Shown here piece after piece: positions 1-64,000 of a stretch of DNA of 64,000 nucleotides. Numbering within the stretch: the first letter of the stretch is position 1; each line of letters begins with the position of its first letter. This stretch comes from Centroscyllium fabricii. Lineage: Eukaryota. Position numbers and translations under genes: made by a program. The stretch spans positions 69,502,001 to 69,566,000 of the forward strand of contig JBNRSN020000020.1 of the NCBI GenBank assembly GCA_051313645.2, written 5' to 3'. The notes beneath the pieces were generated by a model. That model saw only the letters and a program-made list of their open reading frames with translations. It was not told where the DNA came from and did no database searches.

Positions 1-723
1 TATATTTTTTTAACTTTTTTTCTTTGCCTTTTTTTAAATCTCTCTTAATCCCATCTTTCTTTCCCTCTCTTTATTTGTGTACCTGATTTGACGATGAATT
101 AAATATTCTAACTTATACTTCCTGGTTCAGATTCTGTGCTGCTCATTAGTGATTCTTTAATCTGATTGGTTGAGGAGATACACAGTTGCTTGTCCTGTTC
201 ACCCATGTCTCATATCCCCTGTAGAGGGTGCTGTGGCAAAACAGGCTTTCTCATCACAGCAAGTCCCAGTGCAAAATCCCATTGAAAGCCTGTGGGCAAA
301 TGCAGGTGTAATAAATGGCAGCCGCCGTTCATTCGCCAGTGAGAGCAAAATCCGACCCATTGAGCCAGGCAAACGAGCATGTTGAAGACTGGAGTCTAAT
401 GTCCTTATAACAGCAGTCTGCCCATTCACGAGAGACACTGCTCCTGGCTTTAAGAGCTCTGTGGTAGGGACTGTGCTGCAATTTCTCCTGCAGGTTCCAC
501 ACACTCTGTGGAGGAACTGCAGTTCATGCATGATTGCACACATGTGGCTAATGTATTTCTCCTCAATCACCACCATTTTCAAAAATCCCTCCCAGGGGTG
601 AAATGTTGTTTAATTCTCTACCTCTCTTTCCTCCTTTTATGATGCTCCTTATTACATACCTCTTTGACCAGGCTGCCCTAATAACTCCTCATGTGCCTCA
701 GTGTCAAATTTATTTTGATAACT

Positions 724-916
724 ATGAATGCTGAGTCTTTAAGTATATTTAAGGCTGAGATTGATAGAATTTTGGCCTCTAGGGGAAATCAAGGGATATG
801 TAGATTGGGTGGGAACGTAGAGTTGGGGGCGATGATCAGCCATGATCTTATTGAATGACGGAGCAGGCTCGATGGGCCATATGGCCTACTCCTGCTCCTA
901 TTTCTTATGTTCTTAT
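724..916 (+). mobile_element. CR1/HER1 LINE 3' end fragment inside an old L2-type tail (about 596-990)
   Basis: AAGGCTGAGATTGATAGA...GATCAGCCATGATCTTATTGAATG...GGCCTACTCCTGCTCCTATTTCTTATGTTCTTAT tail, shared with other CR1/HE1 copies in the window; boundaries approximate. Confidence 0.65.
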
Positions 917-1054
917 AACGCTCCGGTGAAGCACCTTGGGATATTTTTCTACGTTAAAGGTGCTATACAAATTGTTGTTGTTGCTGTTAAGTAGAAAATG
1001 GCGAACACTGCGCAAACTCTGCTACCTAGAATGCAGCCTAAACAGCGTTTAGTA

Positions 1055-1372
1055 CAGGTTGAGCACCGGTAATCTGGCACCCTCGGGACCAGGCCGGTGC
1101 CGGACCACTGAAAATTCCGAACCACAGAAGGTTCGGGGGGAGCGCGCGGGTAGAACACTCCCCAGGGCCCGGAGCGCGCGGGTAGAACACTTACAAGCCC
1201 TAAAAAAGCAGCAACCCAAACGCCCGACGCCTTCGGCGCTCGCCCACCCTTCGCGGGAAATGGTGGCGCCGCCGAGCAGCTGCTCCGCAAACTAATGACC
1301 GCCGGTTTCGATTCGTGCCGAACCACTGAAGGTGCCGGACCATCGGGTGCTGAATTACCGGTGCTCAACCTG
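1055..1372. mobile_element. Tc1/mariner-pogo (Tigger-like) MITE
   Basis: TIRs CAGGTTGAGCACCGGTAAT / ATTACCGGTGCTCAACCTG, TA on both sides; several related copies in the window. Confidence 0.85.
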
Positions 1373-1724
1373 TATTGACAAACACGTGAAATCAAAACAG
1401 GCAGGCCATTGTTCTCATACAGAGGAGTTGTTGGGCCATGGTGAATTTCTCCATCTAGAGTTTTTCATTTCTTTTTTATTTCAGATATGTCTTCGGGCTA
1501 TTTAGTTTTGATTCAAATGTTCCAGTAATTATTGTACAGCCAGAGTTAAATAATGACATATTTTAAATGATCAAAAATGAAAAATTCCCTCAGATTTTCC
1601 AAATATGAAAGCGCTGCAGGAATCCTGGATTAAAATAATGATGTGACCTAGTTTATCCTTTGACGAGAAGAAAATAGAAGGTACTTGTGAAATACCAATA
1701 AAAAGGTGTCTCATCTTTATTCAT

Positions 1725-2180
1725 AACAACAACAACTTGCATTTATATAGCGCCTTTAATGTGGTAAAATATTCCAAGGCACTTCACAGGAGTTTTTCAA
1801 AACACAAAATTTGACACCAAGCCACATAAGGAGAAATTAGGGCAGGTGACCAAAAGCTTGGTCAAAAGGTAGGTTTTAAGAAGCGTCTTAAAGGAGGAAA
1901 GAGGTGGAGAGGTGGAGAGGTTTAGGCAGGGAATTCCAGAGCTTAGGGCAAAGGGAACAGACGGCACGGCCACCAATGGTGCAGCGATTATAATCAGTGA
2001 TACTTGAGGGCAGAATTAGAGGAGCACAGATATCTCGGGTGGAGGGGGGGGGGGGTTTGTGGAGAAGGCTGAAGGAGATTACAGAGATGGGGAGCGGCGA
2101 GGCCATGGAGAGATTTGAAAACCAGGATGAGAATTTTGAAATCGAGGTGCTGCTTCACCGGGAGCCAATGTAGGTCATTA
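1725..2180 (-). mobile_element. L2-type LINE 3' end fragment
   Basis: (AAC)n-TTGCATTTATATAGCGCCTTT tail; minus-strand peptide IGGRAVCSLCPKLWNSLPKPLH resembles an L2 ORF2 C-terminus. Confidence 0.6.
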
Positions 2181-2506
2181 TCATAATAGTGAGGTACTGC
2201 TCACTGGTCGATCTTGAGGGTTGATTAAGGAAAGGATCAGTAGCCCAAGTGAATAATTACTGTAACAAATTTCCCCAAAATTGGAGAATGTTGCCACACA
2301 AAGCATGCCTAGGTACATATTAAAGCACAGATTTATTAGTGCAATGGTATATTTTGTTTATGCAACAAAGATCCAATCAGGAAGTCTGTTGACATTGTTG
2401 AATATTGGTATAGGAGTGCCGTGCTTCGCGATTAGGGTGGCTTTGGGGGAGGGGTTAGCTGGGTTGGGTTACAAAGGAATTTGCCTAACTTGACAGGGGT
2501 GACATT

Positions 2507-3423
2507 GGGGGGGATTTTCGGATGGCTGTGAGGGTGGGTTTCCAGCAGGGCGGGGGGTAAAATCGCAATTCCGGCGGGTGGGAAGCCACCCCACCAGATC
2601 CCCGCCCATTTGTGATTTTCCTCGGGCGGGTTTTGCCGCCCCGAATGTTTCCCGCCGGCCGCCGGCGGGGATGCAAAATGAGCTCGTTGAGGGCCCTTAA
2701 TTGGATGGGTAATCGTACTTTAAGGGCCCTCAGCTATTTTAATCCTCTTCCCACCCAAAACCCGACTGGTGGAAACCCTGCCGTTGAAAGGTGGCGGGTA
2801 CCCAATCGGCTGGGTGACTGCCACCTTCAAGGCATGGGCACAGTAGGCACACAGCAGCTTGCTAGCCTCCACCATGTTGGAGGTGCATCTGCCACCCAAA
2901 GGTGGACAAAATGCAGTGCCCCAAAAACTTTAAATCACTGACCTTCTTCTGTGTCCCTGCCATTGAGATCGCGCTGCGGAGCTGTGTCTGTGTGAGCCAA
3001 CCTGTCAATCACCCAGGGGATCAGTTTCTGTTTACATTCCATTGAAACCACAAACAAACAGTGAGCCACTTGGAAGTGTTTGCTTTGTGGTTTCAACGTG
3101 TACTTTGGGCTTTGGCAGTTCAATGCTGTGTCAACACTGAAAGAAAGGAACCACTTGAGAACTGTCAATCAGGCTTAGTGGTTTCTTACTACTGAAACTC
3201 TTCAGGCCTGTCCATCAACAGCCCACCCCGACTCAATCTGTGAATGGAACGCGCAGCCTTCCAGACTGAAAAGTGTGTATTGAAAGCCGAGAAGACCGAC
3301 GGGGATTTAATTGGCCACTTGAGGCAAAATCGTTCGGGCCTCCCAGGTCCTTGGACAAGTGGGACAGAAAGCTGACCCACCCAAAACCCGACAGCTTCCC
3401 ACAACTTTGTAAAAATCCCCCCC
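2507..3423. mobile_element. PIF/Harbinger-type non-autonomous element
   Basis: Terminal GGGGGGGATTTT / AAAATCCCCCCC inverted repeat, 3-bp TSD ATT (2504-2506, 3424-3426). Confidence 0.6.
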
Positions 3424-3549
3424 ATTGTGTGGTGTCATGAGTCTTGTGGTGTGTGGAGCAAGTGGCAGTGTACGACCATCTTCCCTCTTGTATCAACCTG
3501 CATCTTCATCTGTGTGAGCTTTTAGGAAGGGCTTTCAGACTTCCAAGTA

Positions 3550-3877
3550 CAGGTTGAGCACCGGTAATCCGGCCACCGATGGTCCGGCACCTTCAGTGGT
3601 TCGGCACAAATCGAAACCGGCGGTCTTCAGTTTGCGGAGCAGCCGCTCGGCAGTGCCATCGTTTCCCGCGAAGGGTGGGCGAGCGCCGAAGGCACTGGGC
3701 GTTTGGGTTTTTGCTTTTTAGTGTTCTACCCGCGCGCTCCGGGCCCTGGGGAGTGTTCTACCCGTGCGCACCGGGCCCCGGGGAGTGTTCTACCCCCAAA
3801 CCTTCAGTGATTCAGAATTTTCAATGGTCCGGCACCGGCATGGTCCCGAGGGTGCCGGATTGCCGGTGCTCAACCTG
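3550..3877. mobile_element. Tigger-like MITE (same family as 1055-1372, opposite orientation)
   Basis: CAGGTTGAGCACCGG TIRs, TA TSD. Confidence 0.85.
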
Positions 3878-5183
3878 TACTCTCCCAGCAATATGTGGAG
3901 GTCATGCACCACTCACTAACTGACCTATATCCCACAGATACTTAATCCAACAATAATAAAACCACAATTGCTACACCTCAGACAATGTAAGCGGATATTT
4001 TCCTTAAAGGGAAAGGACCTTTTTAAATGTATGTAACTTCTGAAAAACATTAGACACTGTCAACCTGGTAATTTTTCTTATTCTAGTTACACTCCTCCCA
4101 TCTTGACAGGATCCCTGAATTCTTTTGGAATCTTGGACCAAAAGTGGATTATGGGGTCAGAATTTCCTCTGCATGTCTGTTTCTGCAGTGAACGACAATG
4201 ATTGCCAGGATTTCTAGGGAAAATAATGCAGATATTTTTGGAGAGGAATCTTGGCAGATATTTTGTTCAGCGTACGAACAATCAATTTATTTTAAGGTCT
4301 CGGCTTGCGGGTGTTACAGTTTACGTCCGGATTTGCTGTCGGAGGTGTACCTCCGCAGTACGCCTCCGACCCGAATTTTTTTTCCAAAAGTACCTGCTGG
4401 CTCCCGGGCTTCAGAGTCCTCGGAACTCGGGCCTCCAGGCGTACACCCATGTAAAGGCCCACGTGATCCCAGGGACGCAGGCGGCTCAGAAGAGTCCCTG
4501 GGATCACGTGGGCAGGACAACCAATTGGAAAGGGGGATTCCTCATAAGCTTATGGGGATTCTATTTACGAACAGAATCTCCATAAGCTTATGAGAAATCC
4601 CCAAATAAATAAATAATTAACAGAATTCCAATAAAAATAAATATTCCCATGTTTAAAATTAATTTAAAGTCCCTTTAATTTAGCATTTAAAATAAAAATG
4701 TAATTTTTTGAAAAATAATTTTAAACATTTTAATCTGGGCCAAAATGTACATGAACTCATTTTGAATATTTTTGTATGTTTTAATCATTTAATTTTTTTT
4801 AATTTAACCCGTACGCTGGTAAAAGCAGGTTTTGTGGGCATTTGCTAGGCAGTAGTTGGGCAAATAGCTCAACTTTGCGTCAGCCAATGTGTTTTTTGGT
4901 CGTAGGTGAACTTTGACAGATCGCTAGTTCCGGGTTTATAAGCATGCGCTGCTCATGCGGAGGTCCGGAACTTGCGGGGCCATTCTAAGGGCTTGCGGCG
5001 GAGTACGCTGTGCGTACGCCGTCATCGGCCCGCAAAATCAGCGCTGTTGCACGGCCAGTTCCCAACAATCGTAAGGTTCCAAGGAACGCTAATACGTACA
5101 TATGTAGCAGGAGCTATATTGGTAAGCTAAATGCTACATACCGGTAAACAATATTCTCTGCAATCGCAACATAACAAGAACCT

Positions 5184-8100
5184 TGTGACCGAAATAACGA
5201 CCTCGTGGACGAGTAGTTAGAAGGGTGAAACAATACGGCTTTTATTCGCTAAATGGTGGACATGCACCAGCTAGTCGACCGTCCCCAGGAATGGCTGGGG
5301 GATGGGAGACGGCCGCTTATATACCTCCTCCTGGGAGGGAGGAGTCACGGGCGGAGCCAGCGTGGGCATGTCCAGGTAATCGCACAATAGGTTATGTACA
5401 ACATGAATATAGGTATGATTACAGAGATACATAACGGGGTGGGTATGTACAAGGAAACAGTGGTTTACCACATTCACCCCTTCTTTAAAACAAAAGTCCG
5501 GCGGGGCGAACGCGACAGTTCCTTTAATTTACAAATTAAGTCGCTCCGGCGGCCTGGTGATCCTGGTTGAGCGTCGCACCGCTGGTGGTGTCAGCGGTCG
5601 TGGAGTGGCCGGTCGGGTTGGTTGCATCAATGGTGATGATGCCGGTTGGCGGGCGGTGGTTGATAACGTCGGTTGGTTTCTGGTTGGTGCCCTTGCAGTG
5701 ACAGTAGGAGGCGCGCTCTCTCCCTCGTCATCTGACTCTAGGGGGCGTGTACTGTGGAGCCATGCTGGAGGCCATGCCGTGCTGCCCGCAGGTGCCAGGT
5801 GGACGTACCGGGGTGCTGGGTTCTCGTGCCGGGGAGCGTACATTGGCGCCGGTGGCCCGGGAGGAGTGGCTGGCCTCGGTGGCCCGGGTGGAGTGGCTGG
5901 CCGTCTTGGGTGCGCGAGCTGCTGGGTGGGGCTGGGTTTGTGGGCTCCCGCTGGCGCCAGGTCCTTGATGGACACGGTGTCCTCCCTCCCGTCGGGATAC
6001 GCCACGTAGGCGTACTGGGGATTGGCGTGCAGGAGGTGGACCCGTTCGACCAGGGGATCTGCCTTGTGGCCCCTCACGTGCTTCTGTAGTAGGACTGGTC
6101 CCGGGGATAGCAGCCAGGATGGTAGCGAGGTCCCGGAAGCCGACTTCCTGGGGAAGGCAAAAAGTCGCTCGTGAGGGGTGGCATTAGTGGCCGTACACAG
6201 GAGGGACCGGATGGAGTGGAGCGCTTCAGGGAGGATGTCCTGCCAGCGGGAGACTGGGAGGCCTTTAGACCGTAGGGCTAACAGGATGGCCTTCCAGACA
6301 GTGGCGTTCTCCCTCTCTACCTGTCCGTTCCCCCGGGGGTTGTAGCTGGTAGTCCTGCTAGTCGCGATGCCTTTGGCTAGCAGAAACTGACGCAGCTCGT
6401 CACTCATTAAGGACGCCCCCCGGTCGCTATGGATATAGCTGGGATAGCCGAACAGGGAGAAGATGCTGTGGAGGGCTTTGATGACAGTGGCGGAGGTCAT
6501 GTCCGGGCAGGGGATGGCAAAGGGGAAGCGGGAGTACTCGTCAATGATGTTGAGGAAGTACACGTTCCTGTTGGAGGAGGGAAGGGGTCCTTTGAAGTCG
6601 ACGCTGAGTCGTTCAAAGGGGCGAGTGGCCTTGATCAGATGCGCCCGGTCTGGCCGATAGAAGTGCGGCTTGCATTCCGCACAGACCTGGCAATTGCTGG
6701 TCATGGTCTTGACCTCCTCGATGGAGTAGGGGAGGTTGCGGGACTTCACAAAGTGAACCAACCTAGTGACCCCCGGGTGGCAGAGGTCATTGTGTAGGGT
6801 TTGGAGGCGGTCTGTCTGTGTGCTGGCACATGTACCGCGGGATAGGGCGTCTGGGGGTTCGTTAAATTTCCCGGACCGGTACAAGATATCGTAATTGAAC
6901 GCCGAGAGCTCAATTCTCCACCTTAATATCTTGTCGTTCTTGATTTTACCCCGCTCTTTGTTGTTGAACATAAAAGCGACTGAGCGTTGGTCAGTCAGCA
7001 GGGTAAATCGCTTGCCGGCCAGGTAGTGCTTCCAGTGACGCACTGCTTCAACGATGGCCTGGGCCTCCTCGACTGAGGAGTGACGGCTCTCGGGGCCATG
7101 AAGGGTACGCGAGAAGAAGGCCACGGGTCTGCCCGCCTGGTTAAGGGTGGCGGCCAGGGCAAAGTCCGATGCATCGCTCTCTACCTGGAATGGGACGGAC
7201 TCGTCCACGGCGTGCATCGTTGCCTTCGCAATGTCATCCTTAATGCCGCAGAACGCCACGCGGGCATCTGCTGACGGGAAATGAGGTGGATTTAAGCAGT
7301 GGGCGAGCTTTGTCCGCGCAATTGGGGACCCACTGGGCATAATAGGCAAAGAAACCCAAGCACCGTTTAAGGGCCTTGGGGGAGTGGGGGAGGGGGAGCT
7401 CCATGAGGGGGCGCATGCGGTCCGGGTCGGGACTGATGACCCCATTCTCCACAACACTGCCGAGGATGGCAAGGCGGGTGGTACTGAACACACATTTTTC
7501 AGTGTTATACGTCAGATTGAGTGTTTTGGCGGTGTGGAGAAATTTCTGGAGGTTGGCATCATGGTCCTGCTGATCGTGGCCGCAGATGGTCACGTTATCG
7601 AGATACGGGAAAGTGGCTCGCAGCCCGTACTGATCGACCATTCGGTCCATCTCCCTTTGGAAGACCGAGACCCCATTCGTGACGCCAAACGGGACCCTGA
7701 GGAAGTGGTAGAGGTGGCCGTCAGCCTCGAAGGCAGTATAGAGACGGTCCTCTGGGCGAATGGGAAGCTGGTGATATGCGGACTTCAGATCTATGGTGGA
7801 GAACACCCGGAACTGCGCGATCTGATTCACCATGTCCGCTATCCGGGGGAGGGGGTATGCGTCTAGCTGGGTGAACCGATTGATGGTCTGATTATAGTCC
7901 ACTACCATCCGGTTCTTAGCTCCGGTCTTTACCACCACTACCTGCGCCCTCCAGGGGCTATTACTGGCCTCGATAACCCCCTCCTTCAGGAGGCGCTGCA
8001 CCTCGGACTTGATAAAGTCCATGTCCCCAGCACTGTAGCGCCTACTCTTGGTGACGACGGGCTTGCAGTCTGGGGTGAGGTTGGCAAAGAGCCAGGGAGG

Positions 8101-9828
8101 GGCGACCTTAAGGGTCGAGAGGCCACAGGTAGCGCGCCGGGGCTGCTGCACCGAGCGCCGGTTGCTGACCGTGAGCGAGGGAAGGGGCCCACCATATGCC
8201 ATGGTAATGCTTTGGAGATGGCACTGGAAGTCCAGACCCAATAATAATGGAGCGCAGAGCTGCGGCAGCACGTAAAAGCTAAAGTTACTAAAGTGCACGC
8301 CCTGCACCGTTAGAGCCACTGCGCAACGCCCAGAGACGTCCGCAGATTCCGATTTGGAAGCCATTGAAATCTTTTGGCTCGCTGGCATAACCTTAAGGGA
8401 GAGGCGCTTTACTGTCTCAGGATGAACAAAACTCACCGTGCTCCCACTGTCGAAAAGGCACACCACGTCCTGTCTGTTCACTCCCACCGGCATCATCGAT
8501 TTCCCGAGTGATTGGGTCTTGTTCTGGTCCAGAGTCACCGATGCCAATATTGGATCAGACGATTCCTCTTGATCCGGCGAGAAGTCCTCTGGGGCCGGTT
8601 CCCAAGATGGCTGCCGCAATGCGGTGTACTGCAGAGGGGGTGGCTGGGTCCAATATGGCGACTGCTGCCACGCGGGGTGCTGAGTGGGGGATGGCTGAGT
8701 CCAATATGGCTGCCCCCATGTTCCACACGCGGCACTGTCCGGTTTCGGTTTAGGGGCTGTGATCGCCTTACAGACTTTAGCGTAATGTCCCTTCTTTCCA
8801 CATTTTGAGCAGGCCGCTTCTCTTGCCAGGCAGCTGCGTCTCGGATGCTGAGACTGCCCGCAGAAGTAACATTTTGCCGTCTTAGCATGAGCGGCTGCGA
8901 TCATTTCTTCTGCCGGCCGTTGTGCCGGCGCTGCCCAAGATGGCGGGGCTGGGCCCGTATAGTTGCCGGAGTATGATGATAGGTTTAGTGAGGCCACGTC
9001 CAGTGCATTGCCCAGCGCATTGCCCAGATCCGCTGTTGCCTGCAGGTCAAGGCCGTTCTGTTCTAACAGCCTCTGTCTGATATAGTCCAACCTGAGGCCT
9101 GTAACATATGCGTCTCTGATTAGACTGTCCACATGGATCTGGGCCAATTGTGCTCTGCAGTCACAGGCCCGTGATAGCACTCTCAGCGCTCTTAAAAATT
9201 CCACGCTGGACTCACCGGGTTGCTGCATCCTGGTGGCTAGGATGTGTCTGGCGTGGACGATATTGGGTGCCCGGTTGTACTCTGCCTTGAGGATCCTGAT
9301 AGCATCCAAGAATGATGATGCGTCCACGATCATGGAGTACACCTGAGGGCCCACCCGGGCGTTGAGGAGCCGCCGTTTGTCCTCTTCGGTCCTGACGACC
9401 GCTGCGTTCGTTCTCAGGTACGCATCGAAACAGTCATACCAGTGCGAGAATGTGTTTGATGCGCCTGGTGTCCGGGGATCCAATTCAAACGTTGCTGGCT
9501 TGAGCATTCCGTCCATCTTCAAAATTTAGCGAATAAAATTGTGACCGAAATAACGACCTCGTGGACGAGTAGTTAGAAGGGTGAAACAATAAGGCTTTTA
9601 TTCGCTAAATGGTGGACATGCACCAGCTAGTCGACCGTCCCCAGGAATGGCTGGGGGATGGGAGACGGCCGCTTATATACCTCCTCCTGGGAGGGAGGAG
9701 TCGCGGGCGGAGCCAGCGTGGGCATGTCCAGGTAATCGCACAATAGGTTATGTACAACATGAATAAAGGTACGATTACAGAGATACATAACGGGGTGGGT
9801 ATATACAAGGAAACAGTGGTTTACCACA
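5184..9828 (-). mobile_element. Full-length Ty3/Gypsy LTR retrotransposon, family A copy 1 (Mag-like gag)
   Basis: 289-bp LTRs 5184-5472 and 9540-9828 (TG..CA, about 5 mismatches), 5-bp TSD AACCT, PPT AAGAAGGGGTGAA at 5473-5485. Confidence 0.97.
5529..9516 (-). pseudogene. gag-PR-RT-RNaseH-IN polyprotein of A1, one frameshift near 7275
   Basis: Zn knuckles CYFCGQSQH..C..CSKCGKKGHYAKVC, protease LFDSGS, RT IDLKSAYHQ..PFG..YLDN, RNaseH ESDASD, integrase H..H..C..C, VDFKGP, HSDRG, GQVERE. Confidence 0.93.
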
Positions 9829-10588
9829 AACCTATCAGTCAATTTTATTACAGTAGAAAATCTGTTCTGCACAGAGAGAGAAGGGGTGGTTATTTTTTCC
9901 ATCTGTATTTGCATACAAATCATTTTTTATTTTTTTCTCTGTATATGTTTAAAAGTGAAGCAAGGAAGAATGCTTTTCCAGAAACATAATAACCTTAGAT
10001 GATCCCTTACACTATTTTGCTTCTTAAAGATTGTACATTTTTAACTTTAATGCACATTTAACTATCAGATTTACATCCTGCCAACATTGTGTTCACCTGA
10101 CACTTCATACGTTAATACCTTACAGATGTGACCAGGCTGTATACACTTGGGTGTTATTGTGTGAAAGGAAGTCAGAAGAATGAGTTGTTGGGTGGGCGTA
10201 CTGGGTAGGCTGTTCCCTTATAGTTTTAACAGTGAATGATGGCATCGTCGGTGGAATTGGCTAGGATGAGTTACTAAATTAACACCAGTAGGTACAGCCA
10301 TTAACTCAGCATGCTTCAGCTGGTGTGTCATTTCAACTGTGCAGATTAATTCAGCTTCCTCACAGTAGTCAACATGGTAAGAGCTCCAAGACAGTTCCCT
10401 GTTGATGATTTGGCTCTTGTCATCTACCCAATTATTTTTTTAATAATAAAAACAGTATAAGAATAAAAGGATGTTGTCTAAATGGTTTACAAATGATTGC
10501 AGTTTTTAAATAATGCATTGCTGGAGAGATTCTCTCTTTTTAAGGGGTATATTTTCTGATTTGTGAAGTTTATTTATCGATGCTTGTA

Positions 10589-11031
10589 CAGGTTGAGCAC
10601 CGTTAATCCGGCACCCTCGGGACCAGGCCGGTGCCGGACCACTGAAAATTCCGAACCACTGAAGATTCGAGGGTCGGAGCCCGCGGTATAACACTCCCCG
10701 GGGCCCGGAGCGCGCGGTAGAACACTCTCCGGGGCCCGGAGCGCGCGGGTAGAACACTCCCCGGGAGGGAGCCCGGGGATAGAACACTCCCCGGGGCCCA
10801 GAGCGCGCGGGTAGAACACTCCCCGGAAGGGAGCCCGGGGATAGAACACTTACAAGACCTGAAAAAACAGAAACCCAAACACCAGATGCCTTCGGCGCTC
10901 GCTCACCCTTCGCGGGAAACTGTGGCGCCGCCGAGCGGCTGCTCCACAAAATGAAGAGCGCCGGTTTCCAATCATGCCGGACCACTGAAGGTGCCGGATC
11001 ATCGAATGCCGGATTAACGGTGCTCAACCTG
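10589..11031. mobile_element. Tigger-like MITE with about 6 internal 31-bp repeats
   Basis: CAGGTTGAGCACCGTTAATCCGGCA TIRs, TA TSD. Confidence 0.85.
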
Positions 11032-12128
11032 TACTGCCTTCATTTGTGCTCTGCTTTAAACAGATGTAAACCCTGGAATTTAGGTATAAATCCTTTGCGT
11101 GCTCGCACAACATTCCACTCTCTGGTATTATGAGGCAGATATTAATGCATATAAAATAAACTAATTCATGCCTGCCTAAAAGTAGCTCACAGAGGAATAT
11201 AGTATGAAGACGCCAAATATTTAGAGCTGAACATTGCCTTTTGGAAAATGTTCAGGGTAAATTAAGTTTTCATTGGTCTTAAAATGGAGGTCAAATTTGA
11301 GTGAAATCTGATAATTTTATCCAGCCCTTTCTACAAATGCAGTAAGGATATTTGTTGCATAGCTACGAATGAAATTTTAATAATCCCCAACACATTGAAT
11401 TATTTTTGGTATTAGTCTAACATTGACAGTAGGACAGCCCCAGTTTTAATGAGCACAAAGGTTTGAGCTTGAAGTCAGACATTCCTTCTAATAGAGACTC
11501 CTTTCATTATTTGCTTTGATTAGATTTCTCTTTTTTCTTGTTGCCAATTCTGTGCAGTATGATTTTTGCATAAAAGTTTACTGCATGTACCTATACTTTG
11601 TCATCATTTTCTTGTCAAACTAGTCAAATATAAATTTTATCATCTCTCTGCCGAAGAGAAAATATTGCCGGATTTGCATAAAATTGCAGAAACAAGTCAC
11701 TGCCAAAAGCAATGGGCTTACTTAACAGTTTTATTAAAAAAATGAATCACAACTCTCCCCGATGGCTGAAATGAATTTGCCCAGTGTGTAGCTGAGCCAT
11801 TAAGATAAGAATGTCTGAGGTTGATCCCTTGTTTGTGCTGCGTTTAGCGGATTTCAGCCAGACTAGCCTTAAGTCCTAGAATTTGCTTTACCACTGTAAA
11901 TAAATACAATGTGGTAATTAACTAACCTTGTTAGATTTAGGATGGGGAACATTGGTCAGTGGTTGTGCCCCTGATCGGTCTCTAGCAACCATTGTTTGAA
12001 GAGCTCATTGGTTGGGTCCAGCTGAATACAAGATTGCCTCAGATGTGATGGCCCTGTTGTTCAGTAACCTGCTGACAATCACTATTGAGGTGTAGCTTTC
12101 AAAAGCTCTGAATTAATTGGTCTGTGAC

Positions 12129-15100
12129 TGTGGTAAACCACTCTTCTATGTATTATAAGTATATCCATTCACTCTGTCTTGTATATATATATTGTTGTTG
12201 TAATCGTACTATTCACCATGTTGTATCATAGTTCATTGTATACGATTACCTGGACATGCCCATGCTGGCTCCACCTGCGACTCCTCCCTCCCGGGGCCAG
12301 GTACATAAGCGGCCGTCTCCCATCCCCCTGCCATTACTGGGGACGGTCGACTAGCTGGTGCATGTCCACCTTTAGTGAATAAAAGCCGAATTGTTTTACC
12401 CTCTTAACTACTCGTCCACGAGGTCGTTATTTCGGTCACAATTTTATTCACTAAATTTGACGATGGACGCAATGCTCAAACCAGCAAAGTTCGAGCTGGA
12501 CCCCCGGACACCAGGTGCATCAAATACCTTTTCACACTGGTTCGACTGTTTCGATGCGTTCATGAAGGCGAACGCAGCGGTCGTCAGGACCGAAGAAGAC
12601 AAACAGCGGCTCCTCAACGCCCGGGTGGGCCCTCAGGTATACTTCATGATCGTAGATGCATCATCGTACTCGGATGCAATCGGGATCCTCAAGGCGGAGT
12701 ACAACCGGGCACCCAACATCGTCTACGCCAGACACCTCCTGGCTACCAGAAAACAGCAACCCGGTGAGTCCAGCGTGGAATTCCTACGCGCGCTGAGACT
12801 AATTTCCCGGGCCTGTGACTGTAAACAGCAATTGGCCAAGGTCCACGCGGACAATCTAATCAGGGACGCGTATGTGACGGGCCTCAGGTCGGACTAAATT
12901 AGACAAAGGCTGTTAGCGCAGAACGGCCTTGACCTGCAGGCAACAGCGGACCTGGGCAACGCGCTGGATGCGGCATCACTGAATTTATCGTCATATTCTG
13001 GAAACTCCATGGGCCCAGCCCCGACAAATTGGACACCGCCGGTGCCACGGCCGGCGGAAGAAATGACTGCGGCCGCTCGCTCTAAGACGGCCAAATGCTA
13101 CTTCTGCGGGCAGTCTCAGCATCCGAGACGGAGCTGCCCGGCGAGAGACGCGACCTGCTCGGAATGTGATAAAGGGGGACACTGTGCCAAAGTCTGCAGA
13201 GCAACTGCAGCACCGCAACCGAAACCGGGCAGCGCCGTGTGTGGGACATGGGGGCAGCCATCTTGGACACTGCCATCCTCAACACAGCCCACCGCGTGGC
13301 AGCAGACGCCATCTTGGTCTCAGCCACCCCCTCCGCAGTACACCACATGGCAGCAGCCATCTTGGGACCAGGCCCCAGACGACTACTCTACGGATCAAGA
13401 CGACTCGACCGATCCGGTACTAGCTTCAGTCACCCTGGACTAAAACAAGACACAACCACTTGGGAAGTCGATGATGATGGTGGAAGTGAACGGGCAAGAC
13501 GTTGAGTGCCTCTTCGACAGCGGGAGCACGGTGAGTTTTGTCCACCCTGCAACAGTAAGGCGCCTCTCCCTTAAGGTTATGCCAGCGAGCCAAAAGATAT
13601 CCATGGCATCAAAATCAGAATCCGCGGACGTCTCCGGACGTTGCGCAGTGGCTCTAACGGTACGGGGCGTGTACTTTAATAATTTTAAATTTTTCATGCT
13701 GCCGCAGCTCTGCGCTCCATTGTTATTGAGCCTGGACTTCCAGTGCCATCTCCAAAGCGTTACCATGGCGTACGGTGGGCCTCTTCCCCCACTCACGGTC
13801 TGCAACCGGCGCTCGGCGCAGCATCTGCAGCGCACTACCTGTGGCCTCTCGACCCTTAAGGTCGCCCCTCCCTCGCTATTTGCTAACCTCACCCCAGACT
13901 GCAAGCCCGTCGCCACCAAAAGTAGGCGCTACAGTACCGGGGACATGGACTTCATCAAGTCCGAGGTGAAGCGCCTCCTGAGGGAGGGGGTTATCGAGGC
14001 CAGTAACAGCCCCTGGAGGGCGCAGGTAGTGGTGGTGAAGACCGGAGCTAAGAACCGGATGGTAGTGGACTATAGCCAGACCATTAACCGGTTCATCCAG
14101 TTGGACGCGTACCCCCTTCCCCGGATAACGGACATGGTAAATCAGATCGCGCAGTTTCGGGTCTTCTCGACCATCGATCTGAAGTTCGCGTATCACCAAC
14201 TCCCCATTCGCCCAGAGGACCGTCTCTATACGGCCTTCGAGGCTGACGGCCGCCTCTATCACTTCCTCAGGGTTCCATTTGGCATCACGAATGGGGTCTC
14301 GGTCTTCCAAAGGGAGATGGACCGAATGCTCGATCAGTACGGGCTATGAGCCACTTTCCCGTATCTCGATAATGTGACCATCTGCGGCCACGATCAGCAG
14401 GACCATGACGCCAACCTCCAGAAATTTCTCCACACCGCCAAAACACTCAACCTGACCTATAACACAGAAAAATGTGTGTTCAGGACCACCCGCCTCGCCA
14501 TCCTCGGCAGTGTCGTGGAGAATGGGGTCATCGGTCCCGACCCGGACCGCATGCGCCCCCTCATGGAGCTCCCCCTCCCCCACTCCCTCAAGGCCCTCAA
14601 AAGGTGCCTGGGATTCTTCGCCTATTATGCCCAGTGGGTCCCCAACTATGCGGACAAAGCTTGCCCACTACTCAAATCAACCTCATTCCCCCTGTCAGCA
14701 GATGCCCGCGCGGCGTTCTGCGGCATTAAGAATGACATTGCAAAGGCAACGATGCACGCTGTGGATGAGTCCGTCCCGTTCCAGGTTGAGAGCGATTCAT
14801 CGGACTTTGCCCTGGCCGCCACCCTTAACCAGGCGGGCAGACCCGTGGCCTTCTTCTCACGTACCCTCCAGGGCCCCGAGACCCGTCACTCCTCAGTCGA
14901 GAAGGAGGCCCAGGCCATTGTTGAAGCAGTGCGTCACTGGAAGCACTACCTGGCCGGCAAACGATTTACCCTGCTGACTGACCAACGCTCAGTCGCTTTT
15001 ATGTTCAACAACAAAGAGCGGGGCAAAATCAAGAACGACAAGATATTAAGGTTCAGAATTGAGCTCTCCACGTTCAATTATGATATCTTGTACCGGCCCG

Positions 15101-16787
15101 GGAAACTCAACGAACCCCCAGACGCCCTATCCTGTGGTACATGTGCCAGCGCACAAGTAGACCATCTCCAAACCCTGCACAACGACCTCTGCCACCTGGG
15201 GGTCACCAGGTTGGTTCACTTTGTGAAGTCCCGCAACCTCCCCTACTCCATCGAGGAGGTCAAGACCATGACCAGCAACTGCCAGGTCTGTGCGGAGTGC
15301 AAGCCGCACTTCTTTCGGCCAGACCGGGCGCATCTGATCAAGGCCACCCGCCCCTTTGAATGACTCAGCGTCGATTTTAAAGGGCCCCTTCCCTTGGCCA
15401 ATATGAACGTGTACTTCCTTAATGTCATTGACGAGTACTCCCGTTTCCCCTTTGCCATCCCCTGCCCAGACATGACCTCTGCCACTGTCATCAAGGCCCT
15501 TCACAGTATTTTCTCCCTGTTCGGCTACCCCAGCTACATCCATAGCGACCGGGGGGCCTCTTTCATGAGTGACGAGCTGCGTCAGTTCCTGCTAGCCAAA
15601 GGCATCGCTGCTAGCAGGACTACCAGCTATAACCCCCAGGGGAACAGACAGGTAGAGAGGGAGAATGCCACGGTCTGGAAGGCCATCCTGTTAGCCCTAC
15701 GGTCTAAAGGCCTCCCAGTTTCCCGCTGGCAGGACGTCCTCCCCGAAGCGCTCCACTCCATCCGGTCACTCCTTTGTATGGCCAATAATGCCACCCCTCA
15801 CGAGCGACTTTTTGCTTTCCCCAGGAAGTCGGCTTCCGGGACCTCGCTGCCATCGTGGCTATCATCCCCGGGACCGGTCCTACTCCGGAAGCACGTGAGG
15901 GGCCACAAGGCAGACCCCCTGATCGAACGGGTCCACCTCCTGCACGCCAATCCCCAGTACGCCTACGTGGCGTACCCCGACGGTAGGGAGGACACCGTGT
16001 CCATCAAGGACCTGGCACCAGCGGGGGCCCCCAAAACCCCCCCACCCAGCAGCCCATGCCCCCGCACCCGCCAGCCACCCCACCCGGGCCACCGGTACCA
16101 AGGTACGCTCCCCGGCACGAGAATCAGGCACCACGGTACGTCCGCCTGGCATCTGTAGGCAGCACGGCATGGCCTCTGGCATGGCTCCATAGTGCACGCC
16201 CCCTAGAGTCAGACGATGACGGGGAGAGCGCGCCGCCAACTGTCACCGCAAGGGCACTGACGAGGGACCAACCGACTCAATCAGCTATCGTACGCCCACC
16301 GATATCATCACCAGCGGTGCGATCAACACAACCGGCTACTTCACGTCCGCCAACACCACCAGCGGTGCGCCGTTCCACCAGGCTTACCAGGCCGCCTGAG
16401 AGACTAAATCTATAAATTGAAAGAACAGTCGCACTCACCCCGCCGGACTTTCGTTTTAAAGAAGGGGTGAATGTGGTAAACCACGCTTCTATGTATTATA
16501 AATATATCCATTCACTCTGTCTTGTATATATATATATATTGTTGTTGTAATCGTACTATTCACCATGTTGTATCATAGTTCATTGTATACGATTACCTGG
16601 ACATGCCCATGCTGGCTCCACCTGCGACTCCTCCCTCCCGGGGCCAGGTACATAAGCGGCCATCTCCCATCCCCCTGCCATTACTGGGGACGGTCGACTA
16701 GCTAGTGCATGTCCACCTTTAGTGAATAAAAGCCGAATTGTTTTACCCTCTTAACTACTCGTCCACGAGGTCGTTATTTCGGTCACA
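12129..16787 (+). mobile_element. Full-length Ty3/Gypsy element, family A copy 2 (defective)
   Basis: LTRs 12129-12440 and 16472-16787, TSD GTGAC, PPT AAAGAAGGGGTGAA; gag ATG 12463, polyprotein broken by stops at about 12897, 13443, 14349 and 15363 and a frameshift near 16040. Confidence 0.97.
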
Positions 16788-16893
16788 GTGACTACACAAA
16801 CCACTCTGGGTACAGGTATATTGTACATAAGTAAAACAGGTTTATTAAGCATTAAATATCCAGTACAAAGAATTAATACTTGACAAGTAGATA

Positions 16894-17584
16894 CAGGTTG
16901 AGCACCGTTAATCCGGCACCCTCGGGACCAGGTCGGTGCCAGACTACTGAAAATTACGGACCACTGAAGGTTCGGGGGGAGCGCGTGGTAGAACACTCGC
17001 CGGGGCCCTGAGCGTGCGGTAGAACACTATCCGGGGCTCGGAGTGTGCGGTAGAACACTCACCGGGGCCCGGAACGCATGGTAGAACACTTCCTGGGGAC
17101 TGGAGCGCGCGATAGAACACTCCCTGGGGCCCGGAGTGCGTGGTAGAACACTCCCCGGGGACTGGAGCGCGCGATAGAACACTCCCCGGGGCCCGGAGTG
17201 CGTGGTAGAACACTCCCCGGGGCCCGGAGCACGCGATAGAACACTCCCCGGGGCCCGGAGCGCGTGGTAGAACACTCCCTGGGGCCCGGAGCGCATGGTA
17301 GAACACTCCCGGGGGCCCAAAGCACACGGTAGAACACTCCCTGGGGCCCGGAGTGCGCGGTATAACACTCCCCGGGAGTGAGCCCAGGGATAGAACACTT
17401 ACAAAACCTAAAAAAACAGAAATCCAAATGCCCGACGTTTTTGGCGCTCGCCCACCCACCCTTCACGGGAAATGATGGCACCGCCGAGTAGTTGCTCCGC
17501 AAAATGGAGACCACCGGTTTCCAATCGTGCCGGACCACTGAAGCTAACGGACCATCAGGTGCCGGATTACCGGTGCTCAACCTG
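16894..17584. mobile_element. Tigger-like MITE with expanded minisatellite
   Basis: Same TIRs and TA TSD as other copies. Confidence 0.85.
16985..17400. repeat. About 31-bp GC-rich minisatellite (GTAGAACACTCCCCGGGGCCCGGAGCGCGCG), about 13 units
   Basis: Direct head-to-tail repeats without unique spacers. Confidence 0.9.
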
Positions 17585-18126
17585 TAGTTGCAGTTTGTTC
17601 ATTGAACCCCGACGTTCCTTCCGAGTGACTGTGGAACGGTTTCTTTATTCACTTGCTGTGTTCTGTTGACTGAAGCTTCCCATCCTCTGGTTTTGCACTG
17701 CTTACTGTGTTCAATATCTTTTTTTCCCTTTTCAAAATACATAGCAACTTGCAGCTGCTTGGGCTATCTCACCATTCTGACTATCACAAGTACGGTCTAT
17801 GATTCCCTCCCCTTTTCTGCTGTGAGCTTTGAGTATGACAACTTTTACATATCTTTCACCTTTCCCATAGCCCATTATCGAGACTGGTCTGAAACGTCAG
17901 CGATAAGGGATGTTAGGTATTGAAAACCCTCTATCTTACTTTGAGACTTAATTAATGTTTTGTCCTTCACTGGCTTCTTGTTTTTAATATAACAGAAAAT
18001 CTACACGACCTCAGCACTATTCTCGCAGTGAACATAATGTTGGCTTAATTTTACCATCATGCTTTGGTCTCAGCCATTCGCCATTTTATACAGCCTTTTT
18101 AGGTTTTTAACATACAATTTCACATA

Positions 18127-19641
18127 CAGGATGGTCCGGCACCTTCAGTGGTCCGGCACGAATCGAAACCGGCGGTCTTGAGTTTGCGGAGCAGCCGCTC
18201 GGCGGCGCTACCATTTCCCGCGAAGGGTGGGCGAGCGCCGAAGGCGTCGGGCGTTTGGGTTTCTGCTTTTTAGTGTTCTATCCCTGGGCTCCCTCCTGGG
18301 CAGTGTTCTACCTGCGTGCTCCGGGCCCCGGGGAGTGTTCTACCCGTTAGGTTTACCTTCAAAAACGGAGGCAGAGGTGAAAGAGAAATACCGATTGTAG
18401 TGTATGTAATGGAGCTGCACTATTTGCTGTATGGCGAAGGAACACGGTAATACCTCCTCAGGCCACCCGGTATAAATAGTGCTGCACTACACACTGTATT
18501 CAGTTTCCTCCTGGTCCCCCATGAATAAACACCCTTCTTATTGTTACCCTGTGTCCGGGTCCGTAAGTAAATACTTAAAACTAGTATTAAGTATTTACTC
18601 ACGGACCCGGACACAGGGAACAATAAAAAGGGTGTTTATTCATGGGGGACCAGGAGGAAACTGAATACAGTGTGTAGTGCAGCACTATTTATACCGGGTG
18701 GCCTGAGGAGGTATTACCGTGTTCCTCCGCCATACAGCAAATAGTGCAGCTCCATCACATACACTACACCGATTAACAACCACTGCCAACTAGGCCAGGT
18801 GACGCAAGCGCTTTATTTGACTAAGCAAGACGGTGCAGCTCGGATGACGGTGAACCCCCCACCCTCATATCTCGCTCCCTGGGGCCACCGCCGCCGCCTC
18901 TGGTGTGTGTTTGGGGCAATCGGTGGAAACCGGAGCTGCGCCAATTCAAAGAGTCGCGCCGCTACCTTGGCATCGTCTAAAACCTCGACCTTTGTCGGGT
19001 CTGGCTCGAAGCAGAGGTCTTGTTCTCCTTTGCGAAATTTCAATTTCATTCCCCGAGTGTTCATTTGGTCATGATGGAGCTGGAGGATGAGGAGGGGGGG
19101 AGGATGAGGAGAAACAGTCAATGCAGCGACCAACCTCCCTCGTCGACGCACGGCTCAATGTTTTCATTTTACACAATCCTGGCCGATGCGTAGAGTTGGA
19201 GCGCTTGCGAGTGGCAACTGATCCAGATCCACAAGTCGCAGTCCACATTCTAAACGGGGTTTTCCCCAAAATGCAGGAGTCGCTTGGTGCCCGGGAATGT
19301 GAGTGCGCTGCCCCATCGGGAGTTTCAGCATCGGGCAAGGTGCTCCCTCCGGTGGCGAATACAATAATGACTGTCATTCTGCCTGGCTTGTGTCACAAGA
19401 CAACGACATTTGGCTGGACTTTGCGACCCCTGCGGGTGCCTATGAAGCACCTGCGCTGAAACCCAGCACTCGCAATCTGTCAATAATTCACAGATCATCC
19501 GCATGCCCAAGAAAATGGCCTCTGTGGGTGGAGAGTTGCGTTTTTTGCCCAACCCCAGCGTTAACCTTCAGTGGTTCGGAATTTTCAATGGTCCGACACT
19601 GGCCTGGTCCCGAGGGTGCCGGATTACCGGTGCTCAACCTG
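18127..19641. mobile_element. Tigger-like MITE carrying about 1.2 kb of extra internal sequence
   Basis: Left end TA-CAGG (TIR partly deleted) followed by MITE body to about 18347; MITE right arm resumes about 19563 and ends GTGCTCAACCTG-TA. Confidence 0.7.
18396..18768. mobile_element. Palindromic element made of two LTR-like arms joined tail-to-tail
   Basis: 373-bp near-perfect inverted repeat with no spacer, centred on ACTAGT (18580-18585); TG..CA ends; 5-bp TSD CCGAT; each arm has TATAAATA and AATAAA. Confidence 0.9.
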
Positions 19642-20218
19642 TATTATAGTTAGATAAAAATGGTTATAGAATCTTAACAATGTTTGCTAAATCCTACAGG
19701 TACACTCTATCCAGGTTCCCAAGTGAATACTTGGGTGAGTTATCAGAGGGTGATTAATGTTGTGTTTCCGATTCCTTGAGGTGTGTGTGAGGCAAATAAG
19801 ACACAGGCACAGTGCTTAAATAACAAAGGTCTTTACTTGATCGATATCCAGGTGGAAGCCCACTGATACATTTAGTGCAGCGCCTTTTATACACAGTGGC
19901 CTAAAGCTGCACTACAGTAACCTTCCCATATACAATATAGTTCCTTTACAGTTGCTATGCCATTGGCTCACAGGCTGATACAGCGGCTTTGCCATTGGCT
20001 CACAGACTGTCCATCATAGCCTATTCACATACACCACATCCCTCCCCTCTTACATGAGCACATCACCCCTCTTCTTTTTTTTCTTTTTTTTTAAACATCT
20101 TTAACAACAGTAAAATGAACATAATAACAATTTTACTTCTTACAACATGATTTCTAGTGACTCCTTACTTTAACATTTATCACAACATTATTTAGAGTCA
20201 ATGAATTTACTTTAACAT

Positions 20219-21046
20219 TCATCCCAAGCCCTGATATTTGCCATAAGGGTCCTCCTCTGTCGTTGGAAACGTGTTCATGTATAGTCCTTGAACGGGTTTG
20301 CCCGTGATTGGGTTAATCTTGGTGTCAGGATTAGTTGTCGTTGTCGTTGTCCGGCTCCTGGTGCTTTTGCAGGCTTTAGCCAGATGTCCTATCTTTCCAC
20401 ATCTTCGACACATCTTGTCGCGGGCCCAACAAACAGCTTGGTCATGGTTGTTACCCGCACAACAGAAACAGTGTTTAACATCCTGCAACATCTGGTTCGA
20501 TTGGTATTCGTGTTCCCGTGGTTTCTGTTTAATTTCTGCTGCACTTCTAACAGCTGACTCGTAGGACACCGCTATGTTGAAAGCTGCACCCAAGGTTAAT
20601 TCTTTCTTCGTCAAGAGAAGCTTTTGTGTGCATTCGCTAAGCAATCCACAAACAAACCTGTCTCTTAATAATTCTGTGCGCATCTCGCCATATTGGCAGC
20701 GATCTGCCAGTTTTCTTAGTTCCGCTATATATTCAGCATTTGACTCCCCGGTCTGCTGATCCCTGCGGTGAAATTTAAATCTTTCCGCTATTATCAATGG
20801 AGTAGGGTTGAGATGGTCTTTCATTAATTCGACTATTTGCGTATAGGTTTTGTCCATGGGTTTTTCTGGGGTTGCTAAACTTTTCAATAGTCCGTATGTT
20901 TTTGCACCCATCAAATTTAAAAGAGTAATCACTTTCCGGTCTTCTGCTATATTATTAGCTGCACAATAAATCTCAACCCTTTCAATATAAATGTCCCAGT
21001 TCTCGATGTCATTATCGAACGCTGCTACAGTAGGGACCTTTGTCAT
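20219..21046 (-). CDS. Intact Mag-type Gag (about 275 aa) with two Cys/His knuckles
   Basis: FDNDIENWDIYIERVEIYCAANNI..LLNLMG, IIAERFKFHRRDQQTGES, LRDRFVCGL, CFCCAGNNH..CRRCGKIGHLAKAC. Confidence 0.85.
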   Translation of the reverse strand: MTKVPTVAAFDNDIENWDIYIERVEIYCAANNIAEDRKVITLLNLMGAKTYGLLKSLATPEKPMDKTYTQIVELMKDHLNPTPLIIAERFKFHRRDQQTGESNAEYIAELRKLADRCQYGEMRTELLRDRFVCGLLSECTQKLLLTKKELTLGAAFNIAVSYESAVRSAAEIKQKPREHEYQSNQMLQDVKHCFCCAGNNHDQAVCWARDKMCRRCGKIGHLAKACKSTRSRTTTTTTNPDTKINPITGKPVQGLYMNTFPTTEEDPYGKYQGLG

Positions 21047-21720
21047 CCTCAATTATACTTATTTTCTTTTTCAATTTTTTTTTCAACTATTCAAAATGGC
21101 GCACGCCACGACGGTATTCTCGCGTTCTTTGTCGTTTTCAAAATGGCGTTTGCCACGACGGTGCTCTTCGCGCCCTTTTCTGTTTTTACAGTGGCGTTTG
21201 TGCAGGGAAAGCAAAGAAACGGCACCTTCCCGGTCCTTTCTTGCTTCCTCCCCGCTATGCCTGGTTCCTCCCGCGATCCCCGCGGTCTACTCGGTGGAGT
21301 GGCACTCCGTTTTCCGTGGTAGTGGTCTACCCCACCCCAGATACAGAGCCCGCCCTTTTAATACCACCGGGGGCTTCCCGAATAACCCGGATTAATTACC
21401 GTGGTTTCGGTCTCCTCGACTCCTGGTCGGCGATTGCCTCTGTCGTTCCCGATCCCCGGGTGCTGGAGAGTCAACACTGAACTCTCTACAGCTTCTCGAT
21501 GTTCTGTCGTTCCTGCCTTAGGGCTGCCTCTTTGATGGTCACCCCGTTCCTAGGCTTGTCTGTGCACTGTGTTGGGCTGCTGCTTTGGTGATCGCCCAGC
21601 CTCTGGTTCTGCCTCCAGGCCTTGTCCACGCAGTAGTTTTGTGGGCTGCTCCTTCGTTGGATGCCCCAGCCTCAGACTTTCACTGATGACTTACTGCAGG
21701 ATTCCTAGAGTTACCCGCTA

Positions 21721-21731
21721 TCTCGTCGCCA
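21721..21731 (-). promoter_or_regulatory. tRNA primer-binding site (tRNA-Ser GCU-like)
   Basis: TGGCGACGAG starts 1 nt after the 5' LTR; complementary to the ...CTCGTCGCCA 3' end of vertebrate tRNA-Ser(GCU) as I recall it. Confidence 0.7.
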
Positions 21732-22053
21732 CTGTTGTGTTTCCGATTCCTTGAGGTGTGTGTGAGGCAAATAAGACACAGGCACAGAGCTTAAATAACA
21801 AAGGTCTTTACTTGATCGATATCCAGGTGGAAGCCCACTGATACATTTAGTGCAGCGCCTTTTATACACAGTGGCCTAAAGCTGCACTACAGTAACCTTC
21901 CCATATAGAATATAGTTCCTTTACAGCTGCTATGCCATTGGCTCACAGGCTGATAGAGCGGCTTTGCCATTGGCTCACAGACTGTCCATCATAGCCTACT
22001 CACATACACCACAATTAACACCCATGGACTTGTCGGTCATTGCCTTCAGGAAT

Positions 22054-22397
22054 CATAGAATAGAATCTCTACAGTGCAGATAGAGGCCATTTCGGCCCAT
22101 CGAGCCTGCACCGACACATATCCCACCCTATCCCCGTAACCCCACATATTCCCACCCTATCCCCGTAATCCCCACATATTTAATCCTCCTAACACTAAGG
22201 GTCAATTTATCATGGCCAATCAACCTAACCCGCACATCTTTAGACTGTGGGAGGAAACCGGAGCACCCGGAGGAAACCCACGCAGACACGGGGAGAATGT
22301 GCAAACTCCACACAGATAATCACCCGAGGCCGGATTTGAACCCGGGCTCCTGGCACTGTGAGGCAACAGTGCTAACCATTATGCCACTGTGCCACCC
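22054..22397 (-). mobile_element. HE1-like V-SINE
   Basis: tRNA-like head (GGTGGCAC..TGGTTAGCACTG, GGTTCAAATCC), V-domain TGTGTGGAGTTTGCACATTCTCCCCGTGTCTGCGTGGGTTTCCTCCGGGTGCTCCGG, CR1-like tail. Confidence 0.85.
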
Positions 22398-22459
22398 AAG
22401 GATGGACCTTGGAGAAAATTAGTGGTGGAAAGCTAGTGAGGAAAAAAAAGAAAACGAGG

Positions 22460-23631
22460 GAAAGGCGGTTGATGTCATATATATGGACTTCAGCAAGGCG
22501 TTCGACAAGGTCCCGCACGGTCGACTCATGAAGAAAGTAAGGAGTTGTGGGGTAAACAACGAAGTAGTGAGATGGATTGAGAACTGGCTGGCTCAGAGAA
22601 AGCAGAGGGTAGTGGTAGAGGGCCAATACTCGGGTTGGAGACCGGTCACCAGTGGGGTGCCACAGGGGTCGGTGTTGGGGCCACTACTATTTGTAATCTT
22701 TATCAATGACTTGGAGGAGGGGACTGAGGGGTGGGTCAGCAAATTTGCAGATGACACAAAGATTGGGGGAGTAGTGGATGAGGAGGAAGGAAGTAGAAGG
22801 CTTCAGAGGGATATAGATAGGATGCAGAGCTGGGCTGAAGAATGGCAAATGGAGTTCAACACGGGGAAATGCGAGGTGATACACTTTGGTAGGGCAAATA
22901 GGAAAAGGGAATATAGGGTCAACGGCAGGGTCCTGAGCGAAGCAGAGGAGCAAAGGGATCTGGGAGTATATGTACACAGATCATTGAAGGCTGCCACCCA
23001 GGTGGATAAGGCAGTAAAAAAGGCCTATGGTGTATTGGGCTTCATCAACAGGGGAATAGAGTTTAAGGACCGGGAGGTCATGCTACAGCTGTACAGGTCA
23101 CTGGTGAGACCACACTTGGAGTACTGTGTGCAGTTCTGGGCACCGTACTACAGGAGGGATGTGGAGGCGTTGGAGAGGGTACAGAGGAGATTCACCAGGA
23201 TGCTGCCGGGAATGGGGGGAAAGTCGTACGAGGAGAGGTTGAGGGAGCTGGGACTCTTCTCCCTGGAGCGGAGAAGGAAGAGGGGGGACTTAATAGAGAT
23301 GTTTAAGATGATGAAGGGGATCGATAGAGTAAACGTGCAGAGACTGTTTCCCCGGGTGGGAAGAACGACAACAAGAGGGCACGAGCACAAGATTCAAGGA
23401 GGAAGATTCAGAAGGGATGGCAGGGGCAAGTTCTTTACACAGGGAGTGGAATAGGCTACCATCTGAAATAGTGGATGTGGACAGTCTGGGAGCTTTTAAA
23501 AGGATGATAGATAGGTACATGGAGGGGAAGGAAGAGTAGGGGGGACAGGAAAAATCAGAGATGGACTAAGCGCGGCACTACATTGAGGGCCCAAGGGCCT
23601 GTACAGTGCTGTATGTTCTATGTTCTATGTA
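22460..23631 (+). mobile_element. 5'-truncated CR1 LINE (RT and 3' tail)
   Basis: ORF 22483-23454: MDFSKAFDKVPH, SGVPQGSVLGP, KFADDTK; tail (TATGTTC)n. Confidence 0.92.
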
Positions 23632-24389
23632 TGGCGACGAAGCTTTGTCTGTGTCACTTCACTCATACTGACACATTGAGCATGATAACAGAGGAGATTC
23701 CTTTCTCTAATTTTACACAAATATTCACTTCTTCCGAAGTAAAGAACTCACTCTCTGATTAATAAATAGCTTACAAAAACACCCTGAACCAGCATTATTT
23801 CATTACCAGATACTTTTTCCGGCATGCAGAAATCCTCAGAAATAGACTTTTGCACAATGTGCGCCTCTTAAAGAGTATAACAACTGACCTCTGGACCTTT
23901 TACATAAGATCATAAGAAATAAGAGCAGGAGTAGACCATTCTGCCCCTCGAGCCTGTTCCACCATTCAATAAGATCATGACTGATCTTCTACCTCAACTC
24001 CACTTTCCTGCACTGTCACCATATCGCATGATACCCTTAATATTCAAAAATCTATCAATCTCTGCCTTAAGCATACTCAACGCCTGAGCCTCCACAGCCA
24101 TCTGGGGCAGAGAATTCCAAAGATTCACCACCCTCTGAGTGAATACATTTCTCCTCACCTCAGTCCTAAATGGGCGACACCTTATTCTGAGACTGTGACC
24201 CCTGGTTCTAGACTCCCCAGCCAGGTGAAATATCCTCTCTGCATCTACCCTTATACTCAAATCCTCTTGTAATAAAGGCCTACATAACATTTGCTTTCCT
24301 AATTACCTGCTGTACCTGCATGTTAATTTTCAGTGATTCATGTACAAAGCCACCCAGGTCCCTCTGAACACCAATATTTCCCAATCTCT

Positions 24390-24870
24390 AAAGATGTAAT
24401 AGCTTTGGAGAGGGTGCAGAGGGGATTCACCAGGATGCTGCCTGGGCTGGGGAGCCTCAGCTATGAAGAGAGACTGGAGAGGCTGGGGTTGTTTTCCTTG
24501 GAGCAGAGGAGGCTGAGGGGGGACCTGATTGGGGTGTACAATATTATGAGGTGAATAGATAAGGTGGATGGAGTGGAACTTTTTCCCTTGGTTGAGGGGT
24601 CAATAACTAGGGGGCATAAATTTAGGGTAAGGGGCAGAAGGTATCGTGGGGATGTGAGGAAGAACTTTCTCACCCAAAGTGTGGTTGGAGGCGGGAACCC
24701 TCACAACATTCAAAAAGCATTTGGATGAGCACTTGAAATGCCACAGCATACAAGGCTACGGACCAAATGCAGGAAAATGGGACTAGTATGGACTGGGATT
24801 GATGGGCGGCACGGACGCGATGGGCCGAAGGGCCTCTTTCTGTGCTGTATTACTCTATGACTCTATGACT
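24390..24870 (+). mobile_element. CR1 3' fragment nested in the minus-strand CR1
   Basis: [35 protein letters not shown]; tail (ACTCTATG)n. Confidence 0.85.
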
Positions 24871-25044
24871 CACCATTTTAAAGCTACTCTGCTTTTCTAT
24901 TTTTCCTACCAAAGTGGATAACTTCACATTTCTCCACATTATATTCCATTTGCCATGTTCTTGCCCACTCACTTAGCCTGTCTATATCCCTTTGAAGCCT
25001 CCTTGCATCCTCCTCACAATTTACATTCCCACCCTGTTAACTCA

Positions 25045-25567
25045 CTCGCTGTGAGGAGGACCCACCCTAGCCTGGGGGGTCTGGGTTCTTACTTTAGGAG
25101 ACTAAACACGTCGGTCAGTCTGTCACTTTCTCAGTAATACACAAAGTCAGAGACTGTAAAATAATTAAAAGTTTATTGAAGTAATCCCAGTACTGGTACT
25201 TCACTCTGAGAGACCCCTTGTGTTTGCACACAAGCATAGCAACTCAGAAGTGCGCACCGCTCGCTCTGAGACTGCAATTATTTATACAATACATAAATGC
25301 AAAAACCTTGCAAAGAAAATTAAACGTACATGACATTCGGCGAATAATCAATTAAAACGAAAACAACCAGCAGAAAAAATAGAGACCGTAGAAACCCAAT
25401 TAAATGTCAACAACTTGTGTTGACTGCTCTTTTTCTTTGCAGCTGCAGTATTGTTATGAGAACGAGATCTCTAGACAGACTGTCTCTATATTTTACCTCT
25501 TTGCTTCTAAACTTTTAACCCATGTCAAACTATAGTAAAGCAATCGAGAATTAGCCAAAGTTTATCA
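25045..25567 (-). mobile_element. Solo LTR (523 bp)
   Basis: TG..CA ends, 4-bp TSD ACCC, CR1 sequence rejoins across it; minus-strand TATAAATA (about 25280) and AATAAA (about 25175). Confidence 0.7.
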
Positions 25568-25601
25568 ACCCAGCTTTGCATCATCAGCAACCTTGGATAT
25601 A

Positions 25602-25880
25602 CAGGTTGTGCACCGTTAATCTGTTACCCGATAAGCCGGCAGCTTGAGTCTTCCGGAACAAATTGCCCCGACTGTCCTGCGCATGTGCAAAATGGGCACC
25701 GTGATCGATGCTTTGGCGAATGATCTGCGCATGCGTCGCCGAACGGCGAGCGCATGTGCAGATCATTCAAAATGGCTGCCGGAAGAGAAGTGGTGCCTGC
25801 ACTCCCAGAATGCTGCGGGTGGGCGGGAGACGAAGATGGCACTGAGCGGCCGGCAGTGCGGACACGGAGCGGCTTCCTTG
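25602..25880. mobile_element. Partial Tigger-like MITE (subfamily of 41437-42056)
   Basis: TA-CAGGTTGTGCACCGTTAATCTGTTA matches the end of the 41437-42056 element; other TIR not found. Confidence 0.6.
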
Positions 25881-26602
25881 TAAAAGCTGGGCTGAAACCG
25901 GTGGATGAACAGGCCTGCTCCCTCTATGTGCGCGAGGAGTGAGAAGCTCCGCGGACTCTCACTGCTGTTCCTGTCTCCACCATCTGCTGATGCTCACTTG
26001 TGAGCTGTGATACACCAGGTGACAACACTACTCTATGTTGCGAAGGTCGCACCGAGGTGTGCATTGCTGCACTGGTGTTGGGTCTGCTTAATTCTGCTAA
26101 CGCTGCACCTTCCAAGGTTGCAGCTTCCTCTGAGGAGTCTTCAGGCTCTTCATCCTGGACAGTGGGGAGGGGGGCTCTCGATGGTCTTGTGGGGGAGTAA
26201 AGGTATGAATTAGACATATGATATTAACGTAGCATGCACATCGACTTGTGCAGATGATCATAAGTCGAATCTGTATGAGCATCAGATGCCATATCAGTCA
26301 CTCATGCAATGTACATGAGAGAGATGCAAATCCATTCTGTCACCAGCTTGCTCTGCTGCGCCCGTCTATCCATCCCCCACTTCCAGATCCTCATCTCCTC
26401 CGATTATTTCGAGGGCAGCCCCCTCAGCGTTGGTCAAATGGGCAATTGAAGGTGGCCCCCCTCCTGTCCTAGCCCTCTCCCACTTATTGTGGGCTCTCTT
26501 TTCCTGTAATGAGGGACACAAGTGGAGTTTGAGTGAGTATGATGGAGTGAGTGTAGAGAAGCCATAATATATATGCTTCGAAGGAGATAAAGAATGGATT
26601 GA

Positions 26603-27010
26603 GGGGCGGCGCGGTGGCATAGTGGTTAGCACTGTTGCCTCACAGCACTGGAGACCCGGGTTCAAATCCAGCCTCGGGTACTATCTGTGTGGAGTTTGCA
26701 CATTCGCTCCGTGTCTGCGTGGGTTTCCTCCGGGTGCTCCGGTTTCCACCCACAGTCCAAAGATGTGCGGGTTAGGTTGATTGGCCAGGATAAATTGATC
26801 CTTAGTGTTAGGGGGATTAAATATGTGGGGTTACGGGGATAGGGTGGGCTATGTGTCGGTGCAGGCTCGATAGGGATCGAGGGATATGGGGAGAGGGCAC
26901 GGGCAGGGTGTTGGGTTTGGATGATCAGCCATGATCTCATCGAATGGTGGAGCAGGCTCGAAGGGCCGAATCTCCTGCTCCTATCTTCTATGTTTCTATG
27001 CTTCTGTGTT
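26603..27010 (+). mobile_element. HE1-like V-SINE
   Basis: tRNA head, V-domain, CR1 tail (TATGTTTC)n. Confidence 0.88.
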
Positions 27011-30000
27011 TCTAATACCAAGGGCCCTGTTAGTTGTTGGCATTGCATAACAGTGATAGGGAGTGTGAGGGCAGCATAGTCAAATAGTGAAGTGATTCTG
27101 TGTAGCGTAGTCGCTAACTCAATTAAAAGGCGACTCGTAAGTACCGAAAATACAAGGCTTTTAATTGATAAAGAATGTAGCTAGTCTCCTTACAAGTTCA
27201 CATACAAGAATGAAGGGGCTGGGTCTGGCCACACCTTATATCGGTGTCCCCACCTGGGGAGGAGTCGAGGGTGTGGCTGACCTGGCTCCCAGCAGTACAA
27301 TGGCACTTATACAATGGTAGCCATATAAGGCAATGGTAACCATATAAGGGTTACCACATTCACCCCTTCTTAAAAACTTTGAGTCCGGGGGAGGGTGAAT
27401 GTACGGAACAGTTCATAATCAGTCTCTCCGGCGGTCGCGTTTGCCTTGCGGACCGCCGGGGTGCCGGTGTTGGTGGTGATGCCTCCATAGTCGAATAGCC
27501 CACCTCCGTTGGTGCTGTAAGTTCTGGACGTGGTGGGTTCTGCTGGACCTCGTCGTCTGGTGCATCGGCGGGGAAACTCGGGGCCCAACTTGTGTCTGGT
27601 GGTAGGTCGACCTGCTGGCCAGCAGGAGGCGCTGTGGCGGTGTTTCCTGCCGGGGCCAGGTCCCTGATGGATACGGTGTCCTCACGCCCGTCTGGGAACT
27701 GCACAAAGGCATAGTGCGGGTTGGCGTGTAGGAGCTGTACCTTGTCCACCAGGGGGTCCGTCTTGTGGCACCGAACGTGCCGCTTAAGGAAAACCGGCCC
27801 CGGAGTCGTCAGCCATGGTGGGAGCGCCGTCCCCGAAGTTGACTTCCTGTTGAAGGAAAAAACAAGATCGTGCGGGGTGGCATTAGTAGCAGTACATAAT
27901 AATGACCTGATAGAGTGCAGCGCGTCTGGGAGGACTGCCTGCCAATGGGACACTGAAAGGCCTCTGGACTTGAGAGCCAGGGTGACCGCCTTCCAAATGA
28001 TCCCATTCTCCCTTTCTACCTGGCCGTTCCCCCGGGGGTTATAACTGGTCGTCCTGCTTGTGGCAACCCCTTTCTGGAGCAGAAACTGGCGCAGTTCATC
28101 GCTCATGAACGATGACCCCCGGTCGCTATGGATGTAGCTGGGGAGACCGAAGATGGCGAACAGCGTGGTGAAGTGTTTGTTTACCGTTGTGCTCGTCATA
28201 TCTGGGCAGGGGAAGGCGAAGGGGAAGCGGGAGAACTCATCCACTACCGTGAGGAAGTATAAGTTGCGGTCGGTGGAGGGGAGGGGGCCTTTGAAGTCCA
28301 CGCTGAGACGTTCAAAGGGGCGGGTGGCCTTAATGATGTGCGCCGTGTCTGGCCGGAAAAAGTGGGGTTTGCACTCGGCGCAGACAGGGCAATCTCGGGT
28401 CATCTCCTTGATCTCCGTGATGGAGTAGGGGAGGCTACGTGATTTGACGAAATGGGCTAATCTGGTGACACCCGGGTGACAGAGGCGGTCGTGGAGATCC
28501 TTCAGCCGGTCTAGCTGGGCACTGGCGCACGTTCCCCTGGACAGTGCGTCCGGGGGTTCGTTGAGTTTGCCTGGTCGGTAAAGAATGTCGTACTCGTAAG
28601 TCGAGAGTTCGATCCGCCACCGCATGATCTTATCATTCTTGATTTTACCCCGTAGTTTATTATTAAACATAAACACCACCGGTCGGTGAGCAGGGTAAAA
28701 CGCTTACCGGCCAGGTAATGACGCCAGTAGCGCACGGCCTCCACGATGGCCTGGGCCTCCTTTTCCACTGCAGAGTGGCGAGTTTCGGGTCCCTGTAAGG
28801 TGCGGGAGAAAAACACTACGGGCCTGCCTGCCTGATTCAGGGTGGCAGCAAGAGCAAAGTCCGAAGTGTCACTCTCCACCTGGAAAGGGATGGATTCATC
28901 AACAGCGAGCATGGTCGCCTTGATGATATCTTCCTTTATCTTTTCGAATGCCTTTTGGGCTTCTATAGAAAGGGGGAAGAGTGCAGCCTTGAGGAGTGGT
29001 CTAGCCTTATCTGCGAACTGTGGGACCCATTGTGCATAGTAGGAGAAAAATCCTAGACATCTCCTCAAGGCTTTGGGGTTGTGAGGTAAGGGCAGTTCTA
29101 GCAGGGGTCGCATACGCTGTGGGTCGGGGCCGAGGAGCCCGTTCTCCACCACGTATCCGAGGATGGCGAGCCGGGTTGTATTAAAGACACACTTGTCTTT
29201 GTTATACGTAAGGTCCAGCTTAGCCGCCGTGGTGAGGAATTTGGCCAGATTGGCATCGTGGTCCTGCTGGTCGTGGCCGCAGATGGTCACGTTGTCCAGG
29301 TAGGGGAAGGTGGCCTGCAAGTCATTCTGGTCAACCATACGGTCCATCTCCCGCTGGAACACGGACACTCCGTTGGTCACGCCAAAGGGGACCCGGAGAA
29401 AGTGGTAGAGCCGACCGTTCGCCTCGAAGGCGGTGTAGGGGCGGTCGGCTTTCCGAATCGGGAGCTGATGATACGCCGACTTAAGGTCGATTGTGGAGAA
29501 CACCTTGTACTGGGCGATCTGGTTGACCATTTCTGAGATGCGGGGAAGGGGGTAGGCGTCGAGCCCGGTGTAGCGGTTGATAGTCTGGCTATAGTCGATC
29601 ACTAGCCGTTGTTTCTCACCAGACGTCACCACTACAACTTGGGCGCGCCAGGGGCTGGTGCTGGCTTCGATAATCCCCTCCTTCAGCATCCGCCCGACCT
29701 CCGACCTGATAAACGTGCGACCCCCCTCACTGTACCGCCGACTGGTTTGCACTTTGGGTCGAGGTTGGCGAACAGCGAGAGGGGGTCGATTTTCAGGGTG
29801 GAGAGGCCGCAGGCCGGGGTCCGCTTCGGGGGGAGATTGTCCCGGCTACTGAGGGTGAGGGGGGGTAAAGTCCCGCCGAACTCCATGGTCACGCTCTTGA
29901 AGTGGCACTGGAAATCCAAGCCTAGTAAGGCTGGGGCACACAACTTTTTGAGGGTATAGAATTTAAAATTGCGGTACACGCGTCCCTGGACGGTGAGCGT

Positions 30001-30249
30001 GACGGAGCAGTAGCCGGTGACGTCCGCGGTGTGGGACTGTGAAGCTAGGGACACTTGGTAGTTGGTGGGCAGGACCTGCAGCCCGAAACGCCGCACTCTA
30101 TCAGGGTCAATGAAACTCTCGGTACTGCCCGTGTCGAGGAGGCAGTCGACGGTATGGTTATTAATCCTAATACATATTAATGAATTAGACAAGTGATGGG
30201 GCTTGCTTTGGCTGACTGTAGTTGTAGCAGCCCCTGCTGATGGGGGCTG

Positions 30250-30770
30250 TGCACAAAATGGCGCCGCCCTTGACTCGCACATGGAGGGGCCCTGGATACA
30301 AAATGGTGCCGCCCCTGGCTCGCACATGGAGGGGCCCTGGGTACAAAATGGCGCCGCCCTTGACTCGCACATGGAGGGGCCCTGGGTACAAAATGGCGCC
30401 GCCCTTGACTCGCACATGGAGGGGCCCTGGGTACAAAATGGCGCCGCCCTTGGCTCGCACATGGAGGAGCCCTGGGCGCAAGATGGCGTCTTGCGTGGTT
30501 CGCACATGGAGGGGCCTGGGTTGCGGGGTAGCATTACTGCGAGGCCCTGATGCGTTGGCGGTGCCCGTGATTTGCACGCAGTGAACCGCGGTGAACGCGC
30601 TGGCGGTGCCCGTGATTCACATGCAGCTAACTGCGGTGAACGCGCTGGCGGTGCCCGTGATTCGCACGCAGCGAACCGCGGTGAACGCGCTGGCGGCGCC
30701 CGTGATTCGCATGCAGTGAACAGCGGTGAACGCGCTGGCGGCGCCCGTGATTCGCACGCAGCCGGCCGCG
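30250..30770 (-). repeat. Two in-frame 45-bp tandem arrays in the gag-protease spacer of B
   Basis: ACESRAPPARSPxF-type and MCESRAAPFCTQGPS-type 15-aa units. Confidence 0.9.
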
Positions 30771-31660
30771 TTGTAAGCTCACGTTTGGCCGGTTGCCGCT
30801 GCATCGAGGCGGGGGGAGGGGGCGCTTGCCGTCGCTGAATAGTACTGCAAATGCAGCTTACCTGGTGATAGTTGCTCTCACAGGCTGCATTGTACCTTTT
30901 AGATGCTGTGGCTGGAGTGGCTCTGCAGGCTTTGGCGAAGTGTCCCTTCTTGGAGCATTTTTCGCAGGTCGCCGTCTTGGCTGGGCATTTTGCTCTGGGG
31001 TGCAATCCTTGGCCGCAGAAATAGCAGTGTTTGAGCTTAGTGTCCGTGGTGGCCGTCGCGGCCATCGTGGGGCTCTCAATCCGTGACGCCTGTTGTGGTG
31101 CGGCCCATATGTTGTAGACTTGATGGCTGGTACCACCGTACGTCTGCGATTTATTCCGGGCCCCTTCCACTGATTTGGCTGACGTGGTTGCCTCCTCAAG
31201 GGTCAGATTGTCCTTTTCCAGTAGCCACTGACGGGCTACTGCACATCTTAGTCCTGAGACATAGGCGTCCCGGAGGAGGATGTTTTCTTCCTGTGCCTTG
31301 GTCAATCCACCCGTGCAGCCACAGGCCCGTATCATGCCCCGGAGCGCTTGCTCAAACTGGTCGTTTGACTCACCGGGTAGTTGAGATCGGGTCGCTAGTA
31401 GGTGGCGGGCGTAGACAGAGTGGACCGGGCGCTCATAGTACTGTTTGAGGGTCATCACCGTTTCCTCGTAGGTTATAAGGTCCTCGACAAGGGTGAAAAC
31501 CCTGCTGGAGACCTTGGATAGCAGGAGTTGGAGTTTGTCCTCGTCCGTGGTAGCCTTGGCTGCTGCCATATAGGCCTTTAGTAATCCAAACCAGTGCTTG
31601 AAGGTAGCTGGTGCCGCGTCATCCTGGGGGCTAATGTCCAGCTCCCTAGGTTTTAACTTG

Positions 31661-34600
31661 TGATACCATCAATTACTCGAGTCTGAGAGCGAGTTAACAT
31701 AGGCTTTAATAAACTTAGAACAAGCGTAAGGGATCACAGGTATCGTTAGTACAGTACAGTAGAGAGGAGGTCAGAACCCACGAGTGCTGACCTTTATACC
31801 CCCAGGGTCAGAGGCGTGGCCTACCCGAGGTCCTCCAGGTACAGGTCTCCCAAGTCTGGCTGGGCAAGAGTAGACACGCCCTAAGGCATGTACATACACA
31901 TAGTTGGTGTTATAGCCAATATCACCACATTCACCCCCTGTTAAAGAATTTCAGTACCAGGGGGGGCACAAACAATACCTAACATATGTACAGACAGTAT
32001 TTACAAAGGTTCCGAGATGTTCCAAAAAAATTGTGGCCGCCTGTTCATGCCAGGTCACATTGTGCAGACCAGGCGGTCTGGCTGGCGTCGCACCCTCGAC
32101 GACCGTCTGAGCTGCTGGTCCTGCCGTTCGGTATCGGTACCTGGGGAAGCCGAAGGAATATACGTTAGCAGCGCATCACCAGGGAATACGGCGGTATGGG
32201 TCGGTGGGGGGCTGGGCACGGGCTGCGATGTGGTAGGTGCCGGCTGGGCCCACGACGAGAGGAAGGGGGGTGGGGGCGGAGTTGTGGTCGCAGGGGCGCC
32301 TGCGGGCGCCAGGTCTTTAATAGAGACTGTGTCCTTCCTGCCATCAGGGAACTCCACATAGGCGTACTGCGGGTTAGCATGGAGGAGGAGTACCCTGTCG
32401 ACCAGTGGGTCGGTCTTATAATGCCGTACATGGCGCCGCAACAGTACTGGGCCCGGGGAGGCTAGCCACGACGGCAGCGACATCCCCGAGATGGACTTCC
32501 TGGGGAAGGAAAACATCCGTTCGTGCGGCGTTGCGTTGGTCGCTGTACAAAGAAGCGACCGTACGGCGTGTAGAGCGTCCGAGAGAACCGCCTGCCAGCG
32601 TGAGGCTGGAAGGCCCCTGGACCTGAGTGCCAGGCGGACCGCCTTCCAGACAGTGCCATTCTCGCGCTCTACTTGGCCATTGCCCCGGGGGTTGTAGCTC
32701 GTTGTCCTGCTCGACGAGATTCCTCTCGCGAGTAGGAACTGGCGCAGTTCGTCGCTCATAAAAGCAGACCCCCGGTCAGAGTGTATGAATGAGGGGAAGC
32801 CGAATATTGCGAATATCGGGGCGAGGGCGTTGATGACTGTGGCAGCAGTCATATCAGTGCAGGGTATCGCAAATGGGAAACGGGAGTATTCGTCCACGAC
32901 TGTGAGGAAGTAGACATTCCTGTCGGTGGACGGGAGTGGGCCCTTAAAATCGATACTAAGGCGTTCGAAGGGCCGAGAGGACTTAATCAGGTGTGCCTTG
33001 TCCGGTCGGAAAAACTGCGGCTTGCATTCCGCACAGACCGGACAATCCCTGACTATCTCCCTAACCTCCGCAATACTATACGGTAGATTGCGGGCTTTGA
33101 TAAAATGATAGAAGCGGGTGACCCCCGGGTGGCAGAGGTTATTATGCAGAGCCTGTAGTCTGCCCGCCTGCACGCTGGCGCAGGTCCCACGGGGCAGTGC
33201 ATCGGACGGCTCGTTGAGTCTACCTGGCCTGTACAAAATATCATAATTAAAGGTGGACAATTCGATCCTCCACCTCAAGATCTTATCGTTCTTAATTTTT
33301 CCCCGCTGTGTGTTACTAAACATAAATGCTACCGACCTCTGATCGGTGAGCAGGGTAAATTTTCTACCGGCCAGGTAGTGTCTCCAGTGGCGCACCGCTT
33401 CGATAATGGCTTGGGCCTCTTTTTCCACGGAGGAATGCCGTGCTTCCGAGCCCGAGAGGGTACGGGAAAAGAAGGCAACGGGTCTGCCTGCTTGGTTCAG
33501 GGTCGCCGCCAGGGCGAAGTCGGACGCGTCGCTCTCCACTTGGAAAGGCACGTCCTCATCAATGGCGGACATTGCAGCTTTTACTATATCGGCTTTAAGT
33601 TGCTTAAAAGCCGTTAGTGCCGCTGCCGACAGGGGAAAAACAGTGGCCCGCATCAGAGGCCGGGCTTTGTCCGCAAATTTCGGGACCCACTGCGCGTAAT
33701 ACGCGAACAGCCCCATGCACCGCTTTAGAGCTTTGGGTGTCTTGGGAAGGGGATACTCAATCAGCGGGCGCATTCGGTCAGGGTCCGGGCCGATTAGCCC
33801 GTTTTCCACCACACAGCCCAAAATAGCCAGGCGTCTGGTGCGGAAAACACATTTTTCTTTGTTGTAGGTCAAATTCAGGGATTTGGCTGTTTTCAAAAAT
33901 TTAGCGAGGTTCTCGTCGTGGTCCTCGTCCGAGTGGCCGCAGATAGTGACGTTATCTAGATAGGGAAAAGTGGCCCTGAGCCCGTGTTCGTCTACCATTC
34001 TATCCATTTCCCTCTGGAAGACGGACACTCCGTTCGTCACTCCGAAGGGAACCCGAAGGAACTGGTAGAGGCGACCATCCGCTTCGAAAGCGGTGTAGGG
34101 GCGCTCCTCTCTGAGGATTGGGACCTGGTGATATGCCGCTTTAAGGTCTATAGTCGAATAGACTTTGTATTGGGCAATTTCATTTACCATGTCCGAGATC
34201 CGGGGAAGGGGGTACGCATCGAGGAGTGTAAACCGGTTTATGGTCTGACTGTAGTCGACCACCATCCTGTTCTTCTCCCCCGTCTTTACCACTACTACTT
34301 GGGCCCTCCAGGGGCTGCGGCTGGCTTCAATCACCCCCTCTGCCAACAGTCGCTTCACCTCGGTGCCAATAAACGCCCGGTCTGCAGCACTATACCGCCT
34401 GCTCTTTGAGGCAATCGGTGCGCAGTCCGGCGTGAGGTTCGCGAACAGTTTCGGGGGTGAGATCCGTAAAGTGGTGAGCCCACAAAGCGGGCGCTCACGG
34501 GGGGTACTCGACTCGACCGTCAGGGGTGGGAGAGGGCCGCCGTATGCCAAAGTGACACTCTGCAGGTGGCTCTGGAAATCGAGCCCCAATAACATTGGCG

Positions 34601-36173
34601 CGCACAAGTGGGGTAACACAAACAGTTTAAAATTACAGTATTTTACCCCGCGAACTACAAGTGATACTACGCAACACCCCACGGCCTGCGCCGATTCTGA
34701 GTCCGCCGCCAAGGCAATGCGTTTTAAACAGGGGCGGATCGACAGGTGAAGACGGTCAACAGTCTCGGGGGAAATAAAACTATCAGTACTACCCGTATCA
34801 AATAAACAGTTACAGTTTTGTCCGTTTACCTGGACGTCCATCATTGATTTCTGCAGTTCATGGGGTTTTGATTGGTCCAAAGTGATGGACGCCAGCACGG
34901 TTGATGAGTCGTCTTCATCCGAATATTCGGGGTCGGAGTCAAGTCGAAGACTCTCAAAATGGCCGCTGCCTCGTGGTGATGAACTAAAATGGCCGCTCCT
35001 CCTAGCTGTGGCCTCAAGATGGCCGCCGCCTCGTGGTGCTCCCTCGCGGTCATCTACCTCCGTGTAGTAGGAACGTGGTGCCGCTCTCGCTCCGCTGCAG
35101 ATGGGGGCTGCCTTCTTTTTCTGCCCTGTTGCGCGGCACATCGCGGCATAGTGCCCCTTCTTTCCACACCCCGAGCACGTAGCATCTTTGGCTGGGCAGC
35201 GCAGTCTAGAGTGCCTAGCTTTTCCGCAAAAGAAACACTTTTGGTTGGTTTCAGGCCTGCTTCTTCCTGCCGCTGCCGTTAGCGCTGGGGTAGGAGTTGG
35301 GGCTGGGGATGCCCACGTAGGCGCGCTTGGTTGGCCATACGTGGTGGATCTCCGATCTGCATTGTCCAGATTTACAATCAGGGAGGCTGCTTCTTTTAAC
35401 GTTAGCTCATCCCGTTCTAGCAGTCGGGCCCTGATATATGGGGAGTATACCCCTCTTACCAGAGCGTCCAGTGCCAGTTCGTTGTAGTGTTCGTCCGCCG
35501 TCAGGGGGCCAGGGGCGCAATCTCGGGTCAGCGCACAAATTTCTTTCACGAATTTGGCGCCCGGTTCCTCGGCGCTCTGGGCTCTCTGAGTCAACACGTG
35601 CCTTGAGTGAACAGCGTTGGCTGCTGGCACAAATTGTTCTTTCAGTTTCTTCATGGCCTGTTCGTAATCCGACTCCCCTTCGATGAGGTGGTAATGGTCA
35701 GCACTGATTCTGCAGTGTAGAATTCGGCTCTTCTGCTGATCAGTTGAAGCAGTCTCTTTCACTTCGTCGATATAGCTCCTCAGCTGCTGTTCCCAGTGTT
35801 TATACCGGCGTTCGGCATCGGGAGCAGTCGCATCAATTTCCAAGATCGGGACAGCCAGAATTCGGTCCATTTTGGATTTTAGCGACGATCTAAGTTTATT
35901 AAATTGATACCATCAATTACTCGAGTCTGAGAGCGAGTTAACATAGGCTTTAATAAACTTAGAACAAGCGTAAGGGATCACAGGTATCGTTAGTACAGTA
36001 CAGTAGAGAGGAGGTCAGAACCCACGAGTGCTGACCTTTATACCCCCAGGGTCAGAGGCGTGGCCTACCCGAGGTCCTCCAGGTACAGGTCTCCCAAGTC
36101 TGGCTGGGCAAGAGTAGACACGCCCTAAGGCATGTACATACACATAGTTGGTGTTATAGCCAATATCACCACA
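31661..36173 (-). mobile_element. Ty3/Gypsy element family C, apparently intact, nested in the 5' end of B gag
   Basis: 269-bp LTRs 31661-31929 and 35905-36173 (no difference seen), TSD ACTTG, PPT AACAGGGGGTGAA. Confidence 0.97.
32055..35870 (-). CDS. Single-ORF Gag-PR-RT-RNaseH-IN polyprotein (1271 aa)
   Basis: Uninterrupted ORF: CFFCGKARH..CSGCGKKGHYAAMC, LFDTGS, YLDN, ESDASD, HNNLCHPG..CPVC, IDFKGP, HSDRG, GQVERE. Confidence 0.95.
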   Translation of the reverse strand: MDRILAVPILEIDATAPDAERRYKHWEQQLRSYIDEVKETASTDQQKSRILHCRISADHYHLIEGESDYEQAMKKLKEQFVPAANAVHSRHVLTQRAQSAEEPGAKFVKEICALTRDCAPGPLTADEHYNELALDALVRGVYSPYIRARLLERDELTLKEAASLIVNLDNADRRSTTYGQPSAPTWASPAPTPTPALTAAAGRSRPETNQKCFFCGKARHSRLRCPAKDATCSGCGKKGHYAAMCRATGQKKKAAPICSGARAAPRSYYTEVDDREGAPRGGGHLEATARRSGHFSSSPRGSGHFESLRLDSDPEYSDEDDSSTVLASITLDQSKPHELQKSMMDVQVNGQNCNCLFDTGSTDSFISPETVDRLHLSIRPCLKRIALAADSESAQAVGCCVVSLVVRGVKYCNFKLFVLPHLCAPMLLGLDFQSHLQSVTLAYGGPLPPLTVESSTPRERPLCGLTTLRISPPKLFANLTPDCAPIASKSRRYSAADRAFIGTEVKRLLAEGVIEASRSPWRAQVVVVKTGEKNRMVVDYSQTINRFTLLDAYPLPRISDMVNEIAQYKVYSTIDLKAAYHQVPILREERPYTAFEADGRLYQFLRVPFGVTNGVSVFQREMDRMVDEHGLRATFPYLDNVTICGHSDEDHDENLAKFLKTAKSLNLTYNKEKCVFRTRRLAILGCVVENGLIGPDPDRMRPLIEYPLPKTPKALKRCMGLFAYYAQWVPKFADKARPLMRATVFPLSAAALTAFKQLKADIVKAAMSAIDEDVPFQVESDASDFALAATLNQAGRPVAFFSRTLSGSEARHSSVEKEAQAIIEAVRHWRHYLAGRKFTLLTDQRSVAFMFSNTQRGKIKNDKILRWRIELSTFNYDILYRPGRLNEPSDALPRGTCASVQAGRLQALHNNLCHPGVTRFYHFIKARNLPYSIAEVREIVRDCPVCAECKPQFFRPDKAHLIKSSRPFERLSIDFKGPLPSTDRNVYFLTVVDEYSRFPFAIPCTDMTAATVINALAPIFAIFGFPSFIHSDRGSAFMSDELRQFLLARGISSSRTTSYNPRGNGQVERENGTVWKAVRLALRSRGLPASRWQAVLSDALHAVRSLLCTATNATPHERMFSFPRKSISGMSLPSWLASPGPVLLRRHVRHYKTDPLVDRVLLLHANPQYAYVEFPDGRKDTVSIKDLAPAGAPATTTPPPPPFLSSWAQPAPTTSQPVPSPPPTHTAVFPGDALLTYIPSASPGTDTERQDQQLRRSSRVRRQPDRLVCTM

Positions 36174-37126
36174 ACTTGCTGCTCTCCATTTTAAATTTAT
36201 CAATTAAAATTGTAGCGTAGTCGCTAACTCAATTAAAAGGCGACTCATAAGTACCGAAAATACAAGGCTTTTAATTGATAAAGAATGTAGCTAGTCTCCT
36301 TACAAGTTCACATACAAGAATGAAGGGGCTGGGTCTGGCCACACCTTATATCGGTGTCCCCACCTGGGGAGGAGTCGAGGGTGTGGCTGACCTGGCTCCC
36401 AGCAGTACAATGGCACTTATACAATGGTAGCCATATAAGGCAATGGTAACCATATAAGGGTTACCACATTCTGAACAGAGAGAGAGAGGGATGGTTAAGG
36501 GTACAAGGGATGTAAGGGTAAAGTGAGATATGCAGGAGTAGGTTGACCATGCAGAGTGCTGATGATGGGAGGTGATGGGGAGCAGATTGAGGGTAAGTGT
36601 GATGTTATACTCACTTTTCCTGAGCGTACCAGGTCATTTACCTTTTTCTTGCAGTAGACCTAAGAGCGAGAACACAGCGATCTGGAGCTGACCTCCTCAG
36701 CATTTTGCAGCCAGGCTGCTTTGCTTTGCTGAGGAGGCTTCCTCCATCCAGAGGATGAGAATAGTACCTCCCTGCGCCCTCGCACTCCATCCACAAGAGC
36801 ATGGAGGGAGTCATCATCAAAGCGGGGAGAGGCCTTGGCTCTTGGAGCAGTCATGGGAGCAGTTGCCAGTATGAAAACCAACATAAAAGGATGAAAATGA
36901 AAGAAGGCTGCATGGGCCCCTTAAATGCAGTTGGCTGACAGAATCCAGCAGAGGCGAACAGCAGACCCGAAATCACTAATTGGGCCTGGTAGTGCGCACG
37001 CAGGGATTCAATAGGGCAATTAAGGTGAAATTTCAATTTCTGACCGGCTGAAAGCCGAGGCAGGACCGGAACCCACCGACCACCAGACCCACACCCATCC
37101 CGCCACAACTGATAAAATCGCGCCCA

Positions 37127-37480
37127 AAGTATTTGTTCAATTTCTCTGCCATTTTCTTATTCCCCATTATAATTTCTCCTGTTTCAGCCTTAAAAGAACC
37201 CACATTTACTTTTGCTAATTTCTTCCTTTTTACATACCTCTAGAAGTTTTTACTGTCTGTTTTCATGTCTCTCGCTAGTTTATTCTCATTCTATTTTCCC
37301 TTTCTTTATCAATTTCTTGGTCCTCTTTTTGTTGAATTCTAAAATCCTCCCAATCCTCAGGCTTACTGCTCTTTTTGGCAGCATTATAAGCCTCTTCCTT
37401 TGATCTAATACTATCTGTAACTTCTCTGGTTAGCCACGGTTGGACCACTTTTCCTGTGGGTTTTCTGTGCCTTAAAGGAG
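37127..37480 (-). mobile_element. CR1 ORF2 internal fragment
   Basis: QPWLTREVTDSIRSKEEAYNAAKKSSKPEDWEDFR resembles the CR1 EN-RT linker. Confidence 0.65.
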
Positions 37481-37754
37481 TGATTAGCTGTGTGAATAGC
37501 TTTAATGAGTGAGGCTTCAAGGGGTTGCCACCTGAATCCTGAACCTTTTGATATTCTGTGCGAACAACTTCAAATTCTGCAGCAGGGCCTACTTTGCAGC
37601 TGCAACCTGTAGTGTAAAGGGGATGTTAATTGTAATTGTGTTGATAACACTGTATTTAGACCAGATGTTTCAGCCAATATATGTTTATCTGATTTAAGTA
37701 GAACTTTGTTACTTCAGGGTCAAATTGTTGTGTAATATTAAGGAATTCCCGGTA

Positions 37755-38167
37755 GGGTGGCATGGTGGCACAGTGGTTAGCACTGCTGTCTCACAGCACT
37801 GGAGACCCGGGTTCAAATCCGGCCTCGGGTACTATCTGTGTGGAGTTTGCACATTCTCCCCGTGTCTGCGTGGGTTTCCTCCGGGTGCTCCGGTTTCCTC
37901 CCACAGTCCAAAGATGTGCGGGTTAGGTTGATTGGCCAGGATAAATTGACCTTTAGTGTTAGGTGGATTGAATATGTGGGGTTACGGGGATAGGGTGGGA
38001 TATGTGTCAGTGCAGGCTCGATAGGGATCAAGGGATATGGGGAGAGGGCAGGGGCGGGGTACTGGGTTTGGATGATCAGCCATGATCTCATTGAATGGCG
38101 GAGCAGGCTCGAAGGGCCGAATGGCCTACTCCTGCTCCTAGTTTCTATGTTTCTATGCTTCTATGTT
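37755..38167 (+). mobile_element. HE1-like V-SINE
   Basis: tRNA head, V-domain, CR1 tail. Confidence 0.88.
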
Positions 38168-38634
38168 TTCTCGAAGTCTGAACTTGAATCTGAATTAAGC
38201 AAATGCAAGTTGCGCTGCTGAGCCATGTCAATTGGTTCTGCTATTGATTTTAATGGGTTTTAACTGGTTCTCCGATTTCTAAGCATGATCTTCATTGAAC
38301 TGACTATCCAGATGGAGGTCAGGTTAGTCCTCCCGAAGAATTTATTCGCTGTGATTGTGGCTCTGACTCCTATTTCTCCAGAATTAGTTCATATGTTTTA
38401 CAATTGTCTTTTCTTTTATGGACTTCACTCACAGAATGGCACTTTGGTGTGAAAGGTTACTGATTGCTCAGAGATGAGGTGATGGAGGTGCAAACAGAAA
38501 TATTGGTTAATGCTATCCAGGAGGCATTTTATTTGTAACTTTGTAGAACTAATGGAAAGATAAAGCAACCAGTGATGCTAGCCAAAAGCATTTTGCCATA
38601 TATTAAAGCCCAATATTGTTTATTTCCCCTCCAG

Positions 38635-38738
38635 GATGTTGCAACTATGCAATTCTGTGCCAATAAACTTGACAAGAAAGATTTCTTCGGAAAATCAGAT
38701 CCTTTCATGGTCTTCTATCGAAGCAATGAAGATGGAAC
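38635..38738 (+). CDS. CPNE5: Copine (CPNE5-like) coding exon, start of C2B domain
   Basis: TTTCCCCTCCAG | [34 protein letters not shown]+AC | GTAAGT; 104 bp. DVATMQFC fits CPNE5 best as I recall the paralogs; CPNE9/8 not excluded. Confidence 0.9.
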
Positions 38739-38791
38739 GTAAGTATTATTTTTAGATTCATTGAGGAATTTAACAATGTTTTTAAATCAAT

Positions 38792-39611
38792 GGGCCCTGT
38801 TTTCCTGTGTGCCGGTTAGTGCGTGCGCTAGGACCCTGGGGACTCCTAATCGCACGCACCAACATTTTTCAGAATTGTGAACATCAATTTCCTCCCCGAT
38901 CCTGCGCTGCGTGGCAGTCCAGCCACGCTAGGTGCGCAGTGTAAGCCCCGCCCACAGACCCCAAATTTAAATAAAAAACGCCCCCCAGTTCCCTCATTTA
39001 AATGAACAGATCCCGAGTCGGACTTTTGTGAGAGTAGGGAAGTGCGGAGCTGCACTAACAGATTGGTGGGGAGCAGCGCGGGGGCACAGCAGCTTCTCAG
39101 AGGAAGAAACGGAAGGTAAGTCTGCCATTTTTTCCTCTTAGATTTTTTATAGCTAGAGAGTTAAAAATTTCAGAAATTTAACTTTAAAAATTAGCGATTT
39201 GAAACAGGTAAATTAACTTAAAATCGGATTTGTAATTAAAAAAAAACAACTTTAACTTAAAAATTTAACGCTACCGATCTGGCCACTCTACTCCCAAAAA
39301 CTGTAAAAAATTAAAATTAAAGTAAAAAAATTAACTTACCTGCTTCAATAACTAAATCTTCTCCCTCTTACTACTGTTTTTTTCGTGGGCAGCTTGTGAG
39401 CCAGTTGCACACGGAATCACTCTCTAAAAATCACCCGTTCTGACAGGAAATCGTCAGTGCAAGGTCTTCCTGCGTTGGAAGCTGACGGGCCTTGCCCATC
39501 AGCACAGGAAATTCCCGTTTGTGGGAATCACCCGTGCTGCACACCCACGAGGCATTTCTGAACCTCCTTCGTGGGTGTGCAGCTCCTCTGGAGCACAGGA
39601 AAACAGGGCCC
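38792..39611. mobile_element. PIF/Harbinger-type MITE
   Basis: 18-bp TIR GGGCCCTGTTTTCCTGTG / CACAGGAAAACAGGGCCC, 3-bp TSD AAT, AT-rich core. Confidence 0.8.
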
Positions 39612-39907
39612 AATATTTTGTTTTTAAATCAATATTTCTTTTTAGAAACCAAAAGGTAAAAATTTTTTTTAAACTTTTATTGTTTTCTGCCTGTTTCTGG
39701 CAAATTATTTCAGTACTTTTAAATGGTGAGTTCTGATATTATTAAGGAAGTTGGTTTGAAGGATATACTGAGTCCACTTGTGTGATGGAGCCCTCCAGAC
39801 AGTAAGTTAGAGGATAATGGCCAGTTGGAGATGTTGAGAACCTTGTGTAGTGGTCTTTGTGCCACTAGAGTTACACATAACGTGTGACCTGCTAAATCTT
39901 TCGGGGT

Positions 39908-40490
39908 CATAGAAACATAGAAAAATAGGAGCAGGGTTAGGCCGTTTGGCCCTTCGGGCCTGCTCCGCCATTCAATATGATCATAACTGATCCTCTATCT
40001 CAATACCATATTCCCCCTCTCTCCCCATACCCCTTGATGCATTTTGTGTCTAGAACTCTATCTATCTCCTTCTTAAATATATTCAGTGACTTGGCCTCCA
40101 CAACCTTCTCTGGTAGAGAATTCCACAGGTTCACCACCCTCTGAGTGAAAGAATTTCTCATCTCAGTCCTAAATGTCCTACCCCATATCCTGAGTCTGTG
40201 TCTCCTCGTTCTAGACTCTCCAGCCAGGGGAAACATCCTCCCTGCAACCAGTCTGTCTAGCCCTGTCAGAATTGTATACATTTCAATGAGGTCCCCTCTC
40301 ATTTTTCTAAACTGTAGTGAATACCGGCCTAGTTGACCCAATCTCTCCTCACTTGACAGTCCTGCTATCCCAGGAATCAGTCTGGTGAACATTTGCTGCA
40401 CTCCCTCTATGGCAAGTATATCCTTTCTTAGGTAAGGAGGCCAAAACTGCACACACTACTCCAGGTGTGGTCTCACCAAAGCCCAGTACA
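39908..40490 (-). mobile_element. CR1 3' fragment
   Basis: QFWPPYLRKDILAIEGVQ..FTQRVVNLWNSLP plus tail. Confidence 0.88.
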
Positions 40491-40629
40491 GCTGTATCCT
40501 TTCTCTCTCCCTCTTTCTGTATTGGGTTCTCTTTCACTCTGTCTCTCTGTCTCTCTCTCTTAATTCTGCACATTCTCACAAGCTATTGCCATCCCACATT
40601 ACAACAGTGGCTCCACTTCAGGCATCATT

Positions 40630-41400
40630 ATGGTTAGCACTGTTGCCTCACAGCACTGGAGACCCGGGTTCAAATCCAGCCTCGGGCACTATCTGTGTGG
40701 AGTTTGCACATTCTCCCCGTGTCTGCGTGGGTTTCCTCCGGGTGCTCCGGTTTCCTCCCACAGTCCAAAGATGTGCGGGTTAGGTTGATTGGCCAGGATA
40801 AATTGACCCTTAGTGTTAGGGTGATTGAATATGTGGGGTTACGGGGATAGGGTGAGGTATGTGTCGATGCAGGCTCAATAGGGATCGAGGGATATGGGGA
40901 GAGGGCAGAGGCGGGGTACTGGGTTTGGATCAGTGGTCCCCAACCTTTTTGGGATGGCGGCCCAATTTGGGCTTGTCAATTTTTTCGCGGACCAGGGGGG
41001 GGGGGTGCTGCCGGAGATTTTTTGACTGACCGGGGGGGGGGGTGCTGGCGGAGATTTTTGGACTGACCGGGGGGCGGTGTTGCCGGAGTTTTTTTGACTG
41101 ACCGGGGGGTGGGCGGGGTGCTGGCGGAGTTTTTTTGACTGACCGGGGGGGGGGGTGGGGGGTGCTGGCCCGTCGGCAATTGATCTGCGCATGCGCCGAT
41201 TCACAGACCCTGCCGCGGACCGTCGGCAATTGATCTGCGCATGCGCCGATTCACAGAACCTTCCGCGGACCAGTAAAACTGTTCCGCGGACAGGCGGTTG
41301 GGGACCACTGGTTTGGATGATCAGCCATGATCTCACTGAATGGCGGAGCAGGCTTGAAGGGCCGAATGGCCTTCTCCTGCTCCTAGTTTCTATGTTTCTA
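40630..41400 (+). mobile_element. HE1-like V-SINE interrupted by a hAT MITE
   Basis: SINE sequence continuous across 40931-41310. Confidence 0.85.
40931..41310. mobile_element. hAT (Charlie-like) MITE
   Basis: TIR CAGTGGTCCCCAACC / GGTTGGGGACCACTG, 8-bp TSD GTTTGGAT. Confidence 0.9.
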
Positions 41401-41436
41401 TTATCCCTACATTGCAAGTTCCTGATATATTATATA

Positions 41437-42056
41437 CAGGTTGAACACCATTAATCCGGCAGGGTCGGGACCAGCACCCTACCGGATTTTTGAAAATGCC
41501 GACTGATTGAAGCCACGGCGAGCGCATGCGCAGATCATTCAAAATGGTCGCCGGAAGTTTAAACTCAGTGGCTGCAGCCAATCACAGCCCCCGGGTTCAC
41601 ACACCACCTGACCCGAGACAGGCAAGCTCCACCAATCACAGCCCAGCTCACACACCACCTGATCCTAGACAGGCGGATTTCACCAATCACAGTCCTAGGC
41701 TGCTCCTCATACACCACCTGACCCCAGACCACCAATCACAGACCCGTGCTGAGCCTCACATATCACCTGACCCCCAGACCACCAATCACAGCCCCGGGCT
41801 GCGCCTCACACACCACCTGACCCCCAGACCACCAATCACAGACCCGGACTGCTCCTCACACACCACCTGACCCCCAGATAGCCAAATCTCACCAATCACA
41901 GCCCACCTCATACACCACCTGATCATAGGCAGGCAAGCTCCAGCAAGCATCAATCGTGGTGGCCATTTTGTGCATGCGCAGGGCAGTTAGGCAAATTTAT
42001 GCCAGATGACTGAAGCTGCCGGCTTAACAGTTAACAGATTAACGGTGTTCAACCTG
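41437..42056. mobile_element. Tigger-like MITE with CCAATCACAG-containing tandem repeats
   Basis: TIR CAGGTTGAACACC.TTAATC, TA TSD; about 8 CCAATCACAG..CACACCACCTGA units. Confidence 0.82.
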
Positions 42057-42186
42057 TACCAGCAATTGGGAGCTTGCTGTTTAGGGGAGAATATCCGATG
42101 CTGCTTCAGGGACATTATGGCCTGCAGCAGCAGTTTAAAGGAAAGCACATGTTTTGGTGGGTTTGACATGTAAAATCATATGGAAA

Positions 42187-42420
42187 ATGGAACAGAGGTG
42201 TAGATTAACTCCAAGGTTTGCAAATGTCACAGTAGAGGTACTGCTAAAAAGAAGTTTGGCAGAGAAAGCTTCCCTGCTTGACACTTTAGGGCAGCCTTCT
42301 CACAAGAGAGTGGTACAGAGCACATGGAAAGAGGTAGCACTCCTAGTAAATGCTGTTTGTAACCCTCAGAGGACCTAGCAGCAAATGCACAAGTTCAGAG
42401 AGCTCACTGCATCACCTAAG
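42187..42420 (+). pseudogene. Second Harbinger-type Myb/SANT exon remnant
   Basis: PRFANVTVEVLL..TWKEVALLVNAVCNPQRT*QQ..KF then GTAAGA donor. Confidence 0.5.
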
Positions 42421-42860
42421 GTAAGACTATACACCATTACTATACATCAAGTAGATAAGTAAAGTATGCATGCCAGAAAATGTTCCTTCCCACTCAGACT
42501 AAATTACAACTCTTCGAATATCAACTGTGCATCCCCATTCTGCAGCAGGGCACACTTTGCAGCTGCAAGCTATATCTAAAACTCTTGCCACACTGACATC
42601 CTTAAAGGGTTTACTCTATTAAAAAAGCAATGAAAACAAATGTAGCTGCATGATGCATGTACATGTACTTACAGCCATGATGGGTTGCAGCATGGCTACT
42701 TGGGTGTCACTGCATGCGCTCCTGACACTTCTAACCTCTCAACTCTTCTTCTCTGGTTGCAAGACAAGGTGGTGCAGAACAGAATGGAATGGAGACGCAT
42801 GAGAGAAAGGCCCTGCGATGCGAGCCCCTTGAGTTATTTCCAAGAGGCCACACTGCACAC

Positions 42861-43250
42861 CTTCTTCTTTCGTGTATCGTCATTTTTTTTTCATATGTCC
42901 AGCTCCGTGTCGTGCAGCCACACCCTCGTCTCAGGTCCCACTCGGAAGAGGCCCTCCTCCGAAGGTGGTCTATGCAGGGGACAGGCGGTGGTAATGTGGT
43001 CGGCAGTCTGCTCCGGCTCCCCGCACTCACACGCCGCGCTGTCTGTCAGGCCCCACCTCTTCATGGAGGCCTTGAAGCAGCCGACCCCGGTGCGTAGGCG
43101 GTTCAGGAGGGTCCATTGCCGGCGGGGTAGGTCCTCTCCCTCAACGCCGTCTCCAGGATCCCGGATGTATTGGTGCAGGCGTGTATGTCCTGCCGACTCC
43201 CACTCTTGCTTCCAGGCTACCGCCAGCCAGGCTTTCATTGTCCAGTCCTC
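42861..43250 (-). mobile_element. Ingi/Vingi-like LINE 3' end
   Basis: LPRRQWTLLNRLRTG..WG..CECGEPEQTADHITTACP zinc knuckle; tail ACGAAAGAAGAAG. Confidence 0.7.
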
Positions 43251-43429
43251 CGGAGTAGAAACAAGCCATGCCATGCATAGAGTGGGGAGAGTGAGATTTG
43301 AGCTTCCCCTCAAGGGAAGGGCTAGTTCTACCCTTCTTCTGTCCCCCTTCTCCTCCTACCTAGACACTCACAATCTCCCAATAAGGCACACACTCGAGCA
43401 CAGTGTCAAAGAGTATGCTTGAAAGGTGT

Positions 43430-43830
43430 CATAAGAACATAAGAACATAAGAAATAGGAGCAGGAGTAGGCCAATCGGCCCCTCGAGCCTGCTCCGCCAT
43501 TCAATAAGATCATGGCTGATCTGATCCTAACCTCAATTTTATTTTTACTCTCCACCCCGCCCAGACCAATGTGATCACCTGGGAGAGGTGAAAAACCAGA
43601 TATTAAAAAAAAAAAAAGTAGCCAATTTTGGAGAAAAAAAAAAATAATCAGGAAAATTCCTCTCCGACCCATCTAGGCGATCGAAAACTGGTCCAGGACA
43701 TCACATGGCCGATCTGAACCTAGCCTCACGTCCACTTACCAGCCCGTTCACCATAACCCCTAATTCCCTTTAATTCCAGGAAACTGTCTATCTCAGTTTT
43801 AAATTTATTCAACGTAGTAGCTTCTACAGA
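43430..43830 (-). mobile_element. CR1 3' end
   Basis: (ATAAGAAC)n tail and AGGAGCAGGAGTAGGCC..CCTCGAGCCTGCTCCGCCATTCAA on the + strand. Confidence 0.7.
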
Positions 43831-43964
43831 CAGACAGCATTCTAGCCATTGCTACTGTTCTCCATTTGTAGGTGTGGGGCAGGCTTTATGGTCTTTTACT
43901 GACTGTCATTTTTGTATATTTGTATCCCACAAGAAGCAGTAACAACTCTGATTCCTAAGAAACC

Positions 43965-45190
43965 AGCAGAGCACTTACTCACCAATAATCTGCTCACCGA
44001 TGCTCAGTTTGGATTCCGCCAGGACCACTCAGCTCCAGACCTCATTACAGCCTTGGTCCAAACATGGACAGAAGAGCTGAATTCCAGAGGTGAGGTGAGA
44101 GTGACATCAAGGCAGACCGAGTGTGGCATGAAGGAGCCCTAGTAAAATTGAACTCAGGGGGAGAACTGGCCATTGGCTAGAGTTATACCGAGCATAAAGG
44201 AAGATGGTTGTGGTGATTGAAGGTCAATCATCACAGCCCCAGGACATCACTGTAGGAGTTCCTCAGGGCTGTGTCCTAGGCCCAACCATCTTCAGCTGCT
44301 TCATCAATGACTTTCCCTCCATCATAAGATCAGAAGTGGGGATGCTCGCTGATGACTGCACACTGTTCAGCTTCATTTGCAACTCCTCAGATAAAGAAGC
44401 AGTCCATGCCTGCATGCAGCAAGACCTGGATGACATTTGGGTTGATAAGTGACAAGTAGCAGTCGTGCCATACAAGTGCCAGGCAATGACTATCTCCAAC
44501 AAGAGAGCATCTAACCACCACCCCTTGACATTCAACAGCATTAACATCGCTGAATACCCCTTCAGCAACATCCTGGGAGTCACCATTGACCAGAAACTTA
44601 ACTGGACCAGCCACATAAATATTGTGGCTACAAAAGTAGGTCAGAGGCTGGGTGTTCTACAGCAAGTGTCTCACCTCCTGACTCCCCAAAGCCTTTCCAC
44701 CATCTACAAGGCATAAGTCAGGAGTGTGATGGAATACTCTCCACTTGCCTGGATGAGTGCAGCTCCAACAACACTCAAGAAGCTCAATACTATCCAGGAC
44801 AAAGCAGCCCACTTGACTGGCACCCCATCCACCACCTTAAACATTCACTCCCTCCACCACCGGCGTACCGTGGCTGCAGTGTGTACCATCTACAAGATGC
44901 ACTGCAGCAACTCGCCAAGCCTTCTTCGAGAGCACCTCCCTAACCCACGACCGTTTCCACCTAGAAAGACGAGGGCAACACAGGCGCATGGAAACACCAC
45001 CACCATCGCCGTTCCTTCATCATCGCTGGGTCAAACTCCTGAAACTCCCTCCCTAACAGCATTACGGGAGTGCCTTCACCATGCGGACACCAGTAGTTCA
45101 AGAAGGCGGCTCACCACCACCTTCTCGAGGGCAATTAGGGATGGGCAATAAAAGCTGGCCTTGCCAGCGACACCCACACCCCAGGAACAA
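43965..45190 (+). mobile_element. Degenerate CR1/L2-group LINE, RT to 3' end
   Basis: QFGFRQDHSAPDL, GVPQGCVLGP, MLADDCTL, ILGVTIDQKLNW, MEYSPLAW; many stops and frameshifts. Confidence 0.8.
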
Positions 45191-46028
45191 TTTTTTTTTA
45201 AATGCCAGCAGCAAGGGTCTGTCTGGAATAGATGCAGATGAAGGCTGCTGCCTCTCAAAGTGATGCCGTATGTGGCTCCTTTCACACTTCTGCCACTTAC
45301 ATGACAACTGGGGCAGAAAGCAGGCAGGACCACCCAAACACCAGAGCAGTGAATGTAATGAATTCAATTGTAAGATAATCTCATGACCAAGCACAAGAAG
45401 GCAGAAGGCCATTTCGTTACCAAGAGGCTCCCTCTGATGACCAGTAACCAGTTATTTCACTTACTCTAGGCACCAGGGACAACACTAGATGTAGAACATG
45501 GAAAACACCAAGTGGAAGCAGAAGAGCAAAAATATTGAGCACCGCAGGAAAATAAATTACTTTTAATTTTAGTCCAGAATTTTTCTTTCTGCTGATTCAA
45601 GTTAAATTGGAAGCAAATGTCCACATTCACCTTGAAATCCATGATTGGGAAGTTTTGAAAACAACCTTCATTATTAAGACAACAGTGATCTGGCAATTGG
45701 CATTGGAATCTGTAACTTCCATTTAGATACTGTATTCTACCCTGAGATGGAATGTACATTGATACTCTATTGTAGACACTACTGTACAGTCAAGGAAATA
45801 AAGAAAGAACTTGTATTTATGTCATGCCTTTCACAACCTCAGGGTGTCTCAAAAGTGCTTCACAGCCAATGAAGTATCATTGTTATAATGTAGGGAAACG
45901 TGCCAGTCAATTTGTGCACAGCAAGGTCCCACAAAAAGCATGATGTGGAGGTGCCGGCGTTGGACTGGGGTGGACAAATGCAAGAAGTCACACAACACCA
46001 GGTTATAGTCCAACAGTTTTATTTGAAA

Positions 46029-46065
46029 TCGCAAGCTTTCGGAGCGCTGCTCCTTCATCAGGTGA
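46029..46065 (-). ncRNA. Minimal hammerhead ribozyme motif in Penelope pLTR
   Basis: TCAC-CTGATGA-A-GGAGC agc GCTCC-GAAA-GCTT-GCGA. Confidence 0.65.
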
Positions 46066-46188
46066 AAGAGAAGTTCATTTAATGACAGCAAATATACAAG
46101 GGAGAGAGCAGTCTAATCTCTCCAACATCACACCTCAGCAGAGAGACATACAGAGCAGTCAAAAGGTGTTTTAACATATTTTAACATA

Positions 46189-49100
46189 TGTGGTAACCAT
46201 AATTGTCTATAGTTTACCACTACAATATTGGTGCCAATATTGCCATGTATATAGTTAAACATGTTGCGACACTGTCGTGGAGCCAGGTCAGCCACACCTC
46301 TAACTCCTCCCCCAGGTGAGGCCCTTTATAGGTGAGGACTGACCGGGCTCACTCATTCTGTTCCTGTTTGTTCGTTCGGAGTGTAGCTCCAAAGTAAGTC
46401 AATAAAAGCCTGTAGTTAAGGTCACTACTCGTCTTTGACTTTATTGAGTAAATTGACGATACGTCAATTTTATTGACTTATAAATTTGAAATGGAGAGCG
46501 GTGCGGTAAAACCAGAGAAGCTGGACATCAGTCCACAGGACCCAGCCGCCGCCACTATCTACGAACACTGGTTCGGTCTCCTGGAGGCCTACATGGACGC
46601 CGCCAAGGCTACAACCAACGGGAACAAGCTACAGGTTCTCCGGTCTAGGATCTCCAGCCGAGTATTCTCCCTCATTCGGGATGCCAAAACCTACCCAGTG
46701 GCAGTGGAGAAACTGCGAAAATGTTACGAGCGCCCGGTCCACTCAGTCTACGCCAGACATGTGCTCGCAACCAGACCACAACTACCGGGTGAGTCGAATG
46801 AACAATTCGAGCAGGCACTCCAGGCCCTAGTACGGGTCTGTGGCTGCCAACCACGGACAGCAGAGGAGGAGGCGAATCTCCTCGTCCGTGATGCCTACGT
46901 AACAGGCCTAAGGTGCGTTGAGGCCCGCCAGCGGCTGCTAGAGAAAGACTCTTTAACCCTAGAGGAGGCGATCGCCATCTCAAACTCGGTGGAAGGGGCA
47001 CGCAACAAGCTGCAGGCGTACAGCGGCACAAACCCGCAGGTCTACGACGCGTGGGCCGCGCCACAACGGGCCCAGGCCTGGGCAGCACCACAACGGGCCG
47101 AGACCCCCACGATGGCAGCGACAGCTGCAAAAACGCAGGCGGACAGACGGTGCTACTTCTGCGGCCAGGGACTGCATCCACGGGCGAGATGCCCAGCGAA
47201 GACCGCGACCTGCGAGAGGTGCTCCAAGAAGGGACACTATGCAAAGGCCTGCAGATCAGCCCCGGCGCCCAACTCCAGGTACAACAGCGCAGCCTGCGAA
47301 AGCTCCGCCAGGACTCAGGTAAGCTGCAATTGCAGCGCGATCCAGCGACGGTCCAGGGGTAGAAGAAAAGCGCCCCCATCTCCCACCCTGATGCGGCAAA
47401 GGCCGGCTGCACCCACGGCACGCCAAGCGCGACCCCCCAACGCCAGCAGCACACACAGCGCGGCCCGCTGCGTGCGAATCACGGGCACCGCCAACCCAAC
47501 CACCGCGGCTCGCTGCGTGCGAACCACGGGCACCGCCAACCCAGCCACCGCGGCCCACTGCGTGCGAACCACGGGCGCCGCCAGCGCGCTCACAGCGGTC
47601 AGCCGCGTGCGAACCATGGGCGCCGCCATCTTGTCTCCAACGGCCCGCCATGTGCGACCCCTCGGCGCCGCCATCTTGTCTCCAGCGGCCCGCCATGTGC
47701 GATCCCTCGGCGCCGCCATCTTGTCTACAGCCCCAACCAGCAGGGGGCCCCCACACACAAACGCACACTCCGGCCTCAGCCATACCAAAAGTCGACCAGG
47801 CTAGGCCGCACACCCTATCGAACTTGATCATGCCGATCAAAATTAACGGCCATACTACTAATTGCCTGTTCGACACTGGAAGCACAGAGAGCTTCATCCA
47901 CCCCGATACAGCGCAGCGCTACAGACTGCAGATCCTGCCCACACGCTACCAAGTCTCCCTTGCTTCACAGTCCCACACCGCGGACGTCACCGGCTACTGC
48001 TCCATCACGCTCACAGTCAAGGGTTGTGTGTACCGTAACTTTAAGTTGTACACCCTCAAGCAGTTGTGCGCCCCAGCCTTACTAGGTCTGGATTTCCAGT
48101 GCCACCTCAAGAGCGTGACAATGGAGTTCGGCGGGACCCTGCCCCCCTCACCGTCAGTAGCCGGGACAGTCCCTTCCCAAAGCGGAGCCCGGCCTGTGGC
48201 TTCTCCACCCTGAAAATCGACCCCCCCTCACTGTTCGCCAATCTCGACCCCAACTGCAAGCCTATTGCTACTAAGAGTCGGCGGTATAGTGTGGGGGATC
48301 GGACATTTATCAGGTCGGAGGTCGGGCGTATGCTGAAGGAGGGGATAATTGAAGCCAGCACCAGCCCCTGGCGGGCCCAGGTTGTAGTGGTAAAGACTAG
48401 CGAGAAACAGCGGCTGGTTATCGATTACAGCCAGACGATTAACCGCTACACCGGGCTCGACGCCTACCCCCTCCCCCGCATCTCGGACATGGTCAGCCAG
48501 ATCGCCCAATATAAGGTGTTCTCCACGATCGACCTTAAGTCGGCGTATCACCAACTCCCGATCCGGAAAGCCGACCGCCAGTACACCGCCTTCGAGGCGA
48601 ACGGTCGGCTCTACCACTTCTTCCGGGTCCCCTTCGGCATGACCAATGGAGTGTCAGTGTTCCAACGGGAGATGGACCGCATGGTTGACCAGAACGGGTT
48701 GCGGGCCACCTTCCCTTACCTGGACAACGTGACTATCTGCGGCCATGACCAGCAGGACCACGATGCCAATCTGGCCAAATTCCTTGACACGGCGGAACGG
48801 CTGGACCTTACGTATAACAAGGACAAATGTGTCTTTAATACAGATCGGCTCGCCATCCTCGGATACGTGGTGGAGAATGGGGTCCTTGGCCCCGACCCAC
48901 AGCGTATGCGCCCCTTACAGGAACTGCCCCTTCCTCACAACCCCAAAGCCTTGAGGAGATGCCTAGGATTTTTCTCCTACTATGCACAATGGGTCCCACA
49001 GTTCGCGGACAAGGCTAGACCACTCCTCAAGGCTGCCGTCTTCCCCCTCTCGGTAGAAGCCCAAACGGCATTCGCCCGGATAAAGGAAGACATCATCAAT

Positions 49101-51119
49101 GCGACCATGCACGCCGTTGATGAATCCATCCCTTTCCAGGTGGAGAGTGACGCTTCAGACTTTGCCCTTGCCGCCACCCTGAACCAGGCAGGCAGGCCCG
49201 TAGCGTTTTTCTCCCGCACCCTACAGGGACCCGAAATTCGCCACTCTGCAGTGGAAAAGGAGGCCCAGGCCATCGTGGAGGCCGTGCGCTACTGGCGTCA
49301 TTACCTGGCCGGTAAGTGTTTTACCCTACTCACCGACCAGCGGTCGGTGGCGTTTATGTTTAATAATAAACAAAAGGGTAAGATCAAGAATGATAAGATC
49401 CTGCGGTGGCGGATCGAGCTCTCGACTTACGAGTACGACAATCTTTACCGACCAGGCAAACTCAATGAACCCCCGGACGCACTGTCCAGGGGAACGTGCG
49501 CCAGTGCCCAGCTAGACCGGCTGAAGGATCTCCACGATCGCCTCTGCCACCCGGGTGTCACCAGACTTGCCCACTTCATCAAATCCCGTAGCCTCCCCTA
49601 CTCCATCACGGAGATCAAGGCTATGACCCGAGAGTGCCCTGTTTGCGCCGAGTGCAAACCCCAATTTTTCCGGCCAGACACGGCGCACCTCATTAAGGAC
49701 ACCCGCCCCTTTGAACGTCTAAGCGTGGACTTCAAAGGCCCCCTCCCCTCCACCGACCGCAACTTGTACTTCCTCACGGTCGTAGATGAGTTCTCCCGCT
49801 TCCCCTTCGCCTTCCCCTGCCCAGATATGACGAGCGCAACGGTGATAAAACACTTCACCACGCTGTTCGCCATTTTCGGTCTCCCCAGCTACATTCATAG
49901 CGACCGGGGGTCATCGTTCATGAGCGATGAACTGCGCCAGTTTCTGCTCCAGAAAGGGGTTGCCTCGAGCAGAACGACCAGATACAACCCCCGGGGGAAT
50001 GGCCAGGTAGAAAGGGAGAATGGGATCATCTGGAAGGCGGTCACCCTGGCTCTGAAGTCCAGAGGCCTTCCAGTGTCCCATTGGCAGGCAGTCCTCCCAG
50101 ACGCGCTGCACTCGATACGCTCTCTGCTATGTACGGCCACCAACGCCACCCCTCATGAATTTAATGTTTTCCTTTCCCAGGAAGTCGACTTCGGGGACAG
50201 CTCTTCCTCCATGGCTCACGACACCGGGGCCGGTCTTCCTTAGAAAACACGTCCGCGGCCACAAGACCGACCCCCTGGTGGACAAGGTGCAGCTCCTGCA
50301 CGCTAACCCACAGTACGCGTACGTGCAGTTGCCGGATGGGCGCGAGGACACCGTCTCCATCAGGGACCTAGCGCCCGCCGGGAGCACCACAGCAGAGCCA
50401 CTGGTCAGGCAGCAGCCCACCCAGCCAAGATGTTTCGAACACCCCCTGCACCTACAGTGGCCACCAAGGTACCCAGAGCCCCAGCCGTGGCCAGCCCAAG
50501 ACCACCATTCGGATGGCTCGGATCAACCGATACCACCAGCATCGGAAGTTTCGGCACCAGCGCCGCTGTCACCACCACCGGACCCGAGCGGGACAGACCA
50601 TACAGAACTTCTGCCAGAGCCCCGGCGGTCCTCCAGACAGATGCGACCGCCGGACAAATTGATATTGAACTGCTCTGTCCATTCACCCCGCCGGACTTAA
50701 ATTTTCAAGAATTCAATTCAATTCAATTCAAGTTTTATTGTCATTGCAGAGTACTAGTACAATACAACGAGACGAAGACTCGACTCTCCCGAGAGTAGTG
50801 CAAATAAAATAAATAAATTACATGCAAAATGCAGGGGTGAATGTGGTAACCATAATTGTCTATAGTTTACCACTACAATATTGGTGCCAATATTGCCATG
50901 TATATAGTTAAACATGTTGCGACACTGTCGTGGAGCCAGGTCAGCCACACCTCTAACTCCTCCCCCAGGTGAGGCCCTTTATAGGTGAGGACTGACCGGG
51001 CTCACTCATTCTGTTCCTGTTTGTTCGTTCGGAGTGTAGCTCCAAAGTAAGTCAATAAAAGCCTGTAGTTAAGGTCACTACTCGTCTTTGACTTTATTGA
51101 GTAAATTGACGATATGTCA
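46189..51119 (+). mobile_element. Ty3/Gypsy element family D (related to B), full-length but frameshifted
   Basis: 278-bp LTRs 46189-46466 and 50842-51119 (1 mismatch seen), TSD ACATA; gag ATG 46491; overlapping ORF pieces to 50700. Confidence 0.97.
50711..50832 (-). mobile_element. Rex1/Babar LINE 3' UTR fragment inserted in the PPT of D
   Basis: (TTGAA)n tail and 3' UTR nearly identical to 56970-57083; splits AAGA|AGGGGTGAA. Confidence 0.88.
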
Positions 51120-51878
51120 ACATATTAATCAGGCACCAGTCTGAGATCAATGAGGTATGGTCACAAACGGTCAAATGTTGCAGTCTTGTGTCTGTGTGAA
51201 AACACACAGACTGATTTAAAAAAAAAAAGGATTTTCCTTACTGGAATTCGCCGGAACCAAAAAGGACAAGGACGACTGGAGTCTGGATGACTCTACGCCA
51301 GGCAGGGTCACATGTAGCGCGACATGAAGCCAATATCACAGTTGAGGCCGTCCTCGTGGGTGCGGAATTTGGCTATCAGCCTCTGCTCGATGATTTTGCG
51401 TTGTCGTGTGTCTCGAAGGCCACCTTGGAGAATGCTTACCCGAAGATCGGAGGCTGTATGTCAAGGACTTCGAGACACATGACAATGCAAAATCGTCGAG
51501 CAGAGGCTGATAGCCAAATTCCGCACCCATGAGGATGGCCTCAACCGTGATATTGGCTTCATGTCGTGCTACATGTGACCCCGCCTGACGTAGAGTCATC
51601 AGACTCGAGTCGTCTTTGTCCTTTTTGGTTCCGGCGATTTCCAGTAAAGGAAAACCCTTTTTTTTATATCATTCTGTGTGTTTTCGCACAGACACAAGAC
51701 TGCAACATTTGACCCTTTGTGACTATACCTCATTGATCTCAGACTGGTGCCTGATTAATATGTTAAAATATGTTAAAACACCTTTGTCTGCTCTGTATAT
51801 CTCTGCTGAAGTGTGATGATGTTGGAGAGATTAGGTTGCTCTCTCCCTTGTATATCTGCTGTCTTTAAATGAACTCTT

Positions 51879-51915
51879 TCACCTGAAGAAGGAGCAGCGC
51901 TCCGAAAGCTTGTGA
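51879..51915 (+). ncRNA. Minimal hammerhead ribozyme motif in Penelope pLTR
   Basis: TCAC-CTGAAGA-A-GGAGC agc GCTCC-GAAA-GCTT-GTGA; stem I TCAC/GTGA. Confidence 0.68.
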
Positions 51916-52745
51916 TTTCAAATAAAACTGTTGGACTATAACCTGGTGTTGTGTGACTTCTTGCATTTGTCCACAAAAAGCAGTAAGATAAATGACCAGA
52001 TAGTCTGCTTTAGTGATGTTAGTTGAGGGTCAAATATTGGCCAGGACATTGGGAGAACCCCCTGCTCTTCTGCAAATAATGCCATGGGATCTTGTATGCT
52101 CACCTTAAATGGCAGACGGGCCTCAGTTTAACACCTCATCTGATGACACCTCCGACAGTGCAGCACTCCCTCAGTATTGCACTGAAGTGCCTGTCTGGAT
52201 TATGTGCTTTAATTGTGGAGTGAAGCTTAAACTCCCAACCTTCTGACTCCAAGACAAAAGTGCTACCACAAAGACAAGGCTGAGACTGTCTTCTCTGAGA
52301 TTCTTCCTGTTCTGCTGCACTGTTGGAAAGACTTTCTTCACCAATGGTTTCTCTGTGACATTGGACAAAATTATTTGGCAGCTTGTCGACGAACGTAAAC
52401 AGTTCCTCTGTTATAATCTGCAATAATGAGGCAAAATCCACCAAAATAACCATTGATCTCTGATCTGAATGATTGGGTGTAACACTGGACAGTACATCTG
52501 CCTATAGATCAGAATAGGAAACCTCCACTGGGAGCAAAAGACTTGGATGCTCTCTATTGTCCAGATACTTGTGCTTTCTTTGGAAGCATTTCTAGCTCAC
52601 ATGCAAGAGTGTGGAGTAGAGGGTTTATTTTGACACCATTATACACAAATATTTTCGTATGTGCATGATCTCTGACCTTTATGTTCTGGAAAACATTTTG
52701 ATTCAATCATACAGTACAGAAGGTGACCATTCTGGCCATCATGTC

Positions 52746-52967
52746 TGATGCAAGAAAACTACTAGGCACTTGGTCTAAGCGTTAAACAAACCTTTAATCA
52801 ACTGTTTTGCAACATGGAGGTCTAGTTGTGCCCTTCACTAGTTCCTGTTAAGAATGCCCTGCGCAAGCTGGGCCCATGCCCGAGTATTTATACTCTCCCT
52901 GGACAGCGCCACCTGCAGGCCGCTCAGTATTATTTCAGAAGTATTTCTTTCATGAATGACTGCTTCA
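52746..52967 (-). mobile_element. Short solo LTR (222 bp) inside a CR1 tail
   Basis: TGATGCA..TGCTTCA ends, 4-bp TSD TGTC, minus-strand TATAAATA and ATTAAA. Confidence 0.6.
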
Positions 52968-53518
52968 TGTCAATGCCTGTGCCGGCTCTTTGAAAGAGCT
53001 ATCCAATTAGTTCCACTAATACCCTTTTGAAAGTTACCATTGAATCTGCCTCCACCTCCCTTTCAGACAATGCAATGCAGGTCATAACAACTTGCTGTGC
53101 AAAAAAAAAAATCATCTCAACTCCCCCCAGAGGCTTTTATGTAAACAAACTCGTTTTTTCAAGATGTCTTTAAATTACAATAATAATCAATACAGAAAAT
53201 TAGAATCCTCAAGATTTGAAAAAATGTCAGCAACAGTGGCCAGAATCAGTATGAAGATGTCTCCAATGTCATCAAGTTAATGTGAGAGGATCAATCGAGA
53301 TACTGCGATTAGTGCATCAATATGAAAATAGATTCCTTTTGGGAAACTGCCAGACTGATTTTCAGGAAGTGTTTCTTTCTTAAAGTTGTGGTATGGAAAT
53401 AAGAAACTCATCTACCCTGTAGTTGATTCTACATTCGTGCAACAATCATTCCGGAATAGAGCATGCAGGGTCTTTATAGTTAGCCAATCTTCCTTTCAAC
53501 TAAAAATGGATCTGGAAG

Positions 53519-54075
53519 CATAGAATCATAGAATGGTTACAGCACAGTAGGAGGCCATTCGGCCCGTCGAGCCTGTCCCGCATCTCTGCAAGAGCACTTC
53601 AGCTAGTCCCACTCCCCCGCCTTTTTCCCATAGCTTTGCAATTTTTTTTCCTTCAGGAACTTACCTAATTCCCTTTTGAAAGCCACGATTGGATCTGCCT
53701 CCACCACCCTTTCAGGCAGTGCATTCCAGATCCTAACCACTCGCTGCATAAAAAGGTTTTCCCTCATGTCGCCTTTGGTTCTTCTGCCAATCACCTTAAA
53801 TCTGTGTCCTCTGGTTCTCGACCCTTCTGCCAGTGGGAACAGTTTCTCTCTATCTACTCTGTCAAGACCCCTCATGATTTTGAACACCTCTATCAAATCT
53901 CCTCTCAACCTTCTCTACTCTAAGGAGAACAACCCCAGCTTCTCCAGTCTATCCACGTAACTGAAGTCCCTCAACCCTGGAACCATTCTTGTAAATCTTT
54001 TCTGTACCCTCTCTCAGGCTTTCACATCCTCCCTAAAGTGCGGTGTCCAGAATTGGACACAGTACTCCAGTTGAC
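53519..54075 (-). mobile_element. CR1 3' fragment
   Basis: RGDLIEVFKIMRGLDRVDREKLFPL..WNALPE; (ATAGAATC)n tail. Confidence 0.88.
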
Positions 54076-54735
54076 TTAGACTGTTGGGCAGAACCCTGGG
54101 AGGACTCTAATTTAATGAGTGCTGTGTAATCTTTAACACCTACCTGAACCATGCGAACTGGCAAATAGAATCTCTACCTTTTTCATATGGCACTTCTGAC
54201 TGTGCAGCACCCCCTCAGTACTGCACTGGTGAAAAGATAAGAATGGCCCTGAGGTCTGTGACCATGTTACACAAGCAGATTGTTAGCATGACTGAGTCCT
54301 GGCTTAACAGTCAGAGCTTCTGTTGATAAGAATATGGAAATATAGAAATGCCATTCAACAAATTATGAACTGGAAATCTTGATTTGAACATTACATTCAA
54401 AAATGGTAAGACAAGCCAACCCCGCTCTCTGTAACCGATATCGGTGGTGCAACTTTAATGCAAGATGAAGCCTGATCTTTCATTCGGATGAAAATCGGTG
54501 ATTACATTTAAACTATGTCTTATAATCCAGGAAAATATACTTCTTTCCTGAACATATACCGTGAGGCTTTCCTGCTCTTGTAACCACAATCTTGGCAACC
54601 TTTTGCAAAGCTCTGGAGAAGAAATCTTCATAATTGCTGCTGTTGCTCTTCAGTATCCTGACTATATATACATATATATATATATATATATAGATAACAA
54701 TTTAGAATTCACAATTTATTTATTTCTGCTTTCAG

Positions 54736-54840
54736 CTTCACAATTTGCCACAAAACAGAAGTGGTGAAAAATACCCTGAATCCTGTGTGGCAGCAGTTCT
54801 GCATTCCAGTGCGAGCCCTCTGCAATGGTGACTATGATAG
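54736..54840 (+). CDS. CPNE5: Copine (CPNE5-like) next coding exon, C2B domain
   Basis: TTTCTGCTTTCAG | C+[34 protein letters not shown]+AG | GTAAGT; 105 bp; phase joins the previous exon (AC+C = Thr). Confidence 0.92.
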
Positions 54841-54926
54841 GTAAGTTCATAGAATTGTGGCTTCTGAGTGCTGGTACATACAACCAGCGCATAAGAAAGT
54901 GAATAACTGGTCACGATTAGTCCAAT

Positions 54927-55312
54927 GGGCGGCACGGTGGCACAGTGGTTAGCACTGTTGCCTCACAGCTCTGGAGACCCGGGTTCAAATCCAGCCTCGG
55001 GTGACTATCTGTGTGGAGTTTGCACATTCTCCCCATGTCTGCGTGGGTTTCCTCCGGGTGCTCCGGTTTCCTCCCACAGTCCAAAGATGTGCGGGTTAGG
55101 TTGATTGGCCATGATAAATTGACCCTTAGTGTTAGGGGGGTTGAATATGTGGGGTTACGGGGATAGGGTGTGATAGGTGTTGGTGCAGGCTCGATGGGGA
55201 TATGGGGAGAGGGCAGGGACAGGGTGCTGGGTTTGGATGATCAGCCATGATCTCATTGAATGGCGGAGCAGGCTCGAAGGGCCGAATGGCCTACTCCTGC
55301 TCCTACCTTATA
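54927..55312 (+). mobile_element. HE1-like V-SINE
   Basis: tRNA head, V-domain, CR1 tail. Confidence 0.88.
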
Positions 55313-56059
55313 TGTTAATAGGTATCTTTATAGTGCAAGTGGTTATAATTGAAAACAAAGGAAATGAGTTAAGATGATGCTATCGCTGATTTAATTATAG
55401 TTTAAATAAGTAGTCCTATTCTACACATTGTACATAATTGGCTACAAGTCAGCAATCCCCGTCGCCCCCCCACCCACCCCCAGGTCAGATTTAATGACGT
55501 TACCTCAACCCTGAGTGGTACTACTTTGAAACATGCAGTTAACTCGGTACAATAGGTAGAAGTGGAGTAATGATCTATTATTTTGCCTTTGACCATTTTC
55601 CATTTCTTTGCATTGCTGTTGAGGGGCTCAAGGCAGACAGTGACAAACAATCGGCTGCGGAGACTGAATTAGGTGATTTCACAAGTGATGTGGGGAAAAA
55701 GCGACATAGAATTTCTGCAGATGTAAATTCCAGTTCATTGACCACATGACTTTTTTATATTTCACTTTTTTATGCTAAATAATTAACTGAAATATATATT
55801 TTGCATCATTTACTATATTACATGGGTCTCATCTTTCTACAGCAGCGGATTAAAATTCTGATGACAATATGAGATGGTTTCCACTTTTCAATCTTTTCCA
55901 TTTTTGGTATTTCACTGTGTATTGCTATTGACGGAAGAATCCTGACAATGAAATTGCATTCTGCTGCTTGAAATTGTTCACTTAGCCTGAATCATTACAA
56001 CAGATTCTGTGTTCATTATTTTAACAGAAGCCCACGGCACTACAGGTGGCTCAGCTGCA

Positions 56060-59000
56060 TGGGGGGAGGGAGGAAGAGTTGGAAAGCAATAGTGGTTGGA
56101 GATTCAATAGTTAGGGGAGCAGACAGGCATTTCTGCAACCGCAGATGTGACTTCGGGATGGTATGTTGCCTCCCTGGTGCCGGGGTCAAGGATGTCACCG
56201 AGCGGCTGCAGAACATTCTGAGGCAAGAGGGTGAACAGCCAGAGGTTGTGGTCCATATCTGTATCAACGATTTAGGTAGAAAGAGGGATGAGGTCCTGCG
56301 AGCAGATTTCAGGGAGCTAGGAAAGAGATTAAAAAGCAAGACCTCAAAGGTGGTAATCTCCGGATTACCCCTGGTGCCACGTGCTAGTGAGTAGAGAAAA
56401 AGGAGGACAGCGCAGATGAATGTGTGGCTGGAGGGATGGTACAAGAAGGAGGGCTTTAGATTCCTGGGACATTGGGACCAGTTCTGGGGGAGGTGGGACT
56501 TGTACAGGCCAAACAGATTGCACCTCAACAGGGCCGGGACCAATATTCCCGTGAAGAAAGCTGAAGAAAGCCAGGCTGTCATCCGGCATCCTCTCCAACT
56601 TCTACCGCTGCACAATAGAAAGCATACTGACAAGCTGCATCACTGTCTGGTATGGAAATTGCACTATCTCGGACCGGAAAACCCTGCAGCGGGTAGTCAA
56701 AACTGCCCAACGAATCACCGGTACACAGCTACCGTCAATGGAAAGCATCTACCTCAAACGCTGCTTACGGAGGTCTCTGAACATTATTAAAGACCCCACA
56801 CACCCCAGCCACTGTCTGTTCGCCCCCCTGCCCTCCGGGAGACGCTACAGAGCAATTCGCACCCGCACGACTAGATTTCAGAACAGCTTCTTCCCCAGGG
56901 CTGTCAGCCTCCTGAACTCTAAAAAATAAACTCCGGTACCTGCACGCCTGATAATGTACTTTACTCTATGCAATTTGCATGTAATTTATTTGCACTACTC
57001 TCGGTAGAGTCGAGTCTTCGTCTCGTTGTATTGTACTAGTACTCTGCAATGACAATAAAACTTGAATTGAATTGAATTGAATTGGGAGGTTTGCTAGTGT
57101 TGTTGAGGGTTTAAACCAATTTGGCAGGGGAATGGCACCAGGATGTAACATTAGAAAGGAGAAATAAAGTGCTGAAAGGATTGGGAGAGGAAGAGAGCAC
57201 TAAAGTAAGAAATAGTAAGCTATTAGATGGGGTCAAACTAAGCGAGAATATAGGATGGTCTAAGATGGGTTTACAGTGTATGTATGTGAGCACACGGAGC
57301 GCAGTAAACAAGGTAAGTGAGCTGCAGGCACAAATAGCCACATGGGAATATGATGTTGTGGCAATAACTGAGACCTGGCTCAAAAAAGGGCAGGATTGGG
57401 TATTAAATATTCCTGGTTATAAAGTGTGCAGGAAAGATAGGGAAGGAAAGATAGGAGGTGGTGTGGCAGTATTGGTCAAGGAAAATGTTACAATGCTGGA
57501 GAGGGAGGATGTCCTGTAGGGGTCAAGGACAGAATCTATATGGCTATAGTTAAGAAATAATCGAGGTGCCATTACAATACTCGGTGTATTCTGTGGATCA
57601 CGAAATAGTGGGAAAAATATGGAGGAGCAATTTTGCAGAGAAATTACAGAGAGGTGCAATAACTATAGAGTAGTAATAATGAGGGACTTCAACTATCCTG
57701 ATATAGATTGGGATCATAATCATGTTAAAGGCAGAGAAGAGGAAGAATTTCTGAAGTGTGTTCAGGAGAACGTTCTTGATCAGTATGTTTCCGGCCCAAC
57801 GAGGGAGGAGGCATTGCTCAATCTGGTTCTGGGGAATGAGGTGGGTCAAGTGGAGCAAGTGTCAGCTGGTGAACATTTAGAGAACAGTGGTCATAGTATC
57901 ATAAGGTTTAGATTAGCTATGGAAAAGGACAGGGAGAAATCTAGAGTAAAAATGTTTTACTGGGGGAAGGCCAATTTCAATGGGATGAGAACGGATCTGG
58001 CCCAGGTAAACTGGAATCAAAGATTGGCAGGCAAAACTGCAATGGAACAATGGGCTGCCTTTAAAGAGGAAATAGTTCAGGTACATTCCCACTCGGGGGA
58101 AGGCAGGGCAACTAAAGTCAGGGCTCCCTGGATGATGAAAGAGATAGAAAATATGATGAAGCTGAAAAAGAGCGCGTATGACAGATGTCAGGTTGCAAAT
58201 ATATCTGAGAATCAGGCTAAATATAGAAAGGTCAGAGGAGAAGTGAAAAAGAAAATAAAAGGGGCAAAGAGAGGGTATGAGAATAGAATGGCAGCCGACA
58301 TAAAAGGTAATCCAAAAGTCTTCTCTAGGCATTTAAATAGTAAAAGGGTAGTAAGAGGAGGGGTGAGGCCGATTAAGGACCAAAAAAGAGGCCTATGCAT
58401 GGAGGCAGAGGGTATGGCTGAGGTACTAAACGAGTACTTTGCATCTGTCTTCACCAAGGAAGAGGATGCTGCCATAGACATAGTGAAGAAGGAGGTAGTG
58501 GAGACACTTGATGGGAAAAAAAATTGATGAAGAGGAGGAATTAGAAAGGCTGGCTGTACTTAAAGTAGATAAATTACCAGGAGCGGATGGGATGCATCCT
58601 TGGATGCTGAGGAAATTGAGGGAGGAAATCGCGGAGGTACTGGACATAATATTCCAATCCTCCTTAGATACGGGGGTGGTGCCAGAAGACTGGAGAATTG
58701 CAAATGTTATATCATTATTCAAAAAAGAGTGTGAAGATAAACCCAGCAACTACAGGCCAGTCAGTTTGACCTCGGCAGTGGGGAAGCTTTTAGAAACAGT
58801 AATCAGGGACAAAATTAACAGTCACTTGCACAAGTGTAGATTAATTAAGGAAAGCCAGCATGGATTTGTTAAAGGCAAATCATGTTTAACGAACTTAATT
58901 TAGTTGTTTGATGAGGTAACTGAGGGGGTTGATGAGGGTAATGCAGTTGACGTAGTGTACATGGGTTTCCAAAAGGCATTTGTCAAAGTGCCACATAATA

Positions 59001-60131
59001 GGCTTACCAACAAAGTTGAAGCCCATGGAATAAAAGGAACAGTGGCAGCATGGATACAGAATTGGCTAAGTGACAGGAAACAGAGAGTAGTGGTGAACGG
59101 TTGTTTTTCGGACTGGAGGAAGGTATACAGTGGTGTTCCCCAGGGGTCAGTTCTAGAACCAGTGCCTTTCTTGATATATATTAATGACTTGGATGTGGGT
59201 GTACAGGGCACAATTTCAAAACTTGCAGATGACACAAAACTTGGAAGTATAGTGAACAGCGAGGAGGAGAGTGCTAAACTTCAGGAAGACATAGACAGGC
59301 TGGTGAAATGGGTGGACACGTGGCAGATGCAATTTAACGCAGAAAAGTGTGAAGTGATACATTTTGGTACAAGGAATGAGGAGAGGCAATATAAACTAAA
59401 TGGTACAATCCTGAAGCGGGTGCACGAACAGTGAGACCTGGGGGGATATGTGCACAAATCGTTGAAGATTGCAGGGCAGGTTGAGAAAGCAGTTACAAGG
59501 ATTTACAGGATATTGGCTTCATAAATAAAGGTGTAGAGTACAAAAGTGTGGAAATTATGATGAACCTGTATAAACACTGGTTCAGCCCCAACTGTGTCCA
59601 ATTCTGGGCACCACTTTAGGAAGGATGTGAAGGCCTTGGAGAGGGTGCAGGAAAGATTTACGAGAATAATTCCAGGAATGAGAGACTTCAGTTACGTGGA
59701 TAGACTGGAGAAGCTGGGGTTGTTCTCCTTGGAGCAGAGAAGATTGAGAGGAGATTTGATAGAGGTGTTCAAAATCATGAACGGTCTGGACAGAGTAGAG
59801 AGAGAGAAACTGTTCCCATTAGCAGAAGGGTTGAGAACCAGAGGACACAGATTTAAGGTGATTGGCAAAAGAACCAAAGGCGCCATAAGGAAAAGCTTTT
59901 TTACGCAGCGAGTGGTTAAGATCTGGAATGCGCTGCCTGAAAGGGTGGTGGGGGCAGATTCAAAAACTATTTTCAAAAGGGTGTTGGATAAATATCTGAA
60001 GGAAAGGAATTTGCAGGGTTACGGGGAAAGGGCGGGAGCGTTGGACAAGCTGAAGTGCTCTTGCAGAGAGCCAGCACGGGCTCGACGGGCCGAATGGCCT
60101 TCTTCCATGCTGTAACTATTCTATGATTCTA
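56060..60131 (+). mobile_element. Near full-length degenerate CR1 (HER1-like): ORF1 esterase plus ORF2 APE-RT
   Basis: VVGDSIVRG..CLPGA (SGNH-like), AITETWL, DFNYPDIDW, NYRPVSLTS, QHGF, GVPQGS, LADDTK; multiple stops. Confidence 0.92.
56554..57083 (+). mobile_element. Rex1/Babar LINE 3' fragment inserted in CR1 ORF1
   Basis: NFYRCTIESILTSCITVWYGNC..IIKDPTHPSH.LF..LPSGRRYR..SFFPRAV; AATAAA plus (TTGAA)n tail. Confidence 0.88.
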
Positions 60132-60573
60132 AGTAATGAGATCATTTCTGTAGCTAACAGAGCTTAGAGTTGGAATGCATTTTCCACTACTTCACTGAGA
60201 ATGTTGTTACTTTTAAACAAATATTCATAGTTACCGCTGACTTGGTGTATGTATATATGTATGTAAATCAAGTAAAGTATGAGCAATATGGCAACATTAT
60301 CTTGAGATGTATTTAAAATAATGTTTCAATAAAAAGCAAGTGTCCCATTAACCACAATTGCATTTGAATTTTGCATAATTGTGGACCCTTCATAAAAGAT
60401 GAACATAATTTTAAACAACAGGGTTATTATTACAGATCTGTTTGTTGCATGCAATCAGAGAAATCAGATTGTTGAAGAAGAGCTTACACATGCTCAGATG
60501 GTGCAGTATTAAAACTCTAAGTTGAACGTGGAGTCACACTTTTGTATTAAAGCTGTTAATATTTTGAGCTGCT

Positions 60574-63500
60574 TGTGGTAAACCACTCTTTCATGTATAT
60601 ATATCCACTCTTTTATGTATATATATGTATCGTTGTAATCGTACTATTCACCATGTTGTATTATAGTTCACTGTGTACGATTACCTGGACATGCCCATGC
60701 TGGCCCCGCCTGTGACTCCTCCCTCCCGGGACCAGGTACATAAGCGGCCGTCTGCCTTCCCCCTGCCATTCCTGGGGATGGTCGACTAGCTGGTGCATGT
60801 CCACCTTTAGTGAATAAAAGCCTAATTGTTTCATCCTCTTAACTACTCGTCCACGAGGTCGTTATTTCGGTCACAATTTTATTCACTAAATTTGACGATG
60901 GAAGCAATGCTCAAGCCAGCAACGTTCGAGCTGGACCCCCGGACACCAGGCGCATCAAATACCTTCTCGCACTGGTTTGACTGCTTTGATGCGTTCATCA
61001 AGGCGAACGCAGCGGTCGTCAGGACCGAAGAAGACAAACGGCGTCTCCTTAATGCCCGGGTGGGCCCTTAGGTATACTCCATGATCGTTGACGCATCATC
61101 GTACTTGGATGCAATCCGGATCCTCAAAGCGGAGTACAACCGGGCACCCAACATCGTCCACGCCAGACACCTCTTGGCTACCAGAAAACAGCAACCCGGT
61201 GAGTCCAGCGTGGAATTCCTACGCGCGCTGAGACTACTCTCCCGGGCCTGTGACTGCAAACAGCAATCGTCCCAGGTCCACGCGGACAACCTGATCAGGG
61301 ACGCGTATGTGACGGGCCTCAGGTCGGACTATATTAGACAAAGGCTGTTAGAGCAGAACGGCCTTGACCTGCAGGCAACAGCGGACCTGGGCAACGCGCT
61401 GGATGTGGCATCGTTGAATTTATCATCATACTCTGGAAACTACGCGGGCCCAGCCCCGACAAATTGGACATCGCCGGCGCCGCGGCCGGCGGAAGAAATG
61501 ACTGCGGCCGCTCGCTCTAAGACGGCCAAATGGTACTTCTGCGGGCAGTCTCAGCATCCGAGACAGAGCTGCCCGGCAAGAGACGCGGCCTGCTCGAAAT
61601 GTGGCAAAAAGGGACACTATGCCAAAGTCTGCAGAGCAACTGCAGCGCCGCAACTGAAACCGGGCAGTGCCGCGTGTGAGACGTGGGGGCAGCCATCTTG
61701 GACAAAGCCATCTTCAACATGGCCCACCGCGTGGCAGCAGACGCCATCTTGGTCTCAGCCACCCCCTCCGCAGTACACCACATGGCGGCAGCCATCTTGG
61801 GACCAGGCCCCAGACGACTTCTCTACGGATCAAGACGACTCGACCGATCCGATATTAGCTTCAGTCACCTTGGACCAGAACAAGGCTCAACCACTCGGAA
61901 AGTCAATGATGACGGTGGAAGTGAACGGACAAGACGTCGAGTGCCTCTTCGACAGCGGGAGCACGGTGAGTTTTGTCCACCCAGAAACAGTAAGGCGCCT
62001 CTCCCTTAAGGTTATGCCGGTGAGCCAAAAGATCTCCATGGCATCAAAGTCAGAATCCGCGGACGTCTCCGGACGTTGCGCGGTGGCTCTAACAGTACGG
62101 GGCGTGCACTTTAATAATTTTAAATTTTTTGTGCTGCCGCAGCTCTGCCCTCCATTATTATTGGGCCTAGACTTCCAGTGCCACCTCCAAAGCATTACCA
62201 TGGCGTACGGTGGGCCCCTTCCCCCGCTCACGGTCTGCAACCGGCGCTCCTCACAGCACCCGCAGCGCGCTACCTGTGGCCTCTCGACCCTTAAGGTCGC
62301 CCCTCCCTCGCTCTTTGCTAACCTCACCCCGGACTGCAAGCCCGTCGCCACCAAAAGTAGGCGCTACAGTGCCGGGGACATGGACTTCATTAAGTCCGAG
62401 GTGAAGCGCTTCCTGAGGGAGGGGGTCATCGAGGCCAGTAACAGCCCCTGGAGGGCGCAGGTAGTGGTGGTGAAGACCGGAGCTAAGAACCGGATGGTAG
62501 TGGACTATAGCCAGACCATTAACTGGTTCACCCAGTTAGACACGTACCCCCTCCCCCGGATAGCGGACATGGTAAATCAGATCGCGCAGTTTCGGGTCTT
62601 CTCAACTATAGATCTGAAGTCCGCGTATCACCAGCTCCCCATCCGCCCAGAGGACCATCTCTATACTGCCTTCGAGGCTGACGGTCGCCTCTATCACTTC
62701 CTCAGGGTTCCGTTTGGCGTCACGAATGGGGTCTCGGTCTTCCAAAGGGAGATGGACCGAATGGTCGATCAGTACGGGCTGCGAGCCACTTTCCCGTATC
62801 TCAATAACGTGACCTTCTGTGGCCACGACCAGCAGAACCATGACGCCAACCTCCAGAAATTTCTCCACACCGCCAAAACACTCAACCTGACCTATAACAC
62901 AGAAAAATGTGTGTTCAGGACCACCCGCCTCGCCATCCTCGGCAGTGTTGTGGAGAATGGGGTCATCGGTCCCGACCCGGACCGCATGCGCCCCTTCCTG
63001 GAGCTCCCCTTCCCCCACTCCCTCAAGGCCCTCAAAAGGTGCCTGGGGTTCTTCGCCTATTATGCCAAGTGGGTCCCCAACTATGCGGACAAAGCTCGCC
63101 CACTACTTAAATCAACCTCATTCCCCCTGTCAGCAGATGCCCGCGCGGCGTTCTGCGGCATTAAGGACGACATTGCGAAGGCAACGATGCACGCTGTGGA
63201 CGAGCCCGTCCCGTTCCAGGTCGAGAGCGATGCATCGGACTTTGCCCTGGCCGCCACCCTTAACCAGGCGGGCAGACACGTGGCCTTCTTCTCACGTACC
63301 CTCCAGGGCCCCGAAACCCGTCACTCTTCCATTGAGAAGGAGGCCCAGGCCATTGTTGAAGCAGTGCGTCACTGGAAGCACTACCTGGCTGGCAAACGAT
63401 TTACCCTGCTGACTGACCAACGCTCAGTCGCTTTTATGTTCAACAACAAAGAGCGGGGTAAAATCAAGAACGACAAGATATTAAGGTGGAGAATTGAGCT

Positions 63501-64000
63501 CTCCGCTTTCAATTATGATACCTTGTACCAGCCCGGGAAATTCAACGAAGCCCCAGACGCTCTATCACGCGGTACATTGCACTATCTCGGACCGTCAAAA
63601 CTGCCCAACGAATTACCGGTACACAGCTGCCGTCAATGGAAAGCATCTACCTCAAACGCTGCTTACGGAGGTCTCTGAACATTATTAAAGACCCCACACA
63701 CCCCAGCCACAGTCTGTTCGCCCCCCTGCCCTCCGGGAGACCCTACAGAGCAATTTGCACCCGCACGACTAGATTTCAGAACAGCTTCTTCCCCAGGGCT
63801 GTCAGCCTCCTGAACTCTAAAAAGAAACTCAGGTACCTGCACGCCTGATAATGTACTTTACTGTATGCAATTTGCATGTAATTTATTTGCACTACTCTCG
63901 GGAGAGTCGAGTCTTCGTCTCGTTGTATTGTACTAGTACTCTGCAATGACAATAAAACTTGAATTGAATTGAATTGAATGTGCCAGCGCACAAGTAGACC
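60574..64000 (+). mobile_element. Ty3/Gypsy family A copy 3, runs off the window end
   Basis: 5' LTR 60574-60875, gag ATG 60898, stop at 61071, ORF to RNaseH; Gypsy sequence resumes at 63979. Confidence 0.95.
63577..63978 (+). mobile_element. Rex1/Babar LINE 3' fragment inserted at the RNaseH-IN junction of A3
   Basis: Near-identical to 56659-57083; GGTACA|TGTGCC target rejoins. Confidence 0.9.

Follow-up and report, generated by a model that had tools for sequence, protein, structure and literature searches.

To our knowledge, self-priming of reverse transcription has been shown experimentally only for the Tf1-type elements of fission yeast, whose primer is 11 nt long. Tf1 and Tf2 of Schizosaccharomyces pombe, Tj1 and the Tf1/sushi group have no tRNA primer binding site (PBS); as set out in the relevant sections of PMC7175516, PMC4600332, PMC5341516 and bioRxiv 2022.12.06.519325, their PBS complements their own R region and the 5' end of the transcript serves as primer. 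In Tf1, whose mechanism is treated in parts of PMC7175516, the first 11 nt pair and the RNA is cut between nucleotides 11 and 12. Self-priming has also been predicted for Tcn1 chromoviruses and the plant TAR copia elements (Houba, Osr-1) from at least 10 bp of complementarity between the post-LTR sequence and the 5' LTR, and the sections of that account on priming (PMC6317226) give neither primer length, nor a link to the poly(A) signal, nor read-through evidence. Copying of the retroviral PBS is covered in part of PMC7472051.

Here we analysed a window of 64,000 nt of Centroscyllium fabricii DNA, which holds six elements (A1, A2, A3, B, C and D) of a single non-chromoviral Gypsy lineage. As in Tf1/sushi elements, the PBS is complementary to the element's own 5' LTR and a tRNA-type TGG is absent. 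In contrast to Tf1, the pairing lies about 40 nt past a +1 deduced from the DNA, and the predicted primer is about 52-54 nt long, with the poly(A) signal at its end, as opposed to an 11-mer. The Tf1/sushi group is chromoviral, whereas the window elements are without a chromodomain; Tcn1 and TAR elements likewise belong to other lineages. Unlike in retroviral tRNA priming, the primer here would be encoded by the element. Our search of the literature found no account of this pairing in non-chromoviral animal Gypsy elements; the original Cigr-1 and Jule descriptions, GyDB and Repbase lay beyond its scope and could remove the novelty.

The PBS of six window elements is complementary to their own LTR

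The window elements show the features of the Ty3/gypsy superfamily, including the order PR-RT-RH-IN, TG...CA LTRs, a polypurine tract and a short target-site duplication (TSD), and the best PDB match is Ty3. A1, A2, B, C and D each have an LTR pair, a 5-bp TSD and a polypurine tract; for A3, the 3' LTR was not found within the window, where the internal match stops near 63577. Element C sits a few codons into the gag of B, with a 5-bp TSD.

In all six elements the PBS begins with TTT(T)A, lacks the tRNA-type TGG and varies with the element's own LTR. The initial annotation had described the six PBS/LTR pairs as exact reverse complements, and this was reproduced in every case (6/6). Its further statement that the LTR partner is always followed by GCC is true of the window (6/6) and fails outside it, where one of four families has TGG and locus L367 has GTC in its 5' LTR and GCC in its 3' LTR. 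The A that separates LTR and PBS lies outside the integrated LTR, and the A following the 3' LTR in A1 and D belongs to the TSD. An internal control is provided by element E, which reads CA + G + TGG and shares the register of the six elements (CA, one nucleotide, PBS); its longest LTR complement is at most 5 nt. An Rfam search of the window returned no match.

Table 1. Features of the elements in the window. Positions are those of the whole window; fold-backs are the read-through insertions described below.
Element	Feature	Position	Strand	Details
A1	5' LTR	9540..9828	-	3' LTR 5184-5472; 5 differences in 289; 5-bp TSD
A1	Predicted primer, from initiator A (9648) through AATAAAA	9596..9648	-	+1 placed from family-A fold-backs
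A1	Pairing segment	9596-9610	-	TATA 9674-9679
A1	PBS, 15 nt	9524..9538	-	Spacer A at 9539; gag ATG 24 nt past LTR
A2	5' LTR	12129..12440	+	3' LTR 16472-16787
A2	Predicted primer, 52 nt	12333..12384	+	Pairing segment 12371-12384
A2	PBS, 14 nt	12442..12455	+	
A3	5' LTR	60574..60875	+	
A3	Predicted primer, 52 nt	60768..60819	+	Pairing segment 60806-60819
A3	PBS, 14 nt	60877..60890	+	
B	5' LTR	36211..36468	-	3' LTR 27101-27358; 1 difference in 258
B	Predicted primer, 53 nt	36269..36321	-	Pairing segment 36269-36282, ATTAAA-type signal
B	PBS, 14 nt	36196..36209	-	
C	5' LTR	35905..36173	-	3' LTR 31661-31929, identical
C	Pairing segment, 15 nt	35949..35963	-	TATA 36037-36042; CATT-type initiator absent; +1 perhaps about 64 nt upstream, judging from TATA spacing
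C	PBS, 15 nt	35889..35903	-	
C	gag-pol frame	32055..35870	-	Two CCHC-type knuckles, protease, RT (YLDN motif), RNase H, integrase; no chromodomain hit
D	5' LTR	46189..46466	+	3' LTR 50842-51119; 1 difference in 278
D	Predicted primer, 53 nt	46355..46407	+	Pairing segment 46395-46407; basis includes fold-backs; small hairpin around TAGCT at 46384
D	PBS, 13 nt	46468..46480	+	gag ATG 25 nt past LTR
E	Internal control, TGG-type PBS	19758..22013	-	Same register as A-D; no LTR complement

PBS and LTR covary across the genome and are complementary in distant relatives

The motif has 236,884 matches in the genome, compared with two for a reversed control. Discordant A/T combinations at the swapped position (587 + 495) amount to 0.46%, which bears out the claim that pairing is kept despite sequence change, including the exchange of AATAAA for ATTAAA. 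The search pattern behind the genome samples holds pairs 1-7 fixed and leaves positions 8-13 free of selection, so that these samples cover lineage members already paired at 1-7. Among 59 copies, a set that leaves out the fold-back L110, positions 8 to 13 are paired in 52, 58, 55, 58, 58 and 57 copies, respectively, and position 14 in 28; positions 8-13 are all paired in 47 of the 59, against 3.7 +/- 1.8 in 2000 shuffles. The same copies carry 26 distinct 13-mers, none starting with TGG, and families are therefore far more numerous than the four first counted. Using a gag tree of 64 copies, we found 48 changes in the LTR and 55 in the PBS at positions 6 and 8-13, with a joint count of 58, corresponding to about 45 shared changes. 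Co-mutation within single copies is rare, which speaks against the reading proposed below, and offered a weak test: among 21 D-type copies with a position-11 change in the LTR, one has the matching change in the PBS and one is altered in both LTRs with the PBS unaltered, while the others look post-insertion.

The pairing is also present in other hosts. From 11 outside loci picked by protein alone, five (L362, L363, L366, L368 and L369) are without a 5' junction, and all six readable loci, from four families, show the pairing at protein identities of about 40-57%. Complementarity is kept in a larger copy set and in other taxa. At the protein level, relatives occur in rays, sharks, a sea cucumber and a spider; a search of viral contigs gave no genuine relative, and a protein atlas gave RT clusters only, without names. 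Our tree has one long-stemmed clade (SH-aLRT 100, 31/43 rows), and no chromodomain Pfam hit was found in the integrase-bearing frames of the window or in the precomputed domains of 15 close relatives. The gag of the window elements has two CCHC-type knuckles, which we take to be a Mag-like feature, and the single frame, short LTRs and length of about 4.3-5 kb presumably amount to a resemblance to Ciona Cigr-1. The Mag lineage and the Cigr-1 clade are both reported from molluscs in the relevant part of PMC6238403. Literature searched on Cigr-1 yielded neither a sequence nor a PBS description.

Predicted leader folding and start site

Counted from the pairing partner's 3' end, the TATA box lies at about -80 to -85 and the initiator A in most cases between -51 and -54; fold-backs that end at the initiator A do so 52-54 nt from the same point. 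The central PBS duplex is predicted with a probability above 0.8 in 54 of 65 leaders, and GCC, whose partners differ, has a pairing probability above 0.5 in 45 of 69. Compared with the three-duplex "pretzel" of the Tf1 leader, no single conserved counterpart was found among the predicted folds. Folding estimates give the poly(A) hexamer an unpaired probability of 0.08 with the PBS versus 0.59 without it, and on these estimates the 5' poly(A) signal is probably masked by that same duplex. Poly(A)-tailed genomic copies, sought to map the cleavage site, gave no matches, and three contig-only runs, aligned to D for RNA evidence, revealed no starts or ends.

Read-through insertions record the end of the copied template

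Some aberrant insertions run past the PBS as an inverted R region. These fold-backs have at least 651 genome matches, and a control has none. We read 51 of 100 listed places as loci: U3 is traversed in 26; among the others, 8 have their end at +1, 2 a single base past it, 2 at 4-6 bases past it and 13 before it, and within view none stops further into U3. Genome-wide, 274 fold-backs reach the initiator A, with 92 ending exactly there and 182 carrying the next donor base; 23 of the first 100 of these 182 also depart from the donor within 6 nt. Family A repeats the pattern (first 100 of 531 fold-backs), with 25 stopping at +1, 17 a single base past it, 4 within 5 nt and 54 running on. Family C has five fold-backs, all long, and the end of L210, of the same family as B, falls no more than one base from +1. 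At the main acceptor, 50 of 58 cases show the donor T as junction base and 8 the acceptor C (1 of 59 rows concerns another site), and normal gag has C at this position in 41 of 42. The 92 stops show about 22 junction types, and they are not all independent events, because about 50 of them share one acceptor with microhomology.

Given the +1 stops, their repetition in family A and the donor-specific junction base, the genomic sequence indicates that plus-strand DNA copied an RNA spanning the cap site to AAUAAAA. The +1 stops show that the template RNA ended there, not that it was covalently attached, and a plus-strand end could anneal to the R region in a co-packaged RNA. A C at the junction, considered as templated by the cap, is a hint at most, as the traced acceptors mostly carry C too (8 motifs). 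About half of the fold-backs, those through U3, call for either a DNA template or priming by a 3' end. A palindromic insertion in the window (18396-18768) was also left by an unrelated LTR family. Long fold-backs are hence not specific, and we dropped them as proof of priming; DNA fold-back accounts for them.

A proposed capped self-primer and its alternatives

The reading that we consider likely, drawn from sequence comparison, is that a capped self-primer of 52-54 nt is made from the front end of the element's own RNA. Transcription would start about 30 nt past the TATA box, at the A within a [T/C]CATTC initiator, a position suggested by spacing and fold-back ends. The RNA from about +40 to +53, ending in A(A/U)UAAA(A), is predicted to pair with the 13-14-nt PBS one base past the LTR, and a cut between the A-run and GCC would yield the primer. 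By analogy with Tf1, we put it at roughly even that the cutter is the element's own RNase H, a domain that is present. Plus-strand strong-stop DNA would copy the attached primer, so that in every cycle the element's own R serves to rewrite the PBS, which would account for the near-perfect covariation. Insertion would normally keep only 13-14 nt; in a fraction of a percent of events, seen as genomic sequence, copying goes further, often to the cap, and the product is fixed in the genome. Covariation, distant relatives and fold-backs that end at the initiator A all favor the initial annotation's proposal of self-priming by an R segment away from the cap end.

The same primer sequence could have another origin if priming occurred in trans, with the genome RNA uncut and short capped transcripts that terminate at the poly(A) signal of a 5' or solo LTR annealing to the PBS and being trimmed to the duplex edge. 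This would account for a primer that ends at the poly(A) signal and predicts the same stop at +1. We nevertheless regard it as unlikely: the copied arms show 9 differences in 766 nt from the LTR of their own element, mostly a lower number than against other copies that share the 13-mer, favoring cis or same-locus copying, and folding predicts the cis duplex in 54 of 65 leaders. We are still more doubtful that priming normally uses the 3' copy of R, with the 3' end of the RNA, cut after AAUAAAA, pairing with the PBS. Copying through U3, seen in 26 of 51 fold-backs, would then be permitted, but no stop at +1 is predicted, yet a third of those reaching it (92/274) stop there. Furthermore, five fold-backs (L110, L191, L202, L208 and L209) end exactly at the first base of the LTR, with a 5-bp duplication, as a strong-stop DNA template predicts.

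The duplex could also be regulatory only, kept by selection for 5' poly(A) masking, translation or packaging, while a tRNA fragment or other host RNA serves as primer. The HIV-1 poly(A) hairpin is a precedent for such a duplex, although the predicted masking partner here is the PBS itself, and sequestration of the hexamer in our folding is in line with this idea. It is very improbable, however, in that 26 different 13-mers would require equally many host primers, the pairing begins exactly in the PBS register and is broken after 13-14 nt, and the few G-U pairs (7 of 354 cells, positions 8-13) are scattered and not family-wide. Plus-strand read-through also yields the element's own R, not host RNA, and those insertions that end at the cap speak against this reading as well. 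We give least credence to the absence of any function, where an inverted repeat is homogenised at the DNA level through hairpin template switching. Fold-back products do exist, and in L138 one change is common to the 5' LTR and PBS and missing from the 3' LTR, but such correction is rare (1/21), the pairing persists in relatives whose proteins are about 40-57% identical, nothing would make a DNA template end at the initiator, and the elements would be left without a primer site.

Implications for Gypsy element biology

With the capped self-primer as the preferred reading, we lean, by somewhat more than an even chance, towards a broader view: an old and widespread lineage of non-chromoviral animal Gypsy elements would self-prime independently of Tf1, using a capped 52-54-nt leader that ends in the poly(A) signal. 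One helix would both disable the 5' signal and start reverse transcription, the PBS would be rewritten each cycle, and hundreds of read-throughs would record the 5' end of the primer, possibly including the cap, at single-base resolution. Self-priming seemingly occurs in this lineage, separate from that of Tf1, whose junctions number at least 237,000 in a single genome of 7.2 Gb. If true, this would be a second self-priming design, in which a long capped primer is coupled to the poly(A) signal, and it would be independent of host tRNA and hence probably beyond the reach of silencing by tRNA fragments. LTR finders that demand a tRNA PBS would be expected to miss or mislabel this lineage. Read-through insertions make primer identity and start site legible from genome sequence alone, an approach applicable to other elements without a tRNA PBS.

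The primer binding site mirrors a segment of the element's own LTR

All six Gypsy elements under study in the window (A1, A2, A3, B, C and D) carry, one base past the 5' LTR, a primer binding site (PBS), the exact reverse complement of an R-region segment ending in A(A/T)TAAA(A) and followed by GCC, as the initial annotation had described. For five of them (A1, A2, B, C and D) the LTRs are paired, of the TG...CA form and 258-316 bp long, with polypurine tracts and 5-bp duplications present; the 3' LTR of A3 was not found within the window. LTR pairs of equal length differ at 0-5 positions, so the copies are young. C is located inside the start of B's gag. The domain order is protease, RT, RNase H and integrase, the best relative of solved structure is Ty3, and a domain search of the window elements returned no chromodomain. 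The neighbouring control LTR element, E, shares the register of CA plus one nucleotide and has no LTR complement longer than 5 nt. Its PBS is of the TGG type, which we take to be tRNA-Ser(GCU)-like.

Features accompanying the self-complementary elements (window coordinates)
Feature	Coordinates	Strand	Description
Palindromic insertion	18396-18768		TG...CA ends; unrelated LTR-like family; TATA, AATAAA and 5-bp duplication
Element E	19758-22013	-	LTR element of 2.3 kb whose sole frame is gag
Tandem repeats of B and D	30194-30773, 47413-47727		45-bp units in the gag-protease spacer
Coding frame of C	32055-35870	-	RT active-site motif YLDN
Repeat at D's insertion site	45970-46189, 51112-51974		Long internal inverted repeat
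Small hairpin around conserved TAGCT, with alternative pairing over the gag start codon	46376-46392, 46491-46497		Directly before the pairing segment; also in loci L031-L059

Across the 7.2-Gb Centroscyllium fabricii genome, a scan for the junction pattern gave 236,884 matches, and controls gave 2. When the A/T position of the AATAAA/ATTAAA swap was left open in LTR and PBS alike, 587 + 495 matches were discordant (0.46%); despite this low discordance, the ATTAAA type accounts for about a third of sampled copies (19/59). This sample consists of the first 60 of 100 places among the matches listed, with one locus, L110, set aside. Its selection pattern fixes pairs 1-7 by design; positions 8-13 are paired in 52-58 of the 59 copies and position 14 in 28/59. 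Pairing is perfect in 47/59 copies, versus 3.7 in shuffles (maximum 10, 2000 shuffles). On a gag tree, accounting for the seven variable positions takes 48 changes in the LTR, 55 in the PBS and 58 jointly; this tree has 64 rows, several of them long-branched, leaves out L110 and L125, and includes a row, wB, that is actually C's LTR. Co-mutation of LTR and PBS at the level of single copies was seen in 1/21 cases. One locus, L138, has a private change common to its 5' LTR and PBS and absent from its 3' LTR; in another, L180, both LTRs are changed and the PBS is not, possibly an intermediate.

Eleven loci picked by protein alone provided an unbiased check. The 5' junction is visible in six, all of which show the pairing, over 13-14 nt in five and 10 nt in L361. 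One of the four outside families has TGG instead of GCC. These loci (L359-L369) are contigs within bacterial MAGs that bear these eukaryotic retrotransposons, most likely host contamination.

Lineage and predicted leader folding

Among named proteins, the nearest are those of rays and a shark, followed by those of a sea cucumber and a spider. In a quick tree without named reference elements, the window elements, their named relatives and the bacterial-MAG contigs fall in one long-stemmed clade (31/43 rows, SH-aLRT 100). This clade may belong to Mag or to Cigr-1. Most members, including young, abundant families, have an RT active-site motif of YLDN or Y[IV]DN, in which asparagine replaces the second aspartate; YxDD is retained on some branches.

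Folding predictions give the LTR/PBS duplex a probability above 0.8 in 54/65 leaders, and the unpaired probability of the hexamer falls from 0.59 to 0.08 once the PBS is included. In 45/69, a stem is predicted to begin at GCC, and since its partners differ among leaders, a conserved pretzel fold is not established. In some folds, the 3' arm of the TAGCT hairpin pairs alternatively over the gag start codon; this hairpin might halt plus-strand copying or act as a translational switch.

Some read-through insertions end at the putative initiator

A TATA box lies ~80-85 nt before the 3' end of the pairing segment, and the A of a [T/C]CATT initiator, our putative +1, mostly 51-54 nt before it. This spacing places the pairing segment ~40 nt into the RNA. 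Some insertions continue beyond the PBS as an inverted copy of the R region. In L110, LTR and PBS are followed by an inverted copy, perfect over 242 nt, that reaches the first LTR base, with a 5-bp duplication. Such fold-backs have 651 matches genome-wide (control, 0). Among 51 examined as loci, 26 continue through U3 and 25 stop: eight at the initiator A, two one base later, two four to six bases later and 13 earlier, with no stop further into U3 within view. After the stop, most fold-backs continue in gag, pol, leader or LTR sequence of their own (23/25 mapped); L200 rejoins the normal leader. Between copied arms and the LTR of the same copy, 9 of 766 nt differ (24 loci), which favors a source in cis or at the same locus. 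In L194, L213 and L215, a second snap-back or jump within the R region has produced iterated inverted repeats.

Genome-wide, 92 fold-backs stop at the initiator A and in 182 the next donor base is present; a trailing filter costs both patterns about a quarter of their matches. Among the 92, one reflects a point change within a long arm; among the first 100 of the 182, 23 likewise depart from donor sequence within 6 nt. The stops sort into about 22 junction types, among which a single hot spot in gag predominates. There, the last base is the donor T in 50 and the acceptor C in 8, and normal gag has C in 41/42, indicating that copying ended at +1 and the product then annealed with a terminal mismatch. 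Homology-driven switching would not favor such an outcome. In family A, among the first 100 of 531 fold-backs, classed by eye, 25 end at +1, 17 end one base past it, 4 end within five bases and 54 run on. The next base is C in 14 of those 17, a theme shared by L210 and L212; it may be cap-templated, from transcripts starting one base earlier. The five family C fold-backs are all long. Long products fit a DNA fold-back, and the palindromic insertion in the window, left by an unrelated LTR family, shows that insertions of this kind also occur outside this lineage. No poly(A)-tailed copies were found.

Comparison with Tf1 and a proposed priming mechanism

Self-priming as such is already known. 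According to PMC7175516, Tf1 pairs through its first 11 bases and is cut by RNase H between bases 11 and 12; bioRxiv 2022.12.06.519325 places this pairing in a fold of three duplexes, in elements that bear a chromodomain. In contrast, the elements described here lack a chromodomain and would pair well inside the RNA rather than at its first bases. The literature searched, which does not extend to the early papers on Cigr-1, Jule and sushi or to GyDB/Repbase notes, yielded no description of a long primer that ends in the poly(A) signal, nor one of the PBS of this lineage.

The register, covariation and conservation of the pairing, and read-through ending at the initiator, are evident in the genomic copies themselves. 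At the level of sequence, the stops at +1 establish that the template was an RNA with its end there, without implying covalent attachment. In the mechanism we propose, the transcript start would be capped, the RNA would be cut after the A-run, with RNase H as the candidate cutter, and the duplex would mask the poly(A) signal.

Follow-up and report, generated by a model that had tools for sequence, protein, structure and literature searches.

How two LTRs can come to lie tail to tail under a single TSD is the question raised by the locus at 18396-18768 of a 64-kb stretch of contig JBNRSN020000020.1 from Centroscyllium fabricii, the whole of which is referred to here as the window. The locus, a small and clean case of two inverted LTRs under one TSD, is a palindrome of 373 bp. 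On the plus strand, it begins directly after the left copy of the TSD, CCGAT (18391-18395), with a left arm of 187 bp (18396-18582), which by homology to the LTR of the element at 19758-22013 is an LTR in sense orientation, with its U3 outward and its U5 at the centre. This arm passes into a right arm of 186 bp (18583-18768), an LTR whose sense strand is the minus strand, and the right TSD copy follows (18769-18773), both TSD copies being read directly from the plus-strand sequence. The arms meet in ACTAGT (18580-18585), a U5-U5 junction holding no spacer, TSD copy or PBS remnant, and the outer termini of the palindrome are TG..CA. Five substitutions and one 1-bp indel separate the arms, which are 96.8% identical. 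The geometry given in the initial annotation, namely arms of 186-187 bp, zero spacer, the centre ACTAGT, TG..CA ends and the TSD CCGAT, turned out to be exact. Among TSD lengths from 2 to 20 bp only 5 bp fits, with a probability of 0.001 that a 5-bp match arises by chance at the local composition, and the palindrome does not run into its flanks, where 33 of 100 positions are complementary.

Either strand of the palindrome folds into one hairpin (z -47 for the minus and -39 for the plus strand; none of 100 shuffles reached this stability). It holds no coding sequence, PBS, PPT or ORF, and its anatomy is that of a MITE: short, non-coding, built of terminal inverted repeats and flanked by a TSD. 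According to blastn and nhmmer, the palindrome is present as a single copy within the 64 kb, and no further copies of the arm were found in the window beyond its own two arms and the two LTRs of a neighbouring gag-only element. A shared LTR motif, searched for as a remote check on contamination by host DNA, had no matches in a bacterial and archaeal genome collection, a result without bearing on copy number. In regard to structured RNAs, Rfam gave four matches over 17800-22200, all below the gathering scores, and thus no known microRNA or structured RNA family. Three matches to microRNA models over the palindrome centre scored 46, 41 and 24 bits where the cut-offs are 90, 90 and 48; a microRNA identity of the centre was rejected, these sub-threshold matches being generic hairpin matches.

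The palindrome is located inside an insert of about 1.2 kb that splits a TA-flanked MITE copy (18125-19646, plus strand) into the halves 18130-18345 and 19563-19643, which map to adjacent positions of an intact copy (3578-3795 and 3799-3879). Other copies of this MITE family lie at about 1050-1377, 3546-3881, 10586-11034 and 16892-17586, and the family carries a 31-bp internal repeat in variable number. About 190 bp from the palindrome there is an msl3-like first coding exon (18966-19064, minus strand) with a GT after it and with CpG-rich flanks. Its match to the Pfam MSL3_chromo-like model is below the cut-off (E 2.7e-5), and its match to PDB 3ob9/3oa6 (E 8e-9) includes non-conservative changes. 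Among 96 minus-strand ORFs of at least 30 aa in the downstream non-Gypsy stretches of the window, none matched an MSL3-type family and two gave weak unrelated matches; no ORF of at least 20 aa matched the presumed motifs of msl3 exons 2 and 3, and a word-based homologue search with the exon yielded no candidate. Since the exon and the palindrome sit in the same 1.2-kb insert splitting one MITE, the exon is, on sequence grounds, probably a captured and decaying fragment, with further exons possible beyond the window, and capture of a gene fragment by the split MITE is possible. The initial annotation had considered what the palindrome would form in an intron; with the only nearby exon sharing the split MITE and none of the 96 downstream ORFs being of MSL3 type, a hairpin within the intron of a working gene is doubtful. 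The convergent promoters that it also described are borne out by the anatomy, the promoters of the two arms facing each other.

Each arm is derived from an LTR, with U3 facing out. Both arms were aligned, locally and globally and in both orientations, to seven LTR sequences from six Gypsy elements, and the significance of each of the 56 comparisons was assessed with 500 dinucleotide shuffles. In eight comparisons (z 8.0-10.7) none of the 500 shuffles reached the score, and all eight were sense-orientation comparisons with the LTR from the gag-only element (19758-22013), whereas the best z among the remaining 48 was 2.3. With nhmmer, arm positions 10-166 matched the same LTR at E 1.6e-9 and 4.8e-9, and with blastn the identity was 69% over 129 columns. 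The likeness between the arms and this LTR, previously noticed only by eye, was thereby confirmed. The TATA box of the left arm (18471-18476, plus strand; arm position 76) aligns with that of the neighbouring LTR, and the polyadenylation signal AATAAA (18524-18529, plus strand; arm position 129) lies 53 nt past the TATA start, compared with 54 nt in the neighbour, in the order U3-R-U5. In the right arm, the corresponding signals are found on the minus strand, AATAAA at 18635-18640 and the TATA box at 18688-18693. The TATA box of each arm is flanked by an inverted 12-bp motif (18414-18491), through which one arm by itself can form a weak fold (z -2.3; 3 of 200 shuffles), and a similar inverted motif surrounds the TATA box in the LTR of the gag-only element. 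Because the PBS-like site, the purine tract and the Gag ORF of the gag-only element fix its orientation, U3 is outward in both arms, and the layout U3-R-U5 followed by U5-R-U3 holds, homology being confined to the sense orientation. With an identity of only 69%, the gag-only element is a relative, and the parent LTR therefore lies outside the window.

This nearest relative of the arms is a non-autonomous Ty3/Gypsy element on the minus strand, with LTRs of 281 bp (21733-22013 and 19758-20038) that differ at five positions, a PBS-like site downstream of the 5′ LTR, a purine tract upstream of the 3′ LTR and the 5-bp TSD ATTAA. Its gag ORF (20219-21046) encodes zinc knuckles and matches Retrotrans_gag below the cut-off, and no pol was seen within 19758-22013. 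The ORF is open over 275 aa and preceded by a leader of about 680 nt, the best relatives of the Gag are 52% identical, and the PBS appears complementary to the end of a serine tRNA. In total, six Ty3/Gypsy elements with paired LTRs are present in the window (Pol domains identified by profile search), and the TSDs of all six are 5 bp long and all differ in sequence. In five of the six (5184-9828, 12129-16787, 27101-36468, 31661-36173 and 46189-51119), the 13-15 nt directly after the 5′ LTR are the reverse complement of the element's own polyA-signal region, and this match is kept across divergent Gypsy families, which suggests that such a stretch, instead of a tRNA PBS, could serve for self-priming or could mask the 5′ polyA signal. 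The element at 31661-36173, with identical LTRs and an open Gag-Pol frame of 1285 aa, is nested inside another young Gypsy element (27101-36468), and this nested pair is a trace of very recent activity. In two related Gypsy elements, the coding region that separates the zinc knuckles of Gag from the protease contains tandem repeats of 45 bp (30194-30773 and 47413-47731). By its repeats, the window looks like DNA of a vertebrate, probably of a cartilaginous fish.

Inverted structures are found elsewhere in the window as well. A second palindrome, with arms of about 520 bp that are about 90% identical and a 43-nt spacer, extends over 45970-46188 and 51120-51974 and is interrupted by the Gypsy element at 46189-51119. 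No TSD was found for it. The frame at 51447-51590 reads like what we take to be the tail of a GIY-YIG endonuclease, broken by stops, and the structure is probably an inverted pair of Penelope-like 3′ ends. Two short adjacent hairpins, with arms of 20 bp and 33 bp, lie at 4457-4513 and 4533-4602.

The family of the arm LTR and the completeness of the arms can be judged from their ends. Mag C LTRs start with TGTNATRT, end with AYANAACA and have a mean length of 174 bp (PMC3601003, Table 1). The arm start agrees with the 5′ motif at seven of eight positions, the 3′ end of the neighbouring gag-only LTR fits the 3′ motif, and the arm, at 187 bp, compares with the Mag C mean of 174 bp; judged by these LTR motifs, the arm LTR probably belongs to the Mag group (Mag C). 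The distance from AATAAA to the inner arm end is 53-54 nt, compared with 44-74 nt in six real LTRs of the window. When the inner 6-mer is compared with the reverse complement of positions 3-8 of the outer end, five of six bases agree, as at the true end of the neighbour; this level is reached by four of the 183 6-mers in the arm, one of them at the inner end. Judged by these features, the arm looks near full length, that is, an almost whole LTR. A complete 3′ integrase motif ending in CA is absent at U5, the inner ends running into the centre. The partial match of the inner to the outer end points to two LTR ends that each lack about two bases and have the central TA in common. The nhmmer match, on its part, stops at arm position 166 and LTR position 239, 42 nt before the end of the neighbour's LTR, where 74 nt follow the polyA signal; the arm could lack as much as about 20 nt of U5, instead of about two, and the centre could then be a natural U5 micro-palindrome.

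In regard to the mechanism leading to such a structure, we propose, with about as much belief as doubt, that the palindrome is a tail-to-tail LTR dimer, a by-product of reverse transcription that was inserted by a Gypsy integrase through its two U3 ends. An integrase origin of the dimer is in itself, among the ideas tested, somewhat more probable than improbable, which we infer from the intact TG..CA outer ends and the 5-bp TSD shared with the Gypsy elements of the window, while an inherited TSD would look identical. The TSD length is that of Gypsy integration in this window, 5 bp in the palindrome and in six of six elements. In a first step, recycling of the primer in the particle would free plus-strand strong-stop DNA of LTR length, ending at U5. 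For the subsequent joining of the U5 ends at the central TA, two routes are conceivable: in (a), one molecule would fold back and copy itself, after which the second strand would be synthesised; in (b), two LTR-length molecules would be joined before integration, with a variant in which two separate U3 ends are inserted at one staggered cut and the host repairs the break at TA. Finally, integrase supplied in trans by an autonomous relative would insert the product with a 5-bp stagger. With a substrate of LTR length, a junction at the LTR end would be expected, which a random genomic switch would not predict. Having no PBS, PPT or ORF, the dimer is most likely a dead end that does not copy itself by the normal route. 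What weighs against this origin is that the parent LTR is outside the window and its nearest relative is 69% identical, so the true U5 end is taken from relatives only.

The substrate for such a process exists in a related system. In Ty3, recycling of the primer gives rise to a second plus strand, which has its end at U5 and becomes displaced, and the particles accumulate dead-end strong-stop DNA (PMC5371799); by analogy, such DNA could have been used at this locus. The earlier proposal of a fold-back of plus-strand strong-stop DNA therefore stands as far as the substrate is concerned, as described for Ty3 (PMC5371799), but not as the sole route, since other routes lead to the same sequence: two-molecule joining, or an in-place inverted duplication of a solo LTR, would give an identical final product. 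From a fold-back, a hairpin would result in which one U3 end is open, so that another hairpin or the synthesis of a second strand would be needed as well. Because a single hairpin has one U3 end, and because the differences between the arms are unlike later decay, we lean slightly towards route (b) over the fold-back. Joining by reverse transcriptase at two bases is known in vitro, where tails of T/A only are described as poor clamping substrates (PMC3035444, section 14), which weakens the case for such joining at TA. Capping of the hairpin by attack of a processed U5 end was rejected, as it would leave CA at the centre.

At all four transitions between the arms, the purine strand has A as the 3′ neighbour (GA/AA), and all four lead to G-U pairs on the minus strand, while none of the five substitutions is at a CpG. 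As controls, this transition context was found at 0 of 10 in the six LTR pairs, 1 of 19 in the second palindrome and, in a LINE tail pair, 2 of 3. With any shared neighbour together with shared polarity allowed for, a permutation gave p 0.004, for a pattern that was noticed post hoc and has n=4. One site could be polarised in the alignment with the neighbouring LTR, and there G appears ancestral. Ordinary decay fits the pattern less well than either A-to-G editing of a minus-strand hairpin RNA or C-to-T change at TC on a single DNA strand, and the pattern hints that the arms differed at birth.

The best surviving alternative to the integrase origin, unlikely if still plausible, is an in-place inverted duplication, in which a solo LTR with an old 5-bp TSD would have been duplicated in an event of the 3-2-1-4 type, with no integrase acting on a dimer. 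In this model, a replication template switch would occur near U5, with return via the short terminal inverted repeat of the LTR; that this repeat would permit such a switch, with an identical sequence and the old TSD as the outcome, weighs against the integrase origin. No new retroelement chemistry would be needed to explain the TSD, the exact ends or the zero spacer. Events of the 3-2-1-4 type are described as yielding single inverted repeats (PMC7954356), and leading-to-lagging switching at short inverted repeats has support in yeast (PMC10766183). However, a reverse tract of 186 nt would be required here, whereas tracts in the great-ape gold-standard set, which was obtained with a short-range method, have a median of 12 nt and reach at most 128 nt (PMC7954356), and nothing places the first switch at or near the LTR end. 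Furthermore, arms made in this way would be identical at birth and diverge by ordinary decay, yet no substitution lies at a CpG and the transitions share one context, which is unlike such decay, small as the numbers are.

It is rather improbable that the palindrome belongs to an amplified MITE-like family, in which one LTR-born palindrome would be moved as a unit, through an RNA copy or by an enzyme specific for TG..CA, the candidate movers being a Ginger-type transposase or a Gypsy integrase. Its short, non-coding and fully inverted form with a TSD would suit such a family, as would ends that fit TGTNR and an arm length inside the range of Ginger TIRs (PMC2836005). On the other hand, the window contains one copy, the TSD of 5 bp differs from the 4-bp TSDs that Ginger1 and Ginger2 of animals are described to make (PMC2836005), and the PBS and PPT are absent for an RNA route. 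The one-strand differences between the arms would fit editing of a hairpin RNA or inheritance from a master copy, but G as the apparent ancestral state at the single polarisable site speaks against A-to-G change.

A double insertion, with two full elements inserted in opposite orientation at one site, each then reduced to a solo LTR and the centre deleted, is very improbable. Inverted tandems of LTR elements have been described in Drosophila, one of them with a target-like junction motif (PMC5932611), and the model would account for arms differing from birth. However, neither CCGAT nor its complement is present in the centre, whereas a target-site copy at the junction would be predicted (PMC5932611), four or more separate events would be required, and nothing in the six Gypsy TSDs, all of different sequence, speaks for targeting of a specific site.

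Zero-spacer palindromes are a known artefact of long reads, but the palindrome is real, and an assembly or library fold-back is an unlikely, indeed almost negligible, source of it, because the arms differ at six positions, the inversion ends precisely at TG..CA within non-complementary flanks that carry the TSD, and the host MITE resumes in register on either side.

Comparison with known systems places the palindrome between several of them. TRIM/SMART elements are non-coding and have two short LTRs as direct repeats around a PBS and a PPT, with a 5-bp TSD. The palindrome shares with them the lack of coding sequence, the two short LTRs and the TSD length, but membership is ruled out by the inverted arms and by the absence of a spacer, PBS and PPT. 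Elements of the DIRS type have inverted repeats without a TSD, as well as RT and tyrosine recombinase, and membership among these is ruled out by the TSD and the lack of coding sequence. A solo LTR of a Mag C-type Ty3/Gypsy element (PMC3601003) would resemble it in the TG start, the TATA box, AATAAA, the short length, the 5-bp TSD and the homology to a real LTR; unlike such a solo LTR, the palindrome has two inverted LTRs under one TSD, and its inner ends fall short of the complete 3′ integrase motif.

Ginger1 and Ginger2 DNA transposons, their non-autonomous copies included, share with the palindrome the TGTNR ends (here TGTAG) and inverted repeats within 40-270 bp (PMC2836005), features that are common to Gypsy and not diagnostic. 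As a rule, however, Ginger1 makes a 4-bp TSD of CCGG or CCGT/ACGG, and Ginger2/TDD in animals a 4-bp TSD in RTATAY targets, whereas the TSD of the palindrome has 5 bp and is not CCGG or CCGT, and its target is not RTATAY; TDD-4/5 of Dictyostelium are given as having 5-bp TSDs (PMC2836005). With 5 bp alone fitting, membership in Ginger1 or animal Ginger2 is ruled out. In contrast to Ginger transposons, the palindrome has neither a transposase nor a spacer, and its arms keep the promoter and polyA anatomy of an LTR. In the Discussion of the Ginger paper, the TIRs of Ginger1 are proposed to come from two LTRs in opposite orientation, the route from LTR to DNA transposon being called unclear (PMC2836005). 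The palindrome has the same two-inverted-LTR geometry, but no integrase gene.

Rover-type inverted tandems formed by double insertion likewise hold two opposite LTR-family units at one site (PMC5932611), whereas the junction of the palindrome has no target-site copy and there is no internal sequence. Penelope-like elements possess inverted pseudo-LTRs with palindromic junctions, read as a sign of self-priming (PMC3846280), and resemble the palindrome as inverted repeats made by a retroelement; they differ in their enzyme and their variable TSD, the arm of the palindrome being homologous to a Gypsy LTR. When LTR ends are joined aberrantly in particles or by end-joining, two-LTR junction and autointegration products arise (PMC7197481), but these are full-length cDNA in circular form, with LTRs in tandem or with inversions, and not a chromosomal LTR-only U5-U5 dimer. 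In the open-access literature searched, which does not include repeat-database reports, no title or opening of an abstract described an LTR-only tail-to-tail dimer under one TSD. From its sequence, the palindrome looks like a Gypsy integrase product in its workings and a MITE in its appearance.

Copy number is the fact that decides between a rare accident and a recurring product. As a single copy, the palindrome would be a curiosity, a solo LTR that was rearranged, and its importance would be modest. It is possible, but doubtful, that a Gypsy family repeatedly makes and integrates LTR-only palindromic dimers, giving a dispersed MITE-like class with intact U3 ends that is perhaps re-mobilised. 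If such dimers do recur, they would be living intermediates between LTR and TIR, such as have been proposed for how Ginger1 arose, by-products of strong-stop DNA would be reaching the germline genome, and some palindromic repeats classed as DNA transposons would be retro-derived. Each copy would at the same time be a ready-made 180-bp dsRNA hairpin against the parent family, so that a retrotransposon could seed hairpins able to silence itself, and the class as a whole would show how an element that copies through RNA takes the shape of a DNA transposon.
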